From Rhizaria sp. SCN 62-66 (lineage: Eukaryota), in contig MEDY01000026.1 of assembly GCA_001724265.1 (NCBI GenBank), positions 62,001 through 125,833 on the forward strand: DNA of 63,833 nucleotides. Reading direction: 5' to 3'. The position numbers were made by a program, and so were the translations under genes. Position 1 is the first letter of the stretch, and every line of letters starts with the position of its first letter. Positions 1 through 63,833 of the stretch are shown one piece after another. The notes under the pieces were generated by a model, which saw nothing but the letters and a program-made list of their open reading frames with translations, did not search any database and was not told the DNA's origin.

Positions 1-515
1 GTGATGTCGCGCTTCACGAGGTCACGGCCGGCCTTGGACCGCAGGCTCTGGACCGGGTTCACGGCCGTCACAACGCCCAGCACGTCGCACTTGGCCTCGG
101 CGGGAAGGGACGCAATCTGGCCAATCTTGGTGAACGAGCCGTAGTGCTCAGACTTGATATTGGCGTCGTCGGGGCAGTTCTGGATCACGGAACGCTCGTC
201 GAAGGTGAGCTCGTCTTCGTTGGTCATCTTGTTGCTGCCCTTGCGGCCGCCGGAGAAGGTGTAGACGGAGCCCGGGATGATATACTCAAAGAACTGATCG
301 ACGCCCTTGTTGAAAAAGGTCGCCTTGATGGAGCGGCCCGAGGCGTCGAGCAGCTCGCACGCGAAGAGCTTGCCCTCACCGCGCTGGTTCGTGTACGTGC
401 GGATATCCGTCTTGGACGTGACACGGACCTTGATCGTCCAGCGCGGAGCGTAAGGACTAATCTCGGAGATCAGCTGGATGTGGTCTTGTGCCGAAGGACC
501 GCCGTGGCCGTACAT
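1..515 (-). CDS. RPA1: Replication protein A large subunit (short form starting at OB-A); 3' part runs off window
   Basis: Absent from the ORF track. Manual translation from ATG 515: MYGHGGPSAQDHIQLISEISPYAPRWTIKVRVTSKTDIRTYTNQRGEGKLFACELLDASGRSIKATFFN...CDVLGVVTAV...GRDLVKRDI, matching RPA70 OB-A/OB-B (WTIKxRVTxKxxIRT..N.RGEGKLF). Open to the window edge. Confidence 0.93.
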   Translation of the reverse strand, partial: MYGHGGPSAQDHIQLISEISPYAPRWTIKVRVTSKTDIRTYTNQRGEGKLFACELLDASGRSIKATFFNKGVDQFFEYIIPGSVYTFSGGRKGSNKMTNEDELTFDERSVIQNCPDDANIKSEHYGSFTKIGQIASLPAEAKCDVLGVVTAVNPVQSLRSKAGRDLVKRDI

Positions 516-1005
516 CGAGCGTTGCTGTAGAGGCGCGGGCAAAGTAGGTTGACGGAAGACAGAGCGAAAGTTAAGTGGGCGGAAATGCCAGAGTTAGCGT
601 CTTGATAATGAGAAATCGAATAAAAATACAAAGACAAACTCCACTATATATGCGAAATATTAGCGCTATATATCATTTTGACGAATGGCTATGGCGGTGG
701 ATGATATGATGTGAGAGCCTCTTTTGGCGCCAATGATGGCGATTGGGTGGGCTGGGCGGGCTCCTTTTGGATTTGCTTGGCGGGCAGACAGCTGCCAGTC
801 CGAGTGACCGAGACTGACGCGTGCTAAGCGACAGCGCGTATCTCGGCTGTATCTCCGTCAGTGAACATTTCGACATTGTTTTCGTATACCCCACGCAGCG
901 TTAATTAGTATATCTAAATCTGGTGTCAAACACTACTATATACCCCTTCAAATCCACTCTGGCCTTTTCTTGTTCTCCGTGCACAGGGACTCTCCGCTCG
1001 CCCTC
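516..1005. promoter_or_regulatory. Divergent intergenic region / putative bidirectional promoter (RPA1 <- -> BUB3)
   Basis: Head-to-head start codons ~490 nt apart with AT-rich patches. No specific element identified. Confidence 0.45.
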
Positions 1006-2648
1006 ATGTCTAAGGCCAAGGCGGACGCCGCCCTCATCACAACTTGCCCCGCGCCGCCCCCCGACTCGGTCTCTGCGCTGAGCTTTGGCCGCGAGTCCGA
1101 CATGCTCGCCGCAGCCTCCTGGGACGGCGCTGTGCGCGTATACAACGGTGCCGCCACTGGCTGCGGCGAGCTGCTTTGGACCGGCGCCGACACCGACCCT
1201 CTGCTCGACTGCACGTTCGGCGTCACCGACGACACGCTCTTCGCCGCCGGCCTCTCAGGCTCTGTCCTCTGCTTCGACCCTTCACAACAGCAGTTGTCCT
1301 CCACCTCATCAGAATCCGCAACTGCATCTGTCGTGGGCAGCCACGACGGCCCCGTCTCGTCTCTCTGCTACGACCCGTTCGTCACGAACACGTTGCTCTC
1401 GGCCGGCTGGGACGGCGCCGTCAAGCAGTGGGACCTCCGCACTGCGTCCCCACTTGTCGCCACGGCCCGTCTTGGTGCAGTCGCAGTCGCCGCTGGCGGC
1501 GGCGTGACCAAGGCCCTCAGCATGGACGCCACAGGCCACAAGCTCGTCGTCGCCGGCACAAACCGCGTGATCGAAGTCTTCGATCTTCGGCGCATGGGGC
1601 GGTTTCTGCAGGCGCGCGAGTCGTCGCTGGCATCGCAAACGCGCCGTGTGCGCTGCAGTCCTGATGGCGAGCGGTTCGTGGTCGCTGGCATGGAAGGGCG
1701 CATTGCAGTCGAGATGATCGATCCGTCGCCTGAGGCACAGGTACGCATAATTGTCACGATTACGGCGTATATCACTTAACATCGCAACATGTGAAATGAA
1801 CTCTAACATTGATTTTAAATCTAAGGTTTTCAATCAACATTTTCATGTCATTCTGCGGTGGAGCAGCTTCATCCTAAGTCCTTCCCCTTTTGATCACTTT
1901 TTGTTTTTGTTTTTGACTCGTATCTATAGGCTCAGAAGTACGCCTTCAAGTGCGCCCAGCAGGCGTTGCCGGACGGCGCGCGCTTCATGTCCCCCATCCA
2001 CGCCCTTTCATTCCACCCCAAAACGCACGCCTTCGCCGCCGGCGCGCAGAATGGCGTTGTGTCGGTGTGGGATGCAGTCGTGAAGAAGCGCATCGCCGCG
2101 TTCCCGGCGCAAAGGTACGCGATACGCGCCATACTGTTAACATTTTTGTCCGCTATATCATACGCGTACATTGTGAGCATTCTTGCATATATTTTTTCTG
2201 CCACTGGACCCTGCTAATGCTATGCCAATGACTGCTGACTCACTCTTATTACTTGACTTGACTCCTGTTATTGTTGATGATGCTGCTGTTTTCCGCTGTA
2301 TATTTCATATTGCGATCAACGTCTGCGGTATGTTAAATCCTGCGACTGACTGCTGCATTCTTCAGTGCCGGCGTCAGTGCACTGGCCTTCTCCCGCTCCG
2401 GCGACCGCTTGGCAGTGGGCATCTCCTACAACTGGGAGTACGGCGCGCCCGCCACTGCCCTGGGACACAGCTCCGCCGCTGCAGGAGCTCAGACCGATCA
2501 CGATGGCGATATTGAGCTTGACACGGAGGCCGAGGCTGAGGAGGGCTGTGTGGCGGTGCCTGAGCTTGCCAAGGGCGTTGTCGCTGGGAAGCCCGCGGTG
2601 TTCATCCGCAAGATGACTGAGGCGCACGTCAAACTCACCGCTAAGTGA
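1006..2648 (+). CDS. BUB3: Mitotic checkpoint WD40 protein Bub3; exons 1006-1740, 1930-2114, 2366-2648
   Basis: WD40 repeats plus the Bub3 signature RESSLASQTR..MEGRIAVEMIDPSPEAQ|AQKYAFKC. Introns 1741-1929 and 2115-2365 (gtacgc..ag) preserve frame. Stop TGA. Confidence 0.9.
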
Positions 2649-3434
2649 ACATGACTGCGATACCTCAACGCGAGTCACTTTTACGGGCGCACTACCTGAG
2701 TCCGGGCGCTTATCTCCGTGTGATCTTATCGGCGGAGTGGCTATTATTGATATGCATATTCTCGTCATTTTATTGATGATAGCATCGTATTGGCATTTTT
2801 TAACAACGATCTAGATTTTCAAATAACATATTCCGTGTTTGTTCGTTTTCTACTTTGCTTTGTGGTTATATCGCTGTATATAGTTTTCCTCAAGCGTTTG
2901 ACCACATATCTTTGACAAAGGTATCTACCATATGAACGTCAGCTGTGCACATTTATATTACTATTTTCAGGCAGTGCAGCTTTTACACGCCTTGATATTT
3001 TAGAGTCAAACTGATAATGCATAGTTCTGTTGTTGAAATCTGTGCATCGATCATGCTTTATAGTCAAAACAAATCGTTGGGGCCATTTTCAAGCACTTTA
3101 CAAGCATACACGCAACCCATCTTCCATAAAGCCTAGGCACGGTAGACAATACCTACTGATATACTAGAAGTTACAATTATCATTTTATTTGACTAAACTT
3201 TTATATAGATATCGATGCAAATGCACGTGTTTGAGTGGGTCGTTCGAAGTTAAGCCGCCAGAGACCGTGAGCTCGGCCAGACTGCACACCGACCGACCGA
3301 CCGACTGGGCAAGGTGACGATTTGTGGGGGTCGTTTTGTGCTTTGTCTTTCGGTTGTTTAGCACCGCTAGCACTTTTTCTACCACTACCGCACTCTACCC
3401 TTCAGTCGGGTTTTTTCTTTTCACCTCAGTCACA

Positions 3435-4435
3435 ATGCTTGGCATGCGCTGCGCCGCGCCGCTGCGGGCGTCTGTTGGCTCTTCCTTCGGTGCTCTCTCG
3501 TCGCTCCTGACCACCTCCCGCGTCGCCCCTGCTGTCCCTGCCGCTTCCACGGTTGCTGCCGTGCCTGCGCGTACTTACCTGGGCCTTATTTCTGGCCCCA
3601 TGACGCTCGGCAACCTTGCCGACGTGCCCGGCGCCCGCAAGATCGCCAAGCGTCTCGGCCGTGGCCGCGCCTCTGGTCTGGGCAAGACTTCCGGCCGTGG
3701 TCAGAAGGGTCAGGGCGCTCGCTCGGGTCTCCGCTCGCTCACGCGTTACGAAGGTGGCCAAACCATGCTTTGGCGCCGCTCCCCGAAGCACGGCTTCAAG
3801 AACATCAACCGCAAGGAGCTGGACGTCGTCAACGTCGACAATCTTGTCAAGTTCATCTCTGCTGGCCGCATTGACGCCTCCAAGACCATCACGATGAAGC
3901 ACCTCGTCGACTCTGGCCTTGTCTCGTCCGTGCGCCACGGCATCAAGCTCTGCGGCCGCGACGCCTCTATGGTGGCCCGTCTGCCTGTCCCTATCAACAT
4001 CGAGGTCACCCACTCCACTGCCCTCGCCCGCGACGCCATCCAGGTACGTTAGCTTCACCGCGATATATCTCAACGTAGTCAGATTCCATGCGATAATGTA
4101 TTTTGTATTGAATTAACAGTTGCCCTAGTTCACGCTTATGTGCAACGTTGTATCTCTCGTCTCTTATCGTCTTCTCGACATGTCGCCGCTTTTTTTGCTT
4201 GTTCGTTTCATTCTCGCAGGAGATGGGCGGCTCTGTCAAGTTCGTCTACTACTCCCGTCTCGCCTTCCACGAGCTCCTCAACCCCGGCTCCCGTCTCTTC
4301 GTTCCCGGCCCGTCCGTCCCGCCCCCGAACAAGACGCTCCGCTATGAGCACCAGCTCTGCGGCAAGCGCGACGAGGAGAAGGCCCAGGAGCTCCGTCTCG
4401 CCCGCATCGTCCGCAAGATCCGTGTCCGCAAGTAA
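3435..4435 (+). CDS. MRPL15: Mitochondrial ribosomal protein uL15m; exons 3435-4043, 4220-4435
   Basis: KRLGRGRASGLGKTSGRGQKGQGAR..EGGQT..PKHGF uL15 motif and an Arg/Ser/Ala-rich, acid-free presequence. Intron gtacgt..cag 4044-4219. Stop TAA. Confidence 0.92.
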
Positions 4436-6025
4436 ACGCTCCCGCGTCGTCTCTAGTTGCGCCGAACGCGATCTTGTCGAGCGCGCGATGACACTGGTGC
4501 GCGCTCTGGCGTACGCGCATTGTTCGCAAGTGAAGCAAATCGACTGCAGCTGCACATGGTTTCATGTTCACATGTGTCGTCTCGACTCGCTCATCTGCAT
4601 GTGAGCTAGTTAGGTGCCATCAATGGCTGTAACTACGCACGGTAACTATTGTTGCCGGTTATAACCTTGCTGCCGTCTTGAGAGAGCAGAACAGTGACGA
4701 GTGATGCATTGAGCTGTTGGCTTACTTTGCTCGGTTCAGGGTTCGTTTCGGTTTGGTTCTTTTCTGTTTGCTGGGGTATTTAATGATGCCATCTACATTC
4801 GCAACAACTTCAACAGCACTCTTTTGCTCTTTGTACCTCACAATTGTGACTGTATGAATGCAGTGTTGTGCCATGATATATGCGGAGTGTAGGATGTTCA
4901 CGTTTATGGTTTTAGTCTTAACAATAGTATTATTAGGTTTTATATCAATGAAACAAGTCTTATATCGATATGGGGTGAGGAAACTCCACTGTTTACACAC
5001 AAAAAAATACAATCAAACATCATTTCAAGTGAGCAGAACCAGACTTTGAAACCCACAGAAAGGTCATTTGGGCTGCGTACATCTTGTTACTGGGAGCAGA
5101 TTTCCATCACACAGCAATATGTCACGGTGGAAACGCTGAGAGGAAGTCATGGCACAACTCGGTAATGATGTCTCTGAGTGCCGCGATCGATCAGCGACGG
5201 GGTCGTCGTCGCAGCGGTTTGATTTATTGTCATCAGGTTAGGCGTTTTGATAACACTGTACACTATACTAGTATTGAGGATCGTTACAAAATGAGTTTTA
5301 CGTTCAGTGCATAGTATTTTCATTTCGTGATCCTTACATGTGATCGTTTTATGTTCTTGCTCGAGCTCGAAACGGCACAAAATGTCGCAAAAAGAGCGAT
5401 CGCTGTAACTAACAAGTGCTGCGCGCGAATGACGCGTGTCGAAGTAGGATATCACACAGCGTGACGGTTAAAGTTACGATATTACATTAGATAGGAGGGT
5501 CAATGAAGTACTCATACATAGAACTCTGACTAGTACGAAAAGTGAAAACGGAGTATTCCTGAACGTTAACATGAGTTTCTTGCTGCTGATCGTCACCTGC
5601 TCTTTGAATCAGCTTACTTAAATTACATCATTACAAGCCAAATAGAGCTAATCACGACAAAACAACAGAGAAAACACGCGTCAGTGAAACACGACCGTCG
5701 ACACATCACTTCAACCAAACACAAGGACTCCAACTCATACCTGAGTTAAGAGAGCATTTGAGACTCCGTACATCTGCGGCCTGAAGTCTTGGAAGCTTGA
5801 GTGAGACACAGCTCAAAGGAGCATTACGCTGAGCGCAAAATTGCATCATCTGCCGTCTATATGTCGATAGCACAGTCATGTCGCTTTCTCATCACACGCT
5901 TAAATCAGCGAATACTCAAGACAAACATCCCTGTACGCTTACATACAAAACACACAAATCAAGCCACCAAAAAACGCTTCTGCTTCTGCAACCGTGACGC
6001 CATATCAGCGTTTGTGGCACACAGC

Positions 6026-8776
6026 TCACGCCTTCGGAAGCGGGAAGCGGCGGCCGAGCTCTTCAGCGAACGCAACCTGGATACTCGCAGCCACCGGTTC
6101 CTCCGACACGAGCGTGAGCGAGCCCTCGGGGAAGATATCCGACGGGTTGACCAAGTAGTCGTTGATGTTGAACGTGTACACAGTCGCCGCCTCGAGCGGG
6201 GAGCCATACAGAGACCACACCTTCGTCTCCCCGACAGTCGCAGTGGTCTCGGTGTCACTCTTGCTCTCCTCGCCGTCACCCATCGCAGCGCTCACAGTCA
6301 CCTTGTACAGCACGGTGGGGTCGTACGCCATCCACCCGCCGCGGCCACGGTACCGCTCCGTCGCCGTCTCCAGCGCGGCCGACACCGCCGCGCCGGTCGC
6401 ATTGACGCGCATGACTGTGCCGCCGAAGGGCAGCGTGCGCATGGCGTCGTACTGGCTCACTGTTGCCGCCGGAAGCAGCCCTTCGAGGCGCAGACAGCCG
6501 GCGTTGGCGAGTCCGAACTGGGCGGGCGGGAGATCGCTCACCGCCGCCGCGGAGGCAAGGGGGCGGAACGCGCGGCGGCGCGCGCGGGCGGCGGCGTGAC
6601 CGGCGGCGTCTGCGCGCGCGTCGGCCGCGAGCTGCGCCTCGGCCGCGCGCTGGATGCCCGTCGCGAGCACGGCGCCGACCTCGGACACGGTGAAACGCAC
6701 CGTGGTCTCGGTGACGTCGAGCGGGCGCGGGAGCTGAGCGACCTCGGCGCGAGGGTCGAAACCCTCCTGCTCGAGTGCCGCGAACGCCTTGTCGGTCCAG
6801 TCGTCGACGGCGGTCTGCACAGCCGCGTCGAGCGGGTACTTGTCGGTCACAAGTTCGTGTTCGCCCCACAGCGAGTACCCCGCGGCCTCGAGCTGCGCCG
6901 CCGTGGCCGCGGCGACGGTGCCGTACTCAGTGCCGACGCTGGCGCGAAGCACCTTGGGGTTGAGACTCAGCCGGTGCACGTAGACGGACTCGAGGTTCGA
7001 GTCGGCCTTAGCGACGTAGCGTGACCGCCCGTTGGCGACGGCGCTGGGGGCCGGGTACTGCATGCGGTCGTGGTCATGGCCGCCGACGATGAGGTCGATC
7101 TCGGGCACCTCCTCCAGCAGCCGCAGGTCGTCGCCGATGTCGATGTGAGAGAGCAGCAGCAGGATATCCCATGGTTGCTTCGCGTCGCGCCACGACTGGA
7201 TCTGCGCCTTGACCGCGGCAACGGTCGCTTCGCGGGCGTCGATGGTGACGTAGTCAGGCTGGTTGTCGTCGACGACGGGCGCGATAATGCCGATGCGAAT
7301 CCCGTTGGCGCGCTCAGTGATCACGGCCTTGGAGGTCTGCGGGAACGGCCGCGCCTCGTCGGTCGGGTACACATTCGTCGCCACGAACGGCACCGTGGAC
7401 TCGGCCATGCGGGTGTAAAACGTCTCGACACCAAAGTCAAACTCGTGGTTGCCCAGCGTGGCGTAGTCGACGCCGAGCTTGTTCACGGCGATATCCATCA
7501 TGTGCTTGCCGTTGAGCGGCTCCGTGTCCTCTGGCTGCAGACGGACCGAGTTAAGCGCCGTCGGGGACAGCACGTCACCGGCGAACAGAGTCAGAAAGCC
7601 GCTGCCGGGCCCCGTCACGGGCGCGGCGGCGGCGGCAGCGGAGCGCGGCTCGGCCAGAAGCGCGGCGCGGATGCTGGGCAGCCGCGCGGCGCCGCCGTAG
7701 CCGGCGATGGGGTTGAGCTCGTAGATGTCGTTGAAGGCGAGGATCGTCACGTCGGGCGCAGGGTACGTGCGCGGGGACGCCGGGAGCAAGGCTTCGGAGA
7801 TTATGAACGTGATCAGCGCGCACAACAGGAAGAAGATAAGCCCGCCGATGCCGAGGAACATGCGACCGCGTGTACACTCAGGCACATCGGCCGGATTTAC
7901 GCCCGCAGCGTCCGCGGCGCCGGCGTTGGCTCTGGAGGAAGACGCTGAGGAGGCGGCCACACTCGCGCTGAGCCCGGCAGCGTGCGCGTTGGCGTTGGCG
8001 GCACCGGTTCTATTGTAGTTAGCATGGGCCGAGGCGGGGGCCGCGCCGGCGGCGCCGGTGAGGGGCGAGGACTCGATCTGGAAGGACCGTGAGCGGCGGC
8101 CGACGCCGCGCTGGCTCTCGATGTCGTCCTCGTCCGCGCTGCCGTCCTCGAACGCGTCCTCGACGTACGCCGGAGACTGGGGCTTGGCGGCCGCAGCAGA
8201 GCCGACACCGCCACTGCGCGGGTGACTCGCGCTCGCGCTCGCACTTGCCGCGCTAGCACTCGCGGTGGCGGCGACACTCGCGCCAGCGCGGCTGGGAAGC
8301 GGGGAGAGCGTGTCCTGCTCAGCGATGGCAGCAGGGGCGACCGGGTTGCTGTTGCTGTCGCCCGCGAAGGCCGCGGCGCTGTCGAAAGCGGGGCCCGGGG
8401 TGCGTGCCGGGTGTGCGTGCGGCGTCGACGCGACCGCGAAGTCGTTGTCCGAGGCCAAGGCCGCGGCCGGGGCGAGCGGGGTCGTCTCGAGCACCTCAGC
8501 GTCGGCGTGCGGGGACGAGAGGTACGCGTCGGCGGCGACGGCGGCCGGGGTGACCGGGGCCGGGGAGGCCTCGCTGAGGCCCTGGCTCTGGTCACCTTTG
8601 TTGGAGCCAGAGGCTTTCTTGTTGTTGTTGCGGCGCGACTGTTTCAGTTGTTAATGCGCAAGACAGAGAGAAAATAGGATGAGAAGAAAAAATGTGAGTG
8701 GAGGGAACAAACACCAAGTAGTGATGCCTATTATGTCTTCGTTCATTGCATCGCAGTAAGATGGAGCACGTACCAT
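6026..8776 (-). CDS. 5'-nucleotidase/metallophosphoesterase (UshA/CD73 family) with an N-proximal TM helix; coding exons 8774-8776 (ATG only) and 6026-8638
   Basis: Motifs FNDIYE, AGDVLSP, LGNHEFDFG, LSH, GGHDH and C-domain N.G.LR..LPFG; TM segment FLGIGGLIFFLLCALITFII. ATG|gtacgt..cag|TCG intron 8639-8773 is in frame. Stop TGA. Confidence 0.88.
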
Positions 8777-9718
8777 GAGAGGTTGGGTGGTCTCCTCGCA
8801 GACGGCGCTGCAGAGAGTGATAGGCAAAGCGTAGTACAATTCAGGCAACAAGATTAAAAATAAACGTGAACATATAAAAAGGCAATAGTAACGCGATCGC
8901 CTCAAAACGTCTCGGTGAAGCTCTATATGGGCTTGTGTGGAGGCAGTTGAACACATGCTCTCAACCCACGTGCGGGTTAGAGGAAAGCTTTAGAAGAGGA
9001 TACTCCTGTCATCTAAAGAATACCCACTTAAAATATTTGGCAAATGATCGCAATTGTCATTATATAGTACTATTTTGTCGCCGTTTGACGATCATATCTG
9101 CGTGTTTTCATCATTGTTGTACCGCTCCAGAGGTTCAATGGACGACGTCGCGCACAAGGCCCTGCTGTAATAAAACAACTTGAAGGGTAACGGGCCCACG
9201 AAGATATCAAGGGATATATCAACCTCAACGGTCGATTACAACAACAGTTTTCAAATATGACATCAAGTACGTGTCTTTATTCACTATAACTATATATCAT
9301 TTATATATGCTTTTGTTGTTAAGTATCAGCATCCGATTTGTATTTGAAGAAGATGTGTTGTGCTCGTTTGTTACGCACGCAAATTGGAGAGATTCTCGGC
9401 ACTAAAATTATATTTTCTCAGTCAATAGTAATTCAAAGAAAACTAGAGAACTAATAACATGTCAATTAAGTTATGAGCAAATTATCCTTGAGATGTCATG
9501 ACAAATGCAATGTATTAAGAGGTACAACAGCTCGTGTGATTTGAGCTGCAACTTGAAAGGCTCTATTCATATCATTATTAGCTGACCTACCTCGTTGTAA
9601 AACATAAAAATACACCCCAAAGCCATTAACAATTGAGTAAAATATCATGTATGAGGACGCTCAAAGAAACTTTGCGCATGCAAATTGCGGAAAGCGTTCA
9701 AACAGCCGTGAGTCATAT

Positions 9719-11497
9719 TCACTTGCTGGGAGCGGCAGCCTCACTGTGGCCCTTTTTGGGAGCGACAGCCTTGTTGGTTAATGCGGCAGCCACGCTCATG
9801 TCGTAGAGGCGACGGAACTCCGCCTTCATCTCACTTCGGAGGTCGTCGATCTGGGCGTCGAACTTGTCAATCCTGGTGTCCAGCTTGTTGTTGATAGAGT
9901 CCAGCTTGTTGCCAAGCGAGTCAATCTTGTCCGCATTGTTGCACACAAGATCCACCTTGCTGCACAAGGAGCCAAGCGTGGTGTTCATCTTGTTGCTCAT
10001 CGAGTTCAACGTGCCGCATGCGGAGTCGAGCTTGTCCACTTTGTCGCACACCGAGTCCAGCTTGTCGCCAACTAAGTCCAACTTGAGGCTCAAGGCCTCC
10101 ACTTTGCTGGCGACCGAAGTGACAACGGTGTACAGCGAGGTCACAGCAGCCCCAAGGGCAACGAGAGCAACAACGGTGGCTGTCATGTGCTTTTTCAGAA
10201 CCGCATAGACGTCCTTGACTGCAGGCTCCTTGGGAGGAGGGGACACCGGCTTCGCGTTGGAGGCGTTGCCCTTGGCATCATCGTGAGCCGCAGCGGGGCT
10301 AGCTGCGAGGTCAGAGTGGGCGGCGCTGGCAGAAACGGCAGCGACGGCAAGCGTAGCGTCGTTGATGGCGGCTTTGAGAACCGGGTATTCGGTGGCTTTG
10401 GGGGCGGCCTGCACTTCAGGGGCCGCAGTAGCTTTACTCGCGGTCTTCTTGGCCGCAGGGTCCGGAGTAGCCTTGAAGGCTGCCGCGACGACAGTAGCCT
10501 TGACAACAGGGTCCGGGGTGACCTTGAAGGCTGCCACAACGACAGGAGCCGGAACAGTCTTGATAGTCGCCTTGACAGCAGGGTCCGGAGTAGCCTTGAA
10601 GGCGGCCGCGACAGCAGGAACCGGAGCAGTCTTAATAGTCGCCTCAATGACGGAGTCCGGGGTGGTCTTAAGGGTGGTCTCGACAGCGGCAGCTTTGACA
10701 GCAGCCGCGGTCGCGGAGTCCGGGACAGTCTTGCGCGTGGCTTTAACCACGGGGTCCGGAGTTGCCTTGAAGGCGGTCTTGGCCTCAGAGTCTGACGCGG
10801 CTTGGACAGCAGGCTTGACGACGGGGTCAGGTGTAGCCTTGAGGGCGGGCTTAACCTCGGAGCTTGTGGGAGGAGCAGTCTCAACGACGGGGGTCAGAGT
10901 CAACTTAAGGGCGGCCTTCTTGCCTTCGTGGTTCGGAGTAACCTTGATGGCGGTCTTGGGAGCGGCCTCAACCTCGGCAAGGACTGAGGTGGCACTGAAG
11001 GCAGGCTTGACCACGAGGTCAGGAGTACCCTTGACAGCGGGATTCGAAGGAGGAGCCTTCAGAGTGACTTTGGAGGCCTTAACGACGGTGTCCTTGACGG
11101 CGGCTTTGACTCCAGGGACCTGGACCACAGAATCAAAAGCAGCCTTGAAGCCAGTCGTCATCTCGGCGATTGAAGCAGTCTCAAAGGCGAATGCGGTCTT
11201 TGGAGCAGCCTTGGCTTCAGATTCTGGAGTGGCATTGAGGGCCTTGTCCGGAGTCGCCTTGAAGGCGGGCTTGACAACTGAGTCTGGCGTGGCTTTAAAA
11301 GCGGAGTTCGGGTCAGTGTTGAGCACGTCCAGCGCGGTCTTGACACTGCGTTTGCGAACAGGTTTAGCGGCTGAGGACATCTCCCGGACGACGAGAGCAG
11401 GTAAGCTTAACACAGCGCGATGCGGAGCGCTACGACTCGCGCCACGAACAGCCGCGCTCAAGCTACGGGCAGCAGCTGGAAACTTATTGTTAAACAT
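9719..11497 (-). CDS. Unknown Ala/Lys/Pro/Thr repeat protein with a mitochondrial-type presequence, TM helix and C-terminal coiled coil
   Basis: ATG 11497 MFNNKFPAAARSLSAAVRGASRS; repeated AFKATPDPVVK units; hydrophobic TVVALVALGAAVTSLYTVV; heptad-like LDSVCDKVDKLDS..LDTRIDKFD. Strong codon bias. Stop TGA. Confidence 0.75.
   Translation of the reverse strand: MFNNKFPAAARSLSAAVRGASRSAPHRAVLSLPALVVREMSSAAKPVRKRSVKTALDVLNTDPNSAFKATPDSVVKPAFKATPDKALNATPESEAKAAPKTAFAFETASIAEMTTGFKAAFDSVVQVPGVKAAVKDTVVKASKVTLKAPPSNPAVKGTPDLVVKPAFSATSVLAEVEAAPKTAIKVTPNHEGKKAALKLTLTPVVETAPPTSSEVKPALKATPDPVVKPAVQAASDSEAKTAFKATPDPVVKATRKTVPDSATAAAVKAAAVETTLKTTPDSVIEATIKTAPVPAVAAAFKATPDPAVKATIKTVPAPVVVAAFKVTPDPVVKATVVAAAFKATPDPAAKKTASKATAAPEVQAAPKATEYPVLKAAINDATLAVAAVSASAAHSDLAASPAAAHDDAKGNASNAKPVSPPPKEPAVKDVYAVLKKHMTATVVALVALGAAVTSLYTVVTSVASKVEALSLKLDLVGDKLDSVCDKVDKLDSACGTLNSMSNKMNTTLGSLCSKVDLVCNNADKIDSLGNKLDSINNKLDTRIDKFDAQIDDLRSEMKAEFRRLYDMSVAAALTNKAVAPKKGHSEAAAPSK
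10400..11320 (-). repeat. Degenerate coding tandem repeat encoding (A/T)(F/L)KATPD(P/S)(V/A)VK units
   Basis: Recurrent gggtccggagtagccttgaaggc-like units on the + strand. Confidence 0.8.
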
Positions 11498-12476
11498 GCT
11501 GGTTTGCGTGTCTGAAGAAGAGAGAATGAAGCGATCAGTAGACGAAGGAACGTGAGGCGACGGGTGCGTGAGTGAGACGGAACAGCAGCTTCGTGTTTGT
11601 GCTCCAAAGAGATTGTTCATAACATATTTTACAACTAATTTAAATGATGTAACAGATATCAATACATTAAAGTTCGGCAAACGCTCAACTGACTTCTTCG
11701 GTGATATTTGGAAGCAATAATGTGAAAACTCGGTTCACGGACTCGCGCGACCGATGCCAGTACACCCAGGAGCCTCTTGTGGGCATGTTGTGGTGCTACG
11801 GTGTAGACAAGGCTTTCGTCAAAAAATGATTTCAAAGTAAAACTAAATATTCAAATTAAAATGTAAAAAATGAAGCATTCGCTAATAAGATTTATTTACC
11901 TCAGACAGCCTGACGAGATACAAGAAGATATGACTATTTGTTCGATTCCTCGCCGAGCACCTGCAGGATACAGACCCGAAAGGTTCTCGTATACCTGTCA
12001 ATACATGTCAATGCGAGTATTCTGACATGTGCGCGTCTCTGTATGTTTGTACACGCTCTGGTGTGAGCCCAATATCGCTTGCTTGACCTTGCACACGGCT
12101 CACATATGGCTTCCATTTGCAGGAGCACATATTCGAGACATCACTATTATTGCGATAACAACAGTTTAACAAAGAGCTAAAGTAAAAATATAATCTCAAT
12201 CCTACAAAATACAGTGGGGGATGAACGATTTCAAACTTTTAGAGACAGGATCATTCATTATCTCTTTGTACTCTTGATGAATAGCACTTTTGCAGTGCTG
12301 CTTGCGCAAGCCAGGTGGCAGCTAGCCGTTGGTCGGGCACCATCAAATCGGGTTGCAGATTCCATTCGACGTAGAGTACAAAGTCCGTCATTTACGAATG
12401 TCATTTAAATATGGAAATGATACATTACCTTTTAACACCCTGCCCTATTTATACTTCTCTGCTGTATGTTCTTCAG

Positions 12477-15400
12477 TGGCAGTTCGACCATGATTCCTCG
12501 CTCGAATCCCTCTTCAGCCAAGGTCCGTTTCCCATCTCTTTTCTCATCTTTTTCTCCTTCTATCATACAGCGTTGCCTATATACTCACTTTATTGTCACA
12601 TTTTTGATGCGTTTTACGCTTTAGCGTGCATCGCGCGTTGATCCAGCAGATCGGGCAAGTATCCTAGGCAATACTCTAGGTGGCCGTCCGTCCATCCGGT
12701 ACGTTCGCATCCTTCCACCCTCATCAGCGCTGCTGCAAAACAATTGAGGAGACTCAACGCTTTACTTATTTCCACGTTTTTATGTTGATTTTGTTCATAT
12801 TTTCATTTGCTATTTTGTTATCGCACCTAATTTCAGCCTGCACGCCCGCGACAACGGCCAGGCTATGCGCGCGCTCCTTTCGGACCCGGATTACGTCCCT
12901 CCAAGCGAGACTGGTTCCATCAGCGCGTGTACGCCCCGCGTTGACACGTCTCCCTCGTTCACTTCGTTGAAAACTTTTAACGGATCTACTCTGGCGTCAA
13001 ACACACACTTCAACACACACACGACTCACACGAACATGAGTGGAGCAAATGCTGCAGCAGGCTTCGCGTTTGCACCCACCATTGACCTGACGCCAGCGTT
13101 TGCAGCGACTCCGCTGCACACACAATCACTACATGCACAACACTACGCGCCCGCGTCTTTTGCATCGCCTTTTTCGAGCCCCGCTCTTGCCTCCACTGTC
13201 GACAACTATTCCACAGTCAGTGCCACTGCCACTGGCGCTGCCTCCGCTGCCACTGTCTCCGCTGCCTCTGTCTCTGCTGCTTCTGTTGCCACTGCTCCTG
13301 CTGCTACCGTAGGAGGGTCCAGTCAGAGTACCGATGACAGCCGACTTGACTCAGGCTCCGCGGAGCGCACTGTGACAGCGTTACAGGCGCGGCGCGTTGA
13401 GCTACTGGCACAGCTTTCACAGCTCACCCAGTCACAACTCTCACAGTCGCAGCTCACGCTGTCGCAGCCGCCGCCGCAGCAGCCGCACCCGTCACAGCCG
13501 ACACAGACGCAGTCCCCGTATGCTGGCCCTGTTCCCGCTGCTGCAGTCACTGCCTCTACACACAACGTTACGTCCCCTGCTGTCGCCGCCAGCAGCGCTC
13601 TGACTGGCGCTGCAGCGGCTGCCACGGGGTTACATGCGTTGCGTTCACTACACTCCGACTCCCCGACCCTCGCTGCCGCGACCGCCGCGACTGCTGCGTC
13701 GGTGCAGCAGGCTGTTGCTGACGCGAGCCGCGTTCTATTGCAGAGCTCGCAGAACTTGAATCTTACGCAGCAGCACCCGAGCAAGCTTGTTGATGCGTCT
13801 ACGTCGTCCACCCCCGCGTTCGGCCCCACTTTTGCGCCAACAGGTTTCGCCTCTGTCGCTGCAACTGTGGCCACTGCTGCGGCCACGGTCGGCGCCGCTA
13901 CCAGCCCCGCTTTTGTGTCGGTTTCGCAGCAGTCGCCACCGTCGTCGCCGTTGCCGTTGCCGTTGCCCTCGCACGCACCGCAATCAACGCTGCAAACGCA
14001 CGCGTTTGACGGGACTGCACAACCGCAGCCGCAGCCGCTGTCATCGCGGCTTAGCAGAGGCGCCATTGGTAGCGTCAGCGCCCCTAGCGCCCACGGCGGC
14101 GGTGGCTTCATGACCAGGACACCGCCCCCGCAACGCGCCACAGCCTCTACGCTGGCGACAAGCGCAAACAGCGCCCACATGCTTCGTGCCGACTTGAGTG
14201 CCGCCGACACTGGTGCTCACAACCGCCTTGATACGCGCAGCGGAGGTGTTGCGACCCGTGGCGCGTCGCCCGCTGTGTCGCATCAAAGCGCCTTCACCGC
14301 TGTCTCCACTCACGGCGCTGCGAAGTCGCATGTTCAGAGTCAAACTAGCGGTCAAGTTGGCGGCGGGATGGCGATGATGCGGACACCGCCGTCACGCTTT
14401 CCCATGTCTGCCAGCGGTGACTACACTAGGAATGGGATTGTGAACAGCAGCGCTTTTGCGACTGCCGCCCCAACTCTCGCCAACACCGTCTCGAACACGC
14501 TTACCGCCAGCAACGCCGCTGCGGCCACCGACTCTGCTGTGGCTGCAGTAAACAACAACAACACCAGTAGCAGCGGCGCGCATCACCGCCGCGGAGTTTC
14601 GACTGACCGTGCGCAGTTCGGCCGTTACTCCAACGAGCTTATGTCGCCGCTCGCGCTGCCCCCGCGGCCCCGGTCAACGGGCCCGCCCGCCGCCGCCGCT
14701 GCCCACAGTCGCCTCACCCCCGCGCACAGCCACTACGACGGCGAACTGGCGACACAGAGTCTCTCTGCGCGTGGCCACGTCCGCGCTCGAGCTGGCACAG
14801 ACTCTACTGCTGTTGCGCATGCTGTGACTGCCGGGGTCGGTGCAGGCGCGACGAGTGCTCGCGGGCACTCGAGCCGCGCACGGGACGGCCGGTACCGCGA
14901 AAGCACTCCGCCTCAGTCGCGCTCACCGTCACGCGCGCGCTCTCGGTCGCGGTCGCAAGCACGCTCGCGCTCGCAGTCGCGGTCGCACACACATTCACAA
15001 ACGCAGACCTATGCGCTGACCCATGCGCCGACCCATGCGCCGACCCATGCGCAGACCCATGCGCAGGCGCAGGTGCATTCGCGGTCACAGACGCAGACGC
15101 GCTCGCGACCGCAATCTGCGTCACGCTCTCAGCGAGGTACAACACCACCGTCTCAGCAGCAACAGCAATATATGGGGCGCGAGAGTTTTGTGACGCAGTT
15201 GCCTGCTACCGCTGTCGAAGCGAAATCCCCGGAGTCCACGCTGCCCCTGAAGCGCCAGTCGCTGGGCACGCGCTCGCGCTGGCAACGCCACCCCGGCCCC
15301 TTGGCCCTGCCGTTTCCGTATCCCCGTCCCACCTCGCTGCCCACTTCCGCCGTCGCCTCTGCTACTGCGTCGCCTGCGCCGTTCGCGGCCTTTTCGCCGC

Positions 15401-18400
15401 AGCGCGCCCCCTCCCGCGGCAGCAGCAGCCAGTTTGACTCGCCCACAGTCATCGTGGGCGCCGCCTCTGGCGCTGGCGCTGTTGCGAGTGGCAGAGGCGG
15501 GGTACGCGTGGTATCTGGAACCGGGGGTACTTACATCTCGCCGCAGCACTTACACGGCTCGATTGCGATGTCGCCCGGGTTTGTCTCTCCAACTCACAGT
15601 CGCATGCGCGGTGGTGGCGGCAGCAGTTCTCAGCAGCAGCAGCGGCGGCGGAGCAGCAGTATTGGCCGTGGCGGCACGCCCACTGTTGGCGTCGCCGCTG
15701 CGGCCGCAACTGCCGCCGCCATTGCTGCCGCTGCGGCCGCGGACGCTGCTGCCGCTGCGCGCGCGAACGTGCAAGCTGAACAGGCGTCATACTCCATCGT
15801 GAGTAAAACCAATACTTCTGTGCATGCTGGTGCGGCTGCTGCCCTTGTTCCAGCTGTTGCGAACGACGCTAGCGCGAGAGCGCGCGTGCCCCCTTCCGTC
15901 GCGATGACGCTTACGTTCGCCTCGCCGAAGGTCAAGAAGCCGCACGCGTTTGAGGCTAAGCCGCGCACCAGCGAGGCTGAAGCGAAGCCGTCCGCAGAAG
16001 TCAAGCCGCAGGTCAAGGCTGGTCGCTCGCCCGCACTGGCCTCAATTCCCGTGCCGTCTACGGTTGCTGTTAAGTCCAATAGTGACAAGTCCAAGACTGA
16101 CCGTGGGCGCAGTGAACGAGACCGCTCGCGTGTGCGCGCTGTCATCGCAGCGAGCCTTAGTCACACCACAAATAGCCCTGCTCTCGTCACTACTTCTGCT
16201 ACAAACACAAAGAGCTCTGCACAAGTCAAGTCTTCTGCTTTGGCGAGTGCCGTTGGCTCTGCGCCCGCTGATTCGAGGAAGAGTGACCGTGAGCACCGGT
16301 CTCGTTCGCGGTCGCGCGCGCTCTCACAGCCACTCGTCCAGCCCGCTCCCACTCCCACCGCTGCCGCAAACGTGGGCGCGGCAGTTTCCGCTGCTGGGGC
16401 GTCGACTAGCAAGCGTGCTTCAAGTAAGTCGCGTCCGATAACAGCATTGGAGTTGACACAGCAGCTGTCCGTTTCGTTTGCGACCGCGACACCTCGCTTA
16501 GCGGCTTATGCTGACCGCGGCACAACCACCCACGCTGTGGCTGTCAATGATGCAGACGTGTTGAACGAGTCTATCGCCGTTAACGACAGTGAGTTCGACA
16601 CCACAGCGGGCAACTTTGACCGCGTCCGCGGCCGCGACTATGAGCGCGCGCGCGAGCGGCAGCGTCGTCGCGAGCACATGAGCTCTCGTTCCCGTTCACA
16701 CTCTCGCCATCATGAAAAAAACGATGACGAAGAGAACGATATGAGGCATGCGCGCAGCCGTGACCAAGGCCACGATCGTGACCGTGAGCAGCGCAAGAGT
16801 GACCGTGCGCGTCGCCACACTGATCGCGACCGAGATCAGGCTGACGGTGGCAAGGGCGATGACAGTGACCGTGATCGTCGACGTCGCCGCCACAAGGAGC
16901 GCTCGCTGTCTCGCTCGCACGCGCGCACGCTTGATAACACAGTGCATACGGCTACTACAAGTATGGACACGCTTGCAAACGTGTCTTTCTACCCTGCAGT
17001 AAATCACACGAACGCCCATGTCACTGTCGCTGCTGCCGGGGCAAAAGCTACGCCTATCTTCTCAGTCCAAGATTCACTTGCTCTGGACGACAACGCGTTC
17101 CTCGCAGCGCTGGAGCGCTCTGTCTACGGTGCTCCGAGCGACTCTGCACATAAGACCAATACTGTCTTTGCCGGCGAGTCGGCCGCGAGTCGCGCTACCC
17201 ACAACAATGTGACTCACGCTCGAGCTGTGAATCCCCTGTCTCCTAACTCCCATGTTGCAGTTGCGGTTGCTCACACCAGTAGCGCAAATCGGGCTCGCAC
17301 TGCGGTGACACCTGTCCGCACTGCTCCCGTCTCTGCTTCCGTGAGCGCGCCTCGCGCGTCTGCTGCGAGTGCGAGCGCCATGAAGAACCCTGCAGCAACT
17401 GCGACCGCTGCTCACAGTACGCGCAGTGGCGGCTTGTTTGACAATGATACTGACTTGCTGGCACTTGAGGCGGTACTGATAGGACCTTTTAACGCGACTA
17501 CGACTGCAAATCGGTCGCCGTTACAGAGCACATTTGTCATTCCTATCTCTGCACCCGTTAGTACACCACACACAAATTCCCAGAGCACCCAAGATGAAGC
17601 GCGCATCCCACTGGGTGCGTTACCTGAAAGTGCTGTTTCTAACCACGTCCAGTCATTCGCACCGATCTCTCAATCTCAAACTCCCCAGATGACTCAGGTG
17701 CAGACGCCGCCACAAACAGCAGTTCGCCCGCAGTCACATTCGCACTCCCAGTCTCAAGCACACGCACAAGCCCGTGCCGTGGAGGCTGCCGTGCGCGCAG
17801 CACTGGCTGCTGAGTCTGGCCCCGCTGCGAATGCATCGCATGATGCCTCTGCAGCGGAGCGTGCGGACGCGCTCATTGCGCGTGTGCTTGCGGTGTGCTT
17901 ACCCAATGCGTATATCCAGCCTTCTTGTGACGCAAACGTTTCCGCTCTTGGCAACTTTAGCACGCTGAATGCTAATGCAAGCGTGGCCAACAACGTGAAC
18001 GTCTCTTCCATGTATCAGCAGCAGAACGCAAGTATCAACGCGACTCTGCGCAGCGGTCTTGATGGCACTCTGAGCACGAGTAGCGCGTTTGGTGCCCCTG
18101 TCCCTGCGCCTCTACCTCGCGGTAGCCGCGGTGGCAAGGACGTGACCGTGAGCAGCCCGCCACGCGGCGTCATTCCCCTCGGTGACCACGGCGATGCTGG
18201 CGACGATAACGCATCTGCCGACGAGGACAACGTGTATTCCGCAACATGTGCTGCCCCTGTGTCTGCGCGCAGTGTGCGCAGTGTTGGCGGCGTGCTGCGT
18301 GGTGTTTCTGCAGCGTTCCAGCTCGGCGGCGACCCTGTGTACCAAACTGAGCAGGCACAGAAGCCCGCTGTTGTTTCAGACATGGGCACATGGTCCGTTC

Positions 18401-18642
18401 CTCCCTCGAATGCGATCAAGCTTCATACTGACATCAGTGCGTCTCACCTTGATCACAGCAGCGCTGCTGCGGCGAATATGAGTCGGCGTGGTCAGTGGGG
18501 CACTGGCGATGACACGCTGGTCAACTTATCGGGTCTCGACGCACTCAGCGCGATTCGGATGGCAAGGGACCGTGAGCGCGAGCGCGACCGCAGGCGTGCG
18601 CAGCAGGGCGACGAGAGTGCGTTTCAGTCTGACTCTGAGTGA
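12477..18642 (+). CDS. Large intrinsically disordered Ala/Ser/Thr-rich protein with RS/RD-rich tracts; probable exons 12477-12522, 12650-12698, 12837-18642 (true start unresolved)
   Basis: 1925-aa ORF. Upstream small exons join in frame via gtccgt (12523) and gtacgt (12699) donors, giving WQFDHDSSLESLFSQDRASILGNTLGGRPSIRLHARDNGQAMRALL. No recognisable domain. Stop TGA. Confidence 0.7.
15007..15066 (+). repeat. 5 x 12-bp coding minisatellite (T[Y/H]A[L/P/Q])
   Basis: acctatgcgctg acccatgcgccg acccatgcgccg acccatgcgcag acccatgcgcag. Confidence 0.9.
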
Positions 18643-18809
18643 TCAATTCTTCATAGAGCATTCGCTTGTTCAACCAATGTCATTTTAAGAGAACACTATA
18701 GAATCATGGTTTTTATTTAGCTAACGTGTAATTAAACAGAATACATTGCTACATATCGTTTGACACTCAAAAAGCACACCAAGGAATCCCAGTATGCATG
18801 TTGATGTGC

Positions 18810-21800
18810 TTATTGCTCGCTCGCCGGCTTCCGAATAACTTGAGTGCGCATAATCCCGCCCCGCGGCGCCTGCGGCAGCGGCACGCGCGCCATCGGCCCC
18901 TGCGCCGGCGCCGGACCGGGCGACGGCCCCGCGCGCGCCGGCCTCGCCCCAGCCGTAGCAGCTGCTCCAGTCAGATCGCTCTTCATGCGCGCGAGGCCCG
19001 GTGCCGCGAGCGCCGGCGATCCCACCGCGGCGCCAGACCCGCGCGCACGCGCCGACGCTGCTCTTGGCACGGAGCCAACAGCGGGCGCGGGAGCGCCGGG
19101 CGAGTCTGTCGCGGCAGCGCTCTTGCGCGCCTCGGCCTTCGCAAGCCGCTCGCGCTCGCGCTGTGCTACTTTGGCTAGGAACGCCGCCTCGCGCGCGGCC
19201 GCAGCGCTGTCCGCGGGCGACATCCCCGCAGCAACCATCGCGGCTGCGGCGCTGGCGGTAGAATCGGAGGCCGTCGGCGACGGCGAGGACCCGAAGCCCG
19301 ACGCGCTGGCGAAGCGGTTGGACGGCGTGGGCGGCGCGAAGTCCGTCTTGACCAGGCAGCCGGAGGGCGAGTGCAGCAGCACGGGTTGCGCGCCACCGCG
19401 ATAAGCCATCAGAGAGCCCGCAGACGGGGACGGCGCCAGCGCGCGCGCGTGCGCATTCGCTCCGACACCAGAGCTGAGCACAGCGGCGGATGCGGACGGG
19501 GCGAGCGGGCGCGCGCCGCTGGCAAGCGGGGGCCGGCTCGCGTTGGAGCCGGCGCTTGCTGTGGGCGTGGGCACTGCAGGCAGCGGGATGTTGGGCCTGC
19601 GCATGCCTGCCACGGCAGAAGCATTCGCACTAGCAGATGGAAACGAGCCACTCTTGCTGACACCTGTGGGCGAGCGCACTGAGCCAGGACGAGTGCCGCC
19701 GACGCCGGCATTGTTGCTCGGTGAGCGCGGGACCTGCTTCGCACTGCTCGGCGAAACCACGGCGCGCGCATTGGTACTGCCGCCAGCAGAGGCGCCCGCT
19801 GCAGGAGTCGACCCGTGGGGCGTCGCCTTGACGCCGGTACGATCGGTGGCAGTGCGGCGCAGCAGCGCGACGCGCGCGGCACGCATGTTCACGCGTTCGG
19901 CGCGGGCGGCCTCACTCTCGTCGTCGCCGTCAGCGGCCGCGCCAAGAGCGGGCGAAGGGCCGGCGAACGACTGCGCGTGCGCTAAATGACCAGGAGCCAA
20001 CATGCTAGCGCCGTTGCTCTCCTCAGCACCGTAGGGGTTGTCGCCGTTGCGCGCGCTCGGCAGCGGCCACTGCACCACAGCCCTCTGCCCCAGCACCACT
20101 CCGTGCGCACTGAGTGACTCTTCCTCGGGCAGAGTCGCCAGTACGGCGTCCCTGTCGCCGGCGCAGTTGCCCTGCAGAGGCCGGTCGTCCGCAAACGGTG
20201 TCACGCCGCCGTAGTCGCTGTCTGTCGCGCCCGTGCCGCCACGCCTGTGCACGATTTCGCTGTGCGTGTTGGTGCTGGCGCCGGCGCCTGCGTGGGTGTC
20301 GCTATCGGGGAACGGCGAGTCAGCAAACGAACCGCCTGCGGTGCTGGCGATGTCGATATGCAGTCCAGCAGAGGCCAAACGGGCGAGCGGGGAGGCCCGA
20401 CCGTCGAGAGCGTTGACACCAACACCCGACTGCGACCGCGATCGCGAGGGTGACAAATCAGACTGCGAATTGACGGACACCGGCGGCAGAGGACTGCCTG
20501 AGACCTTGATGTCAACTTCAAACGCGTCTTCGCCACCGTTGCCGCCGGCACTCCCAGTGGCGTCACTGTTGCTGCCGTTGCTCTTGGCTGCCGCCGCCGC
20601 AAGCATCATGTCCCGCTTCCACGCCTTGATATCGCCGCGGCTCGACGCCGCAGCAGGACGGACGCGAGTGGGCGCAGGTGCCGGCGACTCGGTGCTATTG
20701 CTATCGACGAGAGCAGGTGAGGCAACGGGCGTCGCGGCGGCGGCGTTCTTGCGGGCTGCGGCGATTGCAGCGCGCAGCGGAGGGCGCGCTGCAGGTGCAG
20801 GCGCAGCAGCAGCAGCAGCAGTAGCGGGCGCCGCGCGCGCGGGCAGCGGCGAGGGCGTCGCAGCAGCAGCTGCTGCCTTCGGCCCGAGCATCGGCGTCAC
20901 CACCACCCCAGCAGCGGAGGCAGCTGCGACCGAATCAGACGCCGTCGAGTCGCCCGTAGCGTCGCTGTCGCCGGCCTTTTTGCCATAGTAGCGCTCCACC
21001 ATTGCGCCGCGACGCAGGAACTGCTTTTGTTTCGGCGGCTCGGCCGCAGCAGCCGCCGCCGCAGCTGCAGCTGCAGGAGTCGAGGCCGGCGTGCGGCCCT
21101 TGCCCTTGGCGGCCGCGCTCGCAGCGCTGGCGCTGGGGGTCTTGGCGCGCGCCTTGCCGCTGGGCGCAGCAACACGGCCCTGCACCGCTGCGCTGGCCTT
21201 GGCGAGCTTGGCGTTTGCGCCCGCGGCAGCGCCACGCTTGGGGGCAGCCGCACCGGCCGCGGCAGCGCGCGCCTTAGCGGGATCAGAGCAGAACGCGGCA
21301 TAGATTTGCGCCATCTGCTCGTCTTCGTCAGGCTCGGCGGGGCCGGCGGGACAGATGATCTCGCCGCCACTGACAGCCTTGTTTTTGCTGCCGTTGCCAC
21401 CATTGCTGGTGTTCGCAGCGGCAGCGGCTGCTGCGGCGGCCGGGAGCAAGCCTGGGGGTAGCGGACCAGTGACCGCGTTGGCAAAGGCAAACGAGATGTC
21501 GATCCCATCCTCGCTGACGTTACAGTTCTCGCTTGAGTTCGCGGCAGCAACAGCTTCTGCAGATGACGACACAAGCTTCTGCGTGTTCATGGCCATCGCC
21601 GCTGCAAAAATGTCGGCGAACGCAGCCGGACTGTTAATGCCACCCTCGCTGCCACTGTTGCTGTTGTTTGCGGACGGCGCGTTATACGCAATGGGACGCA
21701 CACCACCCTTCTTCGCAACAGCGCCGACAGAACCAGCCACAACCGCAGCGGCCTTGCTGGGTGATTTGACCGGGGACGCGCGCAACTGGCCCATCATAGA

Positions 21801-24151
21801 ATCGAGCTCATTTGCTTTACCCATCATCCAACGGCCCATTGTACGCTTCGGAACGCCACCAGCACCGTTGCTATGAGCAGCGCGAACAGCGCCATCGGTA
21901 ATAACTCCAGTTGGGGCATTGCCAGAAGAGGGCTTGTCGTTGGCATTGCTGGTGTTCGCAGCGGCAGCGAGGCCGTCTGTGTCGAGAAACGGGCCAGCAG
22001 CGGTGCCCGCCATCAGTAACGCGCGCATTTGGTTCACAATCGCGTCATCATTGCCTTCGTCCTCAGAACCAGCACTGACAGCAGAGTTTGCGTTCACATC
22101 ACCGCCCGAACTCGAGCTCGAGCTTGAGGCAACCACCGTGATGCTAGAGCCCCTGTTCGCCTTGTTGTTACCCAGCGCTGGATGCGGCCTGGCGTCTTCC
22201 GGCGCGACCTTGATTGTCACACTGCGCAGGTCTCCACCAAACGCAGCTACGGCCGCGGCGCCCTTGGCCAGCCTCTCCGCGTCCTGCTCCGTCAGCGCGC
22301 CGCTGGCGATGATGTCACTGAGAGATTCGCGCACGAGCGCGTCCGAGGCGAACAGCTCCTTAAGCGTAGGGCGGCGCGCGGGCACGGGGTCTAGCAGCCG
22401 GTCAATAAGCGCGAGCAGCGCCGGGGAGTACCGCGCGGCCGCGGACGGCGGCAACGGCGCGCGCGCGCCGGTGACGATGCCGCGCACGACAGCTGCGAGC
22501 GAGGACCCTGAGAACGGCGGCGCAAGAGAGGCCAGCTCGTGCAGCAGACAGCCCAGGGCCCAGAGGTCGGCGGGCGGGCCGTAGGGCTCGCCGCGGCAGA
22601 CCTCGGGGGCGAGGTAAAGCGGGGTACCAGCCATCGTGGAGGCGAGGTCGGCGCGCGAGGAGAGTGCGCGCGCGATGCCGAAATCGCCCAGTTTCACATG
22701 GATATCTACAAGAATTTCGACATAAAAAAACAAAAAAAGCACGTAATAATTAGACTCACGCATAAAAGCAACCACATTATACTCAAAATACCTGGAGTTT
22801 GTTGAAACATATGTGTTTTCGTACCTGAGTCGCCTTGGAGAAAAACGTTCGCAGCCTTGATATCGCGGTGCAACACCGGCTGCGGGCGGCAGTGCAGCTC
22901 GCCCACTGCAACAGCAACCTGAGTCCACCACGCCATGATGATGTCCTCGGGCAAGTACTCCGGGCGTTTGCATTCGTCATCATCGTCGCCGTTGCCGTCG
23001 TCGTCGCCCCCCTCCTGGGCGTTTGTGGGGGAGTCTGTGACTTTGTTCTCGCCATTCTCATCATCAGGCTTCGCTTGCTGCTGCTGTTTCTGCGCCTTGG
23101 CGCGATTGTTCGCGTTGCGCTGCGCGCTCTTCTCATCCCACTGCTGCATCTGCTGCTTGGTGAACCACACGCACTGCGCCAGGTCGCCGCCGTGACATAG
23201 CTCCATCACGAGATAGAAGATTCCCGACGGCACAATCATGCCGGCGCCAGCGGCCGGCCGCGCAGCAGCGCCAGCCGTCGCGCTCGCGTCAGTGCTTGAG
23301 CTCGAGGTCGCATTCGCTGCAGTCGCTGCGACAGTGGAGGGAGCGTAGTCGCTGCGAGCTGCGGCCTGCAAGAGCGCACTGTCTTCATCGCCGAGGGGCT
23401 CAAGCGTCACAAGACGGTCAACGTCCGCTGCGGACAGCGACAGAACGTTGGTGTGCGCAACACGGAACCGCTCGGCGCTTTCGTCCCATTCCTGCTCCTG
23501 CTCTTGCTCATCATCGTCGTCGTCGTCGTCGTTAGATTGCTGCTCATTGCCGCCGGATGCCGATGACTTGATCTTGGCGGCAATTTGCCCCCACGGCGAC
23601 TGCCCGGGCGGTTGGTACGGCACCCGGAACCCCGCGGCGACAAACCCGATAACGCAGGGATGCTGGATCGACGCGAGCATCTGCGCCTCGGCCACTGCAG
23701 CTCGGCGTTGGTCGGGCGTCAAGCGACGCCACCGCAACTCTTTCACGCAGAACAGCCGCGGGTCCGCGTTGTCGTTCTCCGCGCTCGAGTCGGCGTTCGC
23801 GGCTGAGAGGGCGGCAAGCGCAGACGCAGGGAGTCCGTCGATGCAGCGGGCTGCGAACACGGTCGACACGTCGCTGGAGCCCAGCAGGCGCTCGGATTGG
23901 TAACTCGACGAGCGGCGCGCGCGCAGGGCCGCAACAGAAAAGGTAGGGGCTGGCACATGCGCGGAGGCAGGCTGGGCTGGGGTTGGCGCCGCTGCGGGTG
24001 AGCTAGAGTCAGAAACAGCAGAGTCCGCCGCATGGGCGGGAGAAGAAACCGGAGCGTCGATCTCTGAAGGAACTGTAGGAGCCGATGTAAGGGCAGGCGC
24101 GGGAAGCGAGGCCTCAACAACGGTACTGTCCAAAGCAGGCGGCGCGGACAT
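18810..24151 (-). CDS. NIMA-related (NEK-type) Ser/Thr kinase with a long disordered tail; exons 22825-24151, 18810-22705
   Basis: VKEL, AEAQMLASIQHPCVI, LVMELCHGGDL, HRDIKAANVFL, VKLGDFGIARAL, GTPLYLAPE, ADLWALGCLLHEL. Intron 22706-22824 (gtacga..tag) joins LQGDS-D-IHVKLGDFG. Stop TAA. Confidence 0.9.
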
Positions 24152-24675
24152 TTACGCCGGGTAACAAAACACGCGCGGCAAGGTTGTGTTTACGCTAACA
24201 AATACTAACGAGGTTTGAGGAATGCAGCCAAAGGAGGCTACAAGAAAGTCGGTGTGCAAACAACGGGAAAGCAGTGTTTAGGGGGTAATGAAAAAGATAA
24301 TTAATTTTTCAGCAATGGAAAATGTAAATGCGTTGTTTAAACATATGTTGACGATTAAAACAGTGCACTGTGCGTTGATTTGTTGTGTTCGCGCGTGTAG
24401 TAGCCGTTGCAGCCTCACTCGTGTCGCTGGCTTTTAACCCTCATTTTTGGTAAGGCATTTCTCACCGGAGAATCCGTTACCATCAAGATGAGTTCGCAGC
24501 AAAATATTTCCGACAAATATACACATGAGCAAACAGTTGAATTCGCGTTTGAGCTAGCATGTCCTTCTCACATTCACGCGCTGTCTGACTCGATCGAATC
24601 TTCATGTCGTCACCCTTGTAGCCACCCACACAGAGCGGCTACGCGACCCAGAGCAGGTGCCTGCATACTGCTGCA

Positions 24676-26572
24676 ATGTCCCAACAGCCTATGCATAGTC
24701 CTAGCGAAGCGCCGTCTACTGGTGTAGCTTCGACACCTGGCTTTGCCGCGAGTGGCGCGAGTTCTGGTTCTTCGAGTGATAACATTCTGACAACTGCTTT
24801 GACGCTGCATAGCCCCACCATAGACTATCCCCTGGTCCCGGCCTCGCTTGCTACAGCACCCCGTGTCAATGACATCACACAACTTAACTCGTTGCTACTG
24901 CGCAGTAAGAAGGGCAACGTCTTCCGCGTCGCAGTTGAGTCCCCCGAGTCATGCAAAGCCATCGTACGTGAATTATATCTCCACAAAACACTATTTATCT
25001 CGCGGAGTTCTGAGTATAACATTATGTAACAATGGGGTGCTGTAGCACATTGCGCACCAAATGTGATATTGAGATTTCACCTTCACATGCATTTATCTTT
25101 CTTATTTTCCCTTGTTGATATGATTCCTTCTCTTTTGATTTCTCACACTGTGCGTTGCGCTCGCTGCGCAACAACACAGTACGATGCCCAGGGCCGCTTT
25201 TGCGAGGACTCCCACATCTCTCTGGACCACGAGCTTTTGATCCGTGACTCGTTCATCGAGGGCGACTACGACGTTCACCCGCCGCCCTCTTCCGCATCCG
25301 CAGCACTCTCTCACAAACCGCAGCCGCAGTCTTAGTCGCACTCCCCTCGTTTGTCGCGCACTGCATCTTCTGGCATTGTGACCGGAGCTGCTGCGTTGAG
25401 TGCGAGCGCCCCGTTTGACCCCAATGAGCACGCTATGTTCTGTGCGACCTTGCGCGATCCTGTCACGAATGAGGTACGTTTCACAGTTCAGTCACGTCAT
25501 TTATACAGGTGCTTCGCATGCTGTTGAGAAAAGCCTTTTTAGCATCCCAATGTCAACAGTCTCTTAGCATCACATAAGTTTTTTTTTTCTCATTTATATC
25601 GGACTCTGACGACGAATTCCGCGTTCAACGTGTACACAATCGCATATCAACATCTTTGCATCACAACTCGACTTTTCTCTCATCTCCTTCATCACAACAC
25701 TTTCCGTGATGCGACGCGTACCCCATCACAAGGCTGCCGGCATTGCGTTCTGGCGCGAGGTGCCCGCAGCCGACATGGAGCGCTGGATGGCGCCTTCGAT
25801 GGCGAAGCGGCTCCAGCACATCTACTCTGCGCCAGAGTCGCCCTTTTACTGCGGACCCGCCGGCATCAGCAACAGCAGCAGCGCGAGTGCGAGCATGAAC
25901 AGCAGCAGCCTCAATGCGCCTGGTGCCACTGGTTCTGACTCACACACGACAGGCTCACATTCACCGTCGCTGCAATCACATCAGGCTGCGCTGTCGTCGT
26001 CGACGGCGTTGATCCCCGCCCCCGGCCTCGCCATCCCTGTCTCCGGCGGCCCCCCGTACCCGCTCTCGGCGGTCTACATGCGCTGGATCAAGCTCGAACT
26101 CATCGCCACCAGTCCGCAGCACTACGGCCGCGGCGTCGCAACCCTGCTCCTCTCCGCAGTGCTGCTCGGCGCCGCCTTACGCGCACAGGAGCGCTGCGTG
26201 CTGCACGTGGCCGGCGGGGACGACAACGTGCCCGCGCGCCGGCTGTACGAGCGCTTTTGCTTTGCGCCCGTGCCTGGCGACGCGTTCCACCGGCCGAACA
26301 AAGACGTGTGGGCGTTGGTGGACATCGCCGGCGCGCTGAGGCGGGTGGCAGAGGACGGTGTCGTCGCCGGGGCGGCTGTCGTACCCACTGTTACTGGGGC
26401 GGACGGCGCGGCGCCGGTCGAGGGCGGGATTAAGCACCAGGCGTCGAGCGCGACTCAGGAGGCGCAGCGGGAGCAGCATGAGAAGCAGCAGATGAAGGAC
26501 GTGAAGAGCGGGAATGCAATTATAATGCATGTTTCAATTTTTGGTGAAGGCCATACGCAAGGCACTAATTAA
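24676..26572 (+). CDS. GNAT-family acetyltransferase; exons 24676-24963, 25180-25473, 25733-26572; in-frame TAG at 25333-25335
   Basis: Motif A QHYGRGVATLLL and LHVAGGDDNVPARRLYERFCF. Two phase-0 introns with gtacgt donors. Exon 2 reads through a TAG. Stop TAA. Confidence 0.82.
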
Positions 26573-26916
26573 ATGCGTTGAAAAATATACAAATACAGCG
26601 TTTATTTCATAGAACGTGTTTGTTTAGCAAACTTATCGTGTTGAATTTGAAACTCACCACGAACGCGTATTTGCACTCCGTCGCTGGAGGGACCAGGCGA
26701 GGGGGTTTGCGAGACTTGCGCACCCAGGCTCTCACGGATACTGGCGTCGATAGTTAAGAATCTGTTTAATTTCCCAGTTAATTTCGTCACTAACATACCT
26801 ATTTCAGTTTAATTTGTCGCTCATCACCACGTCTTTCCCTTCCATTTTTCAATCCGATTTTCACGCCTTCCCACTACCCTCCTTCCTTGCGTTTTGTGCG
26901 CACGCAGTCGCTTACG

Positions 26917-29900
26917 ATGCCTCCGAAAGGCAGGGGCGGAAAGTCCGGCGGTGGCAAAGGTGGCAAGGGCGGCAAGGGCGGCAAGTCCGAGCCCGCGCCC
27001 GCGCCCGTGTTGACCCCGGAGCAGAACAACCGCGTCTCGCAGATCTGCAACGTCGAGACGACCATGCGCCAAGAGTCTTTGCGCAAGTCCAAGTTCAACG
27101 AGATGAAGCGCTTCGTCGCCACCAACGGCGGCGTCGCACCCGCGTACATTAACGGCGGCTTCGGCATGCCCGCGTCTCTGACGGACGTCGTGTTGACTAA
27201 GGAGGAAGTGTTTCAGATCCGCGAGGAGTCGCTGTACGTCGCACGCAAGTCTGTGTTAGGCGACGCGAAGCCGCCGAAGCCGCCGAAGCAGGAGAAGGCG
27301 CCCAAGGGTGCCAAGGGGGGCAAGGCTGGCAAGAACCAGGACGCTCCCGTCTACGAGCCCGCGCCCCAGCAGCAGTATCAACAGCAACAGCAACAGCAGA
27401 AGGGTGGCAAGCCGAACTACAGCACAGGCAGCAACAACAACAACGCTAACGCTGGGGCTAAGGGCGCTTTTTCAACGATGCTTCCCCGCGAGATGCTCAT
27501 GGCGTTTGACCAGTTTAAGGCCAGCTCCAACATGGCTCAAATCACGTTCCCTCCCACGTTGACTAAAGAGCACCGCGCTCGTCTCCACGACCTCGCGCGT
27601 CGCCAGGTACGCCTCTTTTTTTTTGTTGACATTTTGCAACGCATAATCTCATCATAGCTTTGTCATGCCACGATTAATTTCTGCATCTAACCGCGATTTG
27701 TTGAAATGCCCCGAATTGCCAAGTTTTTAATAATATTGCATCTTTGTTGCACTTCAAAACCTCACTTTCGTCCTTTCTTCTGCGACAAACTCTTCTCTGA
27801 CAACAGGGCTTCGAGACGTGCTCCTCCGGCGGCGCCTCCGAGCGCATGCTCACCATCTCCCGCGCGCGCTCCATCGTCAAGGACACCCGCCGCGCCGCCC
27901 GCTCCAGCGCCGCCGCCGCCGCCATCCAGGCCTCCGGGTCCGCCGCCGCGCCCACCTCTGGCCTCGCGAAGGAAGTGGTCAAGTTCAGCTACGACGGCGC
28001 CGCTCTGACCGAGTTGCCGCAGATCATGGACGCCTTCCCACAGGCTGTCAACGCGCTTGTCGCGCTCGACATCATCGCGACTGCCCCTGACGATGACGAC
28101 GACACCAGCGGAAACAACAACTCTGCCGGCAACGTTATGATGGTCAACACTGATGGGTCGATCGCCGTCGTCGCCGCGTCCGCTGCGGCCACGGGCGCGA
28201 CGGGCAGTGGCAGTGTGTCGGTCTCGCAGGCCGCGCGCGCTGCCCGTCAGCTCGCCCAGGTATGTCCTGTCACTTGACTCTAAGAAAACGAGTAAATTTC
28301 AATTCAGCTTATTATAAGTTGGACTACGCTTTGTTAATCGAACATGTTCTGAGTTGCTCAATATTTACATGCACAGTCTATTTCTAAAATTCACTAAAGT
28401 TGACTCTATAACTCATTTTGTGCATATTTCATCTTGCTTGCTTTGTTTCATTCCGAACTGCAGGCCCGTCGCGATGCTGCTATGGCTGCGTCCACCGAGG
28501 CCGCGATCGCCGCCGCCACTGGCGCCAAGCCCCCCTCTGCCGCTGCCCCGACCACTGCCGCCGGCAAGCGCGCCGCTGCCGCCGCCGCCGCCGCTGTTGG
28601 TGTCGCGTCCAGTCTCGTTTCTGTCGTGATGCCACCTGAGGGATTCGCCAAGGTCCCTGTGTCGGACCCGGCGCCGGCACGCCCGCTGCATTTGCCCGCT
28701 TTCGGCCGCAGGGATGAGTTTTACCACGCGCTCGACCGCCACCAGGTACGCTCACAGCTCGAAAGCAACCAAGAAACAACACGATGTCGTATATTGGAAG
28801 ACATTTTCCGACTTTATTTGATCTATAGTTCATTTTATCGCTTTGATGTACATTTGTATATACGTACACTAATTTTGGTCTTTATATGCTTACATATACC
28901 CTTATTTCAACTCATTTGTTTCTCCGTCTCAGGTCGTAATCGTGGCTGGCGCGACGGGCTCCGGCAAGTCTACCCAGTTCCCCCAGTTCATCCTCGACCG
29001 CGCCGAGGCCCTCCGCGCGGCGGGGTGCTCCCATACGGCCACCAACAAGGACGCCACGGCCTCTGGTCTCCTCCCGCAGCCGTCCGAGGTGCGCGTGGTT
29101 GTGACCGAGCCGCGCCGTATCGCGGCCATGGCGCTCGCGACGCGCGTCGCAGAGGAGCGCGGCGAGGAGATCATCTTCGGAGACGACGATGGCAAGTCTA
29201 ACAATACCAATAGCGGTAAGAGTGCTGGCACGGTCGGTTACTCGATCCGCCACGAGTCCCAGCAGAGCCAGAACACACGCTTGCTGTACTGCACCGTCGG
29301 CATCCTGCTGCGCCGCATCACTTCCAGTCGCTTCCGCGCGCAGAGCCGCGGCAAGAGCACGCTGAACCCCATGGACGACGGGTACTGGACGGAGCCCGAG
29401 TCGCCGTTCATCCAACGTCTCCTGCAGTCGCTGTCCAATGTCACGCACATCGTCATCGATGAGGTGCACGAGCGTGGCAAGATGACCGATTTCCTGCTCA
29501 TCATCGTCAAGCACATCCTCCCGCACCGCCGCGACCTCCGTCTCATTCTCATGTCCGCCACCCTCGACGCACAGCTTTTCTCCGATTACTTCGGCGGCGC
29601 GCCTGTGGTCGAGGTCGAGGGCCGCACTTTCCCCGTCGACGTGTTCCATGCGCACGAGCTCCTCGCCTCGCTCCCGCGCGCATGCAACCGCATCTCGCGC
29701 TTCCCGCTGGATCCCATCTCGCACCCGGCGCGGCTGAGCAACGACCCCATGCAGGGTCTGCCTCCTGGCGCGGGGCCCGGAGCCGTGCCGCCGAGCGACG
29801 CTGCCGACGCCGCGGCCACGGCGTACTTGGTCCGACTTGAGGAGTCGTTCGGGCCCACGGTTACTCGCGCGGCCCTGGCCATGGACACACGCAAACTGCG

Positions 29901-32724
29901 CGGCAACACCGACCTGACGCTGTTCATGGACCTTCTGCTGTACATCACTGACCGTGAGATCACGGCCGCTGAGCTCGACGCTATGGGCTCCGCCAAGGCG
30001 GGGTCGAAGCTCGCCACCGCCAAGCGCTCCGGCAAGGTGTGGGTGACTGAAGACACTGGCAAGGGCGGCAAGAAGGCCGGCGGCGCCAACCGTTTGGCTG
30101 CCGCCGCGCCCATCACCAGCGTGAGCTCAAAGTCGGCCAAGGTCGTCAAGTCCGAGTTTGACTACGACGCCGACACCGACGCCGCGGCCCTCACCGCCGC
30201 GCCCTCTGGCGCCGACCGCCTCACTGCGGCGTTCGGCGGCCTCACCCTCGCCACGGACAGCGCCGCCAACGCCGGCGGTGTCCAGTTGTTTGACGAGTTC
30301 GGCTTCCCCATCGCCGCGTCCGCCGTTTCCTCCCCCCCAGCGCCCGGTTTTGCGGCCGGTCTGTTCCCCACCGCGGCGCACGACGCGCGCTCGCACCGTG
30401 GCCGCCGCGGCGGCTCGGGCCCCGACGCTGAGCCCAGCACGCCGAGTGTCATCGCGCAGCTTGAGGCGGACGACGCTGCCCACGGTCATCCCTGGCGCGG
30501 CCCCGGCGCCACCCTCAACGAGGATGAGGACGAGGACGACGACGAGGACGACGGCAAGGCTGAGAAGGCCAAGGCGAAGGCCGCGAAGACTGCTGAGGAA
30601 GAGGAGGCCGCGAAGCCGGCGAAGAGGCATACGGCCGCCGCCTCTGCCGCAGCGAACAAGTCCTTCAAGGGCGGCAAGGGCGGCCGCGGCGGCGCCGGCA
30701 GCAGCGACACGCTGTCTGACCTGCCCGCGCATTGCCCCGGCCTGCCCCCGCGCGCCGAGCTGCCCTACGGCGCGATCCTGGTGTTCCTGCCATCATGGGA
30801 CAGCATCACCGAGATCATGACTGAGATCGAGATGCACCCGGTCCTGGGCGATAAGTCGCGCTTCTGGATCGTGCCCTTGCACTCTTCGCTCACGTCAGAG
30901 GAGCAGCGCGACGCGTTCGTGCGCCCCGAGCGCGGCCAGTGGAAGATCATTCTCTCGACCAACATCGCCGAGACGTCCGTCACCGTCGAAGACATCGTGT
31001 ACGTCATCGACTTCGGTCTCGTCAAGGAGAAGCTCTTCGACGCCAAGGCCAACATCTCAACGTTCGGGCCCACATGGATCGCGCGCGCCAACGCCACGCA
31101 GCGCGCCGGCCGCGCCGGCCGCGTGCGCCGCGGGTTCTGCTTCCGGCTGTACTCGGAGATGTTCACGACGCAGATGGCGCCCACGGCGCTGCCTGAGCTG
31201 CTGTGTACGCCGCTTGAGGACATCGTGCTTAACGTCAAGGCGCTGCTCATGGGCCCGCCGGAGGACAAACGCGACCGTGAGCGTCAGCAGCGCAACAAAA
31301 CCAGCAACAATCGCCGCGGTGGCCGCAACAACAACAGTAGTTACGGTGAGGAAGAAGACGACGACGAAGACAACGACGACGACGAGGAGGAGGACGCTGG
31401 CCATCCCACGCGTGTTGGTGAGACAATGGCGTTCCTCGCGCGCGCCATCGAGCCCCCGGAGGAGGCGTTCGTGACCAAGTCGATCAAGGACCTCATGCGT
31501 CTCAACGCGCTCGACAACGATGAGTACATCACCGAGATCGGCCGTTTCTTCATCACCATGCCGCTCGAGGCCCGCCACGCGCGCATGCTGCTGCTGGCCG
31601 CGTTGCTCGGCGTGTTCGACCCCGTTCTCACCTTCGTCGCTGCGTCATCGTGCGCGCCGCTGTTCGTGGTCGGCGCCAAGGACGAGCGCGACGCGATCCG
31701 CGCCAACATCAAGTGCTTCGCCGGCGACTCCGAGTCGGACACGATGGCGACACTGGGCGCGTTCAACGAGTGCGTGGCCGCGAGCGACCGCAAGGGCTTC
31801 TGCGTCGCCAACTACATGAAGTTCGCTGTGTTTATCGCCATCGTGCGCACCAAGCAGCAGCTGCTGCAGATCTTCAAGTCCGCTCCTGCGCTGCGCTCTG
31901 TCGTGCCCGAACGCTGTCTGATCAACTTTGCCGGCAAGCTCATCATCCCGGGCGCCGAAGAGGACGCCAACGGCCGCGCGCGCGAGGCGCACTTCAACTG
32001 CAACGCGCACCACTTGCCGCTGGTCGAGGCCGTCATCGGCGCCGGGTTATACCCGCAGATCGGCGCGCTGCAGGCCAAGGGTAAGAACCCGCGCGCGTCT
32101 GCGCTGCTGCGCCCACCCGTCGGCAACGTCGGGCTCGCGTTCCACTCTCTCGCGGCCACGTCCTCGGGCCCGGCGCCCTGCTCGCTCGTCGGGTACGGCG
32201 AAGTAGTCGGTACGCCGTCGCTCACGCTGCGGTCCATCACGTTCCTGTCGCCGCTCGCCGCGCTGGTGCTGGCGCCTGCGAACAAGACGGTGCTCGAGTA
32301 CGACACCAACGTCGTCGGCGCCTACGTCGAGAAGTACAACAACATGCTTGATGCGCAGGGCGGCAACACCGCGCTGCGCCCCGGGCAGCAGCGCCCGCGC
32401 GGCATCCTGCACATCGACGAGTGGCTCGGTGTCGAGATGGACATCGCCAGCGTGTCCAACATGCAGCTGCTGCGCGGCCTCATCTCCGCGCTCTACCAGC
32501 TCGCCGCCACACGAGGGCTCTCCGGCCAGGCACGCGCGCTCGGCTTCCACCTCGGCGAGCTCATTGCAGATGCGCTCCAGGGTGCCGCCGAGCAGCGCCG
32601 CATGGCTAACGCCAACGAGGAAGGGCTTAAGACGTCGCTGTCGCTTCCTGTCGGGCTCCAGGGCCGCGGTGGGGCGCAGCAGCAGCAGAAGCAGAAGCCT
32701 AAGGGCGGACGCGGCCGCCGGTAA
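26917..32724 (+). CDS. R3H-domain DExH/RHA-family RNA helicase (YTHDC2/DHX36-like); exons 26917-27606, 27807-28259, 28464-28745, 28933-32724
   Basis: R3H FPPTLTKEHRARLHDLARRQ|GFETCSSG; GATGSGKST, TEPRRIAA, DEVH, MSAT, GAILVFLPSW, STNIAETSVT, QRAGRAGR and an HA2 region. Three phase-0 GT-AG introns. Stop TAA. Confidence 0.92.
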
Positions 32725-33536
32725 ATGCGAAGCCGCGTAAGCCGAGTATTGTCTCTTTTGTCTTGCTCTTTGTTTTATCTTTTTGTTTCATTTCTTTGTA
32801 TCTGTTTTTCTCCCGATATATATCAGCAACTTGTCTTTTCTCTATCCAGTGATAGTTTCTACTACAATAGCCGATTAGTATTCTTTTCACGCGTTTTTAT
32901 GGTCGCGTTTTTTTCTTCAATCTAATGACTTATGTGATGATTCTTTCACATGCTCTAGTTCTAATCCTGTATGCCAAAAAAATGTGTTACGCAGTGTGTT
33001 ACACAGTTTAAGTATTCAAATATGTTTATGCAATGCGTTGTTTTGTCCCCAATATCTTTAATGTTGTGTTACCACGTACACGCCGAACTAGACAACGAAC
33101 ATACACACATGTACTTGTGCATAATTGAGAACTTTTGGGCTGAGAATCATAAGTGCCTTTCCGGTGTTGCCGTGAGTGTAGTGAGTGTATGACTCATAGT
33201 CGCGAGCTAATGGTGTTGAGCTTGCCTATTGGCCGCCTGTTTGTCACTCTCCAGCCGCTATCCAGCTTACGCCAGAGCAGTTTCCTGGTTATTTACTGGT
33301 TCCTACTAGTACTAGGTGACACGGATGTATACGTCGACGAAATAAGTTTCTGCAATGTGTATTCTCATGTTCAAAACCCTACGTTCAAACGTACTGAGCT
33401 GTTTGCGCTTGCTTCCACTGGTATTCAATTGCAATACAAAACCAAGTAACACCCCTTCCTAAAAATAAAATCACACCACGTGAGTTAATTAAACTACTGT
33501 AAAAAACTATTGTAACAAAACGTGATAATACTTACA

Positions 33537-36500
33537 TCACCGACACTGCCGGGTTTGTTTGCGCTGTTTTTCCAGCACGTACCACGCCACAAGCAGTGAC
33601 TGCTGCACAATCTTGCGCAGCATCACAGCGACCCACCGCTCCATCTCCACCGCGGGCCCCATCGCAAGATTCTTAAGATACTCCAGCCGCCACGAAACCC
33701 ACTCCTAGCTCCTGAGCGCGCGCAATGCCAGTCCCGTGTTGGAGTTGCGCTCAGCCGGGCCATACGTGCTGCTCACGGTGAAGGTGTCATCGCCGCGGTG
33801 CAGGCTCAGCGCGCTGTCGGGGTCGCGCCGCGCCGCGCGCAGGGCCGCGACGACCGCGCTGCGGGAGTCGAGCGTGACTTCGCTGCCGTCGGACGCGAGC
33901 ACCGCGGCGGGCGGCAGCGACAGGTCGTGCGCGGCGGCGGAGGACGACAACGACGAGGACGACGCGGAGGAAACGTGGAATGATGCGTCGGCCGCGCGAC
34001 GAGCGGAGAAGATGACGCACTCGAGCCACGAGGGCGGGTGGATCTCCTCGTCGTCGGAGCCGATCTCACCGCTGCTATGACCGCGGCCGGCGCTGTGACA
34101 GCGACCGCGACGGCGACGCCGGCAACGGCTGTGGCCGAGGCTCTGCCCGAGGGAACTGGGCACGCGCGCCATGACGTGCGCAATATCATGCGGCGTCAAC
34201 CCTTGTGACGCGAGCGTCTGCAGCACAACTGTGGCGACAACGTAGCCCAGCGCAGAGCCGGCGTCGCAGTGTTTGTCCACCATCTCGGCCACGTGCTCGA
34301 ACGGGTTCAACCGCAGCAGGTAGAACGTGGACAGGTCAGACAGCGGGACACGGACGCCCGGGTGCGAGAGCCACTTCCAGTGCTCGATGCTGTTGCCGCT
34401 GAGGTCGAACACAGACGGCAGCGCTAGTGCGTGGTCGATCGGGATCACCTCCACGGTCGGATCTTTGACCGTCGCAGTGCGCGAGACGAGCATGTTGCCT
34501 TCGTTGCGGTCCAGGTTCAGGATGCGGAAGTCGAGCAGCGCAATGCGGTGCATGCATTCGATCGATCCGACCATGCGGTCACCAAACTCCTCCTGGTTTT
34601 CGCGGAAACGGTGGAAAGAGAAGATGCTTACACCGCCGGCGGGGCCCGCACGCTTGACACCCTCAACGCGTGTCTCTGGCACGCCAGCGAACCGCTCACA
34701 GTCGAGGTAATACGCCAGAAGCTCGTTCGACGCGCTGTCACAGCTGCGCAGCATGGGACGCTCTTTGTTGCGCTGTGGCGGGAACACGATGACGTGTGGC
34801 CGCAACGGCGCCCCCGCCGCCAGCGTCGCGGAGGCCGTCGCTGCGTGTTGCGAGCTGATCCCGTTCGCTGCCACAGAAGCGCCGCTGTTGGCGCTGTTTG
34901 CGGCGGCGGCGGCGGCGGCGCCGGACATGTAGACGCTCGCACTGGCGCTGGCGCTCGCGGTGGGCTGCCCGGGCCGCAGCGGCGGCAGACCCAGAGACGT
35001 GACAGACCGTCCCAGCATTGGCGACGCAAGCGGGACGCCGCCAACACCGCCAACGCCAGCGCCAATGCTGGTATACGCAGCAGCGAGCGCGTCGCCGCCA
35101 CCGTAACTGTGACTATGTCCGTGAGTTTGGCCGTGGTTTTGGCCGGGCGCCAGCGTGACTGTCGGCGTGACAGCGGGCTCGTTTGAGGCGACCGGGCAGT
35201 CGGTCACGTCCTCAACCGTCACTGTGGACAGAGCGAGGCCGGAGATCGCAGACGACGACGCCAACGGCGCGAGCGCGGACAGCGACACGGACGGGCGCGG
35301 CGGCGTGCCAGTGGATAGCCGCTGCATGCACTGCTGCTGTTGTTGCTGTTCGTACTGGTACTGTGCCTCGGCCGCAGTATTGCTCGCGGCGGCGGCATAC
35401 CGTTGCCGCGCAAGATGCCCAGACACAAACGAGTCCAGCACCTCGCTGCTCTCCTTGCCCGTGACGCCGCCGCTCGCCCTCCCAGCGCCCACGGCTCCAC
35501 CGCTGCGCGCCGCCGCGGCAGTGGCGCTGGGGGCGAAGGCGCTGGCACCGGGCCGCGCCCACGCCATGCCGTCGTGCCGCGGGGGCGTGTCAAGCACCAC
35601 CGACACCGGCGCAGGCACAGGCACAGGCGCGTCCGCCGCGGACCGAGCACCGCCGCCAGCGGTCGCAGTGGAGCCGCGGTGCGCCGCGTGCAGTCCGCGA
35701 TGCTGCACTGCACTGGTGGCGGCGATGGCGTGGTCGCTGGTACTGCCCGCCTCGCCGTCGAGCCCGGTCGCGGCGGACTCGGAACCGCTCTCGACCTCGG
35801 CCGCCGCGGTCGACAGCACAGTGCGCGACGCCGCAACGTGCGCGCGCTGGCTCAAGTGAGCGTTGTCGTTCGCGGCGGAAGATGGCAGTGATGATGGCAG
35901 GGATGATGACGCGGACGGGGACGGAGCGGCGATCGGCGCGGGCGGCGGCAGCGTGGATACCCCACCGTGCGCAGTGTTGTTAACGCGACGATGTAGATGG
36001 CCCGGCGTTGCAGAGTGGCGCGGTGTCGCCGCCGGGCTCCCACCTGTCTGCACCGTGTTGCTCCCCGCAACAGCGCTCATGAGGATCGGCGCGATGTGTG
36101 TCAGCGAGCGGTGCACTGTGGGGACGGAGCTCGTCGACCGCACGTGCGACAACGCGGGCTGCATCACCGGCACAACGCTGTTGGCGGCGTCAGATGACAC
36201 GTGCCTGACCGCGCTAGCAGCGTCAGCGGCCGGAAGATATGGGTGGTACTGGTGATGACCGGAGAACGAGCGCGCGTGCATATGCGTGCGTTGCTGTTGC
36301 TGATGCAGCTGTTGCTGCTGCAACTGCAACTGCTGCTGCTCTTGCTGCATCAGCATCACTTCCTCGGTCGCGCGCTCTGCCGCGATATACGGCATGTGCT
36401 TCATCTCGAGGAACTTGGCGTCGTCGCACACCACGCGCACCGCAATGGACTGCTGCTGCGACGCGTCGGCTCCCAGCCCGAGGCCGCCCGCCGCAGAGGC

Positions 36501-39500
36501 GGGGTCAGTGCCCGTCGACGATGTCGATCCCGACGCAGACGCGGACGCGGACGCAGAGAAGGGGGCGAACGCACCCGCCACGCCGGCCGCGGGCGGCGTG
36601 AGCGAAACCAAAGGAGACTGCGAACGGCTCAGGTTGCGGCTACGACCGTGTTGAGACTGCATTTGCGTCTGCGTGTGCGTGTGCGTATGCGGTGCGGACT
36701 GGTAAGACATCGACGCGGTGGGACGCATCGGAGCAAAGAACACTGAACCACCAGAGGATTGACTTCTGCTGCCTGTGACGGCAGCCGGTGCAAACACCAT
36801 GTCGTCATCCTCGTCGCAGTCAGCGGTATAGTTCGCAGCGGCGGCGGCGGCGGCCGTGGTGTATTGCGCGGTGACCGTCGAGTCACCAGTCGCATTCACA
36901 GTCTCTGTCAGCGTCGCTGAAGTCACCCCTGGCGCTGACACCGCAGCAGCTGCACTCGCGTTCACTGCAGCAGAGGCGGGGGAGGTGCTCACAGCCACCG
37001 TGTTGCCGCCGCGAGTGCCCTCCATAACGCCGTATGAACCCGTGCGGTCAAGCGTAGTCAGCGCTGAGCCAAACGCACCGCCGGCAAGCGGAGTCCTGCG
37101 GCCGTGCTTCGGGGGCCGTCCGCCGGCGCTGCCGAAGCTGCCAGCGGAGGCAGGCGCGGAGGGTTGTTCAGGGCCGAAGGATCGCGTGCGATACAACTGC
37201 TGTTGTTGTTGCTGCTGCTGCTGTTGCTGTTGCTGCTGAGACTGCTGCTGCTGCTGTACCTGCACTTGTGTCACCGTACTGTAGACACTACCAGCAGGAA
37301 GACCTTTAATCAAGTCGCTCTTGGCGATGACGAAGTTCAGGGAGTTGCTTTGCCGCTGCACGGCGCCGGCGGTGAACGATGCCCCCGCGCCGTGCGCGAT
37401 AAGCGCGGCCATGCCGGCGGTGCCCGAGTGGGCACCCGTGCCCGCGGGCGCCGCGAGCACCGCTGACGACGCGCGCGACAGCGAGGCCGGGACGAGAGCG
37501 CTCCTACTGTTGGTCAGAACTGTCGTCGTCGTCGGCGCAGCCGCTGTGTGAGCCCGAGCGCCGCTACTACCGCTGCCGTCGGTAAGCGCAAGCGTCGGCG
37601 ACCGCGTCCGCAGCAGAAGCGCACCACTGTTGTTGCCGCCGCCGCCGCCGCCGCCGTGAGTCGCGCTCACGCTCTTGGCGAACGTGTCAGACAACGCATT
37701 GTTGCCGCTCTTGCGCACGTACGCGACGCCGTGCGCGTCTTTAATCTTGTGCGGAGCGGACGTGCCTTCGAGAGCGCCCTCCTCAACGTATTGCTCGAGC
37801 AACGGCACGGGGGCGGCAAACGCAGCGGGTGCCATGGGCAAGCCCGTGGTGAGGAAGAGCGTTGAGGACGAGTTCGGCAGCGCATCGAACATGATGCCAC
37901 CGGTGAAACCGCTGCTGCCGTTGAGGCTGGCCGTCGTCGTAAGCGTCAGCGTTGCCGCAGCGTTCATGGGAGGGTTGTTGGAGGTGTGAGGCGCTGACGC
38001 TGGCATCTGTGTGGCGTAATGCGGCACGTGAACTAGACCACGCCGCGTCGATTCGTGATGCGCGACTGTCACTGAAGCGCCAACGAGAGACGACGCAGAA
38101 GCAGACGCCGGCAATGTCGGAGCATTGTCCGCGTTGCTGTCAGCAGTGTTAAGGTCTTCGTCGTCTTCATCGCTGTCATCGTCCTCGTCTTCGTCTTCAT
38201 CTTCGTCATCATCGTCATCGTCGTCGTCGCCGTCGTTGCGTTCAGGGTCGCGGAGGCGGCCGCGCGGTGTGTCAGGACTCATGGGCACAGGTGCCGACGC
38301 CACAACACCAAGCGCCGCACCCGTCGTCGTTCCCGCGAGTGTGAACGATTCATCCGTGGCGACTGACACACCTAGAGACGCCAGAACCGGGGTCACCGCA
38401 TTCGACCCAGCCGCGGTTTCTGCAGCCAAAAGGCCTGAATTGCGACTTGTACTAACTTTGTCCTTATCAGCGGCGGGGACGGGCGAGCCAAGCGCGGTCA
38501 ACGCGTTCGAGGCCGTGGCTGTGGCAGGCACTCGTAGTGGCTTGGTCGGGAACGAGTATTCTTCGCAGACACGCATGCATTCGTTGGTGATGGTGATTGT
38601 GCGGCGCGACACGCTCTCGTACCTTCTATTCTTGCGGGCGCTATTCGACAGCACATGATTGCCTAGCTCCGACACTAGCGGCGCGTGTCCAGTCGCGGGC
38701 GCCGACGACGCAGACGGAGGCAAGGGCTGTGGGCCAGCGCTGTGAGCGACCTCCGACGACTTGGCTTCGCTGGTGCCGTTGCCATCGCTGTTGCTGCCTG
38801 TGAGTCCGTTGCTGGCCCAGCCAGAAACAGCGCTGCCGTTGACGAGCGCAGACGAGTCAGCGAGACCTGCGCCGCTACCGCCGCTGGCTGCGCGCTTGCG
38901 CAGCTTCCTGCTAAGAGACCGCCCAGAGGTTTTGCAGTTCGCACCGTTGACTGGACCGCCAGAGCGTCCCGTTGACAGCACAGTCTCCATCGTCAGCGTG
39001 ATACTCTTAAACGGCGACTGCTCACCTTGCTGCATGCGCGCGGCATGAGTCTGCACGTTTTGCGCGAACACCTCCTGCATCGTGTTCGAGACCGCAGTCG
39101 CTGACACGGAAGGCTGGGCCAGACTGGCGGACGTTAAGACCGGGACGTGGGCCAGAGAACCGTGCCGCTGCGCAGGAGTCAGGACGGACGCAGTCATCGC
39201 AGCCGCAGACATCGAGGCGCGCGACTGGGACTGCGCCTGCATGCCACCGCCGCTCACAGCGTTGCCTGAAGCGCCGACGGAAACCGATACAAGGTCAAGA
39301 GGCTTCCGCATGCGCAGTGCGCTCTGCAACGACCGCTGCGGCGACGCACGCGGGTCCGCGCCGTTACTGCCAAAGGTGCTGTTGTTGAAGCTGCCGCTGC
39401 TGCTGCTGTAGAACTGGTTGTTGTGCTGAAGCAGCGCCTGAGGCGGGGGCGGCGGGGGCAGCGTCGCTTCCGGTGAAACGGGGAAAGTGACCGTGGGCGA

Positions 39501-42500
39501 GGTCACACGTTCCGGACTCGTGACCGTGAGCACGTTGAGGCTGACTGCGACGCCACTAGCGGGGCCCATGGCCACGGGACGCGGCAGCGCGGTCACGGAG
39601 CCAGCGTCCGTGTCCGTATCAGTATCCACAGTCGCGCTGGCGATAGCTGCGACAAACGGGTGCGTACTGGAACGCGTCGCAGTCGCACACGGGGGCTCAA
39701 TCATGCGTGCCGCGGCACCGCTGTTGCTACCGCCGCTGGTGGCGCTCGGCCCTGCAGCGAGCCCGGTGCGCTGCAGTGGCGCCAACGAGTCGTCCTCAAC
39801 CGCAACGGCCACCGCGGCGTCACCGTCAATGACCACAGTGGCTGCGTCTGACGCTTGCGGAGACGGGGACCGCGTGTTCGCCTGCGTTTGCGGCTGAAGG
39901 TGAGTATGATGCTGAGCCTGACTCTGCGTCTGCGTCTGCGTCTGCGAGTGCGTGCGCGACAGAGACTGTGGTGAGATTAGCCCGCCGAAGAAGTCACCTA
40001 TCTTTGTGGCGACAGCCGCGACCGTCGCAACGGCACTCGTGGCAAGGCCAACGCTGCTGCTGCTGCTATTGGTCCGAGCCAGATCGCCCGGACTTGGTGA
40101 CTTCACGCCGCCGAGCGTGTTGTTGACATCGAACGAAAACACAGCAGAGCCCGACGCCGACGCAAAGGCCGAGACGTCCGCAGCACTGGCAGATGACGAT
40201 GCAGAGAAAGAAGCGTCAGGAGAGTGGTCAGCCGTGTTAAAAGCGCTGCTGAGCCCGCGTTGGCGCTGAATTGAGGTAGGTGCAGCCGGAAAACTGCTGC
40301 GCATCGACAGCCTGCTACCGTGCTGACTCCCAGCGCTTGCGGTCGCGTTGCTTTCACGCGGTGACAACATGAAGCCGTGTCCACTGGCCATCGAAGTCGC
40401 AGGGACATCACTCAGCCCGAGTCCCCCAGTCGCAGTGGCAGGCGCGATCGCAGTGGCAGCATCGCCGGTGTTGATTGTGACTGCGGGCAGAGAGTCGCCG
40501 AGTGTGTGCGTGAGCGAGTCTGTCCCGTCGCAGCTGTCGCCCATCGTAGCGCTTAGCACCGGCGCAGCCGCCACAGCCGCAACAGGCGCACCATACTCAC
40601 GACCGCCGTACACCACTGGGGTGCCTGAGATGGTGAAGAGAGTGGCACTGTTGCTGTTGAGGTCGATACTATTGTTGTGGCTCGAGCTCGCCCCGATGCT
40701 GCTACTACTGGCGCTGCTGCGGCCGCTGTGGCTACGTTCAACGGCGGCCGCGAGCGACGTCACCGCACAGTCGCCGTCGCCGTCGCCGTCGCCGTCACCG
40801 GTCTGCCGCACTTGCTTTGTTGCCTGCGCAGTTGCGGCCACGGTGATGGGCGAGAGCACCGCGCCCCACGCAGACCCTGACCGGGCCTCATTTTCCGCAG
40901 TATTTGCGCTGGCGTTGGCAGCACTTGCGGAGGCCGAGACGATGGCGTTGGCAAGCGTGGTACGAGTGCGCGTGATCTGACCGGTGGCGCGGCCGAGAGC
41001 GCCGGAATGCGTGCCAGTAAGTGCCTGCGGGGACAACAGCGCAGTGGGCGCTGGCGGAGACTGTGGCTGTGAGGTCTGTGACTGAGAAGACTGTGTACGG
41101 TTGAGCAGGATGGGCTGCTGTGCATTGAGAATGCTCTGTGACACCGCATTGTCACCACCAAAGCCCGTATTCACACTCAGGTCCGCGGTCACGGCGCTGC
41201 TGCTGTTGATGCCGTGCGCCGCGTGGCTCAACGGCAATATCGCAGCAATGCCTGCAGTAGGGGCGCCGGCGCCAGTGAACGCGAACTGCGTCGAAGGCAT
41301 CGTGCGCGCGTTGTCAAACGCGGCGTCACTGAGCAACGCGTGCGAAACATCAACTGCTAGCGGAACACTGGCGTCAATGTCATCACTCTTGTTGTTGTAC
41401 GGCTTGCTATGAGCGGTGTCGGAGTTGTGGCGATGACTCCTTGCGTCGACCGCATCTGAGGAGAGCGACTGCGACACTGACTGGGCTTCAGAGACAGATG
41501 ACAACGAATAAGGCGAATCCTGCTGCTGCTGCTGCTGCTGAGGCATTGAAAATGTCGCGCTTACAACGCGACTGCCTCCGCCGGCCATCGCAGCGGTCAC
41601 ATCAGCGGCGCGCGCCAGACGCTGCTCGAGCGCGATCTCTCGCTTCGTCTGCTTAGACTGCTTCAGACTCGCACCTACAGCCGGCTTAGCGTTGCTAACA
41701 GCGGCACACGCGGGAGCCGGGGCGGTGGAGACAGCTGCTGAAGCAGACGGGCGCGCGAAAGAGCGCGCGAAGCTTGAATCTGTCGTTTGCACCGCGAGCT
41801 CGATGCTGAAGCCCGACGCAGCGGCGCTGATTGCGGCGCTGCTGCCGTCGCCGTCACCGGTGAGACGGGAGAGAAACGAGCGCTGCACCGCGTCGCCGCT
41901 GTCGGCTGCGGGCGTCGTGAGGTCAATGTACTGGGCCGCTCCCCCGCTGCCGTCTCCGTCGCTGGGGCTGCGGGCTGATGCGTTGCAGTAGTCACTGTCA
42001 CTGCTGATGGCATTGTTGTTGCTTTCGCTGGTGCTGAGTTGAATGAGGTGCGCATTAGACGAGTCAGCGCCGGTGTAGATGAAGTCGCACACTCCTTCGC
42101 TCTCATCACTCTGATCAACAAAATGACTGCTGCTTGCCGAGTTGTTCTGCGCAAAGCTGACAAACGCGGGCACAAAACCGTTTGCACCCATGTTCACGCT
42201 GGGCATATGACCGTGAGCGGCGGCATCCGCGGTATCCGCATAAACAAAAGCTCCATCAGGCGATGCACTGTACAGGTCGCCGTACAGCGCGCCAGAGCCC
42301 TCCGCCGCGTATCCACGCATCGCATCGCGGCTGAGGCCGTGGGCGTGACTGTGCCCGTTGTGTGCGGGAAAGGGATACATCGCAGCGCCGTTGTGGCTGT
42401 GCATGAAGTCGCCGTGGCCGTGGTAGGGACCGTGGTACTCAGTGTGGCCGAACTGAGACACACCCGACGCGGTCGCACTCAGCGACGGCTGCGGCGAGTG

Positions 42501-45113
42501 ATGCGACATTGTCGTGTCAAAATCGATCACGTCGTCGTCGTCGTCGTCGTCGTCATCATCGTCGTCCTCGTCGTCGTCGCCGTCGCGCGCAGTCGGCCCG
42601 GCAGCAGTCATGACAATCGCAACCGAGCCCATGTCGTTCGCCATACTAGTATGGCTAGAAGAAGCGTTCGCAGAGGCGGCAGCGTTGTGAGGAGTCACGA
42701 CATTGCTCGCATCTGTATCATCGTCGACAAGGTCGTCGCTGTCGTTCGTGGTGCCACGTTCATCGTCGGTCTCGTCGCCACCCTTGTCCACGCCAGAGTC
42801 TAAGGGGCTGTCTAAGGGGGTCGCCGCGGCGCCGTCTAAGGGCCGCGTGATGGAAAGACTGCTCAGTGCTAAGGAGTCACAGCTACTGTCGGCGAGCCTG
42901 CTGAAAGACTGTGAGCTGCTCAGCAAATCATCCTCCAACTCCTTCTTGATATGGTCATTGTTATTGCTGCTGTTGCGTTTGTTACTGCTCTGCGTCGTAT
43001 TGGCGGTGTTGGCTCTGACGAGAGTGAAGTTCGCGCTGGAGCCGCGACCGAGGCTCTGCGCAGTCAACGAGGGCTGCACTCCAAGCGAGCCGGTGACGCT
43101 GGGCGGCGACACATGAGACAGAGTCGTGCTCGCGTTCTCTCCACACCCGACACCGACCGTGCTCGCACTGGCGCTCGTGAGGCTGGTGTCGGACACGGTG
43201 TCGCTCTCAGCCGCGGCGGCGTCATCGCTCTTCAGACGAGTCGTCACCGTGGCCTCTGTGCGGACGTCGCTCTTGCCAGCGACACTGTGGAGTCGTTTGC
43301 TGCCGCCGAGAGTATCGGTGTTGAGTGAGATCACGGATGACTCGGCGAAACTGCTCGACGGCGTGTTCATCAGCGTCGTCTGCTCACCTGCGCTCACATC
43401 CACGTTCGAGTGGGCATTCACACTCTTGCTGTTGTTGTTATTATTGCTGTCAGAGTTAGACCGCGAGTACTCGTTCGGCGCCCATGTGACAGTCTTTCCA
43501 GCTAACCCAGTCACGATCCCAGAGCCAGCACCAGAGCCTGAGTCACTGCCAGGGTCAATCCCATGTGCAATGAAGCCAGGGCCAGAGTCAGGGCCAGGGC
43601 CAGGGCCAGATCCGGAGAATGAACCAAAGCTAGGTGCGCTGCTGCTGGCCGTAGGGCGCTGAGGCTGTGCGAACCGCGGTTGCGCTGACGGCCGTTGCAG
43701 CGGCAGAATCGTCGCGTTGGCGGATGACACGGTGGGGGAACGCAGGGGAAGTCTGAGTCCGCCGCCATTCGCAGTCGCACTGTCGATGCCACTGGTGGCG
43801 CCAACGTCTAAACCGCCGCCAAGCTTGCTGTGGTGGCCGCGGTGACCGCCGTGGCCGCTATGGCCGCGCAGACTGTGAGTCCGAGAGACAGCGGAGTGAC
43901 CGTGAGAAGAGTGACCGTGAGCGCCCGATCCCACACCACTGCCCGGCACCACACCCGCGGCCCCCACAACTGTCGGCCCCGCAGCCACTATGCCCAGGGT
44001 TCCGCCCACGGGCCCCATGCCCACAGTCATGCCCACGGTCATCGGCGTGGCGATGGTGGCACCGGCAAGCTCTCGCGGCAGCACAAGCACACGGAGCTGG
44101 TCAGACAGTGTTTTCACCACAGATTCCGCTTCGACCCGCGCGCGAGTGACCGTGAGCAGCGAACCTGCGTGGCCGCACTTAGCGCGCACATGGAGCGCTT
44201 CGCTGCGTTTCCTGTTCTCAGACTCGATGCTGGTCCGCATTGCGGCGGTGTAGCCGTCACTGTCGACCCTGTCGTCGTCGTCGGGGCCGTCTTTGTCGTC
44301 TTCGTCGTCGTCATGGCTCCTGTCGCTGGCACTGCTATCACTGCTCTCGCTCAGAGTATCGCTGCAGCTGCCGCTGGTGCCGTTCTTGTCGTGATTGCTT
44401 TTGTTCTCAGCGGCTTCACGGCAGTCGGCTTCCGCGGCGGCGGCGGGCCTGGTGCGCTGGTACTCCTCGCACAGATACGGCGTCCCCGCGGCCGGTACGC
44501 TGTACCGCGCAACCGCCCGCGCAAGACAGCGGCCGCCCAACAGCGCATGCAAGCACCGCAGTGGTGAGCCATTCGCGGTGTCGCACTTCCCGCAGCAGCA
44601 CGCTTGGTCGTCCTTCTTGTTTTCATCGACACACTCCGTGGCCTCTGCGTCGGCGTCTTTGCGCGCAGCACGGAGCGCCTGCTTGAACTCCTTCGTGCCG
44701 TGTCCGTGCCGGGCTTGCAGCGCGAGCACAGTAGTCTGGGCCCGCCACAGCGCGCGCGGCAACCGGAACGGGATCGCGCGCGCCTGCGCGCTCAGAGCTG
44801 CAGCCTCGGCCGCGGCGCGCGCGGCGTCGGCTGCAGATTGCGCGAGCTGGCCGGGGTTTGCACCCGGTCCGCCCCCGTCAGCAACGGCTCCAGGGCGGCG
44901 CTGGCTCGGAGGGATATAGCGACGTTTACACGGCGCCGCGGCAGCGAGCAGTGCCACAACCGGCTCCACAGGTACTGTGCCGGCGGAGGAGGACGATGTC
45001 GCCGACGATGAAGAGGATGTGGAAGAATACGAGTGAGTTGTTGGGGAGGGAGCCGAGGCGGCCGGGTTTGGCGCCGGCTCGGGGCCGATCAGGCCCGGCG
45101 CGGACGGCAACAT
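33537..45113 (-). CDS. Giant (~3850 aa) low-complexity protein with a C-terminal type-II (gamma-like) PI4-kinase domain; reads through TAG 33705-33707 to TGA 33537-33539
   Basis: NELLAYYLD..FAGVPET, IALLDFRILNLDRNEGNMLV, VIPIDHALALP, WKWLSHP. Likely ATG 45113 (MLPSAPG); the frame is open up to ATG 45452. After the TAG, 55 coding-like codons follow (EWVSWRLEYLKNLAMGPAVEMERWVAVMLRKIVQQSLLVAWYVLEKQRKQTRQCR). Confidence 0.8.
37195..37256 (-). repeat. CAG/CAA polyglutamine microsatellite in the PI4K-like gene
   Basis: (tgc/tgt)n on the + strand; encodes QQQQQSQQQQQQQQQQQQQQ. Confidence 0.85.
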
Positions 45114-45740
45114 GCGTTGCACAGACACGCCGCTAGGGAAACTCGCCGCGCAGAGTGAGTGGTGCTTGGGGAGCCGTGCGCGGGGCCAGAGGCCGGGGGG
45201 AAGGCGGGATGGAGTTCGAGAGGTCTCTTTTCTGTGAGGAAGTAGATTATTGTCTCGAAGAGAGGAAGGAGAAGGTGGGATGGCAAACAAACTCTCAAAA
45301 GTGGTCCAAACGCACTTAGAGAATTTTCCCAGCCCCCTACGAAGTTTTAGAAGGATAACCGGGATCAGGTATGCGAGATAAGATGGACTGGTGGTGAGAT
45401 CGGAGTCCTTTCTCTCGCAACAAAGAAGGATATCGAGGCAATAACGCGACATATACGAGCAGATTTTTAGATAATTATATAATTAATGATATTAGTAGAA
45501 ATAACCCGGGGATTTCAGTCTTTAGTCGATCAAAGCGATCCCAGTGTGATGTTCTTAGTCACCTCAACTCTTCTTGGACCGGCATGTTTGTCTCACCCCC
45601 TCTGTTTCCGCTTAAACAGATATAGCCGATCATTAAAAATCGATTTCTGAGATATTATTCTGCGAATCAATACTATTTATGTATTTATTGTTTAATTCAT
45701 TAACATAATCTCGCTGAGGTTTGTATATCTTTCTGGATGC

Positions 45741-48700
45741 TCAATCGGATCCTCCACCACTGCCGCCTCGCAACAACTGTGTTATGAGGTCCATGCCTCC
45801 CAGCACGTCTTGATGTAGGTTCATCAGCGGAGACGTTCCCACGACCCCGCGCATCGCGTGTGTTGCACGTGCTGTACCCGCAACTTCTTTCTCTCCCCAC
45901 GTGCGCGCCGCAGCCACCGCTGCCGTCGCTGCCCTGCGCGCGCCCTCAGTGCTCGCGCCGTCATCATCGCAACTTCCAGCCAACGCTGCTGTAGTTGCAG
46001 CCGCGAGGTCGCGCTCCCACGCGTCAGCAGTTGCGCTGCGTGCCCCGCGCACCGCCACGGCCGCGCACAGACAGAGGTCCGCGTCGCAGCCGGGCGTTAC
46101 GACCCACCGCGCCTTAGCTTTGGACTTGCTCCTGGTCCGCGTCTCGCGTGCTCCAGCGCCCGCTGCCAGCCGCGCGGTGCTGCCGGTCACCAGCTGCGGT
46201 GACCAATCCGCCTGGACCGCCTCGAGGACCGTGAGCGCGGTCCGCAGCATTGCGACTGAGCGACGGCCAGGGGCGCTCTCAGCGCGCGCTGCGGCGGCCA
46301 CGGCTGCGGCGACGGCGTCGGCCTCCGCAACGGCTTTGGCATCATCCCCATCATCCGCGTCACTTTCAGCGCTGTCATCGTCGTCAACCATTGCGTTTGC
46401 GGCGGAGTTGCTGTTGTTGTGAATGCGGTCTGAGTCGCTAACGCGGTTGAGAGCCGGGTGTGGTGATGGGCCAGGGTCGCCTGCAGTTGTCCTGACTACA
46501 CTTACGGCATCCGCATCAACAGCGTTTGTTCCCCCGTTGCCTGGGCGTGGCCGCGTTGTGAGAGCAAACATTGATTTGTCTCTTTGGGGCCCGTGGCCGG
46601 CAACGCCTGTGTCATTGTTGTCCGCGACAGGAACGCGGCTCACAGTCACCGGCTCGCTTGTCAGTTGCGCCCAGTCTGTCCCTGCATCCGCACCTGCTGC
46701 GACGCCGTCGACATCAATCGTCGCACTGACAATGTCGCCATCTGCCATCACAATACCACCGCCGCCGATGCTTTTAGATGACGTGGCTGCTTCGAACCTC
46801 GCCGCCTCAGCCTCCGCTGCAGCCTCCGCGGCGACCGCAGCTGGGTCCTTCACGAGCTTGATCCCAGCACCAGGCCTGGCGGCGCGCCGCAGTCGCCCCA
46901 ACCGACGCGCAGTCTCTTCGCAGTGCCCGATAGCGGTGGCGATGCGTGCCACCGCTGCGGCCACGGTCACGCAGCCGCCGACGCCAGCCGAGACTTCTGG
47001 CACAGCGCGGAAAGTTAAACCGCGGTGTGTTAACACTGTTCCGCTGCGAGCTGCTGTTGTGGCGGGGTCATCTTGTGCAAGTGTGCGGCTGTTTGCGACG
47101 CTAGGTTGAGCGCAGAGAGACGAAGCCGTGAGCAAGAAAAGCGGCGCTGCGACGGGCCACCAGTGTGGGTACAGCTCGCCAGTGACCGTGACTAGCCTCA
47201 GTAGCTCAGAATCACGCTCGCTGGCTATATCCATATCAGCTGTTTGAGAGATTGCGGCAACTGTAGGATCACTCACAATGGTTTGCACTGGCGTTGGCGC
47301 AGTCGCAGCGACTTCTTGCGGCGTGAGATGAGGCAATAGACTCGAAAGCCACAAAGCTGCCAGTGCAAACTGCCCCCTCGAGAGCGCATACATGTCGTTG
47401 CTCTCTTCAGCGAGCGCTTGCCACTCGCTCTCTGCAGTAACACTTGCACTACCACTGCTCGTACGCGCAGTGAAAGCATCATGTGCTGCGTCCTCAGCGA
47501 GAGCCGCTGCTTCACCAGCTGCTCCCCATGCAGACAGCGACGTGCGGCTTAACTTCTGCACGACCTCTCCACTTTCGGCAACGTCGGCCTCTAGTGCCCT
47601 CCACCCGGCCGGTGCCGCAGCAGCGATTGGCAGCCACCCACGCACTGCGCACGCCGCATTGCGCGCGGCGTCTGTGCTGGCGTCAGCGAGTAAGAGCCTT
47701 GCGCGCACAAGAGATGCGAGCGATGAAAACACGCTGTAAGGAATGTACACTGCGTTTACGGAGGAGTCATTGTCAAAACAACCTTCCTTACTCTGGCCGC
47801 GAAGTGATTGCTCCGGTGGCACAGCGAAAACCACGGCTGGACATCCCGGAAGGCCTTGCTGTGTCAGTATGATCGATGCGTATCCCCACAAGGCGCTTTC
47901 GATTTCACTCGCAGCTCCACCGACAGTCGCAGCGCCTGTCCCGATGCCGCGGTTTGCGATACCACGCATAAATCCATCGCCAACGGTGAGCAGCCCGCCG
48001 TGTTCAAGAGCGCTGGCCTCGATCTTAACTTCTGCATCAACATCGCCACCACATAGCAGCACAGTGTGCAGTCGCAGGCCCGCTGGCGCAGCTGTTGGCG
48101 TTGCGCCGCTGACGCCGCTGAGCGCGCGCGCCGAACGTGATTTGTGCTTGTCTATGGCTCGCAACGTCTCTGCACGGCCGGCAATTGTGGTTGCGGTTGC
48201 CAAGGCTTCTTGCGTGATTGTCGTGAGGAGAGATGATTCCGGGTCACTTACGCCAGTGCCCGCACCGCGGCGTCCGATGCCAACGATGACTTCCTGCTTT
48301 TGACTCTCATTCTCCACATCGGTGTCTTCTTCTTCTCTGTCACGCGCAGTACGAGCGCGCTTTGTATTGTGAGAGCTTTGCTGAGCGGGTGGCTCCTTCA
48401 CAGTGAGTAACATGAGCGGCGGTGGTGCCGCAGCGTAACTATAGTTCATGATTTCGCTAACAACACGACGGTAATTCGTGTGAAACGCTGCTGTTAGCGC
48501 GGCGATCGAAGTCAGGCCGCGTTTCTCACGGTCACGCAACAGTCGTCGCTGAGCTTCGCGAGCTTCCCTCTGCTGGTGCACGCTCACAATGTTGCTCTTG
48601 TTTTCAGTCTCGGTGTTACCATCGTACTTCTCGTCGCTGGACTCTGCATGCAATGCAGCTGCCATTGCTGTCGTCGCAGCTGAATTGGCCTCTTCTTGAA

Positions 48701-51700
48701 CCAACAACCGTAGAAGTGCTGAGCCAAGGGACGCTAGAGTCAAGGCCCACAATGCAGGAGCTTTTTGTTCTATCTCAGATGATTGTGTTCTCTGCTTATT
48801 GAAATGGGGGAACGTGACGGTATCGACTGCATCAAGATACCTCTGCCCTCCGTGGCTGACACAATCGCAGGCAAACAACGCTGCGGCCGCCTGATCAGCA
48901 ACAGTGAGCTCATTCAGATCAGTGACACCGCTACCGTCATCGTCAATGACAGACGCGATCAGAGTGTGAGTATAACATTGCAACACACCCCAGGCGACGG
49001 CAACAGAAGCCTCACCCTGCCAACCCACTGGCCCACTGAAGCAGACTGAAGGCTCACTGAGGCCTGTCACTCGCACACGCGCCGCCACCGCAGCAGCATG
49101 GAGTAAGTCCATGTCTGCATCGGCTTTGTTCTGCGCTGCGGTTGCTAATGGTATCAGGCCGACAACGACGGCGAAGGTTAACGCCTTGCGCAGTCCAGCC
49201 TTGATCCACGCGTGATTTTGCTTACGTGGATCTGAGACTGCTGCTGTTTTATTTGCACTCAATGACGTTAAGGCGACTGAAGCAAGGTGTAACACGGATG
49301 TCACGACAGCGATTGGTTCTTGTAAGGACGTGTACGCGCTCGTCAGAGTGGACTGGAGTGTGATTCGATTTGCTGATAGTTCTTGTAGTGCAGCGGTTTG
49401 GTTTACTATCTCGTGGTTACACTCGCGCATGCGTTCATGAAGCGTGCTAATGTGGACATTGCTCTCTTCATGCGGCTGTGCCTTACTTTTTTCATTTGCA
49501 TGACTTTCCGTCACTCGCTGCTGCTATATCATTCTGATCTGCTACTTTAACTCCTCCTGTGATGCGCGCTGCTGCTCTAACTGCAGCGCTGTCGTTGCAG
49601 TTTTTACATCGGTCCGCTCGATCTCTACTGCGGTGCTTGCAAGCGTCTCCAAAGCAGAGTTTACCGCCATCAGTGAAGCCATGAGCGTTGACACCATCGC
49701 CGCGGGCGTCACTATCGGCACTGCTGTTGCACCTGCATCGACGCTCAACACAAGCGCGCGTATGGCATGGTTCACAAGCGCAACGTCACTTGCAACGATG
49801 GGGCACAATGCGATGTCGTCAACTTCGCCGCTCTCTTGCATGACACCAACACTCTCGGTAGGCACCCTGTCAGTCTAGGTCGATATTGCTGCATCAATGT
49901 GTCCGCACAGAGCCCACTGCCGTACATTACTACTGTGGGCCCACGACTGCGTCGAAACACCTGCTCTTTGCTCGACAAGTACGCTTGCCGCAGCACTCGC
50001 TCCGCCACCCAGCAAGCTTGCTCCGCGCCATGCTGCAGCGAGACAGCGTCGCAGTACAGGGCTCTGGGTTACAGCAATGGGCGCATTTGTGATGTCAACG
50101 TTGCGTGCGCGCCAAAGCCAGTGCCACAGCGCAATATGCTTTGGGGCAAAAACGACTGGGACTGTCGGGCTTAGTAGGGCGTGTGCGAGTTGTGACTGCA
50201 GCTTGTGGAACGTCTCTAGTATTGCGCTTAGAGGGGCTGTATCGATGAGCGAAGGTAAAATCAACTCCTCCTCCTCTTCTGTGCCTTGTTGAGAGACGCT
50301 ACCGAGTGCGCTGGCACTGCGAATCTTGTCACAGAGTATTGACATAATGTTATCCTCACAAAACGTCGTGAAAAGTGCAATGCTGTTAAGGCAGCGCAAG
50401 GAGAGTGACTCGAACGCAGAGAATACGTGGGTGTCCAATATAGCTGCGACAGCGGAAGCAGCAAGCACAAACCGCGGAAGGGCTAGTATTGTCTCTGCCG
50501 ACATACTCTCTGGCTGTGTTGAGAGCAGCGTATGTGTTGTTGTGTCTGCCGAAAGCTGCGTGACTGTGAGCGCTAGTACCGATGCTAACGCGTCGTCAAT
50601 CCCAACTCCTGCTGGCAATGGCAACAACAGCATTTCTGGTTCCATCAATACCGCTCGTGCCTCCATCACAGCGTCACTCTCGGCCGCTGCAGCGGAGCTA
50701 CTTCCTCTACGACGTACTGGAGAGTGTGGCGGCGTGAGCTGGTACTCCTCAACACCAACACTGACATTCGCGCGATCTGCGTAATTTGCCGTGTTATTCG
50801 CGTTGCGTCGTGAACCAAGACCACGCCGTAGTGGCGACTGCCAGCCTCCAGCTCTCGGGGAGACCAGCCCTTCAGTCGCTCGAGATTGCGACTGACCAAG
50901 ACTGTCCAGGAGTTTGTGCGCTTCCAATTTGCGCTGACGTTGATCCTCAACTTCTACGGTGTCAGTTGTCGCTGTTGCGACTGACGCTAGCAGTTCAGCA
51001 GGCGTGAAGATAACACCGCTGCGCACAAGCTCTGTGAGGACAATCGCCGTCGTACTTGTGGTTCCTTTTTGAGGGCGCGATGGTAGCTGACGTTCGCGCA
51101 GTTCTACAAGCGATCGCGGGCAACCTTGCAGCGAGCCTACAGAGTCTACAAGAGTTCGCTTCTGTTGATCGTGGATTGAGCGTCCACTATAGTTATCGAC
51201 AACATTCGTGATGATGTACACACCTGCTTCAAGCGTTTGCTCAGCGACATTTTTGATATCATTTTTGAAGATGTTGTCAAGCGTTGCAATCTTGTGAAAG
51301 CCTAACCGTGTGATGATCTCAACATGCTCGCAGAGCAACGGAACATATGCCTTAAGCCTTGAAAGTAACTGCTTGCCAGTACTGCGACCAGCAACCCACT
51401 CGCTTTTAACATGCTCGCATAATAGCACTGTAGCTTTTAGCCTTACAAGGAAACTTCGAAGCGGGGTAAGCACCGTGGCGGCATCATTCACTGTCGCGAC
51501 TATGTCGAGTCCAGGCGAAAGTTCAGGGACAGCTGCGGACCGGAGCTTAGCAAGTGCCGCTCGTTCAGCGCTGCCAAACTCAAGAACGGATAGCGCAAAT
51601 GGAGCAGCTGCTGTGCGCAAAGAACAGTTGCTGACAAGTGTGCTACGCTGTGACACAGTTGAACGTTGATCAGCTTGGTAAGGAGTGGCCCAGAGCCGGG

Positions 51701-54700
51701 ACCCATCAAGTAGCGCACACGCTAGTGTGACCCACGGCGACAGTGTAACATCTCGTGTTGTTGTTTCAGTTAGCATGGCAGATGACCCAGCCTGTGAGGC
51801 GACAGCGGAACGCCCCAGTGCATTGCGCAATCGCAGTTGAAGTAAACCGTCAATGCCTTCTTCCCCGAATGTAACACTTGCCGACTTTGCCGACGCAGAC
51901 TCGCATCGGCGTGTATGTTTTGCAAGCAGCCGACTTGCAGTTGCAAACAGACTGCCACCGGCTGCTGTCAAGGAAGCATCAGTTTCTGCCGTGTCGCGCA
52001 CTACTGTGTAATCATGTAGAGATCCACCGATAGCTCCACCCTGCATTGCGACTGCCCTCGAGATCAAGATCAGTTGTGCTGCTACAGGAATGTTGCCGGC
52101 GCCTGCACCCACGCGTCGTATCTGCCAGCCAGCGCCAGCTCCGGTAGTAGCCAGCCACAACGCAGACGCAGACTAGACATCAGCCCATGCTGCTGTACCG
52201 ACGAATGCCGACTGGGCGACAGCAATTGCAGCAGCTACAGCTGATTGTGCAAGTGCTACGCGACGGTCAGCGATGCCCTTTGTGTCACCGGTCGCAGAGT
52301 CGCCCCAACGCGCAACCGGCGCCGCCGTGGCGGGTACTGCTGTGACACCAGCGCCAGCAGTTGCAACGGGCCAAGCCTGAGTCGCCGCGATTGACACAAC
52401 TCCGGATGCGGATGTAGAGCCCCATGACGCATATTTCATGTCTTCAATGCGACTTAGCATGCTTCCGAGTGTGGTTACGAGCAGCGAGTGGATGAGTATC
52501 AGCGATAAACCACTCAAAGTGACACGCACAATCTCATTATGAGCTGGACTCATATCTTCATTGACGTCGATGTGCTGTGTCCGAGAGGTGAGAGCTGTAA
52601 GAGCGCGGGCCACCGCGAGTGAGCAGGCAACAGTGAGGCCCCTGCGAAGCCCGCGTGGCAACGCAAGAGCAGCACCTGCTGGTGCCCCGTCACCTCCAGC
52701 GTTTGATGCCGTGGTATTTGGACGTGGAAATGGTGGTGTCGGGGCCGGCGACAGAGCGTTGAGAGCGCACGCATCACAGATAGCGTTATATGCATGAGCG
52801 AGCGCAGTGTTCAGTTTAGCATCACCTGCTGCTGCGGTAAGCATAATAAAATGGTTTAGCGGCCGCATGAGCTCCGCTGTGGTTGCAGCCGCATGTGCGG
52901 TTGTCAGACCGCCACGAACTGATGCAGCCGTACTAATCGCGACGGCGCAGTCTGTGTACTGCGTGAGCACTGAGTACAACGCAGACGCTAGTTGTGTCTC
53001 AGTCACCGCGACTTGCACTGCACCAGTGATACCAGTGACTCCTGTCGCAGCGGACGTGAGGCTGACCGTGGGGATAGCAGCGACGGGCGCCACTAACCCG
53101 AGTCCTGCAGCTGCTGCACCAACAACGTGAGACTCGATGTCAGCACTGGCCAGCCCAGCTGCCGCAGCGAGCGCAGGCGTGATCATGGTACTGTCACCTT
53201 GTACTGCAGGAACAGCCGTCGCCATCGTGGTGTTTGCCCAATGCGAAAGCACTGTTGGTCCAGACGCTGCAGCGAACGCGACAGCGGCACAACTTGGGGT
53301 GCGCAGCATCAGTGCCGTCAGGAGGTCAAGTGTTAGCCCGGCGTAGCACCGAGAATGTGGCACTGCCGATAACGGCCCGATCAACCTTGTCGCAATAAAA
53401 CGGGCGATAATACTGCTGAGAGCGGCATCGTTATCATCGGCTGTGACAGGGTGGTTGCCTGTTGTCAATATACGGAGTAGCTCACCGCGGACAGAGTGCA
53501 CGGGAAGCATCGTATTTTCCCCTTCACTATTAAGGCCCTGCCTGACTGCATCAGCTGCCATGGCGTTGGCGCGCTCAATCGCTGCGCTGACGCCAACGCC
53601 GGCGGCCGTGACCCACGATCGCGCGACAGCATCTGTGGCCATTAAGTCAAGCAAGAGTCCCGGCGCAGGCACGGACACGGCTGCTGTTTGCATCCACTTC
53701 AATGCTGCTGTTGCTGATGCTGGAATCGGGCTAGCGTTAGTTTCGTCGGTATCTTGCTCAGACATTGTTGTCAAGGCTTTGAGCAGAGGACTGTCAGCGT
53801 TCGGCCACCGCACGCGCTCGCGCATCCATGCTAGTGCAGGTGCCTGTGGCAGAGTCAATACATGACTTTGCCACTCGTCAGGCTTTTCGATGCTGGTGAT
53901 GAGACTACGAGAGACGCCGCCGAGCGCTGGTACCGTGAGCTGTCCGCGTCTTGGCACAAGCCACCGAGGCCACGCGACCTGTCCCGCCGCTGCGAGTGCT
54001 GAGAGCGCCGTCGCCACCGTTAACAGCGCTGCGCCAGCAACAGAACCAGCGGTGCCCGCATTGTTGTGCGCAGCTGGGCAATGTACCGTAATGGCCGAGA
54101 GCAAGATTATGTCCAAGTCTGGCACGCACGCTGCAATCGCCTCGACCACTGTCTCGGACGCGTCGACTGTGGAGATCAACAGCGATAATGCATTATGATC
54201 AGCATCAGTTGCGCTGTCGGACATAGCTGTTGTGGCGCGACCGGTGCTGCTAACTGTGGGCACCCACGACAGCGGATGCGTTGCAGGCCGCAGACGCAGT
54301 AAGCACGCCAGCAAGTCAGCGCCGATCAGAACGGTCGCCGCATCAACTGACGCTACGCAAGTCTGTACTACTGAGAGCATTATCGTCAAACTAGTGGGGC
54401 TTAATAGAGCGATTGCGTTGGTCAATGGTTGCGGTGCCGCCCGCGGCAGCACAGGCACCACACTGTCAGCGGCTTCGACCAGCATGTCGTTGCTGTCTAC
54501 CGTCTCTTCTTCAGCCAGGACGACGGCCGCTACCGCTGTTGCACTGACGGCGACTGGAGCCTCGGCCACAGTGGTGACGTTCTTCTTCTTTTTGGTGCTT
54601 GCCGTTGCCACTGCGCTCTGCGCTGCGTTCGCCGCGGCAGCTGCAGCGGCTGCAGATGCAAATGCAGAGCACGCGAGCCTTCCATTTGGGGTTGCTGTCG

Positions 54701-55076
54701 CGATGAAACTGGTCGTCTCGCGCATGAACTGCCACAGCAACCGCAGAGGCGCACACGAAGCGACTGTGAGCGCGTCTTGCCGTGAGTCCAGCGGTGGGAT
54801 CTGCTCGAGGAACGTGTCGGTCATGTAGCCAACGCCGAGTCCAATCTCGGCCCAATCTGTCATGCAACGGCCCTGTGTTGCTGCCACCGCAGCAATTGCT
54901 GCCTCAAACCAGAACAAAGCGCTCGATGACGGGTCATATACAGATGCCGCCGCGGTGACGGCAGCCGGTAAGCTTTGGTGTGCGGAGAGCATCATGTTGA
55001 GGTACGACGCGATGAGGTCCTCGAACGCTGACAGCGATGCGAACCACTCGGCCCGTGTAATACCCTTTATCATCAT
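45741..55076 (-). CDS. Single ~3110-aa protein of unknown function (helical-rich with a central coiled coil) with four in-frame TAG codons (52173-5, 49875-7, 49542-4, 49524-6)
   Basis: Track ORFs 52173-55076, 49875-52160, 49542-49865 and 45741-49514 share one frame (9336 nt = 3112 codons) and are separated only by TAG; terminal stop TGA. Possible extra 5' exon ending at 55169 (gtacgt donor 55168, aag acceptor 55065). Confidence 0.8.
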
Positions 55077-55745
55077 AACAAGGATGCATGGATGTCATTA
55101 AGTGAGTTATCTTGGCGTCTGAGTAAGCTGATATGTTCAAGTCCAAACAATATTACTTGAAGACGTACACGGAATGCAAGACAGATTGACTTAAAGAGAG
55201 GCACTGACTGGCCGAGCGGATGCGTCTGAATCATTGTGACACACTGCAGGCCACAATGTGCACAGAACATGTTACGGCTCAGAGATATCTGAAAACACAT
55301 ACGTGGGTCTTGCGAGAAGCGGTTACACTCAAGCTTAAACATTTTGCTCAATGTTGACGCTTGGACAAAGCCAATCGCGACTTGAAGCCTTGACTCTGAA
55401 TACGTGACTACTTTTCTACGGACTATTCGCGAAGGCGGAGGATACAATATGCGCATTATTTAGTTTAATTTTCTATAAATACAATAATTATTCTAATTTT
55501 AAATTCAAACGGGTAATTCCTGCGATAGGTCGACTTAGAGTTGACCTACATCAACTCGACTTTAGGTAGCCGAAAAGTAGTTGGTTTGTTGTTGTTGATT
55601 TGTATTGGTTTGTAATTTTGTTTGTTTTTAATGGTTTTCGTTTCTGATTTTTGTTTGTTTTTTAAGCGATTTTTTCGTTTCTTTTTAGTTTTGTTGGTTT
55701 CGTTTCTCTTCGTCTTTCTTACAAGCTCTGCTGTCTGTCAAGGCG

Positions 55746-56876
55746 TTACATCTGATAGCCACCGCGGCCGCCGCGCATCCCTCCGCCCATCATACCGCCG
55801 CCGCGCCCGCCTCCGCCCATCATGCCCCCGCCGCGGCCCGCCCCGCCGCCTCCGCGACCGCCGCCACCGCGGCCACCGCGGTAGCCCGAGCCGCCCATCT
55901 TCCCGCCGTAGCCCTGGCCGTGGTAACCGCCGCCGCTGCCGCCGCCCATGCCGCCCATGCCGCCCTGGTGTGGTTGGTAGTACGCGTCGCTGCTCCCGCC
56001 GTACCCGCCCGCGCCACCGGCGCCGCCCGCGTTGCTCCCGTACCCGCCGTGGCTGTGGCCATTGCCGCTGCCGCCGCCGCCGTAGCGCGCCTGCTTGCCC
56101 TTGTACCCCCCGCCGTGGTGTCCACCGTGATGGTTATGGTGATGGTAGGTCGGTTTCCCGATCGCGGCCACCGGCGGCGGGCCCATCAGCGCGCCGAGGT
56201 CCTGCGCGCGGCCCTCTTGCGCAGCCTGCGCAGCGCGCGCCTCTTGCTGCAGCCGCACAGACAGCGGACCCCATTCAAGTGTGTCGCCGTACAGCCCCCC
56301 GGAGAGGGCCTCGGGCGTCAGCATGCCTTCAAGCCCGAGCTTCGCGCCCTTGGCCCCCACGAGCTCCTCGAACGCGGCGTGCAGGCAGCGGGAAACTTCG
56401 CGGTACGTTACGACCATGAGCGTCGTTTCCTGCCGGTTCGCGAGTACGATGTGCTCGTCAGCACCGGCGTCGAGCTTGTTGAGCATATCCGTCAGCAGAC
56501 CAAAGTCGACGTTGGCGGTGCCGTCGCCGTTGACCTGGTGGAACAGGTAGTCGCGGAACAGCTTGAGCAAGTACCGATCGCCGGTCTCGGCCCACTGTGG
56601 GTTCGATTGGAACTCAGGCCGCTCGTTGACATAACCCAGCTTCGCGAGCAGCCGGTTGAGGCGACTTGTGTGCACTTCACGGGCGAGCGCGTGATCCATA
56701 ACGTCGTTCATCATTGCCTGCGCCTGCAGCTCAGTCACGACTCGATCCGTGATCGAGTGCAAGATGCCAGACACGGTCACAGTGGCGACCGCGGTCACCG
56801 CGGGCGGGGCAGAGTTGTTGCCGGCGGAGGAGGATGACGCGTCACCGCTCTGAGCGCCACTGCCGTCACCGTCATC

Positions 56877-56909
<33 letters not shown>

Positions 56910-59812
56910 GGAAGGCGCGCTCGTGACCGAGGCTGAGAGCAGCATGCCTACGAAGTTTACGAGCTCCTTAGAGCACCATGTCGACATGAGCGCCAGCGCG
57001 TTGGCCGCCGACGCGGGCGTTGCCAGACACGCTAGCGACTGCGTCGCCAAACAGAGCAACAGCATACCGAGCGTGCGCACGTCGCCGACCTGCATCGCAA
57101 CCCCGACCTCGGCGGGCAGCCGCGTGACGTCAAGCTGCGTGACTGTGGCCACGTACCCCAGTCCTGCGAGTTTCACGCGGCCAGAGGGAAGGACGAGCAC
57201 GCGCGAGCCCGCAGGGTCGAGCATGCCGAACGCGCTGAGCCCCGCGCCGTGAATATCGCGCAGCGCGCACAGCACCTGCACTGCCAGCGACCACAGGAAC
57301 GTCTCGCTCACGGCCACGCCGCCGGGCAGCATGTGCGGGCACGGCGCGTCGGGTCCGCGCAGCAGCAGCTCGCCCGCCTGCGCCGCCGCCACGCCGCCGG
57401 GGGTCGCCAACGCGGCCACTGCGGGGGCGCCGGGCGTGACCGAGGGCACGGAGGCTTGCGGCGCGGCGAGCCGGTGCGCGAAATAGCGCTGCGCGAGCGT
57501 GATCGCGCCCGGGTGAAAGTCGTAGAGGAAGCACAGCGCGCGCTGGTCGGGGAAGTCGCCCGTGGTGATGATGTTGCGCAGCGCGACGATGTGCGGGTGC
57601 GCGGCCACGGTCATCGGCTCGCTGCGGTGAGTCCGCGCGGTCTGCACGCGCAGCCATGGCCGCAGCAGCTCTTTCGAGTGCCCGATGTGGCGCCGGCAGC
57701 CCGGCACGCGCTTCAGCAGGTAGAACCGGCCTGAGTCGACGCACTGCGCCTTGTACGACAGCGTCGGCATTCCCAGCACGGGCGCGAACGGGACGTTCGG
57801 CGCCAGCGGCGCGGGGAAACACGGCTGCGCGGCGGCCAGCAGCGACCCGCCGGGGCACCGCGGTAGCGGCCAGAGGTGCGTAAACGTCCAGCACCCGGAC
57901 TCGGGCAGCGGGCCGTCGGGGTCAAACAGACTCGGCCCCGGCGCCGCGCCCGCGCTGTACGCCGCCGCGTGGGATAGCGCGGCGCGGACTGAGGGCACTT
58001 CGCCGCCGCGCGGGCCCGCGGTCTGCGGCGGGCCCTGGCCGACCGGGACGACCACACCGGCCGCCGTGGCGTCGGCGAACGACTTGCCGGCTGCTGCGGC
58101 GGCCGCGGCGGCGTGTTCGCGGAGCTGCTCCTCGTCGGCGTCCAAGTCGACGGAACTCACGACCATGGGTGTCTGCTCGAGCGCGCCGCCCGGACCGCGC
58201 ACGTGGCCGCCCGATGCGTTAGACCCCAGCGCCGCCGCGCCAGGAGGCTGTGCGCGCAGCGCCAGGACGGCGAGCCTGTATTCCAGATCAGCGCGGTACG
58301 CCGGGGACATGCCGGCGGGCAGCGGGGGCCGGTTGGGCAGCGCAACCGTGGGCAGCCTGTCCGAGTGTGGCGGAGACGGCACTGTAGCACCGCCACGGCC
58401 GCGCAGAGCCGCGGGCCACTGGCTGCCGCGCGCGCCGCCGGGGCGGGTCGGCGTCGCGGGGAAACGGCCGTTCGCGCCGCCGGTATTAGCTCCGCTGTTG
58501 TTGTTGTTGACCCCGGCCGCGGAAGCGGCGGAAGCGCGAAGGAGTGCGTTCGGGTTGCGCTCGTTGCCGAAGACGTCTGCGCCCGAGTCGCCGTCGTCGT
58601 CGTCGCCGTGTTCGTGGCCGTGCTGCTGAGCGGCGGCGACGGCGTGTGCTCCGTAGAGACTCATTCTCATCGTCAGCGCCTCTGCGAGCCCAGCGCCGGT
58701 GCCGGGGGCCGGGACGTCGTAGTCGTCCTCTTCGTACTCGTGCATGGCGTCGGGGTCGTCTTCGTCGTCGTAATAGTCGTCGTCGTAGTCGCCCTCGCCG
58801 CCCAGACCGTCCTCGTCCTCTGCCTCGTCGTCATAATGCGCGCCAGCGCCGGCGCCAGAGTTGCTGTTAGGGTTATACTGGCCGTAGCCGTTGCTGTTGC
58901 TGCTGTAGCCGCCGTCCCACTGTGCGCCGCCAGCGCCGCCGCGGTACGAGTCCGGCTGCCACTCCGCCGCGGTCGCCGCAGACGCTGACGCGGACGCAGA
59001 GGCAGAGGACGCGGAGGCAGGGATGAACGGCGCAGGCAAACTAGAGCCAGAGCCAGTGCCAGTGCCCGCGGCGGCCGTAGAGCCAGTGCTGGAGCCGGAC
59101 GCGGAGGCCGGTAACGCTCCGGGGTGTGGGATCACAGGCGTGACGCCACCAGTGCCGGTGCTCGTGCCCGCGAGTCCTGCGCTCCCGCCGCTCGCGGCGC
59201 CGCTGATGGCGCCAGGGACGAACGCCGCGCTGCCACGAGAGAGCCCGGCGGCGGCGACTAATGACGCGCCGCCGCTGTTGCCTGTGGGCGTGAATGTGGG
59301 GGTGAACGGGGCCGCGGCAGCCTTGGAGGCGAGCGCGGCGCTGCCTGAGGACGAAGAAGATGAGGTTGGGGCGCTGGGGACGAAAGCGGGCGCGGATACA
59401 AATGCGGGGGAAGACAGCTTCGGGGTAAACGCGGCCGCAGAGAGGGAAATGCCGCCGGGGCCCGGACCGGTACTAGAGCTGGCGCTGGCGCTGGCACTGG
59501 GCGCTGTGCTCGAGAGAGACAGCGAGGACAGCGACGGGGTCGACGTCGCGCCAGTCGGCGCTGAGGGGGTGAAAGAGGCCGCGGCGACGGAGAACTTGCC
59601 TGGAACAAAACCCTTCGCGTTGACAGGCAAGGTACTCTTGCCTGGGGTGTGCGTATAAGCGTGAGGAGGAAAGAGGGGGTCATGGGGGAGATTCATTGGT
59701 TGTGTTCAGGTGAGAGAGAGTTCGGCTTCGAGATGGGTGCATACGGAGTGGCTAAGCAAGCTGTTGCGGAGTGTGAGCACGTACCTGTCGGAGGGTTGGA
59801 CCGGCCGTCCAT
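55746..59812 (-). CDS. PAN3: PAN2-PAN3 deadenylase subunit PAN3; exons 59785-59812, 55746-59641
   Basis: Pseudokinase (YKAQCVDSGRFYLLKRV, HPHIVALR, FLYDFHPGAITL, LWSLAVQVLCALRDIH) and knob domain RLLAKLGYVNERPEF..WAETGDRYLLKLFRDYLFHQV..LNKLDAG; PAM2-like N-terminus. Intron 59642-59784 (gtacgt..cag). Stop TAA. Confidence 0.93.
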
Positions 59813-61387
59813 CCAAGACGCCTGCGATTTAAAGCCAAGAATTGTAGAAGTGTAGGAGACGTGAGCGGGGAACGGGGTGATACGTCGACAGCAAGCATCA
59901 CAGTACAGTCGAGAAGAGGTTAAAAAGGACACAATAAAGGCATAGGAAGATTATAGAGATAACCCACGTAAACTAAAAGAACAATTATAACCGATTAAAT
60001 CCCCGAAATGTGAACCAACGGTGATTAACTGGTGAGGTGCCCATTTGTTTTCCTCGACATTTTGAATCTTATAGGAGCTCACGGTCACCTTTGGCTCGGC
60101 TCAGACACGCGAACACTGCGACTTGAAGTCAAGTAGGTCATATCCGGCCCCGCTGGAGGCATGCGCAAGTCCATTTTGGGGTACACACATATTGTCACGT
60201 GGTCAACGATAAGGGGGGATTATTTTTTGCTTGCTCAGTGCATATCCGAGTTGTAACTAACTACGCGCGCACATGTCGAGCTCGTGACTGACGAGTGGAT
60301 CGTCACAGCATCTTCTTGGGATATTGCTGACATTGCATTATACAACCCAATGCTATACATAAATGCGTTTTGTACATCATATCCGTCGGTTGCAACTTAA
60401 AACAGTATGTATGGCTTATCTCAATGCTGTCGAGTCGTTACAAATCGTGATACGGCTCTACTTGATAAACTTGCGTTTCGTCACTCTATCTGTCCAGTTG
60501 ACTCCTACAGCGGCAATGAGGTAAATAAAATTACTGCTGAACATGACACACAGTTAAGCCTGCAAGAGCGACTGTAACCGTATGTCTCACCAAGCTTTGA
60601 CAACTTGAAGATCAGAAATTGGTCAACACTTTAGGACAGTTATTTTATTTTACACAAAGGTATTTTCGGAGCAGTTCATGGTCATCAATTTAAAAGTCAT
60701 TTTCATTCACATACTCAAATACTCACTTCATTTCACCCTATTTCCATGGATATAAATGTATTTGACGATCCTCACCACAAACACGTTTAAGCCTGATCAG
60801 CCAGGGCGTACTCTGCCTCAACACTGCGCTTTCCCTTAGCAGCCGCGCCCCGCGCAGCCATTCGCACGCTTGGCAGGAGTTTACACTATTCATTATGTCG
60901 TTAGACTGTTATAAATCTGAACGAAGCACCTTGCAACGTAACTCAGCCTCGAAAGTAGAGCTGTCTAAACAGTATTTCAGATGTATAATACACGGTCGTG
61001 GAACATTGACATGATATGTCTCGCAAACTAACTGATTAAGTATAATATCAAGTAACCGCCATTAAAGATAAATGTGCAGCTGCGCTTCAAGTTGTTCTGA
61101 TTCGTAACTCCGATGCAGCACGGCGATTTCGTTCTAACGGTCACCACAGACCCGCTGAGTTAACCATACTTTATCGGTGGAGTTCAGTGGTATTATCGCC
61201 GTCAATAGTGTTTATAGTGAGCTGGCCTTGTTGTACTGTATGTTTATGTTTGGTCTTAATAGTGGTTATCTTATCATCTCTTTATATCTCTTCTGGTACA
61301 CCCACAAGTCTCCGCATCGCGACCTCACCGACTTCGTTGGACCTCTCAAGCAAACTCACCACCGAATAGCGGTAACACAAACCACAA

Positions 61388-62968
61388 ATGGCTTACAACA
61401 ACAACCAAGTCGCGGACTTGACCGCGCAGATGACTTATGCCAACTTTTCTGACTTATTGTGGGCTATTGTCGACTGCGAGGCCTGCAACTCCTTCAGTCC
61501 TACTTGCGGCTGCCGCCACAACTGGGCCGACATCGTCCCCGCACGCTACTTCGCCGCTCTCCAGCAAGACCTGCGCAAGGCCCAGCCGTCCTCCTCGCGC
61601 AGCGCCTCTGTGCCCACGCTGACTATCACCCCTGCGGCGCTGTCCACAGTCTTCGCAGCCTTCTGCGTGCGCGCCACCGACGTTGCTGTGGTAGTCCTCG
61701 GCCAAGAACCCAGTCGCAACGCCGTCGAAGTCACGACTCAGAACCACGGCTCTCGCCGCGGCGCCGCGTCCAAGCACACCGTCGACTACAACAGCGGTTT
61801 TGCCTTTTGCACGAGTCACTCCTCCGCTGTCACAGCTATACCGACGGTGCGCCACTGGGTCGAAGAGCTCTACAACTGTCTCGCGCCCCTCAACAAAGGA
61901 CTCGACACCGACGACAAGTGCACTGAGCTGCTGCGCCGCGTCGACCTCGCGCCCCCCGAGCACCAGCTCTCGTCCCTCGGCCCGTTCCTTGCGCGCCAGG
62001 GCGTTCTGCTGCTCAACTCCGCGCTCACTCTCGCCAACGGCACCTCGTTGTCACACCAGTCCGCATGGCGCAAGTTCGTACGCATGATCCTGGGCTCCGT
62101 CGCCACCGCGCGCCGCGGCCGTGTCGTGTTGGTCACGCTCGGCACCGTTGCCCGCGAGGCCTCCAGCGGCATTGGGGCCAGCTATCTGGCTTCTTTATAC
62201 GCTGGTCATCCGTCACTAGAGAACCGTGATGTGTTAACCGACGGCGCGCCGCATCAGTTCATCGGCTCCAACGTCTTCCGCCGCGCCAACGACGTTCTCA
62301 CGCGGTATAAAGTCGCCACAATTGCGCCCGAGGACGACGTGCGGTGCCGCAACGTGCCCGCGGGGGTCGGCGTCCAGTGGCTACCGCGGCTCTGGCTGCC
62401 GCGGGCCTGGCGCGAGCGGCCGCAGCTGACTTCGGTGAACCTGCCGGCGCGCCGCGCGCGGGAGTTGGAGCCAGAACAGGCCCCGCTTAGCAACGGACAT
62501 GGCGGTAATGGCAACGGTGATGCCATGAACAATGGCAAGAAGGGCAACAACAATAACGGTGGTGGCATCAACGACGATACGGATGACGACAACGACGGTC
62601 ATTACGGGCAGCAGCGGCGCCCGCCGCAGCCGGGAAGCAACCAACGGAAGCGCGGGAAGAAGAAGGATGGCAATAACAATAGTAACCCTGCTTCCCCTGC
62701 TCGCAGTAAGGGTAACAACAACAACAGCAGTCACAGCCAGAACCACAGCAGCGGCGGCGGTCAGAACAACGGAGCTGACGAAAATGAGCCATACGAGGAC
62801 CGTGACCACGAGCTTGCTGCACCGCAGTACACTGCGGAGGACGAGGCGCGCTATGCGGCGTACAAGATCAAGATTGAGAGCATGAACAACAACAGCAACA
62901 ACAACAACAACGGTAACTTCAGCGGCAGCAACAGTTTCAACAGCTCCGGACGCATGGGACCGACGTGA
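61388..62968 (+). CDS. Divergent family-1 uracil-DNA-glycosylase-like protein with an N-terminal Cys motif and Asn/Gly-rich tail
   Basis: VVVLGQEPS (canonical GQDPY), GFAF, ARQGVLLLNSALT, SHQSAWRKF, LVTLG, GHPS, FIGSNVFRRANDVL. Stop TGA. Confidence 0.85.
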   Translation: MAYNNNQVADLTAQMTYANFSDLLWAIVDCEACNSFSPTCGCRHNWADIVPARYFAALQQDLRKAQPSSSRSASVPTLTITPAALSTVFAAFCVRATDVAVVVLGQEPSRNAVEVTTQNHGSRRGAASKHTVDYNSGFAFCTSHSSAVTAIPTVRHWVEELYNCLAPLNKGLDTDDKCTELLRRVDLAPPEHQLSSLGPFLARQGVLLLNSALTLANGTSLSHQSAWRKFVRMILGSVATARRGRVVLVTLGTVAREASSGIGASYLASLYAGHPSLENRDVLTDGAPHQFIGSNVFRRANDVLTRYKVATIAPEDDVRCRNVPAGVGVQWLPRLWLPRAWRERPQLTSVNLPARRARELEPEQAPLSNGHGGNGNGDAMNNGKKGNNNNGGGINDDTDDDNDGHYGQQRRPPQPGSNQRKRGKKKDGNNNSNPASPARSKGNNNNSSHSQNHSSGGGQNNGADENEPYEDRDHELAAPQYTAEDEARYAAYKIKIESMNNNSNNNNNGNFSGSNSFNSSGRMGPT

Positions 62969-63524
62969 GTCTTATTATGACCGAACGAAAAGTTGAGTAA
63001 ACATGCCGGGTGTGATACTGATGATCAGCATTATGTGCTTAGATGGAGTTCTTCACACAGTAAGGAATGCTTGTCGCGTTGCACTAGCTGACACAGCGGT
63101 ATTTATATAGAAGTGAATACAGGGCCAGCGATTGAATTGTCAAATTTTTTCTGGATACGTCGGCGATATGCACTATACTGCAACTTTTTATCTCATGCCC
63201 AATCCATTTACGGCTATGTTGTGATCTCTTTCTGTGTTACATGTACTCTTCATAGAAACCACAGTCGCTTGTCCCCAATCGGACGACGATCCATCAAATT
63301 GGGGAGACTTTTGTATGCATGCTTCCTGATGTATCTAGATCGTTAATCTGGCTGCACTTGGTGGTTCAATATAAAATGCGATGTTTAATGCATTTTCTAT
63401 TTATAACTCTCCTTAAAACACCTTTATTTAACACGCATATCATCTCACCTCCGACTCTCCAACAGCTCACCCTGCTCTTCCACTGTAAGCCTTGAAAAAC
63501 AACTACAACGGTGCTACATTAGAC

Positions 63525-63833
63525 ATGTCTCGTATCAAGGTAGATCCGCGCGCATATGGCTTTGGAGCGCACTATGTGCATGGGGAAAACCTGCGATATG
63601 AACGTTTTTTCCTTGATTGTAAGTCGATTCAACCTTGCTCCGACTGCTGCTCCACAGAGCCAACTTGTCCGTGCAGGCCGAACTGGCCAGACGTGCTGCC
63701 CAAACACTACTTTGACAACCTCCACCACAGCACTAAGTGGAGCCGCACTAAAGACGGTGCGGAGCTCACGCAAAGCATGACACCGTTTCAAAGCATGTGC
63801 GTGTACAAAGCGTTCTGCGTGCGGCTCTGCGAC
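63525..63833 (+). CDS. Second UNG-like paralog, 5' part (truncated by window end)
   Basis: Absent from the ORF track. MSRIKVDPRAYG..PCSDCCSTEPTCPCRPNWPDVLPKHYF..VYKAFCVRLCD aligns with DCEACNSFSPTCGCRHNWADIVPARYF..VFAAFCVRATD of the upstream gene, ending just before the GQxP motif. Confidence 0.8.
   Translation, partial: MSRIKVDPRAYGFGAHYVHGENLRYERFFLDCKSIQPCSDCCSTEPTCPCRPNWPDVLPKHYFDNLHHSTKWSRTKDGAELTQSMTPFQSMCVYKAFCVRLCD

What the first reader, a model, noticed from the sequence alone, without database searches (positions are those of the whole stretch)
1006..62968. UAG decoupled from UAA: stops are 7 TGA, 5 TAA, 0 TAG in a mitochondriate eukaryote
Seen: TAA ends uL15m, NEK, GNAT, the DExH helicase and PAN3, mostly followed by AT-rich UTR; TGA ends the other seven (two of them after TAG read-through). 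Established: UAA and UAG usually change meaning together (many ciliates, hexamitine diplomonads, some ulvophytes). UAG-only reassignment is rare (Gln in the fornicate Iotanema and some phyllopharyngean ciliates, Leu in a sainouroid rhizarian). Inference: a mitoribosomal gene argues against a fornicate, and long introns with GC-rich exons are not typical of ciliates, so this may be a new independent origin.
Basis: partly seen in the sequence, partly recalled or inferred. Interest (0 to 1): 0.88.

Follow-up and report, generated by a model that had tools for sequence, protein, structure and literature searches.

The report
TAG read as sense, TAA stops
In this contig of an unidentified GC-rich wastewater eukaryote no gene ends in TAG, while six TAG codons sit inside otherwise open coding frames, so TAG alone is probably translated; the case rests on few codons and needs the whole genome.

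Summary
The stop tally is right. Twelve complete genes end in 7 TGA, 5 TAA and 0 TAG. I find six in-frame TAGs in three genes:
- Four lie in a 3117-codon frame with no TAA or TGA.
- One lies 56 codons before the TGA of a giant PI3/4-kinase-like gene.
- One lies in exon 1 of the GNAT gene.

G+C stays at coding level across every TAG and drops right after true TGA stops. Contigs of an independent run carry the same four TAGs in the 3117-codon frame, so they are not assembly errors. None sits next to the strict AG|GTAYG donor seen at all nine assigned introns. No TAA or TGA interrupts about 17,000 codons.

Weak points:
- The two big genes have no homologues, so no TAG aligns to a conserved residue and the amino acid is unknown. 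Gln is weakly favoured by context.
- 0 of 12 is a small sample.
- The window holds no tRNA gene and no eRF1.
- No whole genome is held.
- The organism could not be placed. Its only close relative is one unnamed metagenome protein.

Verdict: probably a UAG-only reassignment with UAA and UGA kept as stops (about 0.65). This is a new member of a rare known kind. An independent origin is untested.

The parts
45741..55094 (-). 3117-codon frame of an orphan gene (P0001). It is open only if four TAGs are read, has no TAA or TGA inside, and ends in TGA at 45741-45743.
   Evidence: Standard-code gene calls in public data cut it into four pieces exactly at the TAGs (P0123-P0126).
52173..52175 (-). In-frame TAG, codon 974 of P0001.
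   Evidence: G+C is 0.55-0.67 on both sides. The same base is found in an independent run's contig, X2 record 5.
49875..49877 (-). In-frame TAG, codon 1740 of P0001. A 51-nt in-frame GTACGG...TAG stretch (49925-49875) could be a mini-intron, but this looks unlikely.
   Evidence: The stretch lacks the AG before GT that all 9 assigned donors have. It is 55% G+C by my count.
49542..49544 (-). In-frame TAG, codon 1851 of P0001, followed by CAG.
   Evidence: It lies inside a predicted helix with pLDDT 91-95.
49524..49526 (-). In-frame TAG, codon 1857 of P0001, followed by CAG CAG.
33537..45113 (-). Giant gene (P0002) with a C-terminal PI3/PI4-kinase-like domain. One TAG lies 56 codons before the TGA at 33537-33539.
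33705..33707 (-). In-frame TAG, codon 3926 of the P0002 frame.
   Evidence: G+C is 0.55-0.67 from the TAG to the TGA, then 0.25-0.35. 41 of the 55 codons after the TAG end in G or C (my count).
25120..25473 (+). GNAT gene exon 1, with donor AG|GTACGT at 25472-25479. Exon 2 is 25733-26572 and ends in TAA.
   Evidence: Pfam matches GNAT in exon 2 only.
25333..25335 (+). In-frame TAG in GNAT exon 1.
   Evidence: Codon scores are +11.7 upstream and +6.1 downstream. G+C is 0.55-0.67 across it.
4433..4435 (+). TAA terminator of uL15m.
18810..18812 (-). TAA terminator of the NEK-like kinase.
26570..26572 (+). TAA terminator of GNAT.
32722..32724 (+). TAA terminator of the R3H/DExH helicase.
55746..55748 (-). 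TAA terminator of PAN3.

Best explanation
The organism reads UAG as a rare sense codon and keeps UAA and UGA as terminators.

Shown: TAG lies inside three coding frames and ends none of 12 genes. TAA and TGA end all 12 and interrupt none.

Inferred: a tRNA with anticodon CUA, which pairs with UAG but not UAA, decodes it, and eRF1 has lost or weakened UAG recognition. Neither gene is in the window.

The amino acid is not determined. Gln is my weak favourite, for three reasons. Two of the six TAGs are directly followed by CAG. Two sit at what I read as non-core positions of a predicted helix. UAG to Gln is the commonest precedent. Ser and Leu are not excluded.

Usage is very low: 6 TAGs in about 17,000 codons, all in long or low-complexity parts of genes.
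For: 1. The frame 45741-55094 has 4 TAG, 0 TAA and 0 TGA in 3117 codons. Off-frames of the same strand carry 2.5-2.9 TAA+TGA per 100 codons. By hand, a 765-codon stretch would stay open by chance about 5e-9 of the time. The pieces abut with no spacer, and G+C stays at 0.45-0.68 across the TAGs. After the true TGA it falls to 0.18-0.28.
2. In P0002, coding-level G+C and GC3 run past the TAG to the TGA, and AT-rich sequence starts right after the TGA.
3. The GNAT exon 1 TAG has the strongest two-sided coding score of any TAG in the window. It sits mid-way in the GC-rich exon block.
4. 0 of 12 terminators are TAG.
5. All 9 of 9 assigned intron donors read AG|GTAYG. None lies beside an in-frame TAG.
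6. Contigs of an independent run (X2 records 4 and 5, a different study and year) carry the same four P0001 TAGs. They differ only at 51460 and 51874.
7. Codons 1851 and 1857 fall in a helix (model residues 98-168, pLDDT 91-95) that pairs with a helix downstream of them (single-sequence model).
8. PolyA-RNA run X8 has contigs in three of the four large P0001 pieces. The tool warns that DNA may be present in such a library.
Against: - No TAG aligns with any homologue. P0001 has none beyond its own pieces, both in 1.84 billion representatives and among full-length candidates. The P0002 tail has none either. Exon 1 of GNAT has no Pfam match at E up to 10.
- The conserved genes (BUB3, uL15m, NEK, helicase, PAN3, 5'-nucleotidase) contain no TAG at all.
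- My codon-usage score did not mark the P0001 or P0002 TAGs as coding on both sides. Only 25333 passed, and 49544 scored +5.2 upstream and -1.7 downstream.
- With GC-rich codon usage, most nonsense mutations would give TAG anyway, so 'all TAG' is not strong evidence against pseudogenes.
- 0 of 12 leaves up to about 22% TAG terminators possible.
- The window has no tRNA gene.
- No clear RNA evidence spans a TAG.
Confidence: 0.65

Rival explanations
1. The code is standard and the six in-frame TAGs have ordinary causes. P0001 is a recently decayed or polymorphic pseudogene with nonsense mutations. P0002 really ends at its TAG. GNAT translation starts at the ATG downstream of the TAG (25434). One TAG is the acceptor of a 51-nt mini-intron. 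The 0 of 12 TAG terminators is sampling luck.
For: - No homology supports any TAG.
- The TAG flanks in P0001 and P0002 did not pass the codon score.
- An in-frame GTACGG...TAG of 51 nt exists at 49925-49875.
- An ATG follows the GNAT TAG.
- 0.8^12 = 0.07 is not rare (by hand).
- GC-rich codon usage favours TAG among nonsense mutations (inference).
Against: - It needs three separate special pleas in 13 genes.
- P0001 has four nonsense codons, yet no frameshift and no TAA or TGA in 9.3 kb.
- G+C stays at coding level past every TAG and collapses only at TGA.
- The mini-intron lacks the AG|GT seen in 9 of 9 donors and is 55% G+C, against AT-rich introns of 121-257 nt.
- The P0001 TAGs are identical in an independent sample.
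Confidence: 0.2
2. UAG is ambiguous. It still terminates some genes but is read through efficiently in certain contexts, either by near-cognate tRNA or by a low-level suppressor. These genes would then yield extended products without a full reassignment.
For: - TAG is very rare inside genes: 6 in about 17,000 codons.
- It is absent from the conserved, presumably highly expressed genes.
- The sample of 12 terminators cannot exclude some TAG stops.
- Context-dependent stop/sense codes exist in other eukaryotes (listing and abstracts of PMC4967479 and 10.1101/2022.04.12.488043).
Against: - Four read-throughs in series within one 3117-codon gene would give almost no full-length product unless each were near 100% efficient. 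That is reassignment in practice.
- No TAG terminator was seen (0 of 12).
Confidence: 0.1

Closest known systems
Iotanema spirale (Fornicata) and some ciliates (Protocruzia, two phyllopharyngean lineages): UAG=Gln with UAA and UGA as stops. That this pattern matches NCBI table 15 is my recollection.
   Same: Only UAG is reassigned and UAA is kept as a stop (passages of PMC5304391, and PMC11687900). The window shows the same pattern: in-frame TAG, TAA and TGA terminators.
   Different: The amino acid here is not established. This organism has a mitoribosomal protein gene, GC-rich exons and 121-257 nt introns. TAG is far rarer here.
Rhizarian exLh (Sainouroidea): UAG=Leu
   Same: UAG-only reassignment in a non-ciliate, with UAA and UGA as the only terminators (PMC5304391 passages).
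   Different: exLh has 384 in-frame UAGs in 71 genes, and its stops are 56 UAA to 15 UGA. Here there are 6 TAGs in about 13 genes and 7 TGA to 5 TAA. Two TAGs here sit at what I read as non-core helix positions next to Gln codons, which fits Leu less well. That is a weak inference. A relationship to Sainouroidea could not be tested.
Scotinosphaera (green alga): UAG=Ser with UAA kept as a stop
   Same: UAG-only reassignment in a non-ciliate eukaryote (one passage of PMC11687900). Three of the six TAGs here adjoin Ser codons.
   Different: The helicase's best named matches are fungi, animals and Thecamonas. A Chlamydomonas protein comes far down the list. That is a weak argument against a green alga. 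The original Scotinosphaera paper was not found in the library.
UAR=Gln codes (many ciliates, hexamitid diplomonads, some ulvophytes, Amoeboaphelidium)
   Same: A stop codon of the UAR pair is read as sense.
   Different: TAA is not sense here. There are 0 in-frame TAAs in about 17,000 codons, and 5 genes end in TAA with non-coding sequence after it.

Membership tests
UAG-only sense reassignment (UAA and UGA remain stops) | In-frame UAG inside coding sequences of several genes. | tested here: met
   There are 6 TAGs in 3 of 13 genes, judged by frame continuity, G+C level and splice-site checks. This rests on no homology.
UAG-only sense reassignment (UAA and UGA remain stops) | UAG codons align with one amino acid at conserved positions of orthologues. 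| tested here: inconclusive
   No homologue covers any TAG. Both scans of metagenome contigs were empty.
UAG-only sense reassignment (UAA and UGA remain stops) | UAG is not used as a terminator. | tested here: met
   0 of 12 complete genes end in TAG. With so small a sample, up to about 22% TAG stops is not excluded.
UAG-only sense reassignment (UAA and UGA remain stops) | UAA is retained as a terminator and never appears in frame. | tested here: met
   5 of 12 genes end in TAA with non-coding sequence after it. No in-frame TAA was seen in about 17,000 codons.
UAG-only sense reassignment (UAA and UGA remain stops) | A cognate tRNA with anticodon CUA. | tested here: inconclusive
   ARAGORN found 0 tRNA genes and Rfam found 0 families in the window. 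The rest of the genome is not held.
UAG-only sense reassignment (UAA and UGA remain stops) | eRF1 altered in stop-codon recognition. | not testable with these tools
   No eRF1 gene was found among the window's annotated ORFs, and no genome is held.
UAR=Gln code (NCBI table 6 type) | TAA as well as TAG occurs in frame, and TGA is the only stop. | tested here: not met
   There is no in-frame TAA, and 5 genes end in TAA.
Codes with all three stops ambiguous (Condylostoma, karyorelicts, Blastocrithidia) | In-frame TGA and TAA as well as TAG. | tested here: not met
   With TAG opened, the long frames contain no TGA or TAA.
Rhizarian exLh lineage (UAG=Leu) | Abundant UAG (about 5 per gene) and UAA as the dominant stop. 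| tested here: not met
   Here there are 6 TAGs in about 13 genes and 7 TGA to 5 TAA. exLh has 384 UAGs in 71 genes and 56 UAA to 15 UGA (PMC5304391 passages). Kinship itself was not tested.

The most novel reading that the evidence does not exclude
An unplaced, mitochondrion-bearing, GC-rich eukaryote lineage from wastewater and bioreactors has reassigned UAG alone, independently of ciliates, Iotanema, the rhizarian exLh and Scotinosphaera. At least two species are in public assemblies. It is caught at an early, low-usage stage: about 0.035% of codons, and none in the conserved genes. It would be a natural example of the start of stop-codon capture, with UAA and UGA both still in use as stops.
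Probability: 0.3. Interest if true: 0.8.

Novelty: new member of a known kind. Interest (0 to 1): 0.6.

Why it matters
Nuclear codes in which UAG and UAA differ are rare. Passages of PMC11687900 name only about three non-ciliate cases. Each such code shows how a CUA-anticodon tRNA and eRF1 can separate two codons that usually change together.

A further case would help in three ways. It would come from a GC-rich organism, it would have very low UAG usage, and it recurs in wastewater data sets of several studies. That would give a view of an early stage of reassignment.

It also matters in practice. Standard-code gene callers already cut this organism's genes at TAG.

Tried and rejected
- **Whole genome:** not held.
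- **Script box:** lost. The per-site GC3 table, the phylogeny and a proper coding model were therefore not run. Later counts were made by hand from printed sequence.
- **Codon-usage log-odds**: poorly specific. In-frame 40-codon windows scored 7.6 +/- 4.9, off-frame windows -7.5 +/- 7.9. At a threshold above 2 on both sides, 12 TAG, 19 TAA and 28 TGA passed, mostly antisense frames or stop clusters in short introns. Only one of the six in-frame TAGs passed.
- **Homologues of P0001:** none among 8000 scored full-length candidates. In 1.84 billion representatives, only its own four pieces.
- **Homologues of the P0002 C-terminus:** none. No PDB sequence match either.
- **JGI metagenome scans** with P0001 and with a lineage-specific helicase alignment: no relative, so no further DNA of the lineage.
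- **Read laying**: all runs are contigs and the RNA status of X2, X5 and X6 is doubtful. No joint was seen at any TAG, and no contig of a clear RNA run spans one. This gives no verdict on splicing. The PAN3 5' intron meant as a control was not bridged either.
- **AF2 model of the P0002 C-terminus:** mean pLDDT 36, unusable.
- **Atlas search with PAN3:** only generic PAN3 clusters, nothing taxonomic.
- **Atlas search with a P0001 part:** not carried out.
- **Cluster look-up of the nearest helicase relatives:** no names.
- **Papers:** three searches for a described wastewater or non-ciliate UAG-only lineage found none matching this organism. One search for Scotinosphaera found no further paper. 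PMC12021597 passages do not mention genetic codes. Supplements were not opened.
Full report
**What the window is.** It is 63.8 kb at about 60% G+C. GC-rich coding blocks alternate with AT-rich introns and spacers. No whole genome is held. Public runs that contain the stretch are bioreactor, wastewater, activated-sludge and fuel-cell metagenomes from six studies, so this is a contig of an uncultured eukaryote. The window has no tRNA gene and no Rfam family.

**Genes** (Pfam):
- RPA1 fragment, 3-593 (-)
- BUB3-like WD40 protein
- mitoribosomal uL15
- 5'-nucleotidase
- a repeat protein, 9719-11734
- a 1964-codon low-complexity gene
- NEK-like kinase
- GNAT acetyltransferase
- an R3H/DExH helicase
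- a giant gene of about 3,900 codons with a PI3/PI4-kinase-like C-terminus (P0002)
- a 3117-codon orphan (P0001)
- PAN3
- two tandem UNG-like genes

**Introns.** Introns read directly are AT-rich and 121-257 nt long. Their donors follow AG|GTAYG. The motif AGGTAYG occurs 15 times, against 7.4 +/- 2.8 in shuffles. Nine of the fifteen lie on the sense strand at positions I assign to introns of modelled genes. One more lies inside the P0002 ORF.

**The observation.** I read every gene end.
- TGA ends seven genes.
- TAA ends five.
- TAG ends none.
- The TAGs that close standard-code ORFs at 4050, 22706, 27655 and 1927 are intron sequence or splice acceptors.

On its own it is weak. If TAG made up 20% of stops, 0 of 12 would still happen 7% of the time (by hand).

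**In-frame TAGs in P0001.** With TAG opened, the frame 45741-55094 (-) is 3117 codons long, with four TAGs and no TAA or TGA.
- Off-frames on this strand carry 2.5-2.9 TAA+TGA per 100 codons. The 973-, 765- and 1260-codon pieces are therefore each far too long to be open by chance. The 110-codon piece alone could be, at about 6% (by hand).
- The pieces abut in one frame with a single TAG between them.
- G+C does not fall at the TAGs: 0.45-0.68. It falls to 0.18-0.28 straight after the final TGA.

**In-frame TAG in P0002.** The TAG at 33705 is followed by 55 more codons, of which 41 end in G or C (my count). G+C stays at 0.55-0.67 up to the TGA, then drops to 0.25-0.35.

**In-frame TAG in GNAT.**
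- The exon ends at a canonical AG|GTACGT donor and joins exon 2 in frame.
- It is the TAG with the highest two-sided coding score in the window, +11.7 and +6.1.

**Controls and caveats.**
- Sequencing error is excluded for the P0001 TAGs. Contigs of run X2 (another study, ten years later) cover them with differences only at 51460 and 51874.
- Splicing cannot be settled from the runs. All are contigs and none from a clear RNA library spans a TAG.
- One TAG (49875) ends an in-frame 51-nt GTACGG...TAG stretch. This stretch lacks the AG before GT, is 55% G+C, and is less than half the length of any intron seen. I count it as an unlikely mini-intron.
- My codon-usage score did not mark the P0001 or P0002 TAG flanks as coding on both sides. 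These genes are compositionally weaker than the training set.
- A single-sequence AlphaFold model of P0001 residues 1700-2000 puts codons 1851 and 1857 inside a helix (model residues 98-168, pLDDT 91-95) that pairs with a helix encoded downstream. The P0002 tail model was unusable.

**Homology.** This is the main gap. P0001 has no relatives. A full-length search returned nothing. In 1.84 billion representatives the only hits are its own four pieces, cut exactly at the TAGs by standard-code gene calling. The P0002 C-terminus also found nothing, and GNAT exon 1 has no Pfam match. So no TAG can be aligned to a conserved residue, and the conserved genes of the window contain no TAG.

**The amino acid.** It is undetermined. 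Weak hints for Gln:
- Two of six TAGs are followed by CAG.
- Codons 1851 and 1857 fall at what I read as non-core heptad positions.

Three TAGs adjoin Ser codons, so Ser is not excluded. Leu is not excluded either.

**TAA.** It behaves as a stop. Five genes end in it, with non-coding sequence after it. No in-frame TAA occurs in about 17,000 codons, which is my sum of ORF lengths. This separates the window from UAR=Gln codes. In-frame TGA is also absent, which separates it from codes with no dedicated stop.

**Who it is.** The helicase exon finds itself (P0003, 100%). It also finds one unnamed ENA metagenome protein, P0004, at 61% identity over 98% of the query by BLASTP and 69% in the MAFFT alignment. 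Everything else matches only the helicase core at about 30-50% identity: fungi, animals, Thecamonas, Creolimax and unnamed entries. Cluster look-ups gave no names. Both JGI metagenome scans were empty. The lineage therefore has at least two members in public assemblies but no named close relative. I could not place it.

**Comparison with known cases.** Passages of PMC5304391 and PMC11687900 list these UAG-only nuclear reassignments:

| Lineage | UAG meaning |
|---|---|
| Rhizarian exLh | Leu |
| Iotanema | Gln |
| Scotinosphaera | Ser |
| Protocruzia | Gln |
| Phyllopharyngean ciliates | Gln twice, Leu once |

The pattern here (TAG sense, TAA and TGA stops) is of that kind. It differs from exLh in usage. 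exLh has 384 UAGs in 71 genes and 56 UAA to 15 UGA stops. Here there are 6 TAGs in about 13 genes and 7 TGA to 5 TAA.

**Verdict.**
- TAG is most likely a rare sense codon with TAA and TGA as stops (0.65).
- A standard code with three separately explained anomalies is possible (0.2).
- Leaky or ambiguous UAG is possible (0.1).
- The mechanism (a tRNA with anticodon CUA and changed eRF1 specificity) is inferred from established knowledge and was not seen here.
- Independent origin is open.
- It is a new member of a known, rare kind.
- The decisive work is genome-wide and is listed under next steps.

Noticed in passing
window 61376-62968 (+) and 63489-63833 (+, runs off the end): Two tandem paralogous genes share a Cys-rich N-terminal motif (C..C..PTC.CR.NW.D..P..YF). 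By my own reading of a motif resembling GQ(E/D)P they look UNG-like. Pfam gave no match.
   Followed up: partly
window 2649-2660, 9707-9718 (-), about 5870-5880 (-), 62975-62985: A short motif (C/T)ATGAC(T/C) recurs just after, or within about 150 nt of, several TGA stops. It may be a 3'-end signal. No chance test was run.
   Followed up: no
window-wide; 1739, 2113, 4042, 22826, 25472, 27605, 28258, 28744, 59786: The intron donor consensus AG|GTAYG is very strict. Nine of nine assigned introns carry it. There are 15 matches in the window against 7.4 expected, and 0 of 100 shuffles reached 15.
   Followed up: yes
window 38618-38624 (-): An AGGTACG donor-like site lies inside the uninterrupted P0002 ORF. 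Whether an optional intron starts there was not examined.
   Followed up: no
window 9719-11734 (-): This gene encodes many copies of a motif like (A)FKATPDPVVK, then a hydrophobic stretch, then a C-terminal region of repeated KLDS/KVD units. It has only sub-threshold Pfam matches.
   Followed up: no
P0004 (protein): An unnamed ENA metagenome protein is 61-69% identical to the window's helicase over its whole length. It points to a second species of the same unplaced lineage. Its DNA could not be fetched, so its stop codon and any TAGs are unknown.
   Followed up: partly
window 33537-45482 (-) and 12748-18642 (+): These genes are extremely long and low-complexity, rich in Ala, Ser, Gln and Asn. 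P0002 carries its only recognisable domain, PI3_PI4_kinase at E 2e-9, at the far C-terminus.
   Followed up: partly

Follow-up and report, generated by a model that had tools for sequence, protein, structure and literature searches.

Nuclear genetic codes in which UAG alone has been reassigned while UAA is kept as a stop are documented in PMC5304391 and PMC11687900, and the former counts few lineages with such codes, only two of them outside the ciliates. In the fornicate Iotanema spirale UAG is read as glutamine and UAA still terminates translation, and in Rhizarian sp. exLh (Sainouroidea) UAG encodes leucine, with 384 in-frame UAGs counted in 71 transcripts (PMC5304391). For phyllopharyngean ciliates, PMC11687900 describes UAG as Leu or Gln, together with suppressor tRNAs, in genomes derived from metagenomes. 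In Amoebophrya sp. ex Karlodinium veneficum all three stop codons are reported in frame (PMC6394959).

Here we describe a window (the whole stretch of DNA analysed, 63,833 nt) in which TAG occurs inside coding sequence. An earlier note, made from the sequence alone, had pointed to one such codon in an internal exon of a GNAT acetyltransferase gene and had proposed that it is read as glutamine. Our analysis indicates that the organism probably uses a UAG-only stop-to-sense code variant in which TAG is unusually rare (6 in 16,193 codons). The deciding evidence lies beyond the coordinates of the GNAT gene, in two neighbours, a PI3/PI4-kinase-like gene and an orphan ORF. Very low TAG usage is the distinctive trait of this system and may point to a reassignment that is still at an early stage. 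Literature searches, supplementary files excluded, found no description of a wastewater eukaryote with a UAG code.

Results

The window and its source organism

Coding blocks in the window have a GC content of approximately 0.6-0.7, and the spacers and introns between them are AT-rich. Exons are very long, with single ORFs of up to 3925 and 1964 codons, and the window is nuclear DNA of a GC-rich, intron-poor eukaryote. The window, from a contig of at least 64 kb with about 60% GC and introns of 119-259 nt, is not ciliate-like, as ciliate genomes differ in these respects. Several studies contain the sequence in their metagenomes of bioreactors, wastewater and activated sludge, so the organism is uncultured. 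The gene for the RPA1 large subunit begins at the window edge (3-593, minus strand); its best named matches are from plants and a diatom, at approximately 40-47% identity, and a relative, P0016, reaches 68%. The full RPA1 proteins P0015 (454 residues), which is the organism's own, and P0016 (451 residues) are without the N-terminal PF04057 domain, unlike most other matches. Neither the RPA1 matches nor look-ups of clusters and of the Pan3 atlas yielded a taxonomic placement. Scans of the window and of L001-L007 for tRNA genes, whatever their type, came back empty.

Nine introns were delineated in the window, at 1741-1929, 2115-2365, 4044-4219, 22706-22824, 24964-25179, 25474-25732, 27607-27806, 28260-28463 and 28746-28932. 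They measure 119-259 nt, have a GC content of 0.31-0.43, and start with GTACG followed by T, C or A in eight cases and with GTATGT in the remaining one. The near-invariant GTACG donor, the narrow range of lengths and the low GC are what one sees where introns are few and splice signals strict. The intron at 28260-28463 is backed by a spliced RNA contig joint, from 28256 to 28461, in two runs. A literature search for lineages with GTACGT donors gave nothing specific.

Four sequencing runs were compared with the window over positions 24300-44299, three of them of RNA type and one, X4, DNA-like, with unspliced contigs. A contig from a poly(A) metatranscriptome (X8) spans 27466-27750 and passes from an exon into the intron at 27607-27806 unspliced, indicating that the RNA-type libraries contain unspliced RNA or DNA of the organism. 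Searching by codon-usage log-odds for stops with coding signal on both sides was non-discriminating in this GC-rich window because antisense frames score as coding too.

Structure and homology of the GNAT gene

The GNAT gene lies on the plus strand and has three exons. Exon 1 (24676-24963) comprises 96 codons from the first ATG, the presumed start, and ends in phase 0. It is followed by intron 1 (24964-25179; 216 nt, GTACGT..CAG, GC 0.40), whose junction is spanned by the homolog alignment, and by exon 2 (25180-25473; 294 nt, 98 codons), which is phase 0 at both ends and is flanked by aacaacacag at 25170-25179 and by gtacgt right after its final gag at 25473. Its translation reads YDAQGRF..HKPQPQS*SHSPRLSR..CATLRDPVTNE. 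Intron 2 (25474-25732; 259 nt, GTACGT..AAG, GC 0.42) leads to exon 3 (25733-26572), which contains the acetyltransferase domain with the motif QHYGRGVA and the terminal TAA (26570-26572).

A protein search with exon 3 returned eight proteins, one of them a self fragment and the other seven homologs of 291-338 residues, with 29-34% identity, that carry PF13508 and/or PF00583. The end of exon 1 (..VAVESPESCKAI) aligns with the seven homologs, exon 2 aligns over its first 31 codons (..SLDHELLIRDSFIEGDYDV) with their ..SHEVEQxLFDAFIDDDYDG, and the start of exon 3, GIAFWREVP, aligns with their GLVFWREVP. Since the homologs match at all three places, exon 2 is real and is phase 0 twice; the borders given in the earlier note, cag on the left and gtacgt on the right, proved exact to the base, with the frame fixed by the seven homologs. 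A metagenome scan with exon 3 found no GNAT ortholog from a close relative, and the homologs from the protein search did not exceed 34% identity.

Exon 3 matches PF00583 with 25.7 bits (cut-off 20.7) over its residues 118-175, downstream of the TAG. The acetyl-CoA binding motif of the GNAT superfamily is Q/R-x-x-G-x-G/A, and QHYGRGVA, read directly in exon 3, conforms to it. Judged by profile and motif, the gene is a member of the GNAT acetyltransferase superfamily, and the acetyl-CoA motif lies downstream of the TAG, as the earlier note had it; with both the profile match and the motif in exon 3, a stop at 25333 would cost the protein its catalytic half. In public protein collections the gene is present as a fragment of 225 residues. 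X4 and the window differ at 26369 and 26387, both first-codon positions in the low-complexity C-terminal tail, where the changes (Gly to Arg and Thr to Ala) were each seen in one contig at a depth of 5.4.

The in-frame TAG of exon 2

The TAG (25333-25335, plus strand) is codon 52 of exon 2 and falls within a low-complexity linker that has a conserved block on either side, so the earlier claim of an in-frame TAG within an internal exon was borne out. Over 24300-26254 an X4 contig, which comes from a separate study, shows 0 differences, the TAG included, so the codon is not an assembly error. Homologs align at both ends of the exon, which means that the frame is identical before and after the TAG, and with the N- and C-terminal halves of the protein in one frame, the TAG must be decoded if the whole enzyme is to be made. 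The linker that holds it varies in length and sequence among the homologs. Coverage of exon 2 was close to nil in the three RNA-type runs (depth 0.32, 0 and 0.09 over 24967-25633), and no RNA joint turned up at intron 1. A single C-to-T change separates the TAG from CAG, which would hold for a recent nonsense mutation as well.

Coding conservation across a TAG in the PI3/PI4-kinase-like gene

A reading frame of approximately 3980 codons on the minus strand (33537-45482) matches PF00454. Most of it is low-complexity sequence rich in Ala, Ser, Thr and Gln, and the PI3/PI4-kinase catalytic domain lies only near the C-terminus. A protein search with this gene gave one relative, P0014, with 39% identity. 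The in-frame TAG, at 33705-33707 on the minus strand, stands one to one with an Arg (CGC) of this relative in an alignment that is gapless across it (LRALRS-TAG-EWVSW against IRAARS-R-DWING in P0014), with four of the five residues before the TAG identical, and the alignment goes on for 50 residues beyond, 18 of them identical, to the end of the protein. Downstream of the TAG the conserved C-terminal end (33537-33704, minus strand) comprises 55 codons plus a TGA; these codons are coding-like in composition, and GC drops to 0.34 only past the TGA. DNA of the relative, found in other metagenomes (L002, L003), has CGC at the TAG site and a TGA end within three codons of that of the window.

The kinase-like TAG was also found in other assemblies. 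L001, from the same organism in another metagenome, has a single mismatch over 3643 nt, not at the TAG, which is kept, and an X4 contig over 32412-33823 shows 0 differences, the TAG included. Among the four runs, this codon is covered by the unspliced, DNA-like X4 contig only. A PDB sequence search with the kinase-like C-terminus gave only PI4K2A, at an E value of approximately 2, and was of no help for the extension. On a Verrucomicrobia MAG scaffold, L008:7952-10810 encodes a 952-residue protein that has the motif LNLDRNEGNML in common with the kinase-like gene, and its kinase core is 48% identical to that of the eukaryotic gene over 48 residues; it looks like a bacterial PI3/PI4-kinase-like protein, and it uses the standard code.

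Four TAGs in a 3118-codon orphan ORF

The orphan ORF (45741-55094, minus strand) runs for 3118 codons to a TGA end and accounts for four of the window's six in-frame TAGs, at 52173-52175, 49875-49877, 49542-49544 and 49524-49526 on the minus strand. In frame it contains 4 TAG, 0 TAA and 0 TGA, with no frameshift, and its two sense off-frames contain 56 TAA, 54 TAG and 168 TGA. The first two of these TAGs have no AT-rich spacer at their sites. The ORF has the lowest GC3 among the genes of the window (0.55). No Pfam family was found in it, and a search among 1.84 billion representatives returned pieces of the ORF itself only, so it allows no inference on the amino acid inserted. In public collections it is split into four pieces of 966, 723, 99 and 1257 residues.

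Stop codons across the window

In the confident reading frames of the window, which together amount to 16,193 codons, we counted 6 in-frame TAGs, 0 TAA and 0 TGA, a TAG frequency of approximately 0.37 per 1000 codons. At the 12 gene ends, a small sample, TGA was used seven times, TAA five times and TAG not once. The GC content of the 150 nt past the terminal stops was 0.31-0.46 in 11 of the 12, and past the six in-frame TAGs it was 0.47-0.61. The in-frame occurrence of TAG exceeds chance at the level of the window. Both TAGs that are covered by independent assemblies, those of the GNAT and kinase-like genes, recur there. The base that follows the TAG is T, G, T, A, C and C at the six sites, and this diversity indicates that they share no common read-through context. 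Among the sequence-level features of UAG-only variants, in-frame UAG with a conserved downstream part was found in the kinase-like gene and, through distant homologs, in the GNAT gene, and UAA and UGA were found at gene ends and not in frame.

The amino acid at UAG

For the six sites, the dipeptide-context log-likelihood was 3.19 for Q, 1.14 for K, 1.07 for P, 1.0 for E and -0.28 for L, which places Gln first by approximately 2 nats and Leu seventh. Two of the TAGs directly precede CAG, and the tract in the GNAT gene reads CAG..CAG..TAG. The sole ortholog residue aligned with a TAG is the Arg of the kinase-like relative. Arg exchanges conservatively with Gln, Lys or Glu rather than with Leu, Tyr or Trp, which makes it compatible with glutamine and not diagnostic. 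Gln is favoured on account of the context likelihood, the neighbouring CAG codons and the Arg partner, and if TAG is a sense codon, we give glutamine an even chance; Lys, Glu, Leu and Tyr may be considered as alternatives. Should glutamine be right, the code would be equal to NCBI table 15. The earlier proposal divides into two parts: its reading of TAG as sense is well supported, mainly through the kinase-like gene and the 3118-codon ORF, while its assignment to glutamine came out weak, with a lead of some 2 nats and Arg as the aligned residue.

Discussion

Taken together, our results make it likely that the organism reads UAG as a sense codon and uses UAA and UGA as terminators. Three observations support this: the codons lie in frame, coding sequence is conserved through one TAG and past it, and gene ends do not use TAG. 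If this reading is correct, the UAG of exon 2 would stay in the GNAT mRNA, and the ribosome would insert an amino acid there and complete an enzyme of approximately 473 residues. By analogy with UAG-only variants, a cognate tRNA with the anticodon CUA would decode the codon, and the release factor eRF1 would recognise UAG less efficiently. As a counterpoint, however, TAG is far rarer here than in the described UAG-reassigned lineages, four of the six sites fall in an ORF for which the search gave no homolog, and the one ortholog residue that aligns is Arg and not Gln.

The rarity of TAG would also suit an organism with the standard code and no dedicated suppressor tRNA, in which UAG is leaky and near-cognate tRNAs read through it: only 6 of 16,193 codons are in-frame TAGs, and the scans of the window and L001-L007, which gave no tRNA gene at all, gave no tRNA(CUA) either. 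Against such leakiness, the four TAGs of the orphan ORF would multiply the losses, so that hardly any complete protein would result from partial read-through. Moreover, no common context follows the six TAGs, and TAG is the terminator of none of the 12 genes. We consider read-through of this kind unlikely.

Quite unlikely, in our view, is that the code is standard and the GNAT gene has become a pseudogene or has a nonsense allele fixed in it, with the other TAG-containing genes likewise inactivated. Its TAG is indeed a single transition away from CAG in a linker that is not conserved, and the RNA-type runs, which give exon 2 next to no cover, showed no expression of it. Nevertheless, the splice sites, the frame, the acetyl-CoA motif and the terminal TAA of the gene are all intact, and the proposal would require three of approximately 13 genes to be dead through lesions that are TAG in six of six cases, without a frameshift in the 9.3 kb of the orphan ORF. 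The C-terminus of the kinase-like protein past its TAG is, furthermore, conserved to the same degree as the remainder of the domain. A fixed nonsense allele may also be confined to the GNAT gene.

Removal of the TAG from the GNAT mRNA by a short in-frame intron, either 25273-25335 or another GT..AG pair, is very improbable. Eight in-frame GT..AG pairs span the TAG, and cutting out 25273-25428 would join DYD to HAMFCATL, a sequence similar to the DYDG-LLHLSTLH of the homologs. However, all eight candidate donors are without G at +5 and all candidates have a GC content of 0.58-0.63, and the nine introns of the window, one of them confirmed by RNA, have GTACG or GTATG donors, a GC of 0.31-0.43 and lengths of 119-259 nt. 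The 63-nt candidate on the plus strand (25273-25335, GTTCAC..TAG), which the earlier note had described as non-consensus and coding-like, is very unlikely to be an intron: its donor GTTCAC has neither A/G at +3 nor G at +5, it is about half as long as the shortest intron seen, and its GC is 0.63 as against 0.31-0.43. Skipping of exon 2 would keep the frame but lose a conserved block. Splicing offers no explanation for the kinase-like gene, whose TAG aligns one to one with a residue and thus cannot be accounted for in this way. Editing of U to C, which would turn UAG into CAG in the transcripts, is barely credible: the two codons differ by one base and nothing more direct speaks for it, no RNA differences were seen at any covered TAG, although cover was poor, and we know of no general mechanism for U-to-C editing of nuclear mRNAs.

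Returning to UAG as a sense codon, we tentatively suggest that the window represents an early stage of its reassignment in an undescribed non-ciliate lineage, with UAG gone from gene ends and re-entering coding sequence, a reading that we hold to be possible and somewhat doubtful. Under it, coding sequence would contain about 0.4 UAG per 1000 codons, for the most part within low-complexity linkers and one weakly biased orphan gene. If true, codon capture would here be caught by nature in its re-introduction phase, and the very low TAG frequency would suit the study of the transition state of a reassignment. A further independent UAG-only case would add data on how UAA and UAG come to be uncoupled. 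In practical terms, gene callers that apply the standard code split or truncate the proteins of this organism, as happened to the orphan ORF and the GNAT protein.

A close comparison is with I. spirale, in which UAG alone is reassigned and UAA and UGA terminate, as proposed for the window, where Gln is the leading candidate too. I. spirale, however, uses UAG commonly, and a large number of conserved sites served to assign its amino acid (PMC5304391), whereas the organism of the window has approximately 0.37 TAG per 1000 codons, is GC-rich and intron-bearing, and has Gln as a candidate. Rhizarian sp. exLh likewise shows a UAG-only reassignment in a non-ciliate, and the depletion of UAG from its highly expressed genes, as described in PMC5304391, can be set beside the location of four of the six TAGs of the window in its lowest-GC3 gene; unlike in exLh, leucine ranks seventh in the context likelihood of the window and fits poorly with the aligned Arg. 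The phyllopharyngean ciliates resemble the present case in that UAG reassignment was recognised in uncultivated organisms through environmental assemblies, UAA being the stop that stays fixed (PMC11687900), and differ from it in that TGA is also a frequent stop in the window (7 of 12 gene ends). As in Amoebophrya, in-frame stops occur in otherwise normal protist genes, but, in contrast to what PMC6394959 reports for that organism, TAG is the only stop codon found in frame in the window.

Follow-up and report, generated by a model that had tools for sequence, protein, structure and literature searches.

In-frame TAG codons, one of them followed by a conserved 55-codon extension, suggest that UAG is read as sense in a wastewater eukaryote

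Changes of the nuclear genetic code are rare, and only a few protist lineages are known to have one that is confined to UAG. Genes subject to programmed readthrough carry a conserved in-frame extension between the first and the second stop. The UAG-only nuclear reassignments include those of the rhizarian exLh (UAG=Leu) and of Iotanema spirale (UAG=Gln), in both of which UAA and UGA still serve as stops (Panek et al. 2017, PMC5304391). Independent UAG reassignments are described for phyllopharyngean ciliates by McGowan et al. 2024 (PMC11687900), while Blastocrithidia has a nonstop code with all three stops reassigned (PMC12153298).

The DNA described here (the window, i.e. the whole stretch of 63,833 nucleotides that was analysed) resembles exLh and Iotanema in that UAG is the only stop codon found in frame and UAA or UGA closes the genes, and in that the codon is less frequent in some classes of genes than in others; it differs from exLh in its sparse use of the codon, with five TAGs in about 17,000 stop-to-stop codons, whereas 384 in-frame UAGs in 71 genes are given for exLh (PMC5304391). 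With the phyllopharyngean ciliates it would share a sense UAG beside UAA and UGA stops, a pattern deduced from in-frame UAGs and from their lack at conserved C-termini (PMC11687900), although our evidence comes from one 64-kb window. As in Blastocrithidia, stop codons lie in frame in otherwise intact protist nuclear genes, but TGA and TAA terminate in the window (12/12) and never occur in frame.

The TAG of the PI4-kinase-like gene and its extension

The gene from which this analysis started lies on the minus strand and consists of the following features.

33708..45452, minus strand: gene body upstream of the TAG, encoding a very long low-complexity protein (ORF and domain analysis)
34131..34805, minus strand: type II PI4-kinase-like catalytic core, model residues 1-225 (Pfam, Foldseek, VIA-align)
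33705..33707, minus strand: in-frame TAG after ...RALRS (same TAG in the independent contig L001; opposite CGC (Arg) in the relative's DNA, L003)
33540..33704, minus strand: 55-codon extension, EWVSWR...RQCR, predicted to be helical (GC periodicity, BLASTP, AlphaFold2)
33537..33539, minus strand: TGA, the probable true terminator (GC falls after it; the relative's TGA lies 3 codons earlier)

The stop-to-stop frame upstream (33705..45482, 3925 codons) ends in ...TGLALRALRS-TAG; with ATGs at residue 11, the first, and then not before residue 124, the start of the gene is unsettled. The first-pass annotation had noted a TAG followed by 55 codons to a TGA and a drop from GC-rich to AT-rich DNA behind them, and both descriptions hold: the TAG occupies 33707-33705 and the TGA 33539-33537, the 55 sense codons between them read EWVSWRLEYLKNLAMGPAVEMERWVAVMLRKIVQQSLLVAWYVLEKQRKQTRQCR, and the GC content of the following 150 nt is 0.57 after the TAG vs 0.34 after the TGA. 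For comparison, 150 nt behind each of 11 TAA or TGA terminators of the window have a GC content of 0.31-0.45. At codon positions 1/2/3 the GC content is 0.65/0.35/0.73 in the extension and 0.63/0.58/0.72 in the gene body, which is a coding-type periodicity. A frame of 55 codons would stay open by chance with a probability of about 0.10 at the base composition of the extension, so that the lack of stops proves little by itself; it is the homology to a metagenomic protein, P0001, that takes the extension beyond chance.

This relative came from a search in which the C-terminal 422 residues were compared exhaustively with 1.84 billion representatives by HMMER. It yielded 1257 proteins at E<=0.001; 250 of these reached E<=1e-10 and a single one, P0001 with 46% identity, E<=1e-30. 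Its cluster has three members (P0001, P0151 and P0152), all from metagenome contigs and all collinear with the window protein from the kinase core through ...TYGPAE... and, ungapped, across the TAG to the end. When the extension alone was compared with P0001 by BLASTP, 18/50 residues were identical (E=4e-8), and a global alignment gave 18/51 identical residues and 30 positives. The first-pass annotation had suggested looking for conservation of the extension in relatives, and the alignment bears it out: the codons differ at 11 of the 18 identical positions, which indicates that the extension is conserved at the protein level. In the relative's DNA, the ORF has no in-frame TAG and ends at a TGA that aligns three codons before that of the window. 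Since the extension is homologous to the relative's C-terminus and ends at the same place, it is ancestral coding sequence rather than UTR.

The independent support for the extension comes from one relative and thus a single organism, but is clear. A phmmer search with the 55 residues among 152 fetched family members matched the three members of the P0001 cluster only (E about 3e-5), so the tail is not general to the family, and no homologue of the C-terminal region was found among long proteins (2189-6967 aa). Glutamine, glutamate, lysine and leucine codons are among the single-step neighbours of TAG. At the one TAG site that can be aligned, the relative carries Arg (CGC) at a variable linker position; CGC is two changes from TAG and uninformative about the amino acid decoded.

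The protein itself is a kinase-like one. Near its C-terminus, PF00454 (PI3_PI4_kinase) matches with 35.3 bits against a cut-off of 27.1, and when the C-terminal 422 residues were modelled with AlphaFold2 (91-sequence alignment, mean pLDDT 69.8), Foldseek matched the model to PI4K II alpha and beta with E about 1e-8. A PDB sequence search with the same 422 aa gave no match at E<=0.01. In VIA-align comparisons with type II PI4Ks, 205-216 residues were aligned at Z 19-20 and rmsd 2.6-3.4 (PI4K II beta: Z 20.3, rmsd 2.6, 205 residues). The window protein thus resembles type II PI4Ks in its PF00454 match and in its fold over model residues 1 to about 220, but is far longer, with about 3,900 residues and huge low-complexity regions, and has a C-terminal helical tail which it has in common with one metagenomic relative only. 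Its catalytic loop reads DRNEGN, and DRNEDN in the nearest relative, and deviates from the family consensus DRHxGN: D99, R100 and N104 are invariant in the 91 sequences, but the consensus His is replaced by Asn in the window protein, which leaves kinase activity uncertain.

The extension corresponds to model residues 368-422, and helices are predicted in the tail at residues 356-379 and 384-421 (pLDDT 53-81), separated from the kinase core by a low-confidence linker. The helical half of an earlier description of the extension as amphipathic-helix-like therefore agrees with the model. Its amphipathic half is not supported: among 2000 shuffles, 633 equalled or exceeded the highest hydrophobic moment of the extension over 18 residues (0.51). 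A role of the tail as part of the kinase fold was considered and dropped, since the solved PI4K II structures (PDB 4yc4, 9hhm and 4wtv) cover model residues 1 to about 225 only and the tail is shared with the P0001 cluster alone.

That position of the tail outside the kinase core of the solved structures, where its loss might be tolerated, fits the view that the code is standard and the TAG a true stop, created by a recent nonsense mutation which cut off 55 residues, with the four-TAG gene described below as a young pseudogene. We consider this unlikely. In periodicity and GC content the extension is still fully that of a coding sequence, while non-coding DNA here has a GC content of 0.31-0.45, and the TAG at 33707 is common to at least two haplotypes. 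One of these is an independent metagenome contig of 3643 nt (L001), obtained from a metagenome scan with 456 pattern matches, 123 relatives and 80 kept, which matches window positions 32862-36504 at 99.97% identity and carries the TAG; its single mismatch in 3643 bases is at 33522, in the 3′ flank.

The TAG could also be lost by splicing, since introns are present in the window. Five were verified by continuity of reading frame and domains.

1741-1929: intron, WD40 gene
2115-2365: intron, WD40 gene
4044-4219: intron, uL15m
27607-27806: intron, R3H exon
22706-22824: intron, protein kinase gene

All five are 119-251 nt long, with a GC content of 0.31-0.43, AG/GTACG donors and T-rich 3′ ends. Around 33707 no AT-rich island was found. 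A GTATG located 58 nt upstream was tried as a donor and rejected, as the resulting intron would take out the conserved YGPAE motif and put the sequence behind it out of frame. The TAG at 33707 is thus real and exonic. It had been annotated as the only apparent TAG terminator, which still holds with the addition that three other ORFs meet a TAG first (at 4050, 27655 and 22708), in each case inside a verified intron.

A neighbouring gene with four TAGs

In-frame TAGs recur in the following gene and its coding sequence.

45741..55094, minus strand: 3117-codon orphan gene, ending at TGA 45743-45741, with a frame that is open except for four TAGs
52173..52175, minus strand: in-frame TAG, ...AAWADV_SASALW..., unchanged in a contig of run X4 over 50291-52601
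49875..49877, minus strand: in-frame TAG, ...DAAIST_TDRVPT..., in an X4 contig over 49137-50276 without differences
49542..49544, minus strand: in-frame TAG, ...QEELK_QIRMI..., recurring in the X4 contig
49524..49526, minus strand: in-frame TAG, ...QIRMI_QQRVTE..., recurring in the X4 contig

Apart from these four TAGs, the 3117 codons are free of stops, TAA and TGA included, and of frameshifts; AT-rich DNA follows the terminal TGA. The gene has no Pfam domain, its GC3 is 0.48-0.57 and its codon bias is weak. A comparison of residues 1560-2060 with shorter proteins gave three matches, all of them 100% identical pieces of the window; as the homologues are the window's own pieces only, no amino acid can be inferred at its TAGs. 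A sense role for TAG had been claimed for a third gene in the PI4-kinase-like one. The sense role is supported by our results, whereas the count is not: exonic TAGs were reproduced in two genes, and since the remaining TAG interruptions are intronic, this is the second rather than the third such gene.

Run X4 comes from another study, and its contig over 50291-52601 has two differences from the window, neither of them at a TAG. The contigs of the four runs compared list neither substitutions nor indels at the TAGs; the RNA run X7 gave no cover in bins 48541-51208. The between-sample differences were non-synonymous in 3/4 cases in this gene and in 2/2 in the PI4-kinase-like gene body, indicating that neither is tightly constrained.

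These contigs bear on the idea that the UAGs do not exist in the mature message, be it through assembly error, a tiny intron or editing of the U-to-C type, which we regard as very improbable. The organism does have introns, and 48 nt upstream of TAG 49877, at 49925, there is an in-frame GTACGG which resembles a donor and could start a 51-nt or a 402-nt intron. Both candidates were discarded: they have a GC content of 0.55 and lack both a T-tract and an AG in front of the donor, and the segment contains no TAA or TGA in frame 0 vs 11 and 4 stops in the other frames. With intron features absent and frame 0 free of TAA and TGA, the segment is coding. Moreover, independent assemblies agree on the TAGs, the four runs show neither a difference nor an indel at any of them, and the relative aligns without a gap across 33707.

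The composition of the interruptions returns to the question of truncation and decay. In favour of nonsense mutation, TAG is the likeliest nonsense product in the PI4-kinase-like gene, where it takes 0.59 of the paths (0.44 in the second gene, both from codon usage), and TAGs in the window are rare and clustered in a weakly biased orphan gene. Nevertheless, all five interruptions are TAG, for which random nonsense mutation gives P=0.021, and about 5.2 TAA or TGA codons would be expected alongside the four TAGs of the second gene, where none is observed in 3117 codons (P(0)=0.006). A decaying pseudogene should also have acquired frameshifts, and the second gene has none.

As to the distribution of the codon, the clustering of four TAGs in one weakly biased orphan gene is uneven (P(>=4)=0.014). 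This clustering could point to gene-specific decay and, like the rarity of TAG, speaks against a sense reading.

Terminators and the reading of UAG

With introns accounted for, the window has 12 genuine terminators, seven TGA, five TAA and no TAG. A TGA at 28275 was excluded from this set because it lies behind a donor-like site and the R3H ORF is likely to run on into the helicase gene. If TAG usually made up 20-35% of stops, none in 12 would have a probability of 0.07-0.006, although the sample is small. A true TAG stop under the standard code, as truncation of the kinase-like gene supposes, sits poorly with this lack of TAG ends in 12 genes.

The same count bears on a leaky UAG, that is, a standard code with programmed or context-dependent readthrough which yields the kinase-like protein in a short form and in one with a longer C-terminus. 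The locus does look like known readthrough cases in that a conserved in-frame extension lies between two stops and ends at the ancestral one, and C follows two of the five TAGs. The codons behind the TAGs are GAG, TCT, ACT, CAG and CAG, without a shared downstream context, and none of the four stretches folded after TAGs showed significant RNA structure (z -1.33, +1.36, +1.04 and -0.80). Unlike in programmed readthrough, there is thus neither a stimulatory context nor a structure in these stretches, several TAGs lie deep in another gene and TAG terminators are missing from the window (0 of 12). With four serial sites in a gene of 3117 codons, hardly any complete protein would be made without efficient decoding. 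We therefore consider readthrough under the standard code distinctly unlikely.

We favour the reading that UAG is translated as an amino acid here, through reassignment or efficient suppression, and assign it a probability of about 0.7. It is preferred over the alternatives because of the homology of the extension, the four TAGs of the second gene, the lack of TAG among 12 terminators and the recurrence of the TAGs in independent assemblies. If UAG is sense, the TAG at 33707-33705 would not be the end of the protein; the ribosome would continue for 55 codons and stop at the TGA at 33539-33537. The decoding could reflect either a genome-wide stop-to-sense reassignment or a very efficient natural suppressor, with UAA and UGA remaining terminators. 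Such decoding would imply a tRNA with the anticodon CUA and an eRF1 that discriminates against UAG; ARAGORN predicted no tRNAs in the window, and Rfam gave no matches there. The product would be a type II PI4-kinase-like protein with a conserved C-terminal tail predicted to be helical.

Source organism and implications

The source of the window is a eukaryote with spliceosomal introns, GC-rich exons and AT-rich spacers. Its DNA was found in bioreactor, wastewater, activated-sludge and microbial-fuel-cell metagenomes; 14 of the 16 listed runs, from 10 studies, hold at least part of the window, and three of these runs may be its source. The best homologue of the helicase encoded in the window is a metagenomic protein with 61% identity, and the other listed matches are mostly named plant proteins with 27-47% identity over local segments. 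A scan of GTDB genomes gave one locus at 29%, in an Actinomycetota MAG, and neither two ESM Atlas look-ups nor PDB searches with Pan3 and the helicase yielded a placement. We take the window not to be ciliate-like, given its GC-rich coding DNA and introns of 119-251 nt with GTACG donors. A full-text search of the literature found no report of UAG reassignment in a wastewater eukaryote, which does not show that none exists.

We see an even chance that an uncultured, GC-rich, intron-poor eukaryote of wastewater and bioreactors, without a close sequenced relative, no longer counts UAG among its stops and decodes it as an amino acid at a stage when the codon is still extremely rare (about 0.3 per 1000 codons), which would make it an early or "nearly unassigned" UAG-only change in a lineage without a known case. 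It would work like the known UAG-only reassignments and would differ from them in its very low UAG frequency and its GC-rich host.

For annotation, the consequence is that gene callers based on the standard code split these genes: the last 41 residues of the kinase-like protein are filed as a separate 41-aa protein (P0019), and the gene at 45741..55094 is filed as three pieces. If the reading of UAG as sense is true, an abundant wastewater eukaryote would add a case in which TAG codons are still scarce, and hence a natural intermediate for asking in which sequence the tRNA(CUA) is gained, eRF1 changes and TAG terminators are lost.

Exon structure of the window's genes

The features referred to below are as follows.

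Selected genes and introns of the window
3-593, minus strand: incomplete gene that encodes Replication protein A OB-fold domains and extends past the window's left end
865-2648, plus strand: WD40 (Bub3/Rae1-like) gene with two introns (1741-1929 and 2115-2365) and the terminator TGA at 2646
18810-24151, minus strand: protein-kinase gene, interrupted by an AT-rich intron of 119 nt (22706-22824)
27607-27806, plus strand: intron within the R3H/helicase locus

All five verified introns of the window have the same donor, AG|GTACG, and are T-rich at the 3′ end. In a naive ORF scan the protein-kinase gene appeared to carry a frameshift; the real cause is its 119-nt intron, which lies between HRDIKAANVFLQGDS and DIHVKLGDFG. 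At 26794-32724 on the plus strand, an R3H-domain ORF and an ORF for a DHX36/YTHDC2-like DEAH helicase are probably exons of a single gene. Here, a TGA at 28275 is preceded, 15 nt earlier, by a donor-like GTATG, and coding-like sequence returns between two AT-rich islands (28261-28461 and 28761-28941).

A helicase relative and a neighbouring orphan gene

A genome scan with the window's helicase yielded a 12,961-nt contig (L081) assigned to an ‘uncultured Actinomycetota’ MAG, in which the protein encoded at 6046-7153 is 29% identical to helicase residues 1-768. The gene may be bacterial and HrpA-like; alternatively, the contig could be eukaryotic and mis-binned. For the neighbouring gene with four in-frame TAGs (45741-55094, minus strand; 3117 codons), we found neither a Pfam domain nor a homologue outside its own organism, and its GC3 of 0.48-0.57 is clearly below the 0.72-0.86 of its neighbours.

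The PI4K-like gene around its in-frame TAG

Public protein collections list the final 41 codons of the extension that follows the TAG, counted from an ATG (33540-33662, minus strand), as a 41-aa protein in its own right (P0019); this entry stems from gene calling under the standard code. Contigs from two sequencing runs of one study (X4 and the RNA run X7) agree with the window to about 33843, some 136 nt upstream of the TAG, and then continue with at least 249 unlike letters; the contig of a further run, X5, diverges in the same way at 33849. Either a variant junction or a chimeric assembly may lie behind the divergence. Within the type II PI4K-like domain, at about 34500 on the minus strand (residues 99-104 of the AlphaFold2 model), the family consensus DRHxGN is replaced by DRNEGN, and the nearest relative carries DRNEDN at the same motif. 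The domain may be a pseudokinase or have an altered catalytic loop.

Follow-up and report, generated by a model that had tools for sequence, protein, structure and literature searches.

Departures from the standard nuclear genetic code are rare, and even rarer are those that alter the meaning of UAG but not of UAA, according to the parts of the two studies on which we draw throughout (PMC5304391, PMC11687900). Such UAG-only reassignments, in which UAA and UGA are kept as stops, are documented in these parts for Iotanema spirale (Gln), the uncultured rhizarian exLh (Leu), Protocruzia tuzeti, several phyllopharyngean ciliates, and Scotinosphaera (Ser) (PMC5304391, PMC11687900), with 384 in-frame UAGs spread over 71 genes in exLh and 204 over 126 genes in I. 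spirale (excerpts of PMC5304391). The ambiguous codes of Condylostoma, Parduczia, the karyorelicts, and Blastocrithidia (for UAA) form another described class, in which one codon encodes a residue within the gene but terminates close to the end of the transcript (same excerpts of PMC5304391).

The locus that we compare here with these systems belongs to nuclear, eukaryotic, GC-rich (~0.6), and intron-poor DNA originating from bioreactor and wastewater metagenomes, which was analyzed over one stretch of 64 kb (hereafter, the window). Public runs that contain the organism include X1-X4. The helicase encoded in the window has its named matches in plants, insects, kinetoplastids, and one chlorarachniophyte (~30-47% identity over parts), and an Atlas search with the Pan3 of the window retrieved the Pan3 family only. 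A related organism has a helicase 61-69% identical to that of the window, carried by a contig of 83.8 kb. When the JGI metagenome contigs were scanned, neither Pan3 nor the helicase alignment recovered a further contig of the organism, the scan of a prokaryote genome collection returned just one bacterial helicase (29% identical), and literature searches yielded nothing relevant to a UAG code in wastewater eukaryotes. It must be kept in mind that the window was singled out among very many for its oddness, and the p-values given below on the four TAGs are weakened for that reason.

A 9.3-kb frame interrupted by TAG

Under the standard code, the stop-to-stop ORFs 52173..55094, 49875..52172, and 49542..49874, a 5-codon piece, and 45741..49523 succeed one another on the minus strand in what is a single frame, with its start ATG at 55076, its codons spanning 45744-55076, and a TGA at 45741-45743 as its end. 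The features of this giant gene are as follows:

45741..55076, minus strand: giant orphan gene, Ala-rich and without Pfam domains; 3111 codons and a terminal TGA
52173..52175, minus strand: in-frame TAG 1, codon 968, context GTC TAG TCT
49875..49877, minus strand: in-frame TAG 2, codon 1734, context ACC TAG ACT
49542..49544, minus strand: in-frame TAG 3, codon 1845, context AAG TAG CAG, within a helical stretch rich in Q/E/K
49524..49526, minus strand: in-frame TAG 4, codon 1851, context ATA TAG CAG
45741..45743, minus strand: TGA that ends the giant gene; GC drops to 0.27-0.30 directly after

A first-pass annotation had proposed that four ORFs form one continuous frame broken by TAG alone, and this is borne out, with TAG at 52173, 49875, 49542, and 49524 and with the peptide contexts WADV*SASALW, AIST*TDRV, and EELK*QIRMI*QQRVTES exactly as it had given them; its statement that the 3111 codons are free of in-frame TAA and TGA and of any frameshift likewise holds. 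Positional base composition leads one to expect 18.1 TAA, 22.2 TAG, and 16.7 TGA in frame, when 0, 4, and 0 are observed (Poisson P for zero TAA and TGA ~8e-16), and the remaining five reading frames contain 45-151 stops apiece. Downstream of TAG 1, TAA and TGA are still fully purged, and in each segment of the gene it is frame 0 that has the top coding score. Judging from the sequence, it is fairly probable that UAG is translated as an amino acid in this organism, with UAA and UGA terminating, in which case the 9.3-kb gene would be one intact gene encoding a 3111-residue protein.

The search for homologues in large protein sets covered residues 900-2100 of this protein and, via Atlas, its last 1260 residues. 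Residues 900-1950 had no homologue among proteins of near lengths in a word-indexed search, residues 920-2100 retrieved nothing but the four self pieces in an exhaustive HMMER search against 1.84 billion representative proteins, and the last 1260 residues gave no usable match in Atlas. Pfam domains in the pieces and internal repeats in the gene were likewise searched for, and none was found. Because no homologues were found, the TAG columns of the giant gene cannot be aligned. In protein databases, the gene appears split into four proteins by gene callers that use the standard or bacterial codes, so that the organism's proteins in public catalogues would be cut short systematically at every TAG.

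The TAGs in DNA and the transcript contigs

The assembly behind the window is metagenomic and of modest depth (~5-7x), and the TAGs could in principle have been made by an assembly or sequencing error, or by a chimeric contig. This is, however, extremely improbable: contigs of an independent run (X2, from another study, 2025) cover TAG 2, 3, and 4 at 49137-50276 with 0 differences and TAG 1 at 50291-52601 with 2 differences, none at a TAG, no indel is listed for them over the TAG region, and the TAG-delimited pieces are found as identical copies on 4-6 contigs from different public assemblies. Where the first-pass annotation had named CAG in the raw reads as a sign of assembly error, the contigs of the independent sample carry TAG at all four sites, which are therefore not assembly errors.

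As for RNA, a polyA run (X8) yielded contigs at 46103-46586 and around 51874 and 53749, for which DNA carry-over is possible. It has no depth over 48673-51340 (TAG 2-4), no piece among those listed spans TAG 1, and no joint among 15 of 122 falls at a TAG.

That the code is standard and the interruptions are overcome by a gene-specific recoding, be it programmed readthrough of UAG, its editing in the RNA (to CAG or UGG), or its removal with unconventional small introns, strikes us as quite improbable. A C after UAG makes for a leaky readthrough context, and two of the five TAGs (counting the one of the PI4K-like gene described below) are followed by C, as TAG CAG; yet no motif is common to the five contexts, and unless a dedicated tRNA were present, readthrough compounded over four sites would have a very low efficiency. 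Some filamentous fungi edit premature UAG stops to UGG, but the best named matches of the helicase are non-fungal. With regard to introns, the first annotation, according to which the breaks have neither an AT-rich intron nor a GTACG donor, stands for three of the four TAGs, at which there is no donor within 300 nt, but fails for TAG 2, which has a GTAYG 48 nt upstream and could be the acceptor of an in-frame GTAYG...YAG segment of 51 nt (GC 0.55). In length and GC content this candidate is unlike the six verified introns of the window, all of which are much longer and poorer in GC (118-176 nt, GC 0.28-0.42); the following may serve as a reference for them:

22707..22824, minus strand: spliceosomal intron of a protein-kinase gene, donor GTACGA, acceptor TTGTAG, GC 0.31

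The TAG at 22706-8 in this protein-kinase gene is the intron acceptor and no stop. Two other explanations were rejected: the ORF pieces are not separate genes, because an AT-rich intergenic spacer is absent between them at the TAGs, and RIP-type C-to-T hypermutation was dismissed on dinucleotide indices (TpA/ApT 0.68; (CpA+TpG)/(ApC+GpT) 1.32; TpA o/e 0.61; CpA 1.39).

Gene ends, rare codons, and the possibility of decay

A second gene of the window, PI4K-like, also has coding-like sequence beyond a TAG:

33705..33707, minus strand: TAG closing a 3925-codon PI3_PI4_kinase-like ORF under the standard code
33540..33704, minus strand: 55 in-frame codons past this TAG; GC 0.59; GC1/2/3 0.655/0.364/0.745
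33537..33539, minus strand: TGA ending the extended frame; the AT-rich 3' flank 33312-33556 begins there

The difference GC3-GC2 of these 55 codons is 0.382 (shuffle P 4e-5). Not one of 1146 noncoding windows attains this value, and across ten other 3' flanks it ranges from -0.11 to 0.11 (WD40 flank, -0.02). The openness of the extension is by itself non-significant (P 0.24), and the uL15m gene also has a GC-rich 3' flank, without in-frame periodicity. Going by coding periodicity, TAG 33705 is probably a fifth translated TAG, and the PI4K-like gene would extend 56 codons further, to TGA 33537. A search for longer proteins with the PI4K-like tail gave one match, in Amoebophrya sp. A120, whose alignment is confined to the kinase domain, and the AlphaFold2 model of the tail was unusable (mean pLDDT 37.7). 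The window has 11 gene ends, a small sample, of which six are TGA and four are TAA, the eleventh being TAG 33705; UAG is here probably unused as a bona fide terminator, with UAA and UGA used instead.

In-frame TAG is also absent from the eight other long ORFs of the window (11,747 codons), for an overall frequency of 4-5 in the ~15,000 codons examined. Its clustering in the giant gene is not odd, because rare codons in general concentrate there: ATA occurs 22 times in this gene versus 7 times in the 11,747 codons of the eight other ORFs, and CTA, GTA, TTA, and CGA are 4-5 fold enriched. Read as sense, TAG would be a very rare codon located where other rare codons are, in a weakly codon-biased gene. 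The giant gene indeed has an atypically low GC3 (0.48-0.57, the lowest in the window) and a coding score of 0.02-0.44 bits per codon versus 0.80-1.34 in its neighbors, the weakest in the window; in an orphan gene, both features also fit relaxed constraint.

These features bear as well on an unlikely alternative, in which the code is standard, the giant gene is a recent pseudogene (or one still in use over no more than its first 967 codons), and the PI4K-like gene lost its last 55 residues by a recent nonsense mutation. The lack of homologues, the weak coding score, and the low GC3 speak in its favor, as do the strain differences in the giant gene (5 nonsynonymous and 2 synonymous, compatible with neutrality but tiny in number), the near-identity of the samples (12 differences in 20 kb for run X2), through which a clonal lineage could hold fixed damage, and the fact that a single nonsense change in this gene would most likely give TAG (0.43-0.45). 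Against this, the alternative requires five independent nonsense changes in two adjacent genes, all of them to TAG (P ~0.035 for four out of four, computed from the codon content of the giant gene), and 9.3 kb without TAA, TGA, or indel, when the three nonsense changes further to the first would normally bring dozens of substitutions and several indels (on an assumed ratio). Furthermore, the purge of TAA and TGA is intact past the first TAG, and there is no other TAG terminator in the window. The hallmarks of decay, namely mixed stop types, frameshifting indels, and a lost frame-specific composition, were looked for in the giant gene and were absent; random decay had been expected from the outset to give all three stops plus indels, and it fits badly with a gene that has only TAG and no frameshift.

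A probably translated UAG and its relation to known codes

After testing, the sense reading of TAG is the best-supported explanation in the window, and to this extent the non-standard nuclear genetic code claimed in the first-pass annotation is supported; as a genome-wide claim, it goes beyond one 64-kb contig. A changed genetic code is not established, because there is one such contig with 4-5 TAGs. If UAG is translated, whether through complete stop-to-sense reassignment or through efficient general suppression, ribosomes would insert a residue at each TAG, there would be a tRNA that has the anticodon CUA or that misreads strongly, and eRF1 would have lost UAG recognition. The 64-kb window itself contains 0 tRNA genes and does not encode eRF1. 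Glutamine would be our guess for the residue, given the precedents and the fact that two of the sites lie in a Q-rich context.

Codon-capture theory predicts an intermediate state in which a codon such as UAG is nearly purged and then returns as sense. We tentatively raise the possibility that an early codon capture of this kind is at play in a deep-branching, uncultured, GC-rich wastewater eukaryote, in which UAG would be almost purged, would no longer end genes, and would reappear as sense only in genes under weak constraint and with little codon bias. An intermediate of this sort is not described for a nuclear genome in the parts of PMC5304391 and PMC11687900 used here. Translation of UAG, if true, would constitute a further independent case of the already known UAG-only reassignment, unusual for its GC-rich genome, its lineage without sequenced relatives, and its extremely low UAG frequency, and would add to the evidence on the way in which reassignments start; should the gene be a pseudogene instead, the finding is an ordinary one.

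Compared with described systems, the giant gene is like a unitary pseudogene in its premature stops within a recognizable ORF, its weak codon bias, and its lack of detectable homologues, but differs from one in having a single stop type, no frameshifts, and TAA and TGA excluded over 3111 codons, and in that the neighboring PI4K-like gene has the same TAG-then-coding pattern. With the ambiguous stop/sense codes, the locus shares an internal stop codon tolerated in long ORFs, and TAG may also end some genes; the codons concerned are frequent in those codes, whereas TAG is nearly absent here and no TAG terminator occurs among the 11 gene ends. With the UAG-only reassignments, finally, it has in common that the interruptions are exclusively UAG, that UAA and UGA terminate, and that there is no convincing UAG terminator. 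Unlike exLh and I. spirale, in which UAGs are many and lie in conserved genes, the window has 4-5 of them in ~12 genes, none in a conserved domain, and it is because they are so few and so placed that no amino acid is assigned here; beside these UAG-only cases, the present genome, known here from one contig, is set apart by being GC-rich (~0.6).

A minus-strand frame interrupted by TAG

The giant gene occupies a single minus-strand frame of 3111 codons, counted from ATG 55076 to the terminator TGA 45741-3, and is made up, stop to stop, of the ORFs 52173..55094, 49875..52172, 49542..49874, and 45741..49523 plus a five-codon piece. As the first-pass annotation had proposed, these four ORFs form one frame split by TAG alone: it holds four TAGs (TAG1-4 at 52173, 49875, 49542, and 49524; codons 968, 1734, 1845, and 1851), no TAA and no TGA, no frameshift accompanies them, and the peptide contexts cited at the TAGs match exactly. 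From the gene's own base composition per codon position, 18.1 TAA, 22.2 TAG, and 16.7 TGA would be expected in frame, against 0, 4, and 0 observed (Poisson P ~8e-16 for zero TAA/TGA), and each of the five remaining frames of the region carries 45-151 stops. The frame is thus maintained open against TAA and TGA, with TAG about five-fold below expectation, yet tolerated.

It is scarcely conceivable that the TAGs are artefacts. Contigs from X2, an independent metagenome run of a separate study (2025), were compared with the window over 36000-55999 and show 0 differences over 49137-50276 and 2 over 50291-52601 (51460 and 51874), with no indel among the differences listed; they match at the TAG sites, and all four TAGs are therefore reproduced. 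Together with the TAG-bounded pieces delimited by gene callers (723, 1257, 99, and 966/967 aa), which recur identically on 4-6 public-assembly contigs, this excludes assembly error for practical purposes. Of the 16 public runs listed, 15, from 10 studies, contain the region 49000-52600; they are metagenomes of bioreactors, wastewater, activated sludge, and microbial fuel cells. Strains are nearly identical (12 listed differences over 20 kb in X2), and the seven strain differences within the target gene, five nonsynonymous and two synonymous, are too few to gauge constraint. Contigs from X8, a polyA metatranscriptome run, match portions of the gene to either side of the TAGs, none of the listed pieces spanning a TAG. 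Simple GC-rich repeats (GCC/GGC, GTC-type) at 36835-36854, 38203-38238, and 55927-55946 draw numerous partial matches to contigs of other organisms in all runs compared; the depth spikes and "joints" at these positions are cross-mapping.

Neighboring genes, introns, and terminators

The genome (GC ~0.6) alternates GC-rich coding blocks with sharply AT-rich intergenic regions and introns (GC 0.28-0.42); the few introns measure 118-176 nt and use GTACG[A/C/T] or GTATGT as donors and YAG as acceptors. The neighbors of the target gene encode a WD40 protein, a 5'-nucleotidase-like protein, a protein kinase, a DEAH helicase, a PI3_PI4_kinase-like giant, and Pan3.

Features of the window and its gene ends
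3318-4435, plus strand: mitochondrial-type ribosomal protein uL15 gene (uL15m), one 176-nt intron 4044-4219, donor GTACGT
18810-24151, minus strand: protein-kinase gene with a 118-nt AT-rich intron at 22707-22824
24564-32724, plus strand: DEAH helicase region, apparently with several upstream exons
26525-26645, 27646-27767, 28295-28441, 28774-28917, plus strand: apparent AT-rich helicase introns of ~120-145 nt, approximate structure
33537-45482, minus strand: PI3_PI4_kinase-like giant gene, 3925-3981 codons, mostly low-complexity
TGA terminators (6): WD40 (2646-8), the 5'-nucleotidase-like gene, the 671-, 1964-, and 530-codon ORFs, and the target gene
TAA terminators (4): uL15m (4433-5), kinase, helicase, Pan3

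Gene ends are unambiguous in 10 of 11 cases, with six TGA, four TAA, and no TAG, which has P ~0.11-0.03 under the assumption that TAG makes up 20-30% of gene ends. Two apparent TAG stops were rejected: TAG 22706-8 provides the acceptor for the kinase-gene intron, which interrupts the catalytic domain between HRDIKAANVFLQGDS and DIHVKLGDFG and, unspliced, mimics a frameshift, and TAG 4050-2 lies seven bases into the uL15m intron. The uL15m Pfam match covers profile positions 1-64 of 72, stopping where the exon does, and the protein carries on in exon 2; the 3' flank of the gene is unusually GC-rich (~0.5-0.68) to ~4747.

The eleventh end is that of the PI3_PI4_kinase-like ORF, which reaches TAG 33705 and then, in frame, TGA 33537, the AT-rich flank beginning only at 33556, adjoining that TGA. 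The 55 codons in between have a GC of 0.59 (GC1/2/3 0.655/0.364/0.745), and their GC3-GC2 of 0.382 was matched in just 2 of 50,000 shuffles and in none of 1146 noncoding windows, against -0.11 to 0.11 in the 3' flanks past ten other terminators (WD40 flank -0.02). Their in-frame coding score is positive (0.27), versus -0.5 to -1.4 in eight of nine other flanks. A GC-rich 3' flank also exists at uL15m, but without periodicity, and the openness of the 55 codons is by itself unremarkable (P 0.24). No alignable relative of this tail was found, and its structure model is unusable (pLDDT 37.7); for the gene itself, the sole long relative to emerge comes from Amoebophrya sp. A120, a 3391-aa protein with 31% identity across the kinase domain. 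Judging from the composition of the 55 codons, TAG 33705 is probably a fifth TAG within coding sequence.

Codon usage and alternatives to translation

TAG is absent from the eight other long ORFs of the window (0 in 11,747 codons), and the target gene is the contig's compositional and codon-usage outlier, with a GC3 of 0.48-0.57 versus 0.62-0.87 elsewhere. ATA, the rarest sense codon, occurs 22 times in it versus 7 in all eight other ORFs; CTA, GTA, TTA, and CGA are 4-5 fold enriched, and NTA codons and CGA overall are in 4-12 fold excess. Low expression, relaxed constraint, or a different origin may cause this composition. Trp makes up 1.5% of the target protein versus 0.4% in its neighbors. 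With four occurrences in the target and one elsewhere, TAG fits this pattern as a still rarer codon. Recoding or editing specific to this gene seems improbable to us.

A recent pseudogene or truncation, although unlikely, is the foremost rival. A nonsense hit in the target would be TAG with a probability of 0.43-0.45, as calculated from its codons, so that random decay would yield four TAGs out of four with P ~0.035; the four TAGs are observed without any frameshift. RIP-like hypermutation is unsupported, TpA being still depleted and CpA/TpG enriched. There is no AT-rich spacer at any TAG, and separate genes are therefore excluded. The earlier claim that no intron donor lies at the breaks stands for three TAGs (no GTAYG within 300 nt upstream) and fails for TAG2, which has an in-frame candidate of 51 nt; this candidate (GC 0.55) is dissimilar to every verified intron.

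For residues 920-2100 of the target, exhaustive HMMER against 1.84 billion representatives returned only its own four pieces, and a word-indexed search found no homolog of the TAG-bearing region; consequently, no TAG column can be aligned. The last 1260 residues have no Atlas match, and the gene has no Pfam match and no internal repeats. Nor does the 64-kb window contain a tRNA gene or Rfam match. Gln at TAG, deemed probable in the first-pass annotation, would be a guess drawn from precedent and from the Gln-rich surroundings of TAG3 and TAG4. Helicase matches revealed no close sequenced relative of the lineage: the closest, the P0008 protein from another public metagenome assembly, shares 61% (BLASTP) or 69% (MAFFT) identity, and the remaining named matches are distant (plants, insects, kinetoplastids, a chlorarachniophyte). 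P0008 lies on an 83.8-kb contig of a related organism, an obvious comparator for TAG sites. Scans of JGI metagenome contigs and of prokaryote genomes yielded no additional DNA from this organism or from relatives of it.

Comparison with known UAG reassignments

Translation of TAG is the best reading and one we hold to be reasonably probable, ahead of pseudogenization or truncation, then of gene-specific recoding or editing, and lastly of artefact. The proposal of a non-standard nuclear code is supported to that extent, the genome-wide claim being more than one contig can establish. A literature search of article full texts found no report of a UAG code in wastewater eukaryotes. UAG is reported to have been reassigned, with UAA kept as stop, to Leu in an uncultured rhizarian, to Gln in Iotanema spirale, and to Ser in Scotinosphaera, and the same type of change is reported for Protocruzia tuzeti and several phyllopharyngean ciliates (PMC11687900; PMC5304391). 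For the rhizarian and Iotanema, 384 in-frame UAGs are counted across 71 conserved genes of the former and 204 across 126 of the latter, and terminators are exclusively UAA/UGA (PMC5304391). Unlike the cases so described, the window combines an extremely rare TAG with a GC-rich genome; like the rhizarian and Iotanema as there portrayed, it shows TAG-only interruptions and TAA/TGA terminators. If true, the present case would join the UAG-only reassignments already known, possibly at an early stage of reassignment.
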